This document shows positions 1 to 64,000 of a stretch of DNA of 64,000 nucleotides, one piece after another. Every line of letters begins with the position of its first letter. Within the stretch, counting starts at the first letter, position 1. The notes below the pieces were generated by a model. That model did no database searches. It was given only the letters and a program-made list of their open reading frames with translations, and was not told the origin of the DNA. The DNA is from Negaprion brevirostris (lineage: Eukaryota). The position numbers were made by a program, and so were the translations under genes. Where the stretch lies: positions 120,496,932-120,560,931 of the forward strand of contig JARDVH010000025.1 of the NCBI GenBank assembly GCA_030324005.1, read 5' to 3'.

Positions 1-760
1 CCACAGCCTTTCTTAATCAATTATCTTGGTCACATCTTCAAAAAAAAAATCAATCAAATTGGTGAGACATGATCTTCCCTGTACAAAACCATGCTGCCTG
101 TCATTAACTATCCACTTATTTCCAAATGTGCATATATGTTGTCCCTCCTGTTCTTGGCATCATTCTGTAGATGGTCTATTCTATTTCAGTATTTTTTTTC
201 AAAAGCTTCCCCACCACTAACATCAGGCTCACAGGCATATAATTACCTTGATCATCCCTGCTTTCTTTCTGAAACAAGAAAAGAGCATTGTTTTTTTCCC
301 AGTCACCTGGAATCTCACCTGTGGTCAAAAAGGTTGTGAAGATATGTGTTAAGCCCCCAGCTATTCCTTTCCTTGCCTCCAGCAGTACACTGGAATAAAC
401 AACGTCCAGCTGGTGAACTTAGTAAGGTTGCAGATGGCACCAAGATTGGTGGCATAGTGGACAGTGAGGAACTGATGCACAATTTTTTTGGATAAGTGTA
501 ACAGATGTTTTGCATCATATGTAACCTCATAAACCAAAATGTCAGCTGCTCTCGGAATCGATTTGTTATCCAACATTGCCATATTTGCATTTTGGTTAAC
601 ACAGGCGCATATACACACAATTCTCTCTGACCGCGCTTCTTTTTTATTGTACCGTTTAACTTGTATTTCTTCTCATTGCAACCATACTTTGTTGTGTTGA
701 AATCCATTTGTCCGATGGCAATCTATCCCACAAGTCAATGTAGATCCTCCTGAAATATCA
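1..760. mobile_element. CR1-type LINE RT fragments in both orientations
   Basis: Minus-strand RT remnant at 1-370 and plus-strand SKVADGTKIGGIVDSEE (FADDTK motif) at 421-470. Confidence 0.7.
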
Positions 761-2024
761 TGCTGCCATGTTAATCTCATTCTCACTGTTGGCTACATCA
801 ATACATTTCAGTCAGATGGAAGCTATTAAATTCTACCGTCTGCACAAAATGTATTATATGTCGATCAGAAGAGTTGGATGTACATTGTCTTCGGCGTACT
901 AATGTACATTTCCAAAGACCTTCCAGCACCAGAAAACGATGGGATGCTGTCTGAAAACCGACAAGCCGATTATTTATTTTCCAAGCTGAGACACAAGGGG
1001 GCGCAAAATCATTTCCTTGAGTTGAAAATGGCCATGATCCATTCATCCCTGAATACGTGACCAATTAACGTCACATAAACGTCAATTGCAAACTGCCCAT
1101 TAGCCGACGAAATATGGGCGTGTCCGCATTACATAAAGTTAGGCCCAATAAGCAACCAAACGGCAACCATATGTTTGAGAAATTTAACAGTCATAGACAA
1201 AGTCGTGTGAAGGACTGCATAAAGCCCATCGAACAGTTTCGTTTTATTTTCTATGGAGGGAGAAATATTCCTTTAACGAATTATCCGCGCATCATCGTTG
1301 TCAGGATGAAAAATCAAAGAGGACTCGGGAAGCAGACCGCTGAATACCGTCAGTGTTGGTATAAGTCTGTCCGCGTGCTCGTCCGCATTTACCGAACGTA
1401 TAGACAGAGAGATAACCAAAATCAAATTCATGCAGTATGTGTGTTCTACAAATTTTATCACGCTAAATAGCTGATCTGTTTCGATGACGATTTTTGTGGC
1501 ATATGTAGGCCATTCATTATTTTAGCAATAGTCCACAACCTACGCACATTCTGATACTATACCAATTGTACCTAATCAAAGATTTTCTAGCTGTCTTGGT
1601 GGATTTGTTGAGTGAAGTGTTTACTTTTCTGGATCGATATTCACTTTGATTATTGTCTAGCAATAATATTGGTGCAGGACTGCTGATGCTTGCTTTGCAT
1701 AAGTTACATTGCCATTCCAGAAGAACGTTCATTATCCTTTTCAACACAAAATGCATTGGGAGAAAGCGTTCCGCATTCTTGTGATTCCAATATATTTTGT
1801 AGTTCCTAAGAAGGATTAAAATTGCAAACTTTTTAGCTGGGTAAAATAACTTCTATTGCAAAAAAAAACACTGTGCATATTTCCAATCACATGGCACAAT
1901 TAGTTGGTGAAAGAAAATTTGATCGTTGACGGAAATGCCATTTATTAGCATTTTAATGGAAATTTGCAAAACTTTTTTTTTAATATCGGAATTTTATACT
2001 CTAGTATAATTGTCATAACATATG

Positions 2025-3040
2025 AAATGCTGGATAAACTCAAAGTCTGGCAGCATCGGTGGAGGAGTTACAGAGCGACGGTTTTGAGACTCAAGACTGA
2101 CCTTCAGAACTGAATAGACACAGAAATGCAATGGACGGTACAGTTGAAGAGCAGGGTTTGGAGGAGGTGCGGTGGAAGTGAAAGCCAGGGATAGTTTAAA
2201 ATGTAATAATGTCACAAGTAGGCTTAGAGGTTAGCATGCAGGTGAGAATGACAAAAACGTCAGATTGACGAGACTAATTATGTGTTGCTGATAGCATTTC
2301 AGGACTCAAGAGGTGGCATGAAGGTTAACAAAAATTATAGGAGGTGAAAGCAAAATAGAAGGACAAGTGACAGATGGCGCTGTGGAGGAAATGAGACTTT
2401 TTTGCATTGGAAGAGACCAAAAAAAAAACACATAAGAGGGAAGTGCTTATTCTAAAGTTGTTGAGTCCAGAAGGATGTAACTTTTGGTTCCTTCCTTAGT
2501 CTCATTGCAAATACTGGGACTTTTGTCACGTGTTCTCAAATTCAGTTTTCCCTGAAGCATTGTTAATCAGACGCTGCGTGGACTGGAACCAGAAAGAGGA
2601 ATAGAGAAGTCTGAAAAAAAAAACAGCAGATATGACTGTCTGTCGGGGAATAGAGAGAAAAAAAAAGACTTAACCCTACAGATGCTGCCAGATCTGATGA
2701 GATTTTTCAGCATTCACTCCACATTCTGCCATCTCTCTTTTTGTCATTATCAGCACTTTTTTCGCCCAGAATATTAACATTATTAATATGTTTATCTTGC
2801 GTCCATCAGACTTTTTTTAAAGTTATGATCTGTCCTCGAACATCTGTTCTGCCAACATCCTCCATGAAACTCTTCAATTGGATAATCCATGACTTTTCTA
2901 AACACTTCAGCTCTGGGGGAGTCAGATGAAGTCGAACTATTGCCAGTTCTTGTCTCGCCACAGATATTGCCAGATCTGTTGAGCTTATTAAAAATTTTCA
3001 CTCTTTATTTCAGATTTCCATCATCAGTGCTATTATTCTT
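2025..3040. mobile_element. Penelope-like retroelement terminal fragments
   Basis: aaatgctggataaactc..tctggcagcatc at 2025, with reverse-orientation copies cagatgctgccagatctg at ~2680 and ~2960. Confidence 0.45.
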
Positions 3041-3625
3041 TTATTGTTTGTTCCATTATCAATTCTGTTTGGTCATGTGACTATTGGTTCAAGTAAGAAT
3101 CCGTCTTCACTTAAGCTTTTNNNNNNNNNNNNNNNNNNNNNNNNNNNNNNNNNNNNNNNNNNNNNNNNNNNNNNNNNNNNNNNNNNNNNNNNNNNNNNNN
3201 NNNNNNNNNNNNNNNNNNNNCACACACACACACACGCGCGCGCACACACACACACATCCCATGACTTTTTTTAAACACAAGGGCTGTGTATAATTCCTTG
3301 TTGAAATCATACAGAGATTTGGACTCAATTACTTTCTGGTAGTGAATTCCAAAGATTCACCACCCCCTGGGTGAAGAGATTTTTCCTCATCTCAGTTCGA
3401 AAATGTTTCCCTTTCAACCTCACACTATGACTTCTAGCTTTGGACTCTCCCACTATGGGGAACATTCTTTGAACCTAACTCTGTTAGAATTGTATACGTT
3501 TCTTCGAGATTCCCTCTCCCTCTTCCAAACTCCAATTAACATAATCGATTTCGTCTCTCCTCATATGACAGACCTGCCATCCTAGGAATCGCCCTGGTAA
3601 AACTTCACTGTCCTACCTCTATAGG

Positions 3626-3788
3626 CACTGTAAGTAATCTCTCAGCCCCAGGTTAGTGTCCAATTGGATTATTTGACAGCAAAAGCTTTCGGAGCGTCAT
3701 TACTTCGTCAGTTAATGTTGTCCGAAAGCTCTTGCTACCAAATAAACCTGTTGGTCTTTAACTTGGTGTAGTGAGACCACTTACTATG
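3626..3788. mobile_element. Palindromic MITE-like repeat (~65-bp imperfect arms)
   Basis: gtaag..tctc..cc.caggtta..gtccaa..g..ttatttg..agc..aagctttcgga is mirrored by tccgaaagct..tgctaccaaataaacctgttgg.ctttaac.tggtg..gtgaga..cttac. Confidence 0.7.
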
Positions 3789-4019
3789 TCTAACACAGTC
3801 CAACTATGGAAATTCCACATCATGACTACCTCTATAGCAAACACATCTGTCATTACATACATCAAATCGAACACAATTCTCCAGCTGTGGCCTCATTGGA
3901 ACGCCCTGTGTTGGAATTCAAGTATCTGTGCTCCCTCTGCTTGACATGCTTAGAATCAGGCTCCTCGCAACTATCGAGTACTGAAATGCATATTTCAAAT
4001 GAGATGGTTGTATACTCAC

Positions 4020-4063
4020 TGTTTCATCTGCACTTGGATTTGGTATTTGGACCAGGGCAATTT
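4020..4063 (-). CDS. Gene A candidate cytoplasmic exon 2 (44 nt)
   Basis: ctatcctgtttcag|AAATTGCC...GAAACA|gtgagt with strong splice sites. Open as KLPWSKYQIQVQMK or EIALVQIPNPSADET. Confidence 0.5.
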
Positions 4064-4249
4064 CTGAAACAGGATAGTGCAAAATTGTAATTTTCAACAT
4101 TTTAAGTTATACAGAGAAATCAAAGTTCCACTCACGGTTCTTAAAAAAAACTGAAATCTGTCAGGCCAAGTTAATCACACTTCGATGCAAGCAATCATTA
4201 AATACGTTTCTGAGCTGACTTTTGAATCTACTTTTGCATTGAACACAGT

Positions 4250-4800
4250 AGCAGCGGTGTACTTCTGCAATTATACAGGGCGTTGGTGAGGCCACACTTG
4301 GAATATAGTGCGCAGTTTTGATCTCCTTATCTGAGGAAGGATACTCTTGCTGCAGCGGAAGTGCAGTGACGGCTTACCAGTTTGATTCCTGGAATGACGG
4401 GACTGAAGTAAGAGGAGAAGAATGAGAGGAGAATTTCATAGAAACAGATACATTTCTGGCAGCACTAGATAGGGTAGATGCATGAAGGATGTTCCCGAAA
4501 GTGTGGAATCCAGAATAAGGGCAAATATTTTACGGATACGGGGTAACTCATTTGGAACTGAGATGAGCAGGAATGTCTTCACCCGAGAATGGTGAGCATC
4601 CACAGAAAGAATTCGAAGCCAACGCATTGTTTATTTCCAATAAATAGTTAGATAAAGCTTTGCAGCAAAGCTGATCAAAGCATATAGGGAGAAGGCAAGA
4701 TAGAAGTATTGAGTTGAATGGTCAGCCATTATTATAACGTATGGTGGAGCACAGTCGAAGCGTCTAATTTATGCTCCAAATTTCTATGCTTCTATTATTA
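4250..4800 (+). mobile_element. CR1 LINE 3' fragment
   Basis: LQLYRALVRPHLEYSAQF*SPYLRKD motif followed by a CR1-like 3' end. Confidence 0.85.
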
Positions 4801-4867
4801 TCAGGGAATATATTTCAAATGAGGATCATTCACTTCCCTCAATTCTGTTTGGGTTTTTGCACGTTAC

Positions 4868-4914
4868 CGGAGTCTGTTGTTCCATCGTGCCGTTTGTCAA
4901 GATCTGAATACTTT
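4868..4914 (-). CDS. Gene A candidate cytoplasmic exon 1 (47 nt)
   Basis: tttccattgcag|AAAGTATT...CTCCG|gtaacg. Open in two frames: KSIQILTNGTMEQQTP or KYSDLDKRHDGTTDS. Confidence 0.5.
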
Positions 4915-5253
4915 CTGCAATGGAAACATTCTCAGATTGGTACTAAGAACTCCCGGGGTGCACCTTGACCCAATCAATGAATGGATCTCAGTGCTCCGCC
5001 TGCGAGTTCTGTCTTGATGCTAAGCAACGTATTTATTTCTAGTTTGAATACAATCCTTGACCAAAACTGACCAGCACTATCAACAAAGGGATGCATTTAT
5101 TCTGGAACAGCTCCATCATCTAACTCCACCTCGTCCTCACCCTATCCTATATCTGTAGTGCTGGCCAGCCGATCAGCTGATATTGCAATAATTTTGTTTA
5201 TGGAATGATATTACTGCTGGAGATTTTTATTGCATGTGAAATTTTCAGCTATA

Positions 5254-5568
5254 GGGCGGCGCGGTGCCACAGTGGTTAGTACTGCTGCCTCACAGAGCCA
5301 GGGACCTGGGTCCCATTCCCGGCTTGGATCACTGTGTAATTTGCACATTCTCCCTGTGTCTGTCTGGGTTTCTTCCAGGTGCTCTGGTTTCCTCCCACAA
5401 TCCAACGATGTGCAGGATAGATGGATTGGCTATGCTAAATTACCCCTTTAGTGTCACGGGGACTAGCTATGGTAAATGAATGGAGTTATGGGGATAGGCG
5501 TTGGATGGGATTGTGATTGAGGCAGACTTAATGACCCGAATGGCCGCCTTCTGCACTGTAGAACTCTC
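5254..5568 (+). mobile_element. tRNA-derived V-SINE (HE1-like), near full length
   Basis: gggcggc.cggtg.cacagtggttag.actgctgcctcacag head, V-domain ttgcacattctccctgtgtctg..tgggttt..tcc.ggtgctc.ggtttcctcccaca, and a CR1-like tail. Confidence 0.88.
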
Positions 5569-5675
5569 TCTACTTTCTTTATTTCAGTTTTGTTTGATTT
5601 TAAGTGAAGAGTGCGAAGATACCAACAAAGTATATCTTGTATTAAAATTGCTATTCAATATTTATGTTTACTTAC

Positions 5676-5771
5676 TCCTTTTTGATAGGATGACGCCCAA
5701 TACCGCAGAGGTTAGAATAAGAACCACTAACGCTGTACAAATCAAGCTGAATGTCAAAGTAAGATTATAAG
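5676..5771 (-). CDS. Gene A transmembrane exon (SYNLTLTFSLICTALVVLILTSAVLGVILSKR)
   Basis: ttttttttcctccag|CT TAT...AGG A|gtaagt, 96 nt. Uncharged hydrophobic helix followed by a KR stop-transfer. Confidence 0.85.
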
Positions 5772-6049
5772 CTGGAGGAAAAAAAATGAGAACAGTATTT
5801 TGCAATAAGTGTTGAATTATTACCACAGTAATTATAGCAAGGATGACTTTATCGTTCGTTTCATGGAGAAACAATGGCGTAATGAAATTGTCAAAGGACT
5901 AGTAATACAGAATCTCAATATTACTGTAATGGGGACCATTGTAGCTGGGGAAATTTGACTTGAACTAACCATTGTAGATTTTATTAAAAACCTAAACTGG
6001 TTCACAATCCTGAGGATGACGAAAGAGGAGACGTTATAAATATTATATT

Positions 6050-6430
6050 CGCAGGAGTTGAGGAATGAGGAGGGACCTCATAGAAGCATACAAAATTCAA
6101 ACAGGAATAAACAAGACAGATGCAAGAAGGATGGTCCTAATGGTGAGGGTGAAGTATGAGGATACAGGATAGACTGGTTAGGACACTGAGGATACATTTC
6201 TTCACCCAGACCATGGTCAGCTGATGGAATTCATGAACACAGAAAATATTTGGGGCCAAAACATTGAATGTTTTCAAGAGGTCATTTAGTATAGCACTTG
6301 AGGCCAAGGTGATCAAAGGATTTGAGGGAAAAGGGGGATCAGGCTGATCAACCATGATCAGAATTAATGGCGAAACAGGCTTGAAGGGCCGAATGGCCTC
6401 CTGCTCCTATTTTCCATGTTTCCATGTGTG
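6050..6430 (+). mobile_element. CR1 LINE 3' end
   Basis: RGDLIEAYKI-type motif, ending gggccgaatggcctcctgctcctat with a (ttccatgt) tail. Confidence 0.8.
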
Positions 6431-7528
6431 TTTTCAGACCCTTCAGGGGACTAAATCTACAGCCATTACAATGTATTGCCTACAATTGCGTCCAGGTGCA
6501 TAGCAATGTAGTTGACTCTGAAATGTCCCTCTGAGATGATCTTTAAGCCATTCAGTTCCAGGGCAATTATGGGCGGGCAATGCATTCCAGCCCAAACAAC
6601 GATGCCACATTCCTGGAAACAGTTAAATATAATTCGTTTGCAGAGGTTAACTTAACACACGAGATGGGTGTTTTGGCAACACACAGATGAGGGTGTGCAC
6701 GTAAATTATTATCAGCTGGTGGCATTGAAGTCAAGACAACAAATGAGAAACGGTGAGGCCGAGACAAATACTGTGGGAACTCGCATTCAGATCCCAGCGC
6801 AACAGCAAGTCAAATCGTACAGTCTGCATTTGAAATCACCTCTCAGTATCCATAAGCCTTGTGGGTCTGGGTACAATTCTCATCACTGCTGTTGATGGAA
6901 TTGTAATTCGGTTAATAAATACGGAATATAAAATGGGTCTCACGTATGTGGAACATGGAACTCCCGCTGCTTTTGGTGAAATGTTTCGGTTTACTGGTAA
7001 CCTTTCAGAGAAATCACTCAAACAGAACTGTGTCGCTGACGTGTGAGTGCAGTCGCACAGAAATCTGGCTGCCTCTTAACTGCCGTGGATTCAGAGTTTT
7101 GCAGCACAGCATGCTGCCCTTCGGCCCCTGGCCCATTGTGTCTCCACAGACCACCAAATGCCTTAACTATTCTAATCCCATTTTCCAGCACTTGGCCCAT
7201 GATTTGTCAAGTGTTCAATCCAATGCTTCTTCAATTCTATGAAGGTTCCCTCTGAAACTGCCACGATTCAAGGACAACTATGGATATGCTTCCCTTGACA
7301 GCGATTCCCACTGACCATGAAATAAAACCTGAGGTTATGGTCTGAGAGACCGCAGCGACATGGTGATAAATGTTGTAACGGCACGCAGAAAGGGGTGTAG
7401 GTCAAGTCTGCAAAATGTTCTCTGTCAATGAAGACTACAATGCTATGATCTATACATTTTGCAAAGTTGCTAGTTAAATGCAAATACATTTCAATATAGT
7501 ATAGAAACGATCTTTAAATTCCACTTAC

Positions 7529-7570
7529 AAGTCCTCTCTGTCGAAGCTTTATTTTTCGGTTCTGGACGGT
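7529..7570 (-). CDS. Gene A stalk exon (DRPEPKNKASTERT)
   Basis: ttctttctctttgttag|AC CGT CCA...ACT T|gtaagt, 42 nt, phase 1-1, located between the Ig2 and TM exons. Confidence 0.7.
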
Positions 7571-8964
7571 CTAACAAAGAGAAAGAACTAGTCAATTGAC
7601 TTGGGCGCTGAAAAGTGGCATATTTAATTGTCGAGACAGTTGTGCAATTTATATAGCACGAGGTCTGTGGAATGTGTCGCCTATACAATACCACCAATTT
7701 TAGGGCCCTGTCCGATACCAATTTCTAAGCCGTAAATTTGAACCACTGCTATTCGAATAAATGAAGCAGACGAGGCAGATAGATACACCCATTATTATCA
7801 GTCTGGTTAATGAGATACTAGGAAGTTAGAATGGATTGTTTTGTCTGTCACTTCGACACATTCTTTAACAGTAGTTCAGTTGCTTTCCCTATAGAGGTAA
7901 CGAGACAGATATTGCAATTCAACGGGTAATCATAGATCCAGTGAGCGGTAATCATGTATCATTTCACAGTTCCCAATTCACGCTCAGAACATACGTCGTA
8001 GCTTTGACCCTGGTACTCCAGGCATGTGACCTATCATCTCCTCTGTTAAATATTACACGTTGGTTTGATAGGCAATCACGTGACTGGTGATGTCATCGGG
8101 ATGTTTCACTGTTCCTGCCCCAGTTTCATTTCGTCTCTATGCAGGCATCATCTCCAACAATAAATCTGTTGTTCTTTTGTTTTTTTGATAAGAGAATACG
8201 GGCGCAAGAGGTGGTGCGGCTCGGTGTTGACAGAATGTGAGGGAATAGAGAGCCTGAGGAATGAGAAGACACGAGAGTGGGGTTCAGAGAGATTCAGATG
8301 AAGCAGAAGTTGGAATGGCGTGAGATTNNNNNNNNNNNNNNNNNNNNNNNNNNNNNNNNNNNNNNNNNNNNNNNNNNNNNNNNNNNNNNNNNNNNNNNNN
8401 NNNNNNNNNNNNNNNNNNNNNNNNNNNTTATGAGTGTGTGTGTGTGTGTGTTTGTGTGTGTGTGTGCATGGAGTGGGGTTGGGGGGGGAGGGGAGGTGAG
8501 AGTGTTTGTGGGTGAGAGGTTTTGGAGCTGAAGGAATGTGAGAGGATAAGAGGGTGAAAGCAGATTGTGTTCAGAATTTTGTTCTTCTCCCAGTTGCAGG
8601 TTGTTATTCACCCTCACAGACACCCACCATCATACAGTCTTCCACTCTTTTATATGGCTGAGTGTGAGCGAGTGATCGCTCTAAGCCTGGGAGTGAGGTA
8701 ACAGAACGTACTGTCACCCTATTGCATCTCATTTTGAGGACTGGTGGCATTACACCTACATTTTCTTGAACAAATTGTGCCTTTTGATATTTGAGTTATT
8801 TTTTATACTTCACGTGAAAATGCTAATAAAATGTTCGCACTTTTTTCTCATCGTTCTACTGGTTGAGATCCCGCAGACACGTTTTAAGCAAGACTGAGTT
8901 GCAATGTATGACCATTAAAAGTGTTAATTAATTAGTGGGATACATCACCTACCAATGAACTGAC

Positions 8965-9258
8965 CTGATACAGTGATTGATATTAAATTACTGCGAGCAG
9001 AATACACCAGTATACCGTTCACTTCAATGAGGCACTGACAAGTGTAGTTGCCCTCGTCGCAAAAGCTTAGATTTGTTATGGAAACGGTAGCGTTGTTCCG
9101 TCCTTCTGAAAGTTGGACGTTGGAAACTGCGTCGTCATAATCTTGGTAATAAAAACACTGACCAATACTGGCAGTTGTGCATGACATGATCACATTCCCG
9201 CCTGTAACAATGTCAGCTGCAGCTGGATGAAGTATGGTTAGAGGTGCTTTGATTCCTG
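8965..9258 (-). CDS. Gene A Ig domain 2
   Basis: ttttcag|CA GGA ATC (NAGNAG alternative start 9255)...TCA G|gtcagt, 294 nt. GGNVIMSC...DEGNYTCQC...YSARSNLISITVS. Confidence 0.88.
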
Positions 9259-9289
9259 CTGAAAACAAATAGAAACAGACCTGTTGGAC

Positions 9290-9620
9290 AATAGAATTCC
9301 CACAGCGTAAAAACACGGGTCATTCGGCCCATTGAGTCTGCATTAACATTCTGAAACGGCATCCCACTCCGGCCCTCTCGTCCACCCCGTCCCCATAATC
9401 CCACACATTTACCGTGGCAAATCCACCTAGCCTACACAAGTTTGGAGGTAAGGAGAGAATTTTCCATGGGTCATCCATCTAATCTAAATATCTTTGGACA
9501 CTAAGGGACAATTTAGCATGGCCAACCCATCTAACCTGCATACCATTGGTCAGTAACAGGCAATTTACCAAAGATAATCCTCCGAACATGCACATCTTTG
9601 TACACTGCGGGGCAATTTAG
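9290..9620 (-). mobile_element. SINE remnant with internal tandem repeats
   Basis: Repeated caatttagcatggccaa.cca.ctaacctgca.atctttg units, the reverse of the V-SINE body. Confidence 0.6.
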
Positions 9621-10772
9621 CTGTCATTGTGGTTCTTGTCTCAAACATTGTGTGACTCCAGGTTCCAAGTCTTCAGACTTAGCTGCATTGTGCAATTGAC
9701 GAATCCAGCTGTATCAAACTATGNNNNCAATTACGCTATATGGCAAGCAGAATATCCACCAACAGTTTGAAAGTCAATTAACACACTATGAATGGGTAGT
9801 GCCTGGGCATCTCACATCGGGAGAATGAACAAAATTAAATTAATAAGTTATCACAAATATAGTGCCACAAGACCAGTTTCAACAATTGGTCTACAATTTC
9901 GGTTATGCACCCTTAAGACCGTGACATTGTGGACCAGGCTACGAATTGAACACTTAAGGTGAATAGCTGTAATTAAGGAACGCATAGATGACAGATGAGA
10001 GGGGTGTGAAGGATGACACATAGAACTGTAAGTCTATGCTGATAATAGAAGGAACAGGCGTTGGATAAAGGGCCAGTTAGAAAGTTAGCTCTAAAATTGT
10101 AAAATTGGCCGACAGGGACACTTTGGGCTTATATGCTGTACTTTGTGTCCCTTCATTTAAATTATCATTACAGAACATTGGGGAATCCCAATTGTTTTCA
10201 CTTTTGAATGTGACGGTTCCCAGTGTTATGGTAATGTTCAAGTGGACTGGAACTCATAGATTCCCACCACAAAGATCCTAAAAAGGCACAGTATGCTAAA
10301 TAAACTGTGTACAATAATCCATGTCGTCTTTGCGTCTCGACAGTGCAGAAGGATGCAGTTCTGTCCATTGGGTCTGCATAGACTCTCCGACAGAGGATCA
10401 CACCTAGGCTGCTTTCCCCATGTATTTATCCTATTAATTTCCTTAAGCTAAGGGGCAATTTAGCATTGCCAATGAAATAGTTAGTTACAAAACTGGGAAG
10501 CGAAATATTAACTTTTTTTTTTACATGTGGTGACAAGCTCCTTCTTTTGGAGGAGGGGTGTAATGATTGTGTATCACATGATCTATCAGGCCAACCGTTG
10601 AGTTGGTTGTTTCGCAATTGGAGTTGATATATAGTTATTCATTTCCAATCAAAACTTTTTTTCGTTTATCTGCCTGGTTACTGGTCAATTCCTCACAGTC
10701 GTTACACCACCCATCTTCCACATGAATGCAAATATGATGGAACAAGTTGTTCATTAGGTCATGTGTACTCAC

Positions 10773-11060
10773 CCACTACAGTTACTTTGGCAATATTACT
10801 GCTTTCCGATCGTTTTCTTTTCAGTGCCAACAAGTAGACACAACGGTAGCTTCCTCTGTTTTCCGAAGTTACGTTGGCAATGGTGAAGACTACAGGTGTT
10901 TTTGAGTCGGTTTTACCCTCGAAAATCATATGTCTCCCTCTGAATATATTAAAACGTTTGGGACCATCCAATTCAACTTCACACTTGATGATGATGATCC
11001 CTCCTTCAAGTGCAAAACCCGAAATGGGATCCATGCTTATGACTGGCTTTGGAAGACGAT
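10773..11060 (-). CDS. Gene A Ig domain 1 (C2-type, LILR/LRC-like)
   Basis: ttccag|AT CGT...GTG G|gtgagt, 288 nt, phase 1-1. Translation DRLPKPVISMDP...IIIKC...FTIANVTSENRGSYRCVY...SESSNIAKVTVV shows the LPKP, GxYxCxY and SxxS signatures. Confidence 0.9.
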
Positions 11061-12190
11061 CTGGAAGTGAAAACAATTCAGGAATTCAGTGCTCCGGTAT
11101 AAGATCCTACCCGGTGTGGGTTACAAGCAAAAAAAAAATGTGTTCTGCACACGTAGATTCAAAATAACGCCGTTGCATTTATTTCAGGAGCTGCTGGCTG
11201 TACAGAGTGGAAAATAAAACTAAAACAGAATCCTGTGAAAAACGCCAAATAACATCACCATCAAATAATGCGAACAGCTCTTAAAGCAATCATGCAACCA
11301 CTTAAATGTATAACATTCCATGACTGCAGAAATCCTTCAAAAATGAACCCCTCTTGATATCTAAATAGGTACTTCGAAATTGTTTTCTTTGTTCTTTCTA
11401 AGAAGTATGTTCATTTTTCTTATTGACATAAATGCATCACATACCTTCGACTATGTTCAAAATTCTCGCTCAAACTGAAAGTGTTTTTAGTATTTTAAGC
11501 CAAGTCTCCAGTCTTTAGTAAGCCATTCCTTTACTGAGAACCCAATCTTGCCATTTATGTGAGCCAGTTCTCTCTTACATTATTTTCCCATCCCACACAG
11601 TTACTTGAGAATGAAGAGCACACATGTTGATGTTCATTCAATGCTTTGCAAAGATGCATGCTAAACTGAGGGAAGATCCCCTCATAAATGCAATGGCCAA
11701 ACAGAAATTATATGTGTTACACTATTTCAGAATGTAGCTGCACCAGCAAGTCTGAGCCTGTTTGCAATTGTGGAAGTGTTTTAGATGCAAACTGTTTGTT
11801 TGTTTGTTTGTTTCATAAATGACGTTGTTGCTTCTTATTCATCAAACCAGAAGTACTCCCAATCCCTTGATCCAGCTGTTTTTACTACCTGCAATATCTA
11901 TCTACCTTGCTACAAATGGAGCATCTTAACCATTACTCAATGACATATTTGAAGCAGACAAGCGTTAGGCGATAATTCACATTAACAAGCGAGAATGCAA
12001 CTATCACCCCTTGACATTCAATAGAACTACCATGGCTGAATCCCATACTTGTGAGTGAGTGTTTATGAGGGTGTTGAGGCTAAATCCTCTCCTCTTCTCC
12101 AAAACAGTATCATCAATGTATCTCTCTGGAAATAATTCGAAATATAATGAAGCATGTAAGGATGACGCATTGTGATAATTACTTACTCAC

Positions 12191-12220
12191 CCTGAGCTCT
12201 CCCAATGTCCAGTAATATCC
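12191..12220 (-). CDS. Gene A exon 2, 30-nt signal-peptide mini-exon (GILLDIGRAQ)
   Basis: attttacag|GGATATTACTGGACATTGGGAGAGCTCAGG|gtgagt, phase 1-1. It completes the signal peptide MFRLVFLLSLGILLDIGRAQ and joins the next Ig exon in frame. Confidence 0.8.
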
Positions 12221-14047
12221 CTGTAAAATATAAGAAAATAAATAAATTTGTCACTCAATATCCATATTTAAATATACAGTTGCAGAAAGAGCAACTGCTG
12301 GAACCTTTTAATCTATCATCCTTAATAACATTAATCAGCTCTGATAGGAAGACTGCCCCAGACTATTGGGCACACAATGGCAGCCCATGGTTCAGCGTAC
12401 TGCTTCACGTCTCGAGACTAAGGTCAGTGAATAGATGGGTAAATTATGCCGAGAGCTGAAGGAGACTAATGCTCAGGCTGTGGCCAATTGTTTGCATTGC
12501 AGCGGAGCATCAGAACAAAATTAGGAACTCATAATCCAATAGCTCTATGTTCCTACCCAACATGCTAAATGGACTCTTTCTCACAAACTGTACGCAATAT
12601 ATGGCAAAGCAGAGATACTAAAAAAAAAGCCTCACTCACTCTCTGTGTCCCTGTGTCTCTCTCTCACAGCCTTGCAATGGGGCAAAACCTTTTTTTTTCC
12701 CTGTTTCAGTCATTTATCCGGTGCTTTGTTAAAAACAATAACTTGACATTTCAAGGTTATATTGTTTGCCTAGTAACTAAATCCTATTTCAGATTAAATA
12801 TTTTTGAGTTGCCCAAACAAATCTCAATTGTCATGTTGTCGCTAAACTCGATGAAGCAAAGGGTGAGCCTGATTTTAGATGTATGATAGTTGCTTCTGTG
12901 GTACGGACACTGCCTGGAGATGAGTTCAGATGATGGAATTAAACTCAGCTATTTGATTTGGGAATATAAAGCTCGTCTCCAAATTGATGGCAATGCACGG
13001 CAAAGAAAAATCTATTTATCTGCCTGGCGATGCTGAAGGAAACATTTTCTCCCTGACGCAGTTTGACCTTCATCTCATTGCAAACATAGAACAATACAAT
13101 GAGAATCAATTTCCATTGAAATGGCTCAGCAAACTACAGAGCCTAAAGAACATTTGGCATGGATAAAAATGCTGACCTTGTCAGCAGCGCCCACGCCATT
13201 TGTAAAATTAAGAAACATTTGGATAGAAATATACGTCTATACATAAGTAGGACTGAGATTATGGGATATTGCATGACTTTCTGTNNNNNNNNNNNNNNNN
13301 NNNNNNNNNNNNNNNNNNNNNNNNNNNNNNNNNNNNNNNNNNNNNNNNNNNNNNNNNNNNNNNNNNNNNNNNNNNNNNNNNNNNNNNNNNNNNNNNNNNN
13401 NNNNNNNNNNNNNNNNNNNNNNNNNNNNNNNNNNNNNNNNNNNNNNNNNNNNNNNNNNNNNNNNNNNNNNNNNNNNNNNNNNNNNNNNNNNNNNNNNNNN
13501 NNNNNNNNNNNNNNNNNNNNNNNNNNNNNNNNNNNNNNNNNNNNNNNNNNNNNNNNNNNNNNNNNNNNNNNNNNNNNNNNNNNNNNNNNNNNNNNNNNNN
13601 NNNNNNNNNNNNNNNNNNNNNNNNNNNNNNNNNNNNNNNNNNNNNNNNNNNNNNNNNNNNNNNNNNNNNNNNNNNNNNNNNNNNNNNNNNNNNNNNNNNN
13701 NNNNNNNNNNNNNNNNNNNNNNNNNNNNNNNNNNNNNNNNNNNNNNNNNNNNNNNNNNNNNNNNNNNNNNNNNNNNNNNNNNNNNNNNNNNNNNNNNNNN
13801 NNNNNNNNNNNNNNNNNNNNNNNNNNNNNNNNNNNNNNNNNNNNNNNNNNNNNNNNNNNNNNNNNNNNNNNNNNNNNNNNNNNNCCACATCCTATACCTG
13901 AGGCTAAGTTCAGAAAACGCCGAACCCCCCCACCCCACGGGGGGGGGGGGGAGATATGGGATTGAACCAATGTTATTGGTTTTGCTCACCATCACTAGCC
14001 AGTTAGTCCAACCAACTGAGCTAAACTGGATCGACGCAAATACTCAC

Positions 14048-14087
14048 CCAATGAAAGAAGAAAGACCAGTCGGAACATGTTATCCAT
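14048..14087 (-). CDS. Ig-like receptor gene A, exon 1 (signal peptide part 1, MDNMFRLVFLLSL-G)
   Basis: Minus strand reads ATG GAT AAC ATG TTC CGA CTG GTC TTT CTT CTT TCA TTG G|gtgagt, phase 1. The second ATG (14078) gives a 31-nt coding exon, matching the paralogous exon at 38271-38301. Confidence 0.8.
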
Positions 14088-14129
14088 AGGGTGTGCTGAA
14101 AGTGGGAAACCAAGAATATGAGCATGTCA

Positions 14130-14230
14130 GTGGAGCATGCACACGCTGACCTTAGCCCCAGTAACACATCGACGTTACAGACTGCTAACCACACCGGATG
14201 TCTTGCGCCACAATGGAAAACTCAGTCCCT
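14130..14230 (-). promoter_or_regulatory. Putative proximal promoter of gene A, conserved with gene B (38340-38430)
   Basis: Shared blocks ttagccccagtaac and cggatgtctt..gccaca lie ~70-130 bp upstream of both ATGs. Gene A has AACCACA (RUNX-like) abutting CCGGATGT (ETS-like) at 14187-14201. Confidence 0.35.
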
Positions 14231-14926
14231 TGTTCTTTGTTTCGTTGTGATAACATAATTGCTTGGTACAGAGTTAAAATGGAAACCGATGAGTCGGCAG
14301 GGGTGCGAAAAAAGACGAAGAATCCCTTGACGAAGGCGCTGTAATTGCATTAAATTCAATTATAACCAATCAATAAGCTAGCAAACTAGTGCTAGTTAGT
14401 TATGTATAACACGGTAATATTCAATTCTTTAAAGCATTGTCCAATGCTTCCCTTTGCGTTACATGGCCCCTCTGATATGCTATGTCCCGAGTTCCGCTTT
14501 CTGCTCAATACACGTTTCAGTTCCTGTCTGCTGCAGCAGTGCAGAGAAGCTGAGCCACCCCTGTGGTTATGCCAGGATGGTGTGCATGACGAAGATAATG
14601 TAGCTCAACCTGCCTGCTTGCACAAAAATAATCAATGCGATTTGTCGGGGAAGACTCCCGAAGGTGAAAACAAATATAACTCAGTTTTATTTTTCTGAAT
14701 AAAACTGAGTGATACCCACTTCGCTCAGTACCAGTTCGTTTGTTGCACGCAGTCGGGCTTCACCCGACCGTGATCAGTTGAATGCACAATGCAAGCAGAA
14801 TAGCGAGGCCAAACGGGATGTGGATGCGCTTGGTGTACGAGTCGCGAAAGACTAGTGTACAGATAGAGCAAATATTTAAGATGAAGTTATTCACTTAATA
14901 TTACTGTGGGGGAATTAATTACCAAA

Positions 14927-16247
14927 CTATGGTGTTGCTGCTGCCACCGTTGCTATGGAGCAAACTGCCCTTGACTCCCTGGATGAAGCCTCACAGGGAT
15001 TCACTGAGGGGTGTTCCGTGGTGAGCATCACGGAAGCGTCACCAGCATGTAAGACACCACCCACCAACGCAGAGCTGATCACCATGGTCGGTGACTTAAT
15101 TGTTGAGGCTTCTGGGTCATGGACTGCTGAACACATCACAGCCGCCGAAGCACTTTGGGTGGAGGCGGGCACATCTGAGGGCCCGGGCTTACGGGGGTCT
15201 ATTGGATGCCAGGATTCAGCTGTCCCCAAGCCAGTTGCTGGTCCTCTGGGTTTGTTCCTCCTAATGCTGGTGCAGATGCATCGAGAAACCCGGGGAATTT
15301 TGGAAGTGCTGTCAGCCTCCATGCTGTGACTGCAAGGCTGCTCAGGGGCCTCAGAGTGCTGTTACAGGAAATGGTGCTGACACACAGCTTGAGACCCAGT
15401 CCAACAATGAAAGGGTTGTTACCGCAGTGGAAGGCCTGGCTCAGGGATTTGTCCTCATGTTTGACGGCATCCACACCATCCTGGAGACACAACAGGCCAC
15501 AGGCGAGTGTGCTTCTGGCATCCAGGAGGCACAGCATTCGATGGCCAGGGGCATGTGGGAGACACTGTTCGTCATGGCTGGGCCTCTCACTAGCATTGTG
15601 GAGACACAGCAGTCCGTGGGTATGAGCGTTGACAACTTAGCCCAGGCTTAGAGGGCGACTGATGAGAGGATCCAGAGCCTGACTCACTCACAGAATACTG
15701 TAGTGGAGGGGCTGCAGAGCGTGACCAAGGCTTAGAGGGCAAAGGTTGAAGGGTCACACATCATGGGGCAGATGGATCTAGGCCTCCATGACTGGCAGAA
15801 GCAGATGACGTCAGAGCTTCTGGAGCTCAGCCCAGCTAACCTAGCATCACGTGGAATGCCCTGGGGCCTCTGAGCACCCGAATGGAGGAGGAAGGGATTG
15901 AGCCCATGCCAGGGTCTTCCACCCAGGAGATTCTGAACGTCCTAAGACCTTCTAATTCCCCCCTTCCTCACACCGTGTCATCCCAGGGCCAGTGGGATGA
16001 AAAGCATGGCACCAAAACAGTATCATCCACAGATCAGCCAGGGCCTCCAGATTCTGGCCATAAAGGGGACATCCATCAAGAGCATCAGCACAGGCAACCG
16101 AGCGTGCATCACAGCTGGACACCTCCATCTCCCATGCGCATCGTGGGGTAGCCCCGAGGAAAAAGCAGTAGACAGCCAAAGTTAGAAAGTTGTAGTCCAC
16201 TCGAGGACACGGCTAAATGTTGAGAACACAATGAACTGTTAATTGCA
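14927..16247 (+). mobile_element. GC-rich decayed insertion, probably the accessory-ORF region of a Harbinger-type DNA transposon
   Basis: Abrupt GC shift where gene A/gene B upstream homology breaks. Broken low-complexity ORF with ~42-nt coiled-coil-type repeats (15590-15770). The family call is recalled similarity only. Confidence 0.4.
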
Positions 16248-16539
16248 NNNNNNNNNNNNNNNNNNNNNNNNNNNNNNNNNNNNNNNNNNNNNNNNNNNNN
16301 NNNNNNNNNNNNNNNNNNNNNNNNNNNNNNNNNNNNNNNNNNNNNNNNNNNNNNNNNNNNNNNNNNNNNNNNNNNNNNNNNNNNNNNNNNNNNNNNNNNN
16401 NNNNNNNNNNNNNNNNNNNNNNNNNNNNNNNNNNNNNNNNNNTGAGCCACTTCAGATCAGCCATGATCTTATTGAATGGCGGGGCAGGCTCGAAGGGCTA
16501 CATGGCCTACTCCTGCTCCAATTTCTTATGTTCTTATGG

Positions 16540-19500
16540 ACGGACAGGCAGGCTTGGCCCAGTCTTGCCATGTCCACCCATGTGAACTATCTAAATAAGT
16601 TACACGTAACAATTGTCGCACGGGAGTTTTGAGTTCATCTTTAATAAATATAAATAGAAACAACATTAGGAACAAAAGCCGTTATTACAATTGAGAAGCT
16701 TTGCACGTTGCTTTGCCACTGCAATCGAACCACATCCTGCCTTTCACTTAGCAACAAACACTAAATGTTCTTCCAATATAGCTGAGGCAAAAATAACACT
16801 TGTGGTCATTATTGGTGGTGTGTTTTTTTTTCGGATTAGCTCCATATAATGACATAAAGGCTGCTCGTGTTTCATTTCAAACGCATGTTATAAAAGAAGG
16901 TCAGTATCAATTCGATAAAATATTCTAACAGGATGAGGCTTAGCCATGTTGCTTAATGAAGTGCAGCGCTATACTTGTCAAACCGCGATTCTCCTTTGAG
17001 ACGCAGCTTAAACGATCTCAGGGCTCAGTGAAAAGGGAGTAAACCGAACAAACTTTTGACGTAACTGTCTTATTTTCTAGAAAAGTTATCTCAAAAGCTC
17101 CTGATAATGTGTCGCAAAAAATCCTTTGTATGCTTAACATAGAATGAGGGATTTATAAAAAAAAAGTTATTACTGTAACTAAGCATGAATTGAGGCAATG
17201 ATTAGATTTACGATCCGCTCAATTTCAGGTCCAGTGATGCCAGCGAGATTGGTACTAATTCTGTATCACTTGCTCTGAAAGGGAGCAACAATACAGCTGG
17301 TGCAAATAGGAGAAACCCTGACATAATAACACACGACATGAAAACTAAAGTAAGATAAATGATTAAAAAGTCGTGTTGGGCACCCTGAATGAGAGTGTCT
17401 ATACAATATCATCTGCAACTGCTCAAGTAAGCAGATCATCACCACCTTCTCTAACGCAATAATAAATGCTGGCCTAACCAACGACACCCATTCACCAAGA
17501 ACGCATCATTAAAAAGGATGTCTGTCTTTAGTTATAGTCATTGAATGCACACACGTAAATTGACGCTTAAAATTAATGGAATCCACGAAGAAATGTCTTC
17601 ACTTGGAGCCGGTTTTGTGGAGTATCCCAACTGCAAATTCCAGACAGCAGGCATATCTCCGCAGGCATTGGCATGTTCTGTTGCTTAGCTCAGTATTCAT
17701 TACAAATATTTTACATTCCATTGATTTGAATGAAGGGTGAAATACGGCACCAGGCAAGATAAACCAATCACTTGAACAGTTTAGTCCAAACAACCAGGCG
17801 AGCCGAATACTCTGGTAACTAGAAACGTGAACATTTTGACAGCGAGAGAAATTATATACATAAAATGTATTTATATAGTTCTGAGAAATCTTCGAAAACA
17901 GTAACCACACAGGACTTGAACAATAACATCAATGGGGGAAAAACACACACACACAATATTGGAGCTGAGGTGGACTCCAGTGCTATTTTATAGCGGCGTA
18001 TATAGACGATTGCTGCCTTGTCAAATATTCGTGAGAACCTGTGCCTATATCCGTGAACGTGACCATGTCATACGTGTGGTCAAGCTGGAAGAGAAAAAAG
18101 AAACAACACCAATCATTTCAGTGAGGAAAAGGAATACATGTGTCCTTTTTGTCCACATTTGTATCGATTTTCAGAGCAATCACTTTACGCAAGGGTGCTG
18201 TATTCCCACTTTGACAAAGCCTACCCGCAAACGCCTCCAAATACGCCAATGGCAGGAGGAAAGAACCCCCGGGAGAGTCTCTTTGTCAGTTAGGCTGGCA
18301 CTGGAATGGCGCCCCTTAAGCTCGCAGTCACTGCTAGCAGTCTAGCGGCCTTGGTCCGTGCATTATGAGTTATGGAATAAAAAAAAAATCCACCGTGCAC
18401 CACTGGTTGTGGAAAGTGACTTGAAATTATTCCACTACAAACATGCCGCTATTAGTTTAAGTAGCCCAAAGGTCCCTGGGTCATTACATTTACAATGAAA
18501 GGAGTTTGAAACGACTTCTGGTCGGATCAGGATGGGATGATTATTAAAATGAGCCTTAAGAATAACTTCGTCTGCTAAGTTTCTATGTGATATCACATTT
18601 CGCTCATTGTCTGACATAAATTTCTCCATAAGATTTGGAAAACTGGTGGAGTTGAGGTGTTTCTCCTCAGGGTTCGCGCATTTATTATCTCTATGATAAT
18701 GGTTTGCATGGTTGACCTATACAAAAATAATTATTGCAACATGAAACTTGGAGGCAATGTGAATAATAAGGATGCGAGGTAACAGATTTGTTGAACCCGA
18801 AGGCACTGAGCCGATATAACCCTATGCAAAAAATAAATGAAGAACTAATTATTTCCAAGGAGAAGGCGAGTCAATATATGAAGAAAATGGAATTCAATTG
18901 GGAGTGAAATCACATAGAGAGCTGGGCGTGCATGCCACAGGATACTGAAAGTGACAAGGCAGGCCGAATGGATGGTGAAAAAAAAACTTACACGCTTGCA
19001 AGGTTTTTATATCGAAACACAGATTTGCAAGCAGTGAAATGATGATGACATTGTAAGACATGTTTTCATTGGAAGCCACTAGATCATAGAGCCCGATTAT
19101 GTCCACCTCGCCATAAATATGTTTCTAGAAAAGTGAACTAAACTTGCATCAAGACCATTGGGAATTCATTTAAGCGAGTGTAATGGACTATCACAGGTTG
19201 ACGCACTTAAGAGATTGTAAGATTCCAAGGATATTTATTGGAGGTGTTGGAAATGATTAACAGGTCTGGGCAGTGTAGCTGGATATAAGCTGTACTCAGT
19301 ACTGAATGATATTAGGTGCAAGGACAACATATGGTAAACACATAAAACACTTGTTTTGTTTCATGCAGCGTCTGATTAGCAACTTAAGTGCATTGTTTAG
19401 GAGTGTGAAGGTCGCATCTTCAATCGTTGCATTCAAAGGCAATACAATATTCATAGGAGGTGGGGCGTGCATCGTTGTCATTACAGGAAAGGATGGGCAA

Positions 19501-20105
19501 ATTGTCCAGGCGGTGTTACGCTTGCAAAAAACCAGTGCTGACACGATGAGACAAATGCAACCCGTCTCTGTGACAGCATTCAATAAACGCGCGAAAGTTG
19601 TGCTGGTTCGGCGCGTTGGCCATGCTAAATTCTCCCTCAACGCACACGATGCAACGCATCAAAGTGCGGCGACTAGGGACTTTTCACAACTTCATTGCAG
19701 TGTTAATATAAGCCTACTTGTAACGCTGATAAACATTTTTTAATCAATATGTTTATCACTGTATAGAAAGTCTTTATCATAACAATCTTACATTTTCCGA
19801 GATTCTCTTGCCTATCTTCCTCACTACTGCATCTGAAAAAAAAAGTTACGTTTATAGACAAATAAATATGCATTCATCTTGCTACACATAATATTTCCAA
19901 GGTCCACCAGATCTACGGTTTTTACTGGGAATAATTGTTTTCTACATTGACAACTGCAAGACAAAAGAGCAATGTTTCAAATATTAAGATAATGGAAAAC
20001 GGGTGATAAGAGTTTTTTTTACAAAGACGTCTCTCTAACAGTTTGTGTTTTACTCATTTCACTGGTAAGGAATATAGGGCAATAAAAATGTCGATTTACT
20101 GGGAA
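16540..20105. repeat. Non-coding duplicated block D, copy 1 (upstream of gene A)
   Basis: Colinear with 57597-61024 and 61125-64000, e.g. gtgacttgaaat..ttcc..tac and tagtttaagtag..caaag.tccctgg at 18416/59509/62260. Contains embedded CR1 and SINE remnants. Confidence 0.85.
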
Positions 20106-23100
20106 CAACTGCATGCACTGGTCTCCATTAATTTGGATTAGCTTCGAAGCTTGCCATAAGGTCTGACACGGACTATCCTCCATTGGCGTCCCTAAAAACA
20201 AAGCGCGTGTGGCTTATTCCTCACTGTCTACACACACCTTCTCCACAGCCTGGAAGTTTGTGCAGATGAATGTCTTTAGGCTCAGTTGCACACTATTTAA
20301 CCAGAATTGGAAAACCTGCAAACAGTGTTGGAGAAGGCCTTTTGCATGGGAAGATTATTTTTAAAGAAATGAATAGCTATTTAATCATAAAACTAGAGTA
20401 ATCGCGAATAATGAATAGTAATACAGCTATTGTAGTTAATCAACCAGGACAATATTATGATTATTTTAATAACATTCACAATACATCAATGTATTATGGT
20501 CCACATAATTATAACTTGGACAGACATGTGGGCTGCAGGCTGGGCCAGCATTTCTTCTCCATCGCTAATTGCCCTTACAGTTCCCGTCTCTCCTGGCCAT
20601 TATAGAAACCAGTTGATGTTCAATCTCATTGTAGTTGACCTGGAGTCGTGCATAGGGAAGGATATCAGGTTTCCTTCCCCAGTGGGTGATCATTGAACCA
20701 ATTGGGTTCCGCATCATCATCATTCGACTTTATTTTTATTGAATGCAAATTTCAAAATTGCTGTATTGTGATTCGAACCCAGGTTATTAACCTGGGCTTC
20801 TGAGTTATTAATCCAGTGTCAATACCACCACTACATTGCCTCCCCCAAGCATATTTAAATATAATCAAATAATACTCTTGGTATCAAACCGTAAACTTCA
20901 TCAACTACTCGGGAAATATATACTTCATAAAGTATTTTGCATATGTCCAGAGAAATTTATTTCGAAAACCATATTGTAAATGGTGGGACATTTTCCTAAT
21001 CTAAGTCAAATGAAATGACTATTTATAGGGGCCAATTTCTTTCTCCGAGATCTTTTTTTTCATCATCATGGTCTGTCAAGTTATAAACTAACAGCTCAAC
21101 GTTGAGTTTCTAATCTCTTTGTAATAACTGTCTCTAATATTGACATGGACATTAGACAGTGGCTTTCAAATACTTTAATTTGTTTATCGAGATTAGTTCC
21201 ACCTCTGGATGACATCTGTGCAATCAAACTTTGTTAAGGTGAGCAGAGTGTAATTCTCGATCCTTAATATTATTCCATTTCAACAGTTACTCACAAACAG
21301 GTGCGGTGTTTTCCTCATTTTGCTGCATATTTAAAGTCAGTTGCCTGTAAAAGAAAATGGACAATTTTCATTTATTTCATTCAGATCACGTTTCTTTTCT
21401 TGCAGTTATTGATTTGATAGCAGGTAGTAGTCAATTCAGGCCATCAAGTTATTCCTAATATAACTGCTGAAACAGGGCAGCAGGTACATTGAAACACCGC
21501 CACTTGGAACTTCCCTTTCAATACATTCAACAATCTGACTGCGAAATAGATCACCTTTCCTTCACTATCACTGTGCCAAAATCTTGGAATTGCCTCCCTA
21601 AATTAACAGCGGGTGAACCTCCGTCACAACGGTTGTTGAGGTTCAAAAAGACAGCTGACTATCACCATCTAAAAGTTTAATTATGGATAATGGTGCACGA
21701 ACTAATGAAGGTCATGTCCCTTGAATGAATAATGGAATATTATCAGTGTCACTTAATTTAAAGTTAGTTCACGCAGTGTTTTCATATTTTCGATTGGACA
21801 AAACTATACGAAAAGCCGAAGAGCTGAAGTATTCTGTTCTCGGTGCTTTGAAAGGTAGTAACGATAGCGGCAATGTAGAATAAACACTTTAATGGGATAT
21901 CATGATATTTCCTTTCAATTGTTGAAGGTATCGTTAGCTGCCTTTGTAGATCAGACACAATTTGGGAGTGGATGGCAGGTAAACAGAGGGGCAGAGTTCA
22001 CAATTGATGCTCTACGAGGAACAGTACAGCACACTGTGCTATTCGCAATTTAGCTCAGCGATTATTATCTTGGAATCAGAATTTCTAATTTGGTAAAGGA
22101 GACAAAGTGGCGTGGTATGGAACGGCGGAGAAATGTAATCGGATATCTGTAAACAACAAAAAGAAAACAAAACATTTTTGATAGAAATGCCAGATTTTAG
22201 GATTATCATGCAAGTCTGAGGACGTGGGAGAGACAATGGGGCCGCGGAGGGAAAACTCTGAGTCGTCCAAGCTCTGCCAGAGCTCAGCAAGGCCTTCGAA
22301 ATAAACCAGGCACTAGAACTTAAGACTCGAGGGATACAAATGAAAAATAGCGTTACTCTCATAGAAATCGAACTTTGTTAGAAGACACATAACATATTGC
22401 ATGAAAGTTCATCAAAATGGATGTGGAAGTTTAGTTGAGCTCGTAGAAAAATTGTGGAGGAAGAAGGCATAAACGTATTGTTACCTCAATCAGGCAGACA
22501 TTGCCAGATTGTCTCTCTTTTATCTTTTAAAACAAGTATTGTGACCGACTGGTGTTTTTTTTTAATGGAGTAGATACAGAAAGAATTGTTCATCTTGTAA
22601 GGAAGAACGTGACGAAAACCCAAGAATATAAAGGATTTTCCACTGGGAATCTTTTTCCCAAATGAACACTCACGGAGCTGACCCATGGCCTGCACTTACA
22701 AATAAAGTAATGTATAAATCACAAGCCGTGTTCAGTTGCAGTTGGAACCTTGCAGGGTTGATCAGTTCAGTTGTTCCAGAATGGTGCTGCGTTTCCAACT
22801 GTTGAAAATTCGTGTTGTGATGCAATAAAATGTTTTTTTTTAGTCTTCTAATAATCAGAGTAGACAAAATGTTGACCTAATAGTAATGTCTCAGGTTATG
22901 AAATCATTTCGGAGAGTAAACAGACATATCAATATTTCCAGTGATAGTTTTAGCTAAGTTTGAATAAAGGCATTGGACCCTTAAAAAGAAACTCTCTAAA
23001 GTGTACATAATAACATAAGAACATAAGAAATAGCAGCAGGAGTCGGCCATCTCGCCCTTCGAGCCTGTAATTTTGCAAATTTGTAATGTTGTAATTTTGT

Positions 23101-23489
23101 ATAATTTGTAATTTTGTAAATTTCGTAATTTTGATCTGTCGTAATTTTATTTACATTATGCTTAATCAAAGTGAACTATCACCTTTGGTTGGTCAACCAA
23201 TTTGAGCCGCGGGTATTTAACACATTATCTAAATTCTGAATTATATATATTTGAATATGCGTAACTCCCGATCAGGGTCATGTTGGATGGTAATGGTCCA
23301 CTACTCCTAAAATACGTGCACAACAATAATCCCGACTGTTTATCCTTTTGTTATTCATGTTGCAGCACTAGCCACCTAACCAGGTCAATAATTCATCTAT
23401 TCAGTAAACATTCACCTCAGCTAAACTTTTGTGAAAGTGTACTTGAACCATGGCATATTTCAATATAATCTGCATGGATAGTTCAGATT

Positions 23490-24230
23490 CTAGACCAGGA
23501 ATCACAAGGTATATTCTGATGCCAGATTAGAACCCCCAGAATATTCTGTTTTCGCTTTCATGTGGGGTAGGGTGTTTCACTCCAGGTGTGATTCTACTGA
23601 CAATCTAGGGACCCTTTTTTAAAAAATCAAAACAAACTTTATTTAACCACACAGCTTCATTCTAACAAATGCATTAGCCCTTCAAAATTCAGCAGCTCTT
23701 CAACAGAGCAAAGTAAAATTCGTAAAGGCTAACCTGTCGCTAGTATTTCCAATCAAACAATATTTCCCTCACGGGCTTAAATATATCTTCAAATGTCTTT
23801 TCGCAAAATATAGACATTCGTGCATTTACTGATGTTAACAGCTTTCAGAACGCCTCAGTGAAAGGGAGACACCTTATATCAACAACATTCATCAATTGTT
23901 CTTTATTTCAAAATGTTTTTTTTTCCTGCAAGCTTAGCCGCTCTGATTAGCCACAATGATCTGTCTCTGGCAACCAACCTAATCAAAGCTCACATGAAAC
24001 TGCGTAGCTAGTCTAAAAGTCCTTGGAGAACTAAAACACACAGAAGGATTATTAACTCTACGAGGTAACATCGTTCTATCTAAAATCAGTTATTATCCTG
24101 AATTCGTAGCATCGGCTCCATGCTTTTCCTAAAATAATCGACTCTTTTTATAGAACACTGCCTGTTAAAGCAGCCCCACTTAAAATAAAATAAATCGAAA
24201 GAGCAACGTTTCAGCACAGTATGTAATTAA
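23490..24230. mobile_element. Possible solo-LTR remnant in gene B intron
   Basis: Contains tcactccaggtgtgattc...aaaacaaactttatttaa, resembling a reverse LTR R/U5 end. Termini not resolved. Confidence 0.3.
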
Positions 24231-24520
24231 TCTTTAGAAATCTAGCACGAACGAATCATATGGGACATCAAAACTTGACCATAGTTCCATAAGCATAATT
24301 TATTTTCGGCATCGACTCACTTTTTCTGAAATGAATATCTATACTTCCAGTGGAAAACCTTGATTACGCTAAACAATTGAAAGATCACAGTCCATTTGTT
24401 ATGAATTTTAAGGGTAACGTCCATGTGGGTAAATAAGCACCTCCTTATCTGAGTTCACAATGACCTTACTCTTATTCTGAGGTTACGACTGCCATTTATG
24501 GAATTCACAGCTCGGTAAAG

Positions 24521-24521
<1 letters not shown>

Positions 24522-24561
<40 letters not shown>

Positions 24562-24570
24562 CGCACGCGT
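24522..24570. repeat. (TG)n(CG)n microsatellite; others at 3221-3256, 8430-8467, 11792-11812, 23068-23150, 32925-33020, 36658-36690
   Basis: Directly visible simple repeats, several abutting N-gaps. Confidence 0.95.
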
Positions 24571-25339
24571 GGTGTGTGTATTGCTCCTATTTTCTCAACC
24601 AAATATTCTCATATATTTGAACACATCATTACTTTTCATCTTCCGATTATCTAGCCTAAATAAACCATCTCAGGTGCTTCCATCTTTTCAAGTATTTGAG
24701 CCACATCATTTTTTTTTCTGGTAAGTATCTCCTAAACACTGCTTCCAAACTGAGAGACTTTGGGCACTGTCGTTCGACAAGTGGACTTCACTGTTCAAGT
24801 ACACACATGAGTGCAAACTTTCACATACCCTTCACAAAATGCGGCACCCGAAATGTGAACCATTCTTTAAGCTGAAAGACATCTTTTCTCGTCATTAATG
24901 TGACGTGCAATAACTATTGGGCCATATATTGGAATTTACTTCCATACAGATACAGACCATTTGATGCACTTTCTCACAATGCACATTTGTACTAATGTTC
25001 ATGAAGACAAATATTGTTTTTGTTTTCTATATTGTCTGAAGAGTGGCTGCAAATATATGTAAAGACTGGAGGACAAGTGATTACTTCAGAAATATTAGAT
25101 ATGGAACAACATTTTGCAAAATAAAGGGTGATGCAATTATAATATTTTTAATATCTCTCACCTGTTCCTCGCTTGATTATTTTGTTCCAACGATTGGAGA
25201 AAAGAGAAAATAGACGTTAGACTTTTCTGATAAATCATCATCCAAATAGAACTATTCACGCATCATTAATTATCTGAAGGCAGATCATTAAACAAAAAAT
25301 CTGGAGAAACAGCCTTAAATTCACCAGATTTTGGAGAAG

Positions 25340-25890
25340 GCATTGCGCACAGTTTTGGGTATGTAACTATTAGAGGAATATGATTAAACTGGAGAGGGTT
25401 CAGAGGAGCGACTCTAGAATGTTGCTTTGGACGAAGTATTTGAATTAAAAACAGAGAATGGATGTGACCATTTTGTTTTCGTTAGCGCATAAAAGGCTGA
25501 GAGGAGACCTGCTTGCAATGTGGAAGATTATGATTGGTTTGGAGAGGTTGGATAGGAGGTAGGTGTTCCCCTTAGTCGAAGAGTCAATAACGAGTGAACA
25601 TAATGGTAAGGTGAAGGGTCTAGAGATTCAGATAGGATTTGTGAAATTATTCTCTCACTCAGTGGGTGGTGAGAGTCTGGAACTACGCTGTTTTGGAGGG
25701 CAGTAGCCGCGGGAAACCTTACAATCTTTTAAGGTATATAGACGACTGACCACCTGACATATCATAACACTCAATGGTTTGGGTCAAGAGCTAGAAAGTG
25801 GCCTCATGATAGATTTAGTGCAGATTTGTCATTGCAGATTCATTGGGCCGAAGGAACTTCCCTGCATCAAATGATCTTATGACTCTCAGT
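25340..25890 (+). mobile_element. CR1 LINE 3' fragment
   Basis: LERVQRR, RLRGDL and FSLTQWVVRVWN-type motifs plus tail. Confidence 0.75.
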
Positions 25891-26035
25891 TAATTTGATT
25901 TATGCTCTAATTTGTTCTTTTTAATGAACAATAATGATGTCTGCTTCCACCATGTCATCTGTTCAATCTTTCGTTTGCTACTTTCTTAGGAGTGCTGTTC
26001 TCACTCATCTATTCAGAGGATATAGACTGGTTAAC

Positions 26036-26630
26036 TGGTTTGATTTGATTTGATTTATATTGTCGCATTGAATTAACACAAGTGAAAAGTATTGTTTCTT
26101 GCACGCTATACAAATAAAGCATGCCATTCATTGAGAAGTAAACGAGACAGGGCAGAATACAGTGTTATAGTCACAGCCAGAGTTAGAGAAAGATCAACTT
26201 AACGCAAGGTAAGTTCATTCAAAAGTCTGACAGCAGCAGGGAAGAAGCTGTTCTTGAGGAGGGTGTACGTGACCTCAGATTTTATTTTATTTTTCCCGAT
26301 TGAAGAAGGTGGAAGAGAGAATGTCCAGTGTGTTTGGGGTCCTTAACCTTGCTGGCTGCTTTGCCTAGCCAGCGGGAAATGTAGCTAGAGCCAATGGTTG
26401 GGAGGCTGCTTTGCGTGATAGATTGGGCTACATGCATGAACTTTTGCTGGTCCTTGTGGAGTTCGCCAGAGTAGGAGCCATACCAAGCTGTGATACAACC
26501 AGAAAAGAAATGTTTTCTATGATGCATCTGTAAAAGTTGTTTGGAGTCTGATCTGACATGCGCAATGTCCTTAATCTTCTGAGAACGTAAAGGGGTTGGT
26601 GAGCTTTCTTATCTATAGTGTTGGCATAGT
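26036..26630 (-). mobile_element. Rex1/Babar-clade LINE 3' fragment
   Basis: ORF 26282-26527 reads SGCITAWYG...AQSITQSSLP...KDPKHTGHSLFHLLQSG, with a (tttga)n tail at 26038-26057. Confidence 0.8.
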
Positions 26631-27310
26631 GTCAACAAAGCGACAAATGCAATTCGCGCTGCGCATGCGTTACACAGATTAAATAGAGCAACCATAAATT
26701 TGTTTATCCAAAATAGAAAGAGACCTAACTCAAGGACAAAGAATAGGTCTGNNNNNNNNNNNNNNNNNNNNNNNNNNNNNNNNNNNNNNNNNNNNNNNNN
26801 NNNNNNNNNNNNNNNNNNNNNNNNNNNNNNNNNNNNNNNNNNNNNNNNNNNNNNNNNNNNNNNNNNNNNNNNNNNNNNNNNNNNNNNNNNNNNNNNNNNN
26901 NNNNNNNNNNNNNNNNNNNNGGGTGGTGTTGGGGGGCGGTGGTGAGAGGTGAAAAATGGTTTCGAAGCATTGAAAGATGGGAACTGAAGGTATTTGGGGG
27001 AACTTTATGCACAATATCATTGACATTTTACCAAGATTTAGAAGCTTCAGTTGAGGTGACAGTTTGCCGAAAGGCAAAGTTAATTTGATTAAACGTTCGG
27101 TATTGAGCAATAACCCGATGGAGGCTTTAAAGTGACTGGGTGGTTTGAAATTGCGGATGCACACATATCGAAGGAAATGGGGTGATGTTAACTACAGAAA
27201 TCTGTCTCACAAGAGTGCCATGAAGGAGACAGAATTGTTTAATTCAGACCGTAGGCAATAATATTTCAGGTTCCCAACCTCCACAATAAATAGCAACAAT
27301 TAACACTTAC

Positions 27311-27337
27311 TTTTATAAAATAAGTTATTCTCATTGC
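27311..27337 (-). CDS. Gene B candidate cytoplasmic mini-exon (GNENNLFYK)
   Basis: aatcacag|GC AAT GAG AAT AAC TTA TTT TAT AAA A|gtaagt, 27 nt, phase 1-1. Confidence 0.5.
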
Positions 27338-27679
27338 CTGTGATTGGCCAAGAGCCAGATTGATAGATCACGTGAAAGATAATGGTATAGCTGAATGCAA
27401 TAAAAGCTGGTAAAGCTAATCTGAGCTATGCACACGTAAATCTGAAGATGAAGTATGCTCATCAATATTGTGTTTTTATTCAAGACATGCTCATCTTGAC
27501 TTGAAAATGTATTGTCGTCCCTGGGTCAACATCCTGGAACACCCTGGAGAACAACACTCTGGGTGTAATTGGAGCACATTGAGTGCAACTGCTCAAGAAG
27601 GCAGCTGAGCCATTACCTCCTCAATGGCAGTGCGAATACAACATAAAAATAAAAGCAAATTATTACGGACGCTAGAATC

Positions 27680-27926
27680 ATAAATTCCCTTCAGTGCAGA
27701 AGGAAACCATTCGGCCCATCGAGTCTATGCCGACAAAAAGCCCGCCCAGGCTGTACTCCCGTAACACCACCTGTTTACTCTTTTGATCTCCTGACGTTAA
27801 AGGAGCAATCTAGCATAGCCTATGCACCTTACCTGCGCAGTTTTGGACTGTGGGAGGAAACCCGGGTACCCAGAGGAAACCCCCAAAGACACGGAGAGAA
27901 CGTGCAAACTCCACACAGGCCTGGGG
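27680..27926 (-). mobile_element. V-SINE fragment
   Basis: tttggactgtgggaggaaacccgg.tacccagaggaaacc...gtgcaaactccacaca is the reverse V-domain. Confidence 0.8.
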
Positions 27927-28262
27927 NNNNNNNNNNNNNNNNNNNNNNNNNNNNNNNNNNNNNNNNNNNNNNNNNNNNNNNNNNNNNNNNNNNNNNNNNN
28001 NNNNNNNNNNNNNNNNNNNNNNNNNNNNNNNNNNNNNNNNNNNNNNNNNNNNNNNNNNNNNNNNNNNNNNNNNNNNNNNNNNNNNNNNNNNNNNNNNNNN
28101 NNNNNNNNNNNNNNNNNNNNNNNNNNNNNNNNNNNNNNNNNNNNNNNNNNNNNNNNNNNNNNNNNCCTCAACTCCGGTATCAGCCAAGTAAACCTCCTCT
28201 GCACTCCCTCCAAGGCCAAAACATCCTTGCGTAAGTGTGGCGACCAGAATTGCACACAGTGT

Positions 28263-29210
28263 TGTGCAGCATTCCACAGAGGCAGTTCCCTCCAGGATAA
28301 CCGCGACCACTCTTTCACTATACTCAACAGATCTCTCCTCACCCATGACACCTTCCCATGCATTCGCATAACGTGCACCACCTGCCCCTTTACCTTTCCT
28401 ATGTTTACCATCCAAGGTCCAAAACATTCACTCCAGGTTAAGTAGCGTTTCACTTGCACCTCTTTCAATTTTGTCCCCTGCATTCGCTGTTCTCAATGTG
28501 ATCTCCTCGATATCGGAGAGACCAAATGTGGACTGGGTAATCACTTTGCTGAACATCTGAGGTCTGTGCCCAATCAGCATCCTGACCTTCCTGTAGCGTG
28601 CCATTTTGACCCACAATTCTGCTCCAATGCCCACATGTCCATCATTGGCCTGCTACAATGTTCCAGTCAGGCTCAAAGCAAACAGGAGGCATAATATCTC
28701 ATCTTCCAGCTTGGCATTTTACAGTCTTCCGGCCCCAATACTCAATTCAACAACTTCAGATTAGCTCTACCCCACCTGGGCCCCTTTCTTTTCAATTTAT
28801 TTACCTTTTAATTCTTGATTGCCTTTCTTTATTTTTCTTCCAAATCATTCACCCTATTTTGTTCCCTTTCCTTATTTTTTTCTCTATCTTTGCTTCTCCT
28901 TCTCCCATTTTTTCTCAATATTACCACTCTTCCACCCATCCATCGCCCTGCCCTTCACACACACACGCAAACAAACAAACACACCTACATCTGTCACAGC
29001 TTACCCTCTGATTTCACGTTTTCTGGTGGTTGGCCATTCATACGTATTATTATCTCTATGGACTTCCACTTGCAGCCCTTCCCCTCGATTTTATGGCTAA
29101 GACTCACCTTTAATTCCCTCACCCTGCAGACTAAAGATTTCTCACTTCCTATGCCTTTTAGATTTGACATAGAGCCACCTGGACTTGATACATCAGTTAT
29201 TTTCTCACCT
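28263..29210 (+). mobile_element. Penelope-like element, GIY-YIG endonuclease remnant
   Basis: CIRCSQCDLLDIGETKCGLGNHFAEHL*SV at ~28480-28570 matches the YIGETxRxLxxRFxEH pattern, followed by a pyrimidine-rich 3' region. Confidence 0.75.
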
Positions 29211-29646
29211 TACAGATCTTGCCATGCAAACTAAAATGTCAGGCCTACCCATAGGCGCCAAAGCCCCAGGAAAGACAAAAAAACATATATATCAACGCGA
29301 TTGATAATGCACGTAAAACAGAATGTTTCACAATCTATCAGGAAAGCAATTTTCTGTTGATGGTTTATACAGCAAAGGGAACATTGTGCTGTTTCCCACT
29401 CAAGCTTCCCCTCGCCCAGAGGAGGAATGACAAATAATAGACGGCAGATATAGAATATGTTGTGTATTCATTAAGAAACTGATGGAAGCTAATGATAGAT
29501 TATGTTCTGAAAGCCCATGGAATTTGCAGTGAAATTAGCAAGTTGGATGCTCCCAAACAATTAAAATACACGATATAACATTTTTGTAAATATAAATGCG
29601 TTGATGAGTAAGCTTATTTTCATATTGTTAATAAATGGGTAGTTAC

Positions 29647-29745
29647 CTCTTTTGTTTGTCACTCCAATGCAAGGCAAAACAATGATGAGCAGAAGTAGTA
29701 GCAGTGTAAATCCAAGATAAAGTGTCAAATTTCTGCTGAATCTAT
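29647..29745 (-). CDS. Gene B transmembrane exon (DRFSRNLTLYLGFTLLLLLLIIVLPCIGVTNKR)
   Basis: gctttttcag|AT AGA...AGA G|gtaact, 99 nt. Hydrophobic helix followed by KR. Not in the ORF track. Confidence 0.85.
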
Positions 29746-29879
29746 CTGAAAAAGCACCCCCAAAAAAAATCTTCTGTTATTTTGCAAAGCAATTTCATAA
29801 AGTTATTGAACGTTTGCAATCCCTTGCAAATAAACCACTGTTTTCAGTGTTGAAGGTGTCCATTGCAAGCTTTATTGGA

Positions 29880-30118
29880 ATTTATTGGAATTCTATGAGG
29901 ATGTGTCTAGTGCGGTGGATGGAGGGGAACCGGTGGATGTGGTGTTTCTCGATTTTCAGAAGGCGTTTGNNNNNNNNNNNNNNNNNNNNNNNNNNNNNNN
30001 NNNNNNNNNNNNNNNNNNNNNNNNNNNNNNNNNNNNNNNNNNNNNNNNNNNNNNNNNNNNNNNNNNNNNCGGCCGGAGGGCCTACTCCTGCTCCTATTTC
30101 TTATGTTCTTATGTTCTT
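29880..30118 (+). mobile_element. CR1 LINE fragments spanning an N-gap
   Basis: LLEFYEDVSSAVDGGEPVDVVFLDFQKAF RT motif before the gap; tail ttatgttcttatgttctt after it. Confidence 0.85.
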
Positions 30119-30404
30119 TAGGCAGTGGAATTCAAATTAATGGAACTCTTTGTTTCTGATGTTGCAGCTGTTAACGTGTTTATCACCCTTGCATGATTTT
30201 GCATTTCTAAGTTTGTGAAATTTGTGATTCAAATTGTTTGATATCTGCCACGGGCGAAATTAATATTCTGTCTATATCAGAATTGCATAAAACATCAAAA
30301 AATGATTTTTGATGACATTTGTAGAATTTTACATAGCCTATTGTTTGTCAGTAGTTCATTAATCCAAACTCCAAACAATATTATCATATAGATTTGGGTG
30401 TTAC

Positions 30405-30710
30405 CTGAAAAGACCAGCCTCTGAGGGTTACTCATTTCTGAGTATATGCATCGCCCACCGATTTCTACTTGATATCGGCATGTGTAATATTCTGTGCTGT
30501 GTTTCAACTGTGGAAGTGTGACTGTGATAAAAGCTGAATGGTCCCCTTCTGTTACTTCAGCCACAGGCAACTGGTTTTGAGACGTTTGATAGAAAATGAT
30601 TTTCAAGACAGGATATGTATTCGGCGTTGTGCAATTAATGGTAATATTATGTCCATTCATATCAGGGGAGTCTTGCTCTTCTAGGAAAAGGTTTGGTTTC
30701 AGGGGAACGT
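30405..30710 (-). CDS. Gene B membrane-proximal Ig exon (DVPLKPNLFL...INC...YTCRY...SEMSNPQRLVFS)
   Basis: ttttttatag|AC GTT...TCA G|gtaaca, 306 nt, phase 1-1. Confidence 0.88.
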
Positions 30711-31344
30711 CTATAAAAAATACAAAACGTAATATTATATATGAATAATGATACAAGAAATGCATATGATTTCAGGATCAGCAAAAACATGATTAGTATT
30801 TGTTTATGTATGTTGCTATTTCTGTTTTATTATTGCATTTCATTCGGATGAACAATTAACTACACATCATGACACATTAAAATAATAATAATGACTCAAT
30901 GATGAATTACATTGATATCTACATCGAGTGGCTACTTTTGAAAACATTAATGCTAAAGTTTTGTCCTAATCTAGCGTGGAGGAAAATAAATTGGATTACT
31001 AAGTAGCACGTCTCAAAAGAATGGGACAGGTCATTTCTGTCGGGCTTCTGAAGTGTTGTACCAAATGTGTTTATTTAACTTAATGATAATTTTGATAAAA
31101 TTAGACATCTTTGGCGCAATTTGCTCACATTAATATATCTGACATTAACAGCCCAATGTGAGCAAATGTTCCTCATTGAAGATTCAACGAACAACTGCAT
31201 TGCAGAAAACAGAGCATGAAAGGTGCAGTGAGATGGAAGTTAAATGATGAAGACCAGCCAGATAGGAAAAAAAGCAATACATTCATGTCCACATTAACAT
31301 TCAATTAATAGAAGGTGAAATTTGAGTCGATGACTGAATTATTG

Positions 31345-32260
31345 TTTATTTATTCGTGGAACATGAGAGTCACTAGCTCGCCACCATTTATTGCCCATCC
31401 CTAGTTGCCCCTTAGAAGGTGCTGGTAAACTTTCTTTTGCATTGTTGCAGTCCATGTTCTGTGGGTTGACCTACAATGCCCTTACGGGTGGGGGCGGGAA
31501 GTGGGTGAGGGGGCAGTGGGGAGTCCACGATTTTGACCCAGTGAGTGTAAAGCAAAAACAATGTATTTCCAAGTAAGGATGGGAAATTGCTTGGATGGGA
31601 ATTTTCACGTGGCGGTGTTGCCATATATCTGCTGCCCTTTTCCTTCTAGATGGAAGTGGCTGTGAGTTTGGAAGGTGCTGTGTAAGCACCCTTGATGAAT
31701 TGCTGCAGTGTACCTTGCAGACGGCACATTGCTACTGACCGTCGGTGATGGAATGAGGGTGGGAGGGTTTGAATGTTTGTAGATGTGGTGCTAATCAAGC
31801 AGCCTGTTTTGCCCTGGATGTTTCAAGCTTCTTGAGTGCTGTTGGAGCATCACCCATTCAGACAAGCGGGGAGTATTCCATTACACTCCCGACTTGTGCC
31901 TTGTAGATGGTGGATAGGCTTTGGGGAGTCAGGAGTTGAGTTACTCGCCACAGTGTTACAAGCCTCTGACCTGCTCTTGTAGCCACTGTGTTTTTGTGAT
32001 TGGTCCAGTTGAGTTTCTGGTCAATGGCAATTCCAAGGATGATGACATTGGGGGATTCAGTGATGGCTACACCATGAAATGTCATGGAGCGGTGGTTGGA
32101 GTGTTTCTCATTTGTTATGGTCATTGCTTGGCCCGTGTTTCTTGCCTCCTGTCAGCTCAAACCTGAACAACGTCTAGATTTTTTTTTTACATTTGAACAT
32201 GGACAGCTTCAGTATCTGACGACTCACGAATTGTGCAAACATCCTTACTTCTGTCCTTAA
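31345..32260 (-). mobile_element. CR1/L2-group LINE 3' fragment (duplicated at 35361-35850)
   Basis: ILGIAIDQKLNWTNH...AGQRL...LSTIYKAQVGSVMEYSPL. Confidence 0.8.
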
Positions 32261-32433
32261 GACACAGGGAAGGGAACCAGAACAAAATATTAATAGTCAA
32301 TCGAATTAAATGTCAGCAGAGATTGATGAAACACAATTTGGATAGTTATTGACAAGGAAATGCAATAGAGGTGTTCTTTTTTTTATTTGAAACATGGTAT
32401 ATTTAAGTGCAATCAATAGTAAAATTCACCCAC

Positions 32434-32739
32434 CTATCACAGTCAATGCAATAGGATCACTTTGCACGGAATTAAGCCATCGTCCAGAAACATTGGAATA
32501 ATACATGCATCGGTACTGTTGAACGCCATAATCGATGATCTCTGTGAGGTTGAAGGTCACAGTCTTGTTTCCTCTCAGGATTATCGGTCCTGTGATTGGA
32601 ATCGATTCGTTCGTTTTGTATAAGTGGAACATTACGCTCACATCCTCAATCTGGGCGGTGCAGGTCAATAAGATCAATTCCCCCTTTATAAATGTTGTAA
32701 AATTCGAATTCGGGACCATCTCGGGTTTTTTTGGACGCT
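32434..32739 (-). CDS. Gene B Ig exon (ERPKKPEM...LTC...QYRCMY...SDPIALTVI)
   Basis: tttccgttcag|AG CGT...ATA G|gtgggt, 306 nt, phase 1-1. The YRCxY...W..S..SDP ending is typical of LRC-type domains. Confidence 0.88.
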
Positions 32740-33164
32740 CTGAACGGAAAATAGGTTTTAAATTTCAGAGGTACAAAAAGCTAAAACAATTAATCTCCTT
32801 GCTATTACAAAGTAACAGAGGAATCAAGCAAAAACAATTTCACTGCTATCCACCAACCATTTCAAAATCCATTTCACAGCTCAGTATCTCTCCTTATCTC
32901 CAGCCATCTCCTTCTGTCGCCTCCATCTCCTTCCTTCCTTCCCTCCTTCCCTCCCTTTCCCTCCCGTCCCTTCCGTTCCTGCCTTCTTTCTTGCCTTCCT
33001 TCCATCCTGCCTTTCTTCCTGACTTCGGAAATAATGATGGCACTCGTTATTTCTGGCGCAACACACTGGACTGTAGAAATGAGTTGGCGGGGAAAACAAA
33101 ATCTTTAATTTATTTACTGGGATTTAAATGCTGATGATATGAACGTGAACATTTTTGAACATAC

Positions 33165-33464
33165 CTACTACAGAGATGTTCACAGATGCACTGAGTGTGG
33201 AATTCATCAAACGACCCGATATTTCCAATTCATAGGAACACCGGTATTGTTCCGATGTACGGGCTAAACGTTGGAATATTACCAAATTGTGCCCATTGTT
33301 CGCTTTCTTCTGATCAATCAAATGACCATTACTGCTGAGGTACAAATAAAATATTTTCAATGGATGCTGTACGGTCGGTGCAGCACAATGGATGCTGAAG
33401 TTTTCATCTTTTAGAAACACGTTTCTATTCTCACTTAGCCTGATTTCCGGCTTTTCTGGACGAT
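33165..33464 (-). CDS. Gene B Ig exon (DRPEKPEIRL...IHC...QYRCSY...SVNISVV)
   Basis: attttacag|AT CGT...GTA G|gtatgt, 300 nt, phase 1-1. Confidence 0.88.
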
Positions 33465-33775
33465 CTGTAAAATAAGGATCAATGTGAAATGTTAAAACAG
33501 CGATGGTCATTGTCGGTGGAAGATAATGCACTATACAGTTATGACCATTATTGTGCGTATTAAATCTCAAAACAGAAGACTGAAGTCATGCCCCAGTTTA
33601 AATTCGGACATTTACTTCATAGAAGAGGAAATTTCTAACCATGAAGGAATAGTGCAGAAGGGAGGAAGGGACTGGAAGAGCGGACACAATTCTGAGCGTT
33701 ATGTCCACCATTGTTTGTAATATGCCTACTGTAATGGGATGTGAACATTGGTCAAGTATTAGACCCGTCCCTTAC

Positions 33776-34072
33776 CTATGACACTTATATTGACGTTGTC
33801 ACTATGCCCAGATTCCAGCCAGCTTCCTGACATTGAGATGGCACAAAGACAGCTGTACGTTTCAGAAATTGTTGCGGTAATGTTATAGCTGGCGGTGTGG
33901 TTAAGTCCCTGACGAGTAGTAGATGCATTATACACTTCTTCTCCATTTCGATAAAAATACATCCGACTGCACGAATATTTCACACTTAATTCACAGGTCA
34001 TTTTGGTAAATTCCCCTCGAAGAAGTACCACGAACCATCCATTGAAAGAAAGTGATGGAGTTTTTGGGTAAT
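33776..34072 (-). CDS. Gene B Ig exon (DYPKTPSLSF...MTC...YSCLC...NVNISVI)
   Basis: atttccag|AT TAC...ATA G|gtaagg, 297 nt, phase 1-1, with an Ig cysteine pair. Confidence 0.87.
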
Positions 34073-34329
34073 CTGGAAATAGTGGAGAGAAAGCAAGTTG
34101 GCAAAATTAAACGACAAAAAAAATACGGTTTTGTTATTTGTGAGAACATTGCATTTTGCGTCACTCTTCTTCATTGGGGGAAAAAAAATCCATGTTACCG
34201 ATTGAGTCAGAGAGAACGCACAGAGAAAACATTTATTGAATATGGACAGATACTTATTTATCAAACGGTTACAAAATTCTCGGCGGAAGGCGGGAATGAG
34301 GGGTTGAAGTTACAAGCAGATCAACCATG

Positions 34330-35345
34330 ACGAATGCAACAGGATCTTGATAAATTGGGCCAGTGGGCTGACGAATGGCACATAGAATTTAATTAAGATA
34401 AATGCGAGGTGATGCGTTTTGCTATTTTGAACCGGGTAGGACTTATTCAGTTAATGATACGGCTTGGGGACGTTTATAGAACAAAAAAGATCACGGGGTA
34501 CCGGTTCATAGCTCCTTGAAAGTGGAGTCATGTGGACTGAGTGATGAAGAAAACATTCTAGTTTAATTGGTCAGAGCATTGAATACAGGAGTTGTGACGG
34601 CTTGTTGACGTTTTACAGTACATTGGTAAGGCCACACTTGGAATGTGTGGACTGTTCTGATCACCCAAAAATAGAAAGGGCATTATTAAACTAGAACGAA
34701 CAAAGAAAATATTTACTAGGATGCTACGTGGTGCTGGATGGTTTGAATTAAAAGGAGAAGCTGGATAGATGAGGACTTATTTTTTCCAGAGCGTAGGAGG
34801 CTGAGGGACGATCTTGTAGAGGTCTATAGAATAATGCGGGGCATAGATCAGCTAGTCAATGCATTTTTCCAAAGGGAGAAGGTTCACAAGGCTGTTGCCG
34901 GGACTTGAGAAGCTGAGTAACAGAGAGAGATTGAATAGGTTAGGACTTTATTCCCTGGAGCGTAGAAGAATGAGGGGAGATTTGATAGAGTGTATAAAAT
35001 TATGATGGGTATAGATAGAGTGAATATTAGAGAGGGTGGTCTTCACGCAGAGAGTGGTGGGAGTGTGGAATGAGCTGCCNNNNNNNNNNNNNNNNNNNNN
35101 NNNNNNNNNNNNNNNNNNNNNNNNNNNNNNNNNNNNNNNNNNNNNNNNNNNNNNNNNNNNNNNNNNNNNNNNNNNNNNNAGTGCCCTATACAGCTGCAGC
35201 AAGACCTCCCTACTTTTATATTCAATCTCCCTCGCTATGAAGGCCAGCATCCCATTTGCCTTCCTGACGACCTGCTGCATCTGCAGGCTGCGTTTTTGCG
35301 ACTCATGCACAAGGACCCCGAGGTCCCTCTGCACCGTCGCATGCT
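34330..35345. mobile_element. Nested CR1 LINE fragments
   Basis: QDLDKLGQWADEWHIEFN*DKC and RMRGDLIECIK on plus; QRDLGVLVHES...KANGMLAFIAR on minus. Confidence 0.85.
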
Positions 35346-36029
35346 GCAGTTTTTCGCCAAATGTGCCAATCAAGCAGGCGATTTTGCCCTGGATGGTTCA
35401 AGCTTCTTGAGTGCTGTTGGAGCTGCACCCATTCAGACAAGCGGGGAGTATTCCATTACCCTCCCGACTTGTGCCTTTTAGATGGTGGATAGGCTTTGGG
35501 GAGTCAGAAGTTGAGTTACTCGCCGCAGTGTTCCAAGCCTCTGACCTGCTCTTGTAGCCATTGTGTTTTTTGTGGTGGGTCAAGGTGAATTTCTGGTCAA
35601 TGGTAACAGCAAGGGTCATGACATTGAGGGATTCAGTGATCGTTACACCATTAAATGACAAGGGTTGGTGGTTGGAGTGTTTCTTATTTACTATGGTTAT
35701 GGCTTGACATTTGTGTGGCGCCCATGTTTCTTGCCACTTGCCATTTCAAGCCTGAACACTGTCCAGATCTTTTTACATTCGAACATGGGCTGCTTCACTA
35801 TCAAAGGAGTCATGCATTGTGTAAACATCCTTACTTCTGACCTTAAGACGGAGGGAAGGGAACAAGAACAAATTATCAATAGTCAACTGAATTACATGTC
35901 AGCAGAAATTGATAAAACGCAATTTGGATAGTTACTGACAAGGAAATGCAGTAAAGATGCACCGCAGAAGTGTTTTTTTTATTTGAAACGTGGCACATTT
36001 AAATGCAATAAGTAATGAAATTCGCCCAC

Positions 36030-36329
36030 CTATCACAGTCAATGCAATAGGATCACTTTTCACGGAATTAAACCATCGTCCAGAAACAGTGGAATAATAC
36101 ATGCATCGGTACGGCTGAACGCCATAATCGATGATCTCTGTGTGGTTGAAGGTCTTGTTTCCTCTCAGGATTATCGGTCGTGTGATTGGAATCGATTCGT
36201 TCGTTTTGTATAAGTGGAACATTGCGCTCAAATCCTCTATCTGGGCGGTGCAGATCAATAAGATCATTTCCCCCTTTATAAATATTGTAAAATTCGAATT
36301 CAGGGCCATCTCAAGTTTGGTTGGACGGT
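36030..36329 (-). CDS. Gene B Ig exon, duplicate of 32434-32739 with a 6-nt deletion
   Basis: tttccgttcag|AC CGT CCA...ATA G|gtgggc, 300 nt. DRPTKLEM...LLICTAQ...YRCMYYSTVSGRWFNSVKSDPIALTVI. It lies on a contig bounded by N-gaps. Confidence 0.8.
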
Positions 36330-38270
36330 CTGAACGGAAAACAAGTTTTAAATTTCAGGGGTACGAAAAGCTAAAACAACTCGTGCCCTTACTATTAGAA
36401 AGTTACAGGGGAATTAAGCAAAAACAATTTCACTGCTATCCACCAACCATTTCCAAACCCATTTCACATCTCAGTACCTCTCTTTATCTCCAACAATCTC
36501 CTTCTGTCCGCCTCCATGTCCTTCCTTCCTTCCCTCCCGCCCGCGCTCTCGCCCCTCNNNNNNNNNNNNNNNNNNNNNNNNNNNNNNNNNNNNNNNNNNN
36601 NNNNNNNNNNNNNNNNNNNNNNNNNNNNNNNNNNNNNNNNNNNNNNNNNNNNNNNNNACACACGCACACACACACACACACACACACACTCAATCTCTCT
36701 CTGGCACACACTCTTTATATCACAAAACTCCCTTTTTCTCTCGCACACAAACACAGATACTCTCGCTCTCATACACATTCCCTCTGTCATACGCCGACAG
36801 AGGCGCAGGCAAACTTCTACACACGCGCACATTCCAGCTTTCACTCACGGAAGGATTATACATGGAACAAGAAATAATAGTTGTCACTGGAAAACAACAC
36901 CTGCAATAACAATCAATTAACTGAATTCAATTCAAACATGCAAGGTCTTCTTGGTTTATTGATCCCCTGCGTTAATGATGCTTTATCACAGAAATATACT
37001 GCAACTATTCTAACACAGCCGCATAATGGAACAGAGCCCAATCATTTTGGCTGTTTCAGTATGACTGAAAGAGACTGAAGTCTGGTGCATTGTAAAAACA
37101 GATATTTGTCATGTCTGGGTTACATTGTCTGAATAACTAACTACTTCTTCAGATAATTTGCTTGTGAATTGAACAAACAGATCTCAATTTCCATGTTGTC
37201 GCTAACGTCGTTTAGGCAAGGAAGTGAGCCTGTTTGGATAAATGATGGTTACTCCTGCGGCTGAGGTATTACCTGGAAATTTGCATCTAAATGGTTGAAT
37301 TTAAATTCAGGTAACTGATCTGGGAACACAGAGTTGGTGTCCGCAATGATGGCAATGGATGGCAGCAGAAATCTATTTGTCTGGCGATGCTGGTGGAAAG
37401 CATCTCTTCCTAAGGCAGTCTGGCCTTCATGTGATTGCAAACATGTGGCAATGTTTGAAGAATTGTCTTCGATTGAAACGGCTTAGCGAACCACACAGCC
37501 CAAAGACCATTTGGGAGGCTAAAAATGCTGACGTTGTCTGTAGTGCCCACAACACTTGTAAAATTAAGAAACGTTTGTATAGAAGTATGCACCTATATAT
37601 CTGAGAGTATTGGACATTGCACGATGTTTTGTAAAATCAATGTCATCAGTAAGAATTCAGTTCTCCAAACTGATCCTGGCAATTCAGCAGGCTGAATTGT
37701 ACAGTAGTTGCTAATGGCATGAGCACGCCAGTAACTTTTCCTAAAATCATTTATTTTTACTGTGACATTTTAATCTGCGCCCTTAGTTATTTTCTACGTC
37801 AACCTGTAACTGTTTTACTTCTTTATTGCAGAAAACCTCTTTTTTTTCCTTGCATCACCTCGCAATTAGAAATTGTTAGTGTCCTATTTATTAAAAAATG
37901 TATAACATTGTTTAGTCCCAAAAGCATCCGCACAGTATGTTCTCAAAACATCAAAAACACATTAAAAAATACAAATTAAGAGCTGTTGCTTAACTGTTGT
38001 CGAAACACAGAATATTCTGTAAAGCGATTGGCAAACATGTCATTGTACTGAGAGCACAAATCACACAACTAAAGGGAAAGCCAACCTAGTACCAAATGCC
38101 GCTCCGCTGCTCGACTGGTGGTGCTCAGCACACCTCAGGCGAGGGGTAAAGTTCAGAATAGGAACAACCTCAATGGATATAGGATTGAATCCATGCCATT
38201 GGCATTGGTCAGTAATCTCTAGCCAGTTGTCCAACCAATTGAAATAAACCAGCCCCACACAAGCGCGCAC

Positions 38271-38301
38271 CCAAGGACAGCAGAAAGATCGGTGGCAACA
38301 T
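38271..38301 (-). CDS. Ig-like receptor gene B, exon 1 (MLPPIFLLSL-G)
   Basis: aacATG TTG CCA CCG ATC TTT CTG CTG TCC TTG G|gtgcgc. It and its flanks align with gene A exon 1 (13960-14250 vs 38180-38440). The donor site is weak. Confidence 0.7.
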
Positions 38302-39465
38302 GTTTCTATTGAGTGTGCGGGAGGTGGGAATCCAAGGGTAAGATGTCAGTGACACATACGCATGCATGATTTTAGCCCCAGTAACGTTAAACGCTGTGCT
38401 AAATAGATCGGATGTCTTATGCCACAGTCGAACACCCAGGGCTGTAATAATCATATTTCCTTGGTAATGTGCACCATTATGCCAGCATTTTGTGCACGAC
38501 CAAGACAACGGGGTTCATCCTGACAGCTCGCAAAAAAAAAGCGGTGCGATTTCTCGATTTCAGGAGTGGGAAAAACAGAGTGTCCATCTGCGGAGAAAAA
38601 TAAAACCGAGTTAAGCCCAGTCCGCTGAGTACCATTTATTGTTTGCAATGTCAGGTTTGTTGCACATACGCAGACTTGATCCTATAGCGATCAGTAGAAT
38701 GCACAGAGTGAGCAGAATATCGTGGCTCGAGGGATGCGCGTGTCCTCGGTGCATGAATCATGAAAGGCTCGTGTGCGGACACAACAAGTAGTTAAAACAT
38801 TTAATAACATGCTTAATTTTATTGCGAGAGGAATTGATTAACAAAAAGGAATGTTATATTTCGGCAGTACAGGATGTTGGCGAGACAACATTGTTGGTTC
38901 ATCTTTTAATATAATATGTAAATATGGTCGAAAAAGCGACAAGATTTTTTTTGTTCTTTCATAGGGCGCAGGAGGTGTTGGCTCGGTCAGCATTTATTAT
39001 CCGTCCCTAATTGCCCTTGAGGAAGCAGATGAAATTGAACTACGTTGCTGTGGATCTGGAGCCACATATAGGATAGACGAGGTAAGGAGAACAGGTTTCC
39101 TTCCTGAAACGTGAAACTAACGGGTTTTAGTGACAATCGTTCCATGATCATCTGGCTTTGAATTCAGAAGTTTTTGTGATCAAATTTCACGTCCCCACTA
39201 CGAGACTAATAAAGGATTGCGTCTATTGCGTTCAGAGGAAAGGTTGAGTCGGTTCGGCCTGTAACTACTCAGATCCTGAGGACTATTGGCTGAGCAGATG
39301 TGCAATGGTTGTTACCTCCTGCTGAAAATTCTAAAACGAAAGGTGGATGTTTGTATACATGTATACATGCTAATACATACATAAGCACAAGTTCAGCAAT
39401 GCGAGAAGCATTCATGAATACTCAGCATCTACTGTGACTCAGCTGAATCAATAATGGCAATAGTG

Positions 39466-39670
39466 ACAACTCACCCCTGCCAAGGACAAGCTGTTGAATC
39501 TGACACCTTCTGTCCTTTGACAAATTCCAGGCCATTGGCCACAACGAAAATCCAGCACAATGAAAGCAAACAACTTTAACAGAGAAACGCCAAGGTATGC
39601 TTGATTGAAGATCTTTCAGCATAATAAACGTTAGAACTCCATTCAGCCACAATTCCTCCTCTTGATCCTT
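39466..39670 (-). repeat. Truncated 3' LTR (39466-39651) plus polypurine tract
   Basis: ~185-bp match to the 5' part of the 5' LTR, roughly 85% identical by eye. PPT at 39652-39670. Confidence 0.75.
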
Positions 39671-39769
39671 AAATGGGCGCAGACTATGGCCAAGTTTACT
39701 TGTAAGTGAAACTCAAACCTCAAACCAATCAACTCAATGAATCCAAGTTTCAAGGTATCAATGTTACAT

Positions 39770-41700
39770 TGCATATATCACTTCAGGTATTAAAAAAAAA
39801 AATCTTATGCCACCATATTTCCTCATTCAACTGTTTGCTTATCCCTTTCCTCTACTCAATAAATCTTATTGTTACCACAATTAAAAACAGCAAAGTACAC
39901 AAGATCAATAATACTGCAGCATGAGAAACTAATCGGACCCAAGGATAAGTTTGTATGTTAGAACCTCAATTCCAGAAATCATCCCACCAACCTGTTTCCT
40001 TTATATTCAAGATATCCTGATTAATACTTATTCGAAGTTTGTTTCACTTGAATGAAAATTTGAGAAGCAGTACCCAAGCGTCTTCTCATATACTCGAAAT
40101 GTTCAGATTATGGGTTGATAGTTATTGCTCAAGATATCCACCTGAAGTGTCTTGTAGTTCATCTGTTATATTTAATATTAATCCTTTTCTTTGGTGCATT
40201 TAAACCAATTCAAAATAGCATATAATCTCTGATATTTGTGGAGTAACACAAAAGCTAGCATATGATGTTACGAACCAAAGCTCCAGGCTGATAATTGTCT
40301 AATGAGGAAGTAATGGAACATTCACCTTTTTGTCACTAAGCTACTTCAGTGATGCCTGTATCGAGACACCTAACATCCATTGTAGAACTTAAATTGTCAT
40401 CAACTTCAAACCCAAACGAAGCCTGTTTGTTTGAATATATGGGATATGGACGAACAGTTACTCTTTCCATTGTTGGCATTCCCTTAAAGTAGTACCCACC
40501 AAATTTCCCTCTTTTTCTACAACAGGAGATATAGTGCTATTATATCCCATCCACATACCATTCATGATGGCCGATGTTCTGTACGTCCTATATTTCAATT
40601 CCACTGAACCCATTGGAATCATTGGCATCCCCGCTATTAATCCTAACATTTTTCTAACTTTCCATCACAATATCACTCAAACCAAACATTAGCTAATTGT
40701 GAAAACTGACATCGGGACACATTAGGATGTCCCTGTCTGTGACTCACATAATCTAACTGTACACTACTATTCCAGGAAGTGACCTTCCCTTGATTAGCTT
40801 GTTCCATGTTTTTTTTTCTAAGTTGCTTGAAGATCCGATTCCCATAAAACACTACACAAAGTTCTATTCTGCTGCTTCCTTTCATCAATCGCCTTGTCTT
40901 AAGTAATTTGATTAATTGTTTTAGCATGCCCTTCTAGCAGTCACCATATATTTATTAGCACTCTATAATAACGATGGTCCTGATACAGCGTTCTGATTAT
41001 TGTTATNNNNNNNNNNNNNNNNNNNNNNNNNNNNNNNNNNNNNNNNNNNNNNNNNNNNNNNNNNNNNNNNNNNNNNNNNNNNNNNNNNNNNNNNNNNNNN
41101 NNNNNNACCATTTTGAGACCCAAGAGGAGACATAGGACAAGAGTATACCACTGGTGGATATGATGTAGCTGAGTAAAATTCAGCTGTACCACGTGCCAAA
41201 TAAGATACTGAAGAGGTAGATTTAAATCTCCAACGTAGTTGATATTTAAAATTATCATTATCTGCATAATGAACCCCATTACAATCATATGTTCATACTT
41301 ATCAGAAATTGTATTGGTCTTTTAATTCTACTAATCTCATCTCCAGGTGTATAGATTCTACATAAAATTGTAAATCGTGCACAGGTGTCATTAAAATATG
41401 TTGCACGCCATGACATAATTAAGCCTCTTATAAACCGAAACACAGCATAGTGGATTTAATTACACCACTGCACCGTAAACTCATATTTAAACATGCATAG
41501 ACATCCATACGTAACTGTTACATCTGATTCACCCACAAATGTCTACCTTCGCACAATGCTGCATTCGAAGGAATAAACAATAAGTCTCCCAGTTGCCCTT
41601 CGTTATAGCTGTCGTAAGATACCGATTGTGACGACTCCAGACCAGTCAGCAAAATCAGAAGTGCAATTCCCACGGAAATAAACTCATTCCCTCTCCAGCA
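39770..41700 (-). pseudogene. env-like class I fusion glycoprotein pseudogene (F-protein-like)
   Basis: Signal-like GIALLILLTGLESSQS, a Cys-rich ectodomain, LGLIAGMPMI...GNLVGTTLREC, a Trp-rich MPER (GWWDDFWN*G) and TM LVSHAAVLLILCTLLFLIVV just before the PPT. Interrupted by an N-gap. Confidence 0.7.
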
Positions 41701-42129
41701 GATCAAGGCAGTACCGACTGTTATATACAGTTTACATTATATCCTGTTCTTATTTAGAGACTAATCTTCCTGTTCGAACAGATTTGGTTTAAATAGAAAT
41801 TAACCCTAGTCTTTACATTGGAATATTGATGAATATTTCAAATCTTTTGTTTTTACGACTAGGAACATTTACAAAGCATTATCATCTCTATAGATGACAA
41901 CAAAATATCCCAACATGAAAAGGAAAAGTATGAACGAATTCTGGTGAGAAGCAGCAATAGGAAACTATTGCTACGGCAAAAGTGATAAAGATCCATCCAA
42001 GAAGAGTTAGAGAAAATCTGGATAACATAAGATACACAAGTGTCAAAACTGTGAGCGTCAAGATGAACTGCGTTCTATCTATAAGATACTATAACATGTA
42101 ACAAATATCCTCAGAAACATTGGCATTGA

Positions 42130-43400
42130 GCTCCATGGCAATTCGTACCAATTTAGCAGTGTCTTCCTTTTCTAAATGTGGTCACTACAATCCCCCAAAA
42201 TATTGTGAATATTGACGCATAAGCAACCAGCAAAGGCTATTCAATCCTTCTAACGGGTGAACTTTATTATATCCAATTGCAATTAAACTCGTTTCTTTTA
42301 CTTCCACCAAAGTTCCCACTCCAACGTTTTGAGGATCGGGGAATGCAGGCAGCATAGCTGGACTAAGACAACTTACACATAATTTTACCTGTTTTACCTC
42401 ATACCACACATAAAGTGTTCACTGCTGTCAAATATTTTCGAGGAACGCAAAAGGATCTGCTGCTAGCTTAAATACAGTAACTTTCTTAGCTATCTCAGCT
42501 AAGTGTGCTACCGTGAATGGAGTTGAATATATAACTGTCTCAGGCTCATCGCCCCTGCTACTTTGAGTCGTTACCGGATTCATTGGAGCAGGAGCTGGCT
42601 CTGGCGGTGCTGAAGAGTTCGCCCCACAGGTAAAGGATGTGGAAGTCCCCAATATTTATGATGTTCTAAATATTGATTTGTTGCTGCTTGCAAGACACCC
42701 TAATCTACTGCATCATCTTCAACCTGCACCTCAATTGTCTCAAGTGCCTGCATTGATGATTGTGACTTCAACTTCTCAATTATTCGCTGGCACTTAGAAT
42801 GGTCAGCTGTGGAAACCTGTTTTTCATTACTGACTTGGTGTAAAAATTAAAATGCTACCTGCAGATATGTGCGTTTCTCTTTTAACAAGACACAGACTTG
42901 TTTTATTCTGCATCATCCCTTTCAATAATAGCTCGCGGCTTTTCATGATAAGCTTTTTGTTTCACTCTGAAGCTGAAATTGAGCCATGCGCCGCATATTT
43001 GCTTGATTTCTTTGTTCTTAACTTACCACTTTAACTTGAAGGCCTTCCATCTCTTTCTCCATCCTATTCATTTTAATTTTAGTGCTTTACTACACTTTAT
43101 TTCTTTATCTACAACATGGCGTATCTCATTATTTCTCATCTTCATTGTTACTCCCGGTTGCTTCATTTTTAAACTTGCATTCTCTAGTTTATCTTTTTTT
43201 CGCTTAACTGCCCCTTTTTCCTATAATTGCCCCAAACAGCTCGCAAATGTTGTAACTTTTCTTATTTTATCTGCTCCCTTCCCCTGCGTTAGACACCCTT
43301 CATTCCAACATTTGTGACCCACTGATCTCATGTCCTCTGAAGATACAAAATTCCACCTAACATAGCCATTTTTTATGGCGATAATCACTTAACATTTCTC
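42130..43400 (-). pseudogene. gag-like pseudogene with N-terminal coiled-coil region and capsid-like region
   Basis: Broken frames SVGHKCW...FASCLGQL, K/E-rich heptads ...STADHSKCQR.IEKLK, then APMNPVTT...YSTPFTVAHLAEIAKKV..F....DPFAFL...GTLVEVK. Multiple stops and frameshifts; located directly after the LTR/leader. Confidence 0.65.
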
Positions 43401-43590
43401 CCCATTTCGAACACTCTGTCATTTTTCCCGTTACTTCTAGATTAATCTAAGGAAAGAAGATAGGCAACTTAGCCCAATAACTTACTTTGTGCAAGAAATT
43501 TGTTCCTCCTCTCCCTGCGTCCGGCGTACCAGGAACGTGAATCAATCCACAAGACTATCGAAAGATAGGTCTCCAATCCCTCCTCGCGGC

Positions 43591-44428
43591 CGGCTATGGA
43601 GTTACAACAGCCCCTGTTTTAGCTAGGGTCCCCTATACTGCATTTATTCTCTAGAGTAAATGACAGTTTTCTTCTAAATTAGTTAAACGTTTTAACAGTA
43701 CAACCTGGAGCAATTTTGATAGTGACTACATATCGGGTCGCATCTGGGGTGCTATTTCTGTTGCCCAAACCTGTGTGTTTTAACCTCTGCAGTGAATAAA
43801 GGGACAATGTTGACTTTACATACTTAATCACAGTGTCCTTTATTTTGTAGCTATTAAACAACAGTAAATATTTGCAATACATAAACCAAATGCTTATATT
43901 TGTTACTTTACCTAACTTTCGGTTGATTTCCACTGACAATTAAAACCTGGCCAGGGTTTACCTGCCATATAGAATCCGTTCTTTTTTTTCTCTTCTCTTT
44001 CCAGATGTTGTCTCTTCTTATGAACTTGGTTTCCTGGTTCTACACACTGCCTTTCTGAACAAGTTCTTTGTATTGGTTCCTTGTTAATCAACTAGTGGAT
44101 TGATCAGGACCCCAACTGCATTGTTCGATTACACCAATCAAATCCAACCATAGCATCATTGGTAACTTCAGGCTTCATCATCAAAATGCATGTTGTTTAC
44201 ATTCCAGTGCTCAGCTCAGCAACGCTGGCTCCAAGGGTCTGTTCACAACTCATCCCTGTCAAGGGCAAGCTGTTGAATCTGACACCTTCTGTCCTTTGAC
44301 AAATTCCAGGCCACTGCAAACAAGGAAAATCCAATATAGTGAAAAAAAAACTTTAACCAAAGAAAAATCAGGTTTTCTTGATTGAAGATCTTTCCACATA
44401 TTAAAAGTTAAAACACCATTCAGCCACA
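43591..44428 (-). repeat. 5' LTR (~840 bp) of ERV copy 1
   Basis: Begins TGTGGCTGAATGG and ends near AACTCCATAGCC, an imperfect inverted terminal repeat. Minus-strand AATAAA lies near the 3' end (~43643-43648). The lower boundary is approximate. Confidence 0.6.
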
Positions 44429-45167
44429 TGGGTAACCACCATCCACCGTAATTCTAAAGAATTGACTGCAAGTTATTGTACAGAATTAATGAGTTTACCT
44501 TCCAGGTTCATATCAGCCTCATTCCTGATGGCTACCAACACTCAGTATCCTAAATTGTCCGCTAGCAACCAATCTTTCAATTCCCAACTGCATCTTGTGA
44601 CTTTATGCGTGATAGTCTTACATTAATGACCTTTTGTTTTGTGTTGCCTGATCCTGGAAACATGCTGTGCCATGCCTCATCTGTGATGCACCTTCACAGA
44701 CACACTGGCACACACAAGCATATAATTATTTTATGCCCTGTTAAGTCTCTTCATGACTGATCGTCTTTGCTTTATTCCCGCCAACCCCACAACGCCTTCC
44801 CACCCCCCGCGCATTGCTTAGAGGAGTTTGAAGGAATAATTTCCATCGCTCTGTCAAAAAGCATTTCCAATCACTTCCTAACGTCTTCAAAATCGCTGCA
44901 GTCAATAAAACAATCAAAATCAATCGACGTTGCGTAATTTCCCCAAAATAAATAGGTTGGGTGGGATAGTGGGAAAATTCTTTGTTCTGACTCATTTCAA
45001 CGTGGGTAAGGTCAGTTGCATTTTCTTCCGTGTCTCCCTTCAAATGCAGATTGCGTATGCCCATGAGGAGAGAAGTGTATGAGCATTGGGGCTGAAGGCT
45101 GCAGTCTGGCATTTTAGTAAGTAACGGTATTCAGACCTGGAACACACGAACATATATATTCAGCACT

Positions 45168-45470
45168 GGCAGGATGGCACGGCGGCTCACTAATTAGCAC
45201 TGCTGCTTCACAGCTGCAGAGGTGCCAGTTCGATTCCCTGCTTGTGTCAATGTCCGTGTGCAGTTCGCAAGTTCTCGCTGTGTCTGCGTGGGTTCGTCCG
45301 GATGCTTTTCGACCCACAGTCCATACATGTGCAGTTTAGATGAATTGTCCATGCTACATTCTCTCCCAATGTACCTGAACAGGCGTCGGAGAGTGGTGCC
45401 GAGAAGATTTTCACAGTACATTCATTTAATTGTGACTATAAGCATACTTGTGACGATAAAATAACAAATA
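45168..45470 (+). mobile_element. tRNA-derived V-SINE within the triplicated unit (copies at 48349-48590 and 53746-54050)
   Basis: ggca.gatggcac.gc...ttagcactgctgcttcacagc head, V-domain, and ttttcacagta..ttcatt tail. Confidence 0.8.
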
Positions 45471-46262
45471 AAAAGATGGCAAATTAACGATTACCCTTTT
45501 TTGTATTGCAATGCTCATTTTTTCCTTGCCATGAGCGAAAGTAGACAAGCACATGGGAGAGGTAAATGTAAATATGAACATTGCGATTCTTGAAGTGATG
45601 ATGTGATGGGGTAGCTGAGTGGTGGTGTAGCGCATTAATACCTGGCCTGTCGATTATTCTGTACTTCTGTTCTACTGGCTAAAAGTGTGTTTTTAAACTT
45701 CTTACAATCATAAACCATTTTTATATCCTGAAGGCTTTCAGACTTATTAAATGATACACCAGTACCATTCCGAAACAAGATGCAACGGACCTTACTTGAC
45801 GTGGGCCATTGAGTTCTTACAGCAAGTTGGCTAGATGGATAAAGTGTCACGAAAACTCTTGAATTAACTTTTCTTCGGCTCGTTTCCCTGAGTGCAACAA
45901 AGGCCAGATTCACCTCCTCTAAAATGGAACACGAATGAAGCCGAGAACAGCTTTCACTGCACTGTCAATGTGACAGGACAGTATGTAACCGACATGATTC
46001 TTTCTTGCATATTTATGTCGTATTATCAAAGTTATATAAGTCTCATTAAGGGTTTTTTTTTTAATTTTAAGAACAGAGATATTGAAATTGAAATATAACG
46101 TGATTACTCTTGCCATTCCTTCTAACATCAAATATTTATTAAAACATGCATGCGACCTTTAGNNNNNNNNNNNNNNNNNNNNNNNNNNNNNNNNNNNNNN
46201 NNNNNNNNNNNNNNNNNNNNNNNNNNNNNNNNNNNNNNNNNNNNNNNNNNNNNNNNNNNNNN

Positions 46263-47615
46263 CCCTCCTACACTTTATTTCTTTATCTGCAACATGCTGT
46301 AACTCATTCTCTCTCATCTTCATGGATATTCCCAGTTGCTTCATTTTTAATCTTGCATTCTCGAGTCAATCATTTATTCGCTTAACTTCCCTTTCTTTCC
46401 TTACAATTGCCGCAAACAACTCGCAAACGTTGTAACTGTACGCATTTTATCTGCTTCCTTCCCCTGCGTTAGACATCCTTCGTTCCAACTTTTGTGACCC
46501 ACTGGTCTCATATCGTCTCCACTGATTATACAGACTTCCACCTAACATAGCCATTTTTATGGCGATGATCTGTTAACATTTCTCCCCATTTCGAACGCTC
46601 TGGCATTTACCCCATCACTTCGAGATTAAACTAAAGGAGGAAGACAACTTAGCCCAATAACCTACTTTGTGCTAATAGAAAAAGTTCATACTCTCTGTAC
46701 GCCCGGGTATCAGGAATGTGAGTCAATCCACCCTCCACAATACTAACGAAAGATACGTCTTTCGCAATTCCTCACGGCTGGCTATAGAGTTACAACAGCC
46801 CCTGTTTTAGCTAGGATTCCCTATACTGCATTTATTCTCTAGAGTAAATGTCAGTTATCTTCTAACTCACTTAAACATTTTAACAGTACAACCGGGAACA
46901 ACTTTTATAGGTACTTTGTGTCGGGTGGCATCTGGGGTGCCATGTCTTTTGCCCAAACCTATGTGTTTTAACCCCTGCAGTGAATAAATGGACAACGTTG
47001 ACTTTAAATTCTTAAACACTTTGTCCTTTACTTTGTAACTATTAATCAACAGTAAATATGTGCAATGCATAAACCAAATACTCACTGTTTGTTACTTTAC
47101 TTAACTTAAGATTGATTTCCACTTGCAATTAAAACCTGGCCAGGGTCTCCTTGCCATATGGAATCAGTTATTTATTCTCTTCTCCTTCCAGATGTTATCT
47201 CTTTTTATGAGAGTGGTTCCCTCATTCCACATACTGCCTTTCTGGACAAGTTATTTGCATTAGTTCCTTGTTAATCAACCAATGGATTGATCAGGACCCC
47301 AATTTCATCGTTCTATTAGGCCAATCAAATCCAACCATAGCATCATTGACCGCTTCAGGTCTCATCATCTAAATGCATATTGTTTACATTCCAATGCCCA
47401 ATAAGAAACGATCGCTCCAAGAGTCTGTTCACAACTCATCCTTGCCAAGGGCAAGCTTTTGAATCTGACACCTTTTGTCCTTTCACAAATTTCAGGCCAC
47501 TGCAAACACGAAAAATCCAATATAGTGAAAAAAAAACTTCAACCAAAAAAAAACTCAGGTTTGTTTGATTGAAGATCTTTCTGCATATTAAAAGTTAAAA
47601 CTCCATTCAGCCATA
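46263..47615 (-). mobile_element. ERV copy 2 (5' gag, leader, 5' LTR), part of a tandem segmental duplicate
   Basis: Aligns to 43085-44428 and has the same outer flank tgggtaa, so it is the same insertion duplicated. Confidence 0.8.
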
Positions 47616-50391
47616 TGGGTAATCATCATAATTCTAAAGAATTGACTGCAAGTTATAGTATAGAATTAATGAATTTACCTTCGAGAATCATATCAGCCTC
47701 ATTCCTGATGAGCACCAGCACTCTGTATCCTAAAATCTCCGCTAGCAACCAATCTTTCAATTCCCAACTTGATCTTGTGACTCTATGCATGATAGTCTTA
47801 CATTAATGACTTTTTGTTTTGTATTGCCTTATCCTGGAAACATGTCGTTCCATGTCTCATCTGTGATGCGCCTTCACAGACACACAGGCACACACAAGCA
47901 GATAATTATGTTATGTCCTGTCATGTCTCTCCATGATTGATCGTCTTTGCTTTGTCCCCGCCAACCCCACAACGCCTCCCCACCCCCCGCGCATTGATTA
48001 GAGGAGTTTGAAGGAATAATTTCCATCGCTCCGTCAAAAAGCATTTCCAATCATTTCCTAACGTCTTCAACGTGGTGGAATTAAATGATGCAATCAAAAT
48101 CGATCAACTTTTCGCAATTTCCACAAAATAAATAGGCTGGGTGGTTAGTGGGAAAAATCTTTGTTCTGATTCATTTTACCATGGGTAAGGTCAGTTGAAT
48201 CGTCTTCCACGTCGACCTTCAAATGCAAATTGCACATCTACACAAAGAGCGAAGCATATTAGCATTGTGGCTGAAGGCTGCAGTCTGGTATTTAAGTAGG
48301 TTACTATATTCACACCTGGCACACAAAAACATGTACATTTTCAGCACTGGCAGGATGGCACGGCAGCACAGCAATTAGCACTGCTGCTTCACAGCTGCAG
48401 GGGTGCCAGTTCAATTCCCGGCTTGTGTCAATGTCTGTGTGGAGTTTGCACGTTCTCGCCATTTAGAATGGCTCTGAACTATTACTAATATTGCATTGTT
48501 TTGTTTCGGAGAGTGGTGACGAGGCGATTTTCACAGTAAATTCATTTAAGTTTGGCTGTAAGCTTACTTGTAACGATAAAATAACAAATTAAAAATGACG
48601 GCGAATGAACGATTTCCCTTTTTTGTGTTGTAATGCTCTATTTTTCCTTGCCATGAGCGAAAGTAGACAAGCACATGAGGGAGGTAAATGCAAATATGAA
48701 CATCGCAATTCTTGAAATAGTGATGGGGCGGGGTAGCTGAGTGCTGGTGTAGCGCATTAATACCTGGGGTGTCGATTACTCTGTACCTATGTTCTACTGG
48801 TTATAAGTGTGTTTTTAAACTTCTGACAATCATAAACCACTTTAATCCTACAGGTATATCCTGAAGGCTTTCAGACTTATTAAATGATACGCCAGTACCA
48901 CTCCGAAACAAGATGCAACGGACCTTACTTGACGTGGGCCATTCAGTTCTTACAGCAAGTTGGCTACATGGATGAAGTGTCACGAAAACTCTTGAATTAA
49001 CTTTTCTTCGGCTCATTTCCCTGAGTGCAACAAAGGCCAAATTCACCTCCTCTGAAATGGAATACGGATGAAGCTGAGAACAGCTTTCACTGCACTATCA
49101 AGGTGACAGGAACATATGTAACCGACATGAATATTTCTTGTATATTTATGCCGTATTATAGAAGTTATATAAATTCCATTAAGGGTTTTTTTTTAGAACC
49201 TTATTGCCATATTGAAATTGAAATATAACGTGATTGCACTTGCAATTCCTTCGAACATCAAATATTTAGTGAAACATGCGTGCGGCCTTGAGCATATGTA
49301 TTCATGGTGTCAGATAGTTTCTGATGAGCTCGTTTTTCTTCCTTAATATCTAGGCAATTAGTTATAACCAATGAGGAAGTAGGCATTTCTGAGTTCGGGC
49401 ATGATATGGTCAAGCACATTTTGACATGATTATCGTAGACTTGTTTGGAACCGACAAACAAATGACACATCATGTTAGGTTGCCCATATTATAACGCCAT
49501 TATGTTATGGTCCGTATATCCTATCATGCTTGGTCTGTATACGGAAAGCATGGTGACTAGTTAATTACTTTTGAACTGGTTACCGACCTGATGGTTGTGA
49601 GGATATCTCCCATACACGGTATTATTCTGGTTGGCAGGGAATAATAATGAAAAAACAAACAGTAAAACATTGATGCATTCAGCTCATCGACTCAGATTCA
49701 CAATCCATTGGACCGAAGCCACAATTGAATTGCATTATCTTTGTTCCATGATGTGTCGCTGTAATTAACTTACACGTTTCTATCACGTAAGGCCTGCGTC
49801 GACAGATACCGGTGGAGAGACTTCCAAAATTCAACCAGTTTCTTGTAACTAAACTACTTTGCGATCTCCATTAGAATGGTCCTGAACTATTACTAATATT
49901 GCATTGTCTTGTGTCTTGATGTGCACCCGTTGAAATTAAATAAAAGGACCCTGAATTTTACTAGTAGCCGAACAGATGTTATCAATTTTCCTCCACAGTC
50001 TAAACGGATTTCTAATTCCAAATTCCTCGTTAGTCCATTTCTGACTTAACATATGAGAAAACAAACAATTTCTCTGCAGGGTAAGAATTCATCTGTTGTA
50101 TCTAAATTAGAGTGAACTGCTTGGGTATCACGGCGGGCTCAGTAAGTACAACAATGTGAGAATTTCTTTCATTTTTATTTCTGCCTCAAATTTTGATTTC
50201 TAACCGACTTTACTTTTTGTAGTATCTACTCTATGGGCGGGTGGGGGTGATGGTTACAGCGTGGTTAAGATCAGTTCTGATTTAAATGCAGNNNNNNNNN
50301 NNNNNNNNNNNNNNNNNNNNNNNNNNNNNNNNNNNNNNNNNNNNNNNNNNNNNNNNNNNNNNNNNNNNNNNNNNNNNNNNNNNNNNNNNNN

Positions 50392-53300
50392 ACCATTTTG
50401 AGACCCAAGAGGAGACATAGGACAAGAGTATACCACTGGTGGATATGATGTAGCTGAGTAAAATTCAGGTTCAAGTTCAGGTGTACCATATGCCAAATAA
50501 GATACTGAAGAGGTAGATTTAACTCTCCAACGTAGCTGATATTTAAAATGATCATTATCTGCATAATGAACCCCATTACAATCATATGTTCATACTTATC
50601 AGAAATTGTGTTGGTCTTTTAATTCTACTAATCTCATCTCGAGGTGTATAGATTCTACACAACATTGTAAATCGTGCACAGGTGTCATTAAAATATGTTG
50701 CACGCCGTGACATAATTAAGCCTCATCAACGGAAACACAGCACAATGGATTTCATTACACCACTGCACCATAAACTCATATTTAAACATGCAGAGACATC
50801 CATACGTAACTGTTGCATCTGATTCGCCCATAAATGTCTACCTTCGCACTGCATTCGAAGGAATAAACAATAAGTCTCCCATTTGGCCTTCGTTATAGCT
50901 GTCGTAACATACCGATTGTGACGACTCCACACCAGTCAGCAAAATCAGAAGTGCAATTCCCACGGAAATAAACTCATTCCCTCTCCAGCAGATAATGGTA
51001 GTACCTACTGTTATATACAGTTTATATTAGATCCTGTTCTTATTTAGAGACTAATGGATTTATCTTCCTGTTGGAACAGATTTGGTTTAAATAGAAATTA
51101 ACCCTAGTCTTTACATTGGAATATTGGTAAATATTTCAAGTGATTTGTTTTTACTACGAGGAACATTTACAAAGCATTATCATCTCTATAGATGACAACA
51201 AAATATCCCAGTATGAAAAGGAAAAGTATGAACGAATTCTGGTGAGAAGCAGCAATAGAAAACTATTGCTAAGGCAAAAGTGATAAAGATCCATCCAAGA
51301 AGAGTTAGAGAAAATCTGGATGACATAAGCTACACAAGTGTCACAACTGTGAGCGTCAAGATAAACTGTGTTCTACCTGTAAGATACTGTAACATGTAAC
51401 AAGTATCCTCAGAAACATTAGCCTTGAGCACCATGGCAATCCGTACCAAATTAGCCCTGTTTGCCTTCTCTAAATGCGGTCTCAATAATTCCCCCAAAAT
51501 ATTGTGAAAATTGACTCATAAGCAACTGGAAAAAAAACTTTTCAATCCTTCTAACGGGTGACCTTTATTATATCCAATTGCAGTTAAACTCGTTTCTTTT
51601 ACTTCCACTAAAGTTCCCACTCCAACATTTTGAGGATCGGGGAATGCAAGCAGCACAGCTGGAATAAGTCAACGTACAAATAATTGTACCTGTTTTACCT
51701 CATCCCACACATAAAGTGCTCACTGCTGTCAAATATTTTCGAGGAACGCAAATGGATCTGCTGCTAACTTAAATTCAGTAACTTTCTTAGCTATCTCAGC
51801 TAATTGTGCTACCGTGAATGGAGTTGAATATGTAACTGCCTGAGACTCCTCACCCCTGCTACTTCGAGTCGTTACCGGATTCATTGGAACAGGAGATGGC
51901 TCTGGAGGTGCTGAAGGGTTCGCCCCACAGGTAAAGGATGTGGAAGTCGCCAGTTTTGATGACGTTCTAAATATTGATTTGTTGCTGCTTGCAAGACACC
52001 CTAATCTATTGCATCATCTTCATCCTGCACCGCAACTGTCTAAAATGCCTGCATTGATGATTGTGACTTCCACTTTTCAATTACTCGCTGGCACTTAGAA
52101 TGGTCAGCTGTGGAAACCTGTTTTTCATTACTGACTTGGTGTGAGACTTTAAATGCTACCTGTAGATATGTGTATTTCTCTGTTAACAAGACACAGATTT
52201 TTTTTTTTAATTCTACATCATCCCTTTCAGTAATAGCTCGCTGCTTTTCATGATAAGCTTTTTCACACTGAAGCTGAAATTGAGCCATGTGCCGCGTATT
52301 TCTTGATTTCTTTGTTCTTCACTTGCCACTTCAACTGGAAGCCATTCCATCACTTTCTCCATACTATCCATTTTAATTGTAGCACCCTCCTGCACTTTAT
52401 TTCTTTATCTACAACATGGTGTAACTCATTCTTTCTCATCTTCATTGTTATTCCCCGTTGCTTCATTTTTAAGTTTGCATTCTCTCGTTCATCATTTATT
52501 CACTTAAGTTCCTTTTTTTTCCTGTAACTGCCCCAAACAACTGGCAAATGCTGTTACTTTACTTATTTTATCTGCCCCCTTCCCCTGCGTTAGACATCGT
52601 TCATTCCAACATTTGTGACCCACTGATCTCCTACCCTCTGAAGATACAAAATTCCACCTGACAGAGCCATTTTTTATGGCGATAATCACTTAATATTTCT
52701 CTCCATTTCGAACACTCGGTCATTTTCCCATTACTTCGAGATTAAACGAAGAGAGGAAGACAGGCAAAATAGCCCAATAACTTATTTTGTGCTCGAAATT
52801 TGTTCCTCCTCTCCCTGCGTCCGGCGTATCAGGAACATGAATCAATCCACATAACTATCAAAAGATAGGTCTTCAATCCCTCCTCACGGCCGGCTATAGA
52901 GTTACAACAGTCCCTATTTTAGCGAGCATCCCCTATACTGCATTTATTCTCTGGAATAAACGACAGTTTTCTTCTAAATTACTTAAACATTTTAACAATA
53001 CAACCTGGAGCAATTTTTATAGTGACTACGTATCGGGTCGCATCTGGGGTGCCATTTCTTCTGTCCAAACCTGTGTGTTTTAACCGCAGTGAATAAAGGG
53101 ACACAGTTGACTTCACACCCTTAAACACAATGTTCTTTATTTTGTAGCGATTGAACAACGGTAAATATTTGCAATGCATAAACCAAATGCTTATATTTGT
53201 TACTTTACTTAACTTTAGATTGATTTCCACTTTCAACTAAAACCTAGCCAGGGTTTACCTGCCATATGGAATCCGTTCTTTTTCTCTCTTCTCTTTCCAG

Positions 53301-53520
53301 ATGTTGTCTCTTTTTAAGAGCTTGGTTTCCTGGTTCGACACACTGCCTTTCTGAGCAAGTTCTTTGTATTAGTTCCTTGTTAATCAACTAATGGATGGAT
53401 CAGGACCCCAATTGCATCGTTCGATTACACCAATCAAATCCAACCATAGCATCATTTGTCACTTCAGGCTTCATCGTCAAAATGCATATTGTTTATATTC
53501 CAATGCTCAGCTAAGGAACC
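50392..53520 (-). mobile_element. ERV copy 3 (5' env, small hydrophobic ORF, gag, leader, LTR truncated by deletion)
   Basis: Colinear with 41107-44220 at roughly 90% identity by eye. Confidence 0.82.
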
Positions 53521-56500
53521 CTTGTTCTTTCATAGGACGCAGGAGGAGTCCTTGTTCTTTCATAGGGCGCAGGAGGAGCAATGCAACCCTCAGTTGCATT
53601 GGCTTCCATGTCTACCTTCAAATATAAATTGCATATCCAAATAAGGAACGAAGTATATTAGCATTGTGGCTGAAGGCTGCAGTCTGGCATTTAAGTAGGT
53701 AATTATATTCAGACCTGGCACACAAACGTATGCATGTTCAGCAATGGCAGGATGGCAGGGCGGCTCACTCATTAGCACTGCTGCTTCACAGCTGCAGAGG
53801 TGTCAGTTCGATTCCCTGCTTGAGTCAATGTCTGTGTGGAGTTTGCACGTTCTCGCTGTGTCTGCGTGGGTTCGTCTGGATGCTTTTCCACCCACAGTCC
53901 ATACATGTGCAGTTTAGGTGAATTGGCCATGCTAAATTTTCTCCCAGTGCACCTGAACAGGCTTCGGAGAGTGGTGACGAGGAGATTTTCACCGGACATT
54001 CATTTAATTGTGACTGTAAGCTTACTCATGACGATAAACTAACAAATAAAAAAGAGGGCAAATGAACGATTACCCTTTTTTTGCGTTGTAATGCTTTATT
54101 TTTCCTTGCCATGAGCGAAAGTAGACAACCACATGGGAAAGGTAAATGTAAATATGAACATTGTGATTCTTGAAGTGATGATGGGGTGGGGTAGCTGAGT
54201 GGTGGTGTAACGCATTAATACCTGGCGTGTCGAAAATTCTGTACTCTGTTCTACTGGCTATGAGTGTGTTTTTAAACTTCTTACAATCATAATCCATTTT
54301 AATTCTACAGGTATATCCTGACGGCTTTCAGACTTACGAAATGATACACCAATACCATTCCGAAACAAGATGCGACGGATGTTACTTGACCTGGGCCATT
54401 CAGTTGTTACAGCAAGTCGGCTAGATGGATGAAGTATCCGGTAAACCCTTGAATTAACTTTTTCTTCGGCTCATTTCCCTGAGTACAAGAAAGGCCAGAT
54501 TCAGCTCCTCTGAAATGGAACACGGATCAAGCTGAGAACAGCTTTCACTGCACTGTCAAGGTGACATTAAATATATGAAACCGACATGATTCTTTCTTGT
54601 ATAGTTATGTCGTATTATCGAAGTTATATAAGTCTCATTAAGGTTTTTTTTTAAGAACAGCCATATTGAAATTGAAATATAACGTGATTACACTTCCTTC
54701 GAACACCAAATATTTAGTAAAACATGGATGCGACCTTTAGCATACGCCTCCATGGTGTCAGATTGTTTCTGATGAGCTGATTTTCCTTCCTTAATATCCA
54801 TGCGATTAGTTATAACCCATGAGGAAATAGACATTTCTGAGTTCGGGCAAGATATGGTCAAGCACATTTTGACATGATAATCGTAGATTTGTTTGGAACC
54901 GACAAACAAATGACATATCATTTTAGTTTGACAATATTAAAACGCTATTATGTTATGGTCAGTATATCCTATCATGCTTGGTCTGTACACGGAAAGCATG
55001 GCGACTAGTTAATTATATTTGAACTGGTTACCGACCTGATGGTTGCGAGGATATCTCCCAAACACGGTATTATTCTGGTTGGCAGAGAATTAAAAAAACA
55101 CATTAATGCACTCAGCTCATCGACACAGATTCATAATCCATTTGACAGAAACCACAACTGAGAGGCATTATCTTTGTTCCATTATGTGTCGCTGAAATTT
55201 ACTTACACGTTTCTATCACGTAAGGCCTCCGTCGACAGATACCGGTGGAGAGATTTCCAGAATTCAACGAGTTTCTTGTAACTAAAGTGCTTTGCGATCT
55301 CCATTTATAATGGCCCGGCAACGTCACTATGATTGCATTGGCTTTTGTCTTGATGTGCACCCTTTGAAATTAAATAAAAGAACCCTGAATTTTACTAGTA
55401 GCCGAACAGATGTTGTCAATTTGCCTCCACAGACTAAACGGATTTCCAATTTCAAATTCCTCGTTGTTTCACTTCTGACTAAACATATGAGAACACAAAC
55501 AAATTTTCTGCAGGGGTAAAACATAACCTGATGTATCTTAATTACAGCGAGCTGCCTGGGTGTCACGCCGGGCAAAGTAAAACAATGTGAGAATTCATTT
55601 CATTTGTATTACTTCCTCAAATTTTGATTTCTAACATACTTTACTTTTTGTAGTATCTATTTTTTGGGGGCGGGGGTGTCGGTGGTGGATGGTTACAGCG
55701 TGGTTAAGATCAGTTCTAATTTAAAAGCAGGAATGAAAACAGAAGTAATCTGAAAACAATTAGCAATTACGGCAGAATTTAGCATGGGAAATACCAAACA
55801 AAGAAAGCCAATATTATTTCCTGACAATGTGAAACAGTGACAATTTGGCAGTACAACTGGTCCTTCCAAAAGTCATGCATATGGTTTTTGGGAATTCTTA
55901 CAAAACTTACCAGGGGTCCGGTTGGAATGTAAACTCAATTTATAAACTACCTGGAATGTAAAGATTGACACAATAATGGTTACCGTATGGCGTCTATGTC
56001 TTGATGCAAAAATCAATCTGTTTCACTAAAGCACTTTGACAATGAAACTTGCCATTCTTGTTGTCCTGGCCTTAATCTGGCCCGAGAATCACAGCAAAAT
56101 AGATGGTTTTTAACTTACCTTTGAAACTGTGCAACAAGTGTGCAAGTGTATTTAGGGATGGACACTAAATGCTGCGCATTCGAGCAACGTTCACATCCCA
56201 CGAAAGAAGGGGGGAAAAAAAAGCAGAAGACATTTTTTGACGACATTACATTAAAAGTAAAATCGGAATTAATAACATCTATGTTGATATATGAATGCAA
56301 TGTCGACGAGATTAGTGTTTTTATATGGACACAGGCCTTCAAAGGATCTTTAGGAAGTATCACATGACGGATTATGAAACATATTTGAAAAATATTGGGA
56401 ATTTATGAATTTCGCGAAAAGGACGGAGGGCAGATGTTCTCCAGTGGTTAATAGTAATATATAAGTGCTTTAGTTCAACATTATTGACCTTCAGATCTGC

Positions 56501-57064
56501 ACATAGGGCACCATTTCATGTGCTGAAGATGACAGGCGTCCGGGCAATGAAATCCGTGAAGCGGTGGATAGCAGCTGATATCGGAGAACATAGTAACATT
56601 CTTGGCATACGGAGATATATGTCACTAAAACAGGCGGAATAAATGATATATGTAAACTTGACGAAGAATGTGGAGAGAAACTATGACTGAATTGGTATAT
56701 GTCTGGAAGTTGGTTCAAAAATATAATGTCTTTTGATTGCATACGCCCAGGCGCTGACACTAACAGGCGTCTAACTATAACTCAGAGCTGCTTTGCTGCA
56801 TTCTCATAAGCGTCAGGTTGTGGTGGTCTGAATAATTCGAAACCCGATTTGAGGCCTGTTTCTAATATTGACTTAAATTTCATACATCATACTTTTTGAA
56901 GGATTTCCCATATGCTAGAAGAGGAAAGCGAATGCAGATAGCTGAAAGAGTACCAATGTGAGGCGATGCATTTAGTTGGGGAGCTTTTCAAAGTTTCAGG
57001 GGTTTTTTTGAGGACAGTGAAGCCAAAGAAGAAAATGTAATGAATGTGTTCGAAGTGTTTACTT

Positions 57065-57380
57065 GGAGCACGGTGGCAAAATGCTTAACGCTGTTGCTTC
57101 ATAACACTCGAGATCCGAGTTCAATTCCAGCCTTGGGTTACTGTTTGGATTTTGCAAATGCCCCCGCATTTGCATGGGTTTCCTCCTGCTGCTCCGGTTT
57201 GCTCTCACACTCCATTGATATGATGGTTCGGTTCGTTGGCCATGCTAAATTGACTCTTTATGTCAGGGTTATTGACAGAGCAAGTGCGTGGGATTTGGGG
57301 GATAAGGTCTGGATGGATTGTTATCGGTGCAGGCTCGAGGGGCTGAATGAGCTCCTTCTCCTACTGTCGAGTTTCTGTGA
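57065..57380 (+). mobile_element. Degenerate V-SINE
   Basis: gcacggtggca...gctg.tgcttca head, gcatgggtttcctcc.gctgctccggttt, and tggccatgctaaattg. Confidence 0.75.
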
Positions 57381-57596
57381 TTAGCTCATTCGAGAATTCT
57401 ATATGAAATGAAACATTCCGTGAGAACCAAAGTTCGCTATTTTATTTAAAACGTTCATGGTTTTGCGTAGGATTTAATATAGGTGCATTTTTTTTCCCGA
57501 ACAATTGCACGTCGATCAACTGATGAAGATTGCATGTAGCATTTATTGAGTAAGGGAACTAATGTCGGGATAGACAGGAATGCATACGAATGGACG

Positions 57597-60500
57597 AACG
57601 GACAGACGGGCTTAGTCCATTCTTGCCATGTAGAAAGCCATATGAAATATCGAAATTATCGGTAACAATTGTATCATAAGGGGTTCGAGCTCATCTTTAA
57701 TAAACACAATGAAGCACCATTACGAACAAGAGCCGTTATTGCAATTGTGAAATGTTTCACGTTTGATTTACCACTAAAATCAAACCGCATCCTGCATCTC
57801 ACTGAGCAACAAACATTACGTGTTCTTCCAATACAGCTTAGGCAAAGCAAAAACTTGTGGTCACACTTACTCGTGGCTTTTTTCGCATCGTCCCATATAA
57901 TTGCATAACGACTATTTGTGTTTCATTTCAAACGTATGTGATAAAACTATTGCAGTAGCAATTCGCTTAAACAATCTAAAATTATGAGGATTAACCATGT
58001 TGCGTAATGAACACAGTGCAGCTATCAACTTGTCATCCCGCTATTCTCGTTTGAGAGGCAGCTCGAACTCAGGGCTCAGTGCAGTGGGAGGAAGCAGAAT
58101 TAACCTTTAGGAGCATCAGAAAATAAAGATAGTTGTCTCAAAAGTTCCGCATGAAGTCTCGCTGATAGACCTTAGTATAGTTAACACAATGAGGAGTTTT
58201 AAAACATTTTTATATTTATTAAACATGAAGTGAGGCAGCGATTAGATGTGTGATCCGCTCAATTTCAGATCAAGTGATGCCTGCGGGATTGATACTGATT
58301 CAGTATCATTTGCTCTGAAAAATTGCAACAATACAGCAAGTGCAGACAGGAGAAACACAGGCATAATAATACACACTCCCTCAAACAATCAAAAGTGCAA
58401 AACTGAAAATAAAGTCATATAATAAAGAAATTAAAAATTGTGTTAGTCATCCAGCCATAATATTTCCTACACTTTGTGCACTGCAATGGTTCAAGAAGAC
58501 AAATCACCACCACCTTCTCATTAGCAACTAGGGATAGGCAATAAATCCTGGTCTAGCCAAACGGCGCCCACACCCCGTGAGTACATGTTCAAAAAAAGTT
58601 ATCTGCCTTCAGTTATATTTATTGAATGAGCGCAGATGAACTGGCAGTTAAATCTGACAGTTAAATGTTAAGAGGATCCAGGAAGAAAAGTCTTCATTTG
58701 GGCCCGGTTATGTGGACCATCCCATCTGCACATGCAAGACGACAGACTCATACCTGTAGGGATTGGCATGTTCTGTTGCTTTCCTCAGCCTTCACTACCA
58801 AGATATTAACTTACTTTGGTTTGAATATGGAATGATATAGGACAGAAGATGAGATAAACATATCACCCGAGCAGTTTAGATTAAACACCTAGGCGTACAA
58901 AATTATCTGGTAATTGGAAACGTCACCATTTTGAAATCGAGAGAAATTATATACATAAAATATATTGATACAGTTTTGAGCGAGATTCGAAAACAGATAT
59001 TTAGTAACCACAGAGGATCAGGGAAATAACATCAACGGATTCATTGCCGCAAACAATATAGGAGCTGAAATAGACGCAGTGCTATTTTATGGTGATGTAT
59101 ATGGTCGATTGACGCCTTGTCAAACAGTCATGTGAATCTGTGCATACATAGGTGAACGTGATCATGTCATATGTGTGCTCGAACTCTAAGAAGAACAATA
59201 ACGGTCATTCCTGCCGGTTAATAGAATGCACGAGTTTTTTTTTGATTATTTTTCTTGTGCTTTTTTCCGATCCATCCTCTGACGCAATGGTTGTTTTGTT
59301 CCCACTTTAAGAATGTCATTATGTTCTCCCTCCAAGTCCACCAAAGGCTGCAGACAAGAGCCCCGGGAGAAATTGCTTGTCAGTACGACTGGACGAGGAT
59401 TGGTGTCCCTCAAGCTATCAGTTCCTGGCTGCAGCCTCGCGACCCTGCTGGGTGAACTAATAACTATGGAATCAACAATCAACCATTGTGCACCACTCGA
59501 TGTGGGAAGTGACTTGAAATGATTCCGATACAAATGTGCTTCTACTAGTTTAAGTAGCTCAAAGTTCCCTGGCTGATTACATTCATAATGGAAGGATTTT
59601 GAAACGAGTTCCGGTCTTATCAGAATGGGGCATTATTGAAATAAGCCTTCCAACTAACTTTCTCTGTTTTGTTTTTATTTGCTGTCACATTTCGCTCACA
59701 GCCCAACATCAACTTCTCCAAACGATTAGGAAAAAACAAGTCTGGAATTGTGGTGCTGTCCCGAGCGTGCGCAGATTTATTACCTTTGTGATTGTTGTTT
59801 GCATGAATAACTTATGCAATACAATTTCTGCAACATGGAAGTTGTAGGCAATGTGAATAATAATGAAATAGGTTTTCTGTTCGTGAGGACAATCATTTGC
59901 TGATCCCAAAGGAATTGAGCAGATTTAAACCGATGCAGAAGAACGCGAAGAACTATTTATTTCCAAGAAAAATGTGAGACAACGTAAAAAAAAAGAAATT
60001 CAACTCATAGTCAAATCACATAACGAACTGATCGTGTTTGTCACTGGATATTGAAAGGGACAAGGGAGGTAGAATGGGTGATGCAAAAAACCGAAACAAA
60101 CGTGTTTGGAAGATTTCATAATTGAAACACAGTTGCTAACAGTTACATGATGGTGAATTTTTTACGACATGCTCTTATTCGAAGTCAGTGGAGCATTGAG
60201 CCCGCTTATGTCCAAATCACTATAAATATATTTCTGGAAAGGTGAACCAGAATTGTACCAAGGCCGTTGGGAGATTCATTTCAGCGAATGCTTTGGAAAA
60301 TCAAGGTTTGATGTCCTTTCGAGATGTTGAGATTCAAAGGATATTCGTTGGAAATCGTTGAAATGATTAGCTGGCCCAGACATTGCAGATGGACATAAGT
60401 TTTATCCAGTGCTCAGTGATAATAGATGGAAGGGGAACATGTGGGAAAACACAGAAACGTTTGGTTTGTATTCGTGCAGTGTTTGCTTAACGACTTCAAC

Positions 60501-61024
60501 TAATTGTTTAGCAGTGTGGTGGGTGCATTTTCAATCGTTGCCTTCAAATATAATCGCATATTCATACAAGGAACTGTGGGTTATGCATAGTGATCGTTAG
60601 GGGAAAAGACGGGCGGAATTGGTCAACAGTGTTACGCTTGGGCAAAATCAGTGCTGATACGGGAATGCAAATGGAACCCAACTCTGTGATAGCATGTAAT
60701 GGACGTGCGAAAGACGTGCTGGTTCAGTGAATTGGCCAAGCTGAATTTTCCCTCAGTGTCCGAAAACTGACACCGAAGTGTGGCGACGACTGAATTTTCA
60801 CAACAACGTCATTGCAGTGTTACTCTAAGCCTACTTGTAACGTAAATACATGAACTTTTATCAATGTATTTAGCACTGTATGAATAGCCTTCGTCATAAC
60901 AATCTAGCATCTTCCGAGATTCTGTTGTTTTTCTTCCTCACCACTGCATCTGAAATAGCGTTATGATTATAGGCAGGTAAATACACATGCATCTTGGTAC
61001 ACACGATATTTCCGAATTCCACTT
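57597..61024. repeat. Block D copy 2
   Basis: Colinear with copy 1 (more diverged) and copy 3 (closer). Confidence 0.85.
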
Positions 61025-61124
61025 NNNNNNNNNNNNNNNNNNNNNNNNNNNNNNNNNNNNNNNNNNNNNNNNNNNNNNNNNNNNNNNNNNNNNNNNNNNN
61101 NNNNNNNNNNNNNNNNNNNNNNNN

Positions 61125-64000
61125 ACACATTCCCTCAAACAATCAAAAGTGCAAAATTGAAAATAAAGTGATACAATAAAGAAATTAAAAATTGTGTTAG
61201 TCACCCAGTCATGATATTTCCTACACTTTGTGCACTGCAACAGTTCAAGAAGATAAATCACCACCACCTTCTCATTGGCAACTAGGGATATGCAATAAAT
61301 GCCGGTCTAGCCAAACGGAGCCCACACCCCATGAATAAATATTCAAAAAAAGTTGCCTGCCTTCAGTTACATTTATTGAATGCGCGCACATGGACTGACA
61401 GTTTAATCTGACAGTTAAATGTTAAGAGGATCCAGGAAGAAATGTCTTCATTTGCACGCAGTTATATGGACCAACCCATCCGCACATCCAAGATGACAGA
61501 CTCATCCCCGTAGGGACTGGCATGTTCTGTTGCTTTCCTCAGCCTTCACTACAAAGACATTAACTTACTTTGGTTTGAATAAGGAATGAAATAGGACACA
61601 AGACAAGATAAACATATCACCCGAGCAGTTTAGATCAAACACCTAGGTGAACAGAATTATCTGGTACTTGGAAACGTCAACATTTTGAAATCGAGAAAAA
61701 TGATACACGTAAAATATATTGATACAGTTTTGAGAGAGATTCGAAAACAGATGTTTACGAACCACAGAGGATCTGAGAAATAACATCAACGGATACATTG
61801 CCACAAACAATATAGTAGCTGAAATAGACGCAGTGCTATTTTATGGTGATGTAAACGGTCGATTGACGCCTTGTCAAACAGTCATGTGAGTCTGTGCATA
61901 TATGGGTGAACGTGATCATGTCATATGTGTGATCGAACTCTAAAAAGAACAACAACCATCATGTTAGCCGGTTAATAGAATGGGCGAGATGTTTTTATTA
62001 TTATTCTGGTGCTTTTTCAGATCTATCCTATTACGCAATAGTTCTTTTGTTCCCACTTTAAGAATGTCAATCTGTTATCCCTCCAAGTCCACCAATGGCT
62101 GCAGAGAAGAGCCCCGGGAGAGATTGCTTGTCAGTACGACTGGACGAGGTTTGGTGCCCCTCAAGCTATCAGTTCCTGGCTGCAGTCTCGCAGCACTGCT
62201 GCGTGAACAAATAACTATGGAATCAGCAATCATCCATCGTGCACCACTGGATGTGGGAAGTGACTTGAAATAATTCCTACACCACCGTGCTTCTACTAGT
62301 TTAAGTAGTTCAAAGGTCCCTGGCTGATTACTTTCATAATAGAAGGGCTTTGAAGCGAGTTCCGGTCTGATCAGGATGGGGGCATTATTAAAATAATCCT
62401 TACAAGTAACTTGTTCTGTTTTGTTTTTATTTGCTGTCACATTTCGCTCATAGCCCAAAATCAACTTCTCCAATAGCTTAGGATAACAAAATCTGGAATT
62501 GTGGTGCTGTCCCCAGCGTGCTCAGATTTATTACCTATGTGATTGTTGTTTGCAGGAAAAACTTATGCCAAATAATTACTGCAACATGAAAGTTGGAGGC
62601 AGTATGAATAATAATGATGTAGGTTATCTGTTCGTGAGGACAACGATTTGCTGAACCCCCAAAAAAACTGAGCAGATTTAAACCGATGCAGAAGAATATG
62701 AAGAACAATTTATTTCCAAGAAGAAGGTGAGACAACATAAAAAAGATAAATTTCAACCAGGAGTCAAATCACATAACGAACTGATCGTGTTTGTCATTGG
62801 ATATTGAAAGGGACATGAGAGGCTGATTGGGTGATGAACAACGCAAAACATAGGTGTTTGCAAAATTTCATAATTGAAACACAGTTTTGCTAGCAGTTAC
62901 ATGATGGTGAAATTTATACGATATGCTTTTATTCGAAGTCAGTGGAGCATTGAGTACGCTTATATCCAACTCGCTTTCAGTATATTTCTGGAAAGGTGAA
63001 CCAGTATTGTACCAAGGGCGTTGGAAATTCATTTAAACGAATGCTTTGCAAAATCACGAGTTGATGTCCTTAAGAGGCATTGCGATTCCAAGGACATTTG
63101 TTGGAAATGTTTGAAATGATTAGCTGGTCCAGGCAGTGTAAATAGACCCTAGTTTTATCCAGTGCTCAATGATAATAGATAGAAGGGAAAGATGTGAGAA
63201 AACACAGAAACGCTTGTTTTGTTTTCTTGCAGGGTTTGCTTAACGACTTCAACTAATTGTTTAGGAGTGTGGCGGGTGTATTTTGAATCGTTGTCTTCAA
63301 ATGCAACATAATATTCATACGAGGAACTGTGGGGTGTACATAGTGATCATTAGGGGAAAGGACGGGCGGAATTGGTGAACAGTGTTACGCTTGTACAAAA
63401 TCAGTGCTGATACGGTAACCCAACTCTGCGATAGCATCTAATGAGCGTGCGAAAGATGTGCTGGTTAGCTGCATTGACCATGCTAAATTTTCCCTCAGTG
63501 TACGCAAGCAGACACCGAAGTGTGGCGAGTACGGAATTTTCACAGCAACTTCATTGCAATGTTACTGTAAGCATATTTGTAAGGCGAACAAATGAACTTT
63601 AAATAGTATATTTATCACTGTATGAATAGTCTGTTTCGTAGCAATCCGACATTTTCCGACCTTCTTTTGTTTTGTTTTCTTCCTCGCCACTGCATCTGAA
63701 ATAGAATTATGATTACAGGCTGGTAAATATACATTCATCTTGCTAGACACAATATTTTCAAAATCCAGTAAAATAAAATCAATGGCTAGCAGCATATTTA
63801 TTATCCCGGGTTTTTAATGGGAACATTCGGTTTCTACATTTACAGCTGCAACACAATCGGTCTATGCTTGAAATATTAGGACATTGGAAAATGGTAGACA
63901 AGTGTTTTACAAACAGACTTTTCTAACACGTCTTTTCCATTCATATCGTTAGTAAAGAACGCAGGACAATAATATTTAAAAAATGCCCATTTACTTGGAA
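61125..64000. repeat. Block D copy 3 (tandem, runs off the window end)
   Basis: Starts after an N-gap at acacattccctcaaacaatc, matching 58372 onward. Confidence 0.85.

Follow-up and report, generated by a model that had tools for sequence, protein, structure and literature searches.

A tandem cluster of Ig receptor genes in Negaprion brevirostris, one with an ITIM tail, probably related to the LRC

The LRC receptors (LILR/PIR, KIR, LAIR1, GPVI, NKp46, OSCAR, and IGSF1/A1BG, together with CHIR and Xenopus ILR) resemble the genes described here in having Trp-less C2 domains encoded by phase 1-1 exons. FcR/FCRL receptors and teleost LITRs resemble them in having long C2 arrays, a split leader, and ITIM/ITSM tails, and in providing the best PDB sequence matches, but have lower structural scores. 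HIDE1 (C19orf38), Allergin-1 (MILR1), and PECAM-1 share matches to Ig_C19orf38 and are the nearest neighbours by embedding; these three proteins carry ITIM-type tails and are single-copy in mammals, whereas the family described here is expanded. Skate MDIRs and teleost NITRs are fish Ig-type families with tyrosine-based signalling, and their V/I-domain receptors have kinship with CD300/TREM/pIgR or with TCR; our exons, which are C2-type and encode about 95-100 aa, are set apart from them by their descriptions only.

Akula et al. 2014, in a passage of their article (PMC4016189), detected no homologues of the LRC or FcRL in sharks and drew the conclusion that both arose with bony fish. Passages of Guselnikov and Taranin 2019 (PMC6557307) describe LRC history outside mammals as not settled and name the NxxR TM as the most conserved LRC element. 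A passage of an ancestral-genome reconstruction (PMC8302630) places an LRC segment on a proto-gnathostome microchromosome, and one in the whale shark genome paper (PMC8455134) reports that cartilaginous fish lack orthologues of the NK-complex lectin cluster. An ITIM-bearing, tandem, LRC-fold family in sharks and rays provides concrete candidate genes, so that existing chromosome-level assemblies can be used to test how old the LRC is and which proteins are the inhibitory and Fc receptors of sharks.

Ig exons and duplications in the window

The window, a 64-kb stretch of N. brevirostris DNA, contains exactly seven Ig exons, all open, on the minus strand, bounded by AG and GT, in phase 1-1, and 288-306 nt long. 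A six-frame scan of the window with an HMM of the family, derived from 765 homologous domains, scored these exons at 46-76 bits and yielded nothing else above 5.2 bits. The exon phase and length and the missing C-strand Trp, both claimed in an earlier sequence-only reading, hold for all seven exons, although phase 1-1 exons of about 300 nt are not unique to the LRC. The two Cys residues, the Tyr of the F strand, and the terminal S-x-x-S likewise do not vary among the seven; the other motifs proposed as general are not, with a P.KP start present in four of seven exons and YxCxY in five (YxCxC in the remaining two). A further pair of Cys is present in two domain types, Ig domain 2 of gene A and Ig exon 33776..34072 of gene B.

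DNA self-comparison bears out the presence of segmental duplications across the window. In particular, an A-type 5′ block (37081-38845) is about 70% identical to the gene A 5′ region (12717-14926), and an Ig block is duplicated (35363-36550 versus 31788-32959). Genes A and B had been read as paralogues; the first domain of gene A is only 18-26% identical to gene B domains, and by sequence the two genes are members of different subfamilies. The earlier exon list also missed the last exon of gene A (1805-1704), the tyrosine/ITIM tail of gene B (21344-17983), and the two additional copies of the B terminal exon at 61937 and 59183. None of the markers TTYH1, LENG8, RPS9, and CDC42EP5 was recognised within the 64-kb window.

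Gene models

Gene A comprises the following exons:

14048..14078, minus strand, leader exon 1, 31 nt from ATG; GT donor, matches P0004/P0007 N-termini
12191..12220, minus strand, leader exon 2, 30 nt, phase 1-1; AG/GT, tblastn matches from P0004 and P0007
10773..11060, minus strand, Ig domain 1, 288 nt; Pfam Ig_3 E 2.9e-7, 75% identity to Mustelus P0004
8965..9255, minus strand, Ig domain 2, 291 nt; Pfam Ig_3 E 6.9e-7, 80-82% to Mustelus
7529..7570, minus strand, stalk exon, 42 nt; 14/14 residues identical to Mustelus P0005
5676..5771, minus strand, TM exon, membrane span without charged residue; 75% to P0005
4020..4063, minus strand, cytoplasmic exon 1, 44 nt; AG/GT, in frame, resembles P0004/P0005 tails
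1704..1805, minus strand, terminal exon; phase-0 acceptor, ELQ start shared with homologues

The spliced model has 8 exons and 308 codons in frame, with two Ig domains, and opens directly with a C2 domain; Ig domain 2 has a second acceptor 3 nt upstream. The tail contains no tyrosine and no signalling motif. Gene A encodes an intact two-Ig receptor whose TM is uncharged and whose tail lacks tyrosine. Its 31/30-nt leader differs from the 30/21-nt pattern of FCRL, which a passage of PMC2413239 assigns to FCRL1-6/FcgRI and to only some of the XFL genes.

The exons assigned to gene B, and related copies, are:

38271..38301, minus strand, A-type leader exon 1, with 5′ flank (37081-38845); 68-72% DNA identity to gene A 5′ region
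36030..36329, minus strand, duplicate of the Ig exon at 32739, 300 nt, 2-codon deletion; 280/300 nt identical
33776..34072, minus strand, Ig exon with extra Cys pair, corresponding to the second domain of orthologues; 79% to Mustelus P0002
33165..33464, minus strand, Ig exon; 74% to P0002, model pLDDT 94, six top structural matches all LRC
32434..32739, minus strand, Ig exon; 72% to P0002
30405..30710, minus strand, membrane-proximal Ig exon; 43-56% to B-type relatives, weak Pfam Ig_C19orf38 (E 0.005)
29647..29745, minus strand, TM exon whose span is uncharged, 99 nt, phase 1-1; aligns with P0013, P0024, P0032, and P0074 TMs
25162..25189, minus strand, candidate for the first exon of the tail, 28 nt, phase 1-2; donor good, no AG acceptor, resembles the P0024 tail by eye
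21295..21344, minus strand, tail exon, 50 nt, phase 2-1; strong acceptor and donor, reads in frame into the two exons that follow
19792..19832, minus strand, tail exon, 41 nt, phase 1-0; completes Tyr motif YAVV, acceptor conserved in two paralogous blocks
17983..18084, minus strand, terminal exon with HTYDMV and C-terminal ITIM SIYAAI; 52% to Mustelus P0024 tail, E 2e-4
61836..61937, minus strand, second B terminal-exon copy, ITSM-like TVYITI, in block 61184-64000; tblastn, about 70% DNA identity to the B 3′ end
59082..59183, minus strand, third B terminal-exon copy, ITSM-like TIYITI, in block 57598-61022; tblastn and DNA block comparison

Four B Ig exons, the TM exon, and three exons of the tail have open frames, correct phases, and canonical splice sites; gene B encodes at least four Ig domains and a TM, and its tail exons end in an ITIM. 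The gene B-type ITIM is conserved in other sharks, and strict ITIMs occur in the window and in 8 of the 24 named shark/ray relatives with a TM. We place 25162..25189 as the first tail exon of gene B with low confidence. No canonical in-frame exon was found for the TM-to-tail junction, and this copy of gene B may therefore be defective.

The 5′ model of gene B is doubtful, because it combines an A-type leader with a first Ig exon that duplicates the fourth between gaps, and the first domain of the orthologues is absent. Specifically, the Ig exon at 36329-36030 copies the fourth Ig exon at 93% identity and lies on a 1.4-kb contig flanked by two 100-N gaps; comparison with the copy at 32739 gives 82 identical codons, 2 synonymous changes, and 15 non-synonymous changes, no different from neutral (p 0.16). 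Whether this exon belongs to gene B is uncertain. Nothing in the sequenced bases corresponds to the first domain of B orthologues (33% at best versus 72-79% for other domains), and a search between the 38301 leader and the first Ig exon (36329) found no leader exon 2. The split leader and TM exon of the sequence-only reading are both present in gene A; gene B has the TM. The five-domain gene of that reading, with its split leader, probably does not represent a single native gene, and the leader at 38271..38301 would be the 5′ end either of another A-like gene or of a chimeric one.

Relatives and kinship

The family includes 31 named proteins of sharks and rays, which represent 9 genera and lie several to a chromosome, in agreement with the proposed expanding chondrichthyan immune-receptor family; tandem copies and internal domain repeats occur among them. 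The closest relatives are Mustelus asterias proteins (72-86% identity), and RefSeq shark/ray proteins are 57-86% identical to the window domains for A and 38-79% for B. Their RefSeq machine names ('IGSF1-like', 'A1BG-like', 'CEACAM5-like', 'FCRL5', and 'uncharacterized') conflict within one subfamily, and a passage of Guselnikov and Taranin (PMC6557307) warns that automatic names of such proteins mislead. A literature search found no published description of this shark/ray protein family; its genes are already present in RefSeq as machine-named models, and it represents no new mechanism.

Structural comparison, which clearly tested two of the seven domain types by fold, points to the LRC. For a predicted B domain model compared with 48,161 chains, the top six chains are all LRC (Z 12.4-13.5, rmsd 1.8-2.6, 89-93 aligned), including PirB and LILRB4 (Z 13.5, rmsd 1.8-2.0), CHIR-AB1 (13.2), and KIR3DL1 (12.8); these are followed by PECAM-1 (11.9), CD22 (10.3), FcgRI (10.2), FCRLA (9.8), and FCRL5 (9.4). 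For an orthologue model of gene A, PirB scores Z 14.0, CHIR-AB1 13.5 (rmsd 1.5, 92 aligned, Ig domain 1), and PECAM-1 12.9, a tie with CHIR-AB1 within 1 Z. The first five Foldseek matches of the A orthologue are GPVI, OSCAR, LILRB2, NKp46, and LILRB4; Foldseek on a single B domain gave no family ranking.

In a tree of 46 domains, with unnamed FCRL-like sequence matches as stand-ins for the FcR/FCRL side, sialoadhesin domains as outgroup, and PECAM-1, Allergin-1, HIDE1, and mammalian FCRL left out, chondrichthyan and tetrapod LRC domains are joined with support 99/94 (98/88 without the Trp column). The tetrapod LRC clade does not take in the shark domains (91/93; 98 SH-aLRT in a further tree); the domain-tree check proposed earlier places them as sister to tetrapod LRC and not inside it. 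Unlike the window domains, the FCRL-like sequences sampled have retained the Trp of the C strand (17 of 19 outgroup rows). The missing C-strand Trp in 7/7 domains, the C2 domain with which gene A starts in place of an N-terminal V-set, the CD22 Z of 10.3, and the outgroup position of sialoadhesin speak against an identity with CD22/Siglec or CEACAM.

LRC receptors and the window genes share best structural matches, in the domain tree a clade as against FCRL-like and sialoadhesin domains, tandem clusters, domain-block shuffling, and a C-terminal ITIM. They differ in that the window domains lie outside the tetrapod clade, no NxxR TM is seen, extra Cys pairs occur, and gene A is signal-less. The NxxR TM (DYT..NxxR), through which activating LRC members use FcR-gamma, is absent from both window TMs and from all 24 named relatives with a TM, a sample that is not genome-wide. 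The LRC kinship suggested earlier is favoured by fold and domain tree; the absence of NxxR and a non-significant AU test (p 0.115) count against it. The exon design and motifs cited for it are not LRC-diagnostic, since a passage of PMC2413239 reports split leaders also in FcR-like genes, and FCRL5, PECAM-1, Allergin-1, and HIDE1 lead some searches.

Explanations for the cluster

We consider it fairly probable that the window is one part of a tandem birth-and-death cluster of type I membrane receptors with Trp-less C2 Ig domains in this carcharhiniform shark, with inhibitory B-type members and kinship to the LRC clade. As part of this explanation, the Trp-less shark domains would belong to a broad vertebrate group including tetrapod LRC, and would be related to the LRC clade without lying inside it. 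The explanation is supported by exon models that are intact and agree with independent RefSeq models. The sequence and model evidence leans towards an LRC-related, ITIM-bearing elasmobranch family, short of proven direct LRC ancestry. B-type proteins would be inhibitory leukocyte receptors: on ligand engagement, a Src-family kinase would phosphorylate the ITIM, which would recruit SHP-1/SHP-2 and damp activation, as in LILRB/PIR-B/CHIR-B. A-type proteins would not signal alone and may act in adhesion, as decoys, or as co-receptors where a ligand is shared. Purely by analogy, the ligand would most likely be a self protein on the cell surface, for example MHC class I, or otherwise Ig or collagen. 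Unequal crossing-over would copy blocks of domains and the ends of genes, and fragments, possibly also chimeras, would remain.

It is unlikely that the family is instead a shark branch of the FcR/FCRL/LITR lineage, possibly the Ig-binding receptors of sharks, or a pre-split ancestor of FcR and LRC alike. FCRL5 and FceRIa lead PDB sequence searches (two-domain FceRIa up to 40.8 bits versus two-domain LILRs up to 32.3), NCBI labels one Mustelus member 'Fc receptor-like protein 5', FCRL2 is third in the Atlas list for a B exon, and a passage of PMC2413239 argues for a common origin of FcR and KIR. The AU test does not reject a grouping of sharks with FCRL-like sequences excluding LRC, although the free tree separates them, and the profile scores of single domains overlap, with a median of 23.0 for LRC (n=45) and of 18.2 for Trp-bearing FCRL-like domains (maximum 40.6, n=165). 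However, the low E-value of FCRL5, the best match, sums nine weak domains (best 12.3 bits; PirB 12.5), FcR/FCRL chains score 3-4 Z under LRC chains for the B domain, and the shark and LRC clade has bootstrap 98-99. Kinship of B-type genes with PECAM-1/Allergin-1/HIDE1, in adhesion or myeloid inhibition rather than LILR/KIR-type roles, appears improbable. By ESM features, these three are the nearest Atlas clusters (0.96-0.97) to the full B-type protein P0159 (6 Ig, TM, ITIMs), PECAM-1 is the top non-LRC structural match, and Pfam Ig_C19orf38 (HIDE1) exceeds the whole-protein cut-off in 17 of 18 members scanned; but PECAM-1 is in none of the 32 PDB sequence matches of P0159 at E<=10 and outside the best 60 in further searches, Atlas structure TM-scores are <=0.45, whole-protein embeddings probably track architecture, and HIDE1 may itself be LRC-related.

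That the family is real and the locus mostly debris or an assembly mosaic, with only A functional and B a pseudogene or misjoined contigs, is a less favoured possibility. The orphan A-type leader and 3′ ends, missing first domain, lack of a canonical TM-to-tail exon, and duplicate exon between gaps of unknown size, with its 15 non-synonymous and 2 synonymous changes (not different from neutral), fit this account; the intact B exons argue against it, gaps could conceal missing exons, and the duplicates, at 70-90% identity, are too divergent to be haplotypes. We also regard as rather unlikely a stronger form of the LRC-related reading, in which the cluster is the chondrichthyan LRC itself at its ancestral position, with B-type proteins sensing MHC class I and Arg-TM relatives as activating partners. 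If true, paired LILR/KIR-type self-surveillance would date from the first jawed vertebrates, beside MHC, TCR, and Ig, and could give shark NK/myeloid cells receptors that otherwise seem to be missing. P0048 and P0153, tied to ray proteins at a 45% threshold, have an Arg-containing TM that lacks NxxR.

Ig exons and gene models of the window

The window has a GC content of 39% and contains 13 scaffold gaps of at least 100 N; nine of the 13 are exactly 100 N, so their size is probably not known, and contig order is uncertain across the 100-N gaps. Seven Ig exons, each on the minus strand, are recovered both by an open phase 1-1 exon scan and by a family HMM derived from 765 homologous domains.

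Ig exons of the window
11060-10773, minus, Ig exon of gene A
9255-8965, minus, Ig exon of gene A
36329-36030, minus, Ig exon assigned to gene B by the sequence-only reading
34072-33776, minus, Ig exon of gene B
33464-33165, minus, Ig exon of gene B
32739-32434, minus, Ig exon of gene B
30710-30405, minus, Ig exon of gene B

The family HMM scores these exons at 46-76 bits and the next-best match at 5.2 bits, and neither method finds more Ig exons between 39 and 64 kb, nor any on the plus strand. Pfam Ig models match six of the seven; Pfam searches of ten long non-Ig ORFs of the window gave no significant match. The sequence-only reading had proposed a tandem cluster at 4020..38301 resembling the leukocyte receptor complex (LRC; LILR/PIR, KIR, CHIR and others); its observation is partly confirmed and its interpretation partly supported. 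In particular, the canonical C-strand Trp is missing from all seven exons, as claimed, and the S-x-x-S motif is present in all seven; the accompanying P.KP and YxCxY motifs hold for only four and five exons, respectively. Both cysteines and the F-strand Tyr are invariant. The two exons without YxCxY have YxCxC and a Cys in the C strand and, judging from these residues, probably carry an extra C-F disulphide. Haplotype duplication was ruled out as the source of the repeats, the copies being 70-90% identical.

Gene A, the two-Ig receptor gene, comprises 8 exons from 14078 to 1704 with canonical splice sites and a 308-codon frame without internal stops, in the order leader (31+30 nt), Ig, Ig, stalk, transmembrane (TM) exon, and two tail exons. 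The last exon falls beyond 4020..38301, the interval given by the sequence-only reading. Parts of the gene are backed by independent RefSeq models, at 75-86% in Mustelus and at 57-59% in Cetorhinus, Carcharodon, and Scyliorhinus. Its tail is tyrosine-free and its TM uncharged.

Gene B has a TM exon and four Ig exons that join in frame, in the exon order of its B-type relatives; three domains match Mustelus protein P0002 at 79/74/72%, and matches to Heterodontus protein P0001 are at 39-56%. The terminal exon, 18084-17983, was identified by a tblastn search that used the tails of relatives as queries (52% to the Mustelus protein P0024, E 2e-4). This exon and exons 21344-21295 and 19832-19792 make up an open tail that carries three tyrosine motifs; the final motif, SIYAAI, is a strict ITIM by consensus. 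Phase 1 at the end of the TM exon is followed by phase 2 at the start of exon 21344; no well-scoring in-frame exon bridging TM and tail was found, and the best candidate, 25189-25162, has no AG acceptor.

At the 5′ end, complete B-type relatives (P0001, P0002, P0013, P0074, P0158, and P0159) start with another leader and an extra first domain; the sequenced bases of the window contain no detectable B-type leader and no counterpart of the first domain (best match 33%). The DNA surrounding the leader at 38301 is ~70% identical to the 5′ end of gene A. No second leader exon was found for it, and a 52-nt candidate, 36900-36849, was dropped for a stop in the required frame. At 93% identity, the exon at 36329 duplicates the one at 32739; it lies on a 1.4-kb contig flanked by two 100-N gaps; positive selection on this duplicate is unsupported (15 of 17 changes non-synonymous, p 0.16). 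The A-type leader DNA, the duplicate exon, and the absent first domain indicate that what had been read as one five-domain gene is chimeric, has hidden exons, or consists of fragments of two or three genes. Judged apart from the question of lineage, a non-functional state of this gene B copy is somewhat unlikely.

Two further copies of the gene B 3′ end, at 57.6-61.0 kb (57598-61022) and 61.2-64.0 kb (61184-64000), have ITSM-like terminal motifs, and the cluster therefore probably runs on beyond the window. All three 3′ blocks share an acceptor, at 19124-19060 (minus) and in copies close to 62990 and 60240; the HIYGEV tyrosine-motif reading that follows resembles the terminal exon and may be an additional or alternative tail exon, for which no compatible donor was found.

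An ITIM-bearing elasmobranch family

Homology searches returned 31 named shark and ray proteins, some of them isoforms, from Mustelus, Scyliorhinus, Heterodontus, Chiloscyllium, Cetorhinus, Carcharodon, Hypanus, Hemitrygon, and Mobula. These matches place the source of the window in a shark close to Mustelus. A TM is predicted in 24 of the 31, and eight of those 24 have a strict ITIM. The proteins reveal a receptor anatomy, with a C-terminal ITIM conserved in B-types and no signalling motif in A-types (gene A and its relatives), and both tandem and internal duplication. Members lie in clusters: three Mustelus proteins, comprising both types, lie on one 148.8-Mb contig (two LOC numbers differ by five), and seven Hemitrygon proteins lie on one 63.1-Mb contig; in Scyliorhinus canicula, the A type and B type are on separate contigs (16.1 and 98.3 Mb). 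The elasmobranch receptor family is real, expanded, and ITIM-bearing, has LRC-like domains, and occurs in databases solely under machine names, which conflict within the family (IGSF1-like, A1BG-like, CEACAM5-like, FCRL5, uncharacterized).

When 1.84 billion representatives were searched with a profile, 961 proteins matched at E<=1e-10. Many of the best 150 also carry the Trp-less domain, in some cases joined to SRCR domains, so the domain is not limited to the A and B subfamilies. In P0010, P0011, P0018, and P0082, Trp-less Ig and SRCR domains are interleaved, with as many as 25 Ig domains across 3,218 aa. P0042, P0086, and a 20-member cluster have the same domain, with ITIMs in some. Ray proteins P0020, P0066, P0160, P0162, and P0164 form a subfamily with a tandem ITIM + ITSM-like tail, and paralogues with near-identical TMs and no tyrosine motif lie on the same contigs. 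Two A-type relatives, P0055 and P0094, have extra N-terminal domains scoring on Pfam Ig_C19orf38, which suggests that the little-studied HIDE1 of mammals may be a remaining member of the Trp-less group.

Probable relationship to the LRC

We consider a relationship of the shark family to the LRC reasonably probable. The IQ-TREE set comprised 46 domains picked by hand from >1,000: 7 from the window, 8 shark/ray (5 assigned by identity), 12 tetrapod LRC (bat LILR-type, lizard IGSF1-like, and two other LRC-type proteins), 13 Trp-bearing FCRL-like, and 6 outgroup. The resulting tree joins sharks and LRC at 99/94 (98/88 without the Trp column), with tetrapod LRC forming its own clade (91/93) that excludes the sharks. 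A quick tree of 108 domains supports the Trp-less group at 89 and tetrapod LRC at 98, the P0042/P0086 cluster falling outside the latter. A 1,033-domain FastTree placed domain 1 of gene A beside reptile-type LRC proteins (0.845), a placement not reproduced by IQ-TREE. Bat and lizard LRC matches of a homology search, and a PDB search with alignment A7, were left out as evidence because A7 includes an LRC protein.

Structural comparison points the same way. The model of the gene B exon at 33464 (pLDDT 94) places six LRC chains ahead among 48,161 chains: PirB and LILRB4 (Z 13.5), LILRB4 (13.3), CHIR-AB1 (13.2), KIR3DL1 (12.8), and LILRB1 (12.4), versus PECAM-1 (11.9), CD22 (10.3), FcgRI (10.2), FCRLA (9.8), and FCRL5 (9.4). 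For the Mustelus orthologue of gene A (pLDDT 76), PirB scores Z 14.0 and CHIR-AB1 13.5 at 1.5 Å, and the Foldseek top five are GPVI, OSCAR, LILRB2, NKp46, and LILRB4. Foldseek on a single B domain was uninformative, mixing LRC chains with nanobodies and unrelated sandwiches.

Descent from an FCRL-related lineage, distinctly unlikely in our judgement, draws on the sequence comparisons that count against the LRC: an AU test does not reject grouping sharks with FCRL-like domains (p 0.115), PDB sequence searches return FCRL5 first and FceRIa above two-domain LILRs, and, with a profile built from chondrichthyans alone, LRC domains outscore FCRL-like ones just modestly and the scores overlap. The FCRL-like label itself depends on FCRL5 being the best PDB match for 3 of the 7 proteins used, a weak criterion because that best match is common to shark proteins too. 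A relationship to PECAM, Allergin, and HIDE1 is about equally unlikely; in the ESM Atlas, the nearest neighbours of a full B-type protein are PECAM-1, Allergin-1, and HIDE1, three proteins outside the 46-domain tree, and PECAM-1 ties in the structural match of gene A domain 1, trailing the LRC chains for the gene B exon. Also counting against the LRC, the NxxR TM, described as its most conserved element in PMC6557307, was found neither in the TMs of the window nor in any of the 24 TM-bearing named relatives.

No account of a shark LRC-type family turned up in the literature covered, most subscription journals, the likeliest place, lying outside it. Wang, Belosevic, and Stafford reportedly described LRC-like regions in fish (Immunogenetics, 2021), which may bear on the novelty of the shark family. 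The literature covered includes PMC8302630, PMC9652883, PMC4536121, PMC2413239, PMC1458963, and PMC6557307; the passages of PMC6795676 and PMC8455134 within it make no mention of LILR and of a KIR gene, respectively, and PMC13262535 classes KIR/LILR as mammal-specific. A shark ITIM-bearing family is at odds with the published statement, in PMC4016189, that LRC or FcRL homologues were not found in sharks.

Proposed signalling and other sequence

By analogy with established ITIM biology, ligand engagement of B-types would recruit SHP-1/2 and inhibit leukocyte activation, and A-types might act as non-signalling decoys or co-receptors. MHC class I would be the best-guess ligand, as for LILR/PIR/KIR. 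The TM of P0048 and P0153, two proteins with links to the ray cluster, contains an Arg, which bears on possible activating partners.

The interval 39466-56000 contains three to four copies (81-90% identity) of a multi-kb unit without an Ig exon, with coiled-coil-like ORF pieces (52318-52043 and 52013-51732, minus) and a gap-cut Tyr/Cys-rich ORF. The longest ORFs tested gave no significant Pfam match; the unit may be a decayed retroelement. Two copies start identically straight after 100-N gaps (41107 and 50392), which indicates repeat collapse. Between genes B and A, a GC-rich (~50%) insert at 14919-16200, possibly a transposon fragment, has ORFs on both strands and no Pfam match. What we take to be LINE reverse-transcriptase-like fragments lie at 179-418, 27800-28500, 29834-30118, 31861-32151, and 34951-35745, and several of the LINE-like fragments adjoin assembly gaps.
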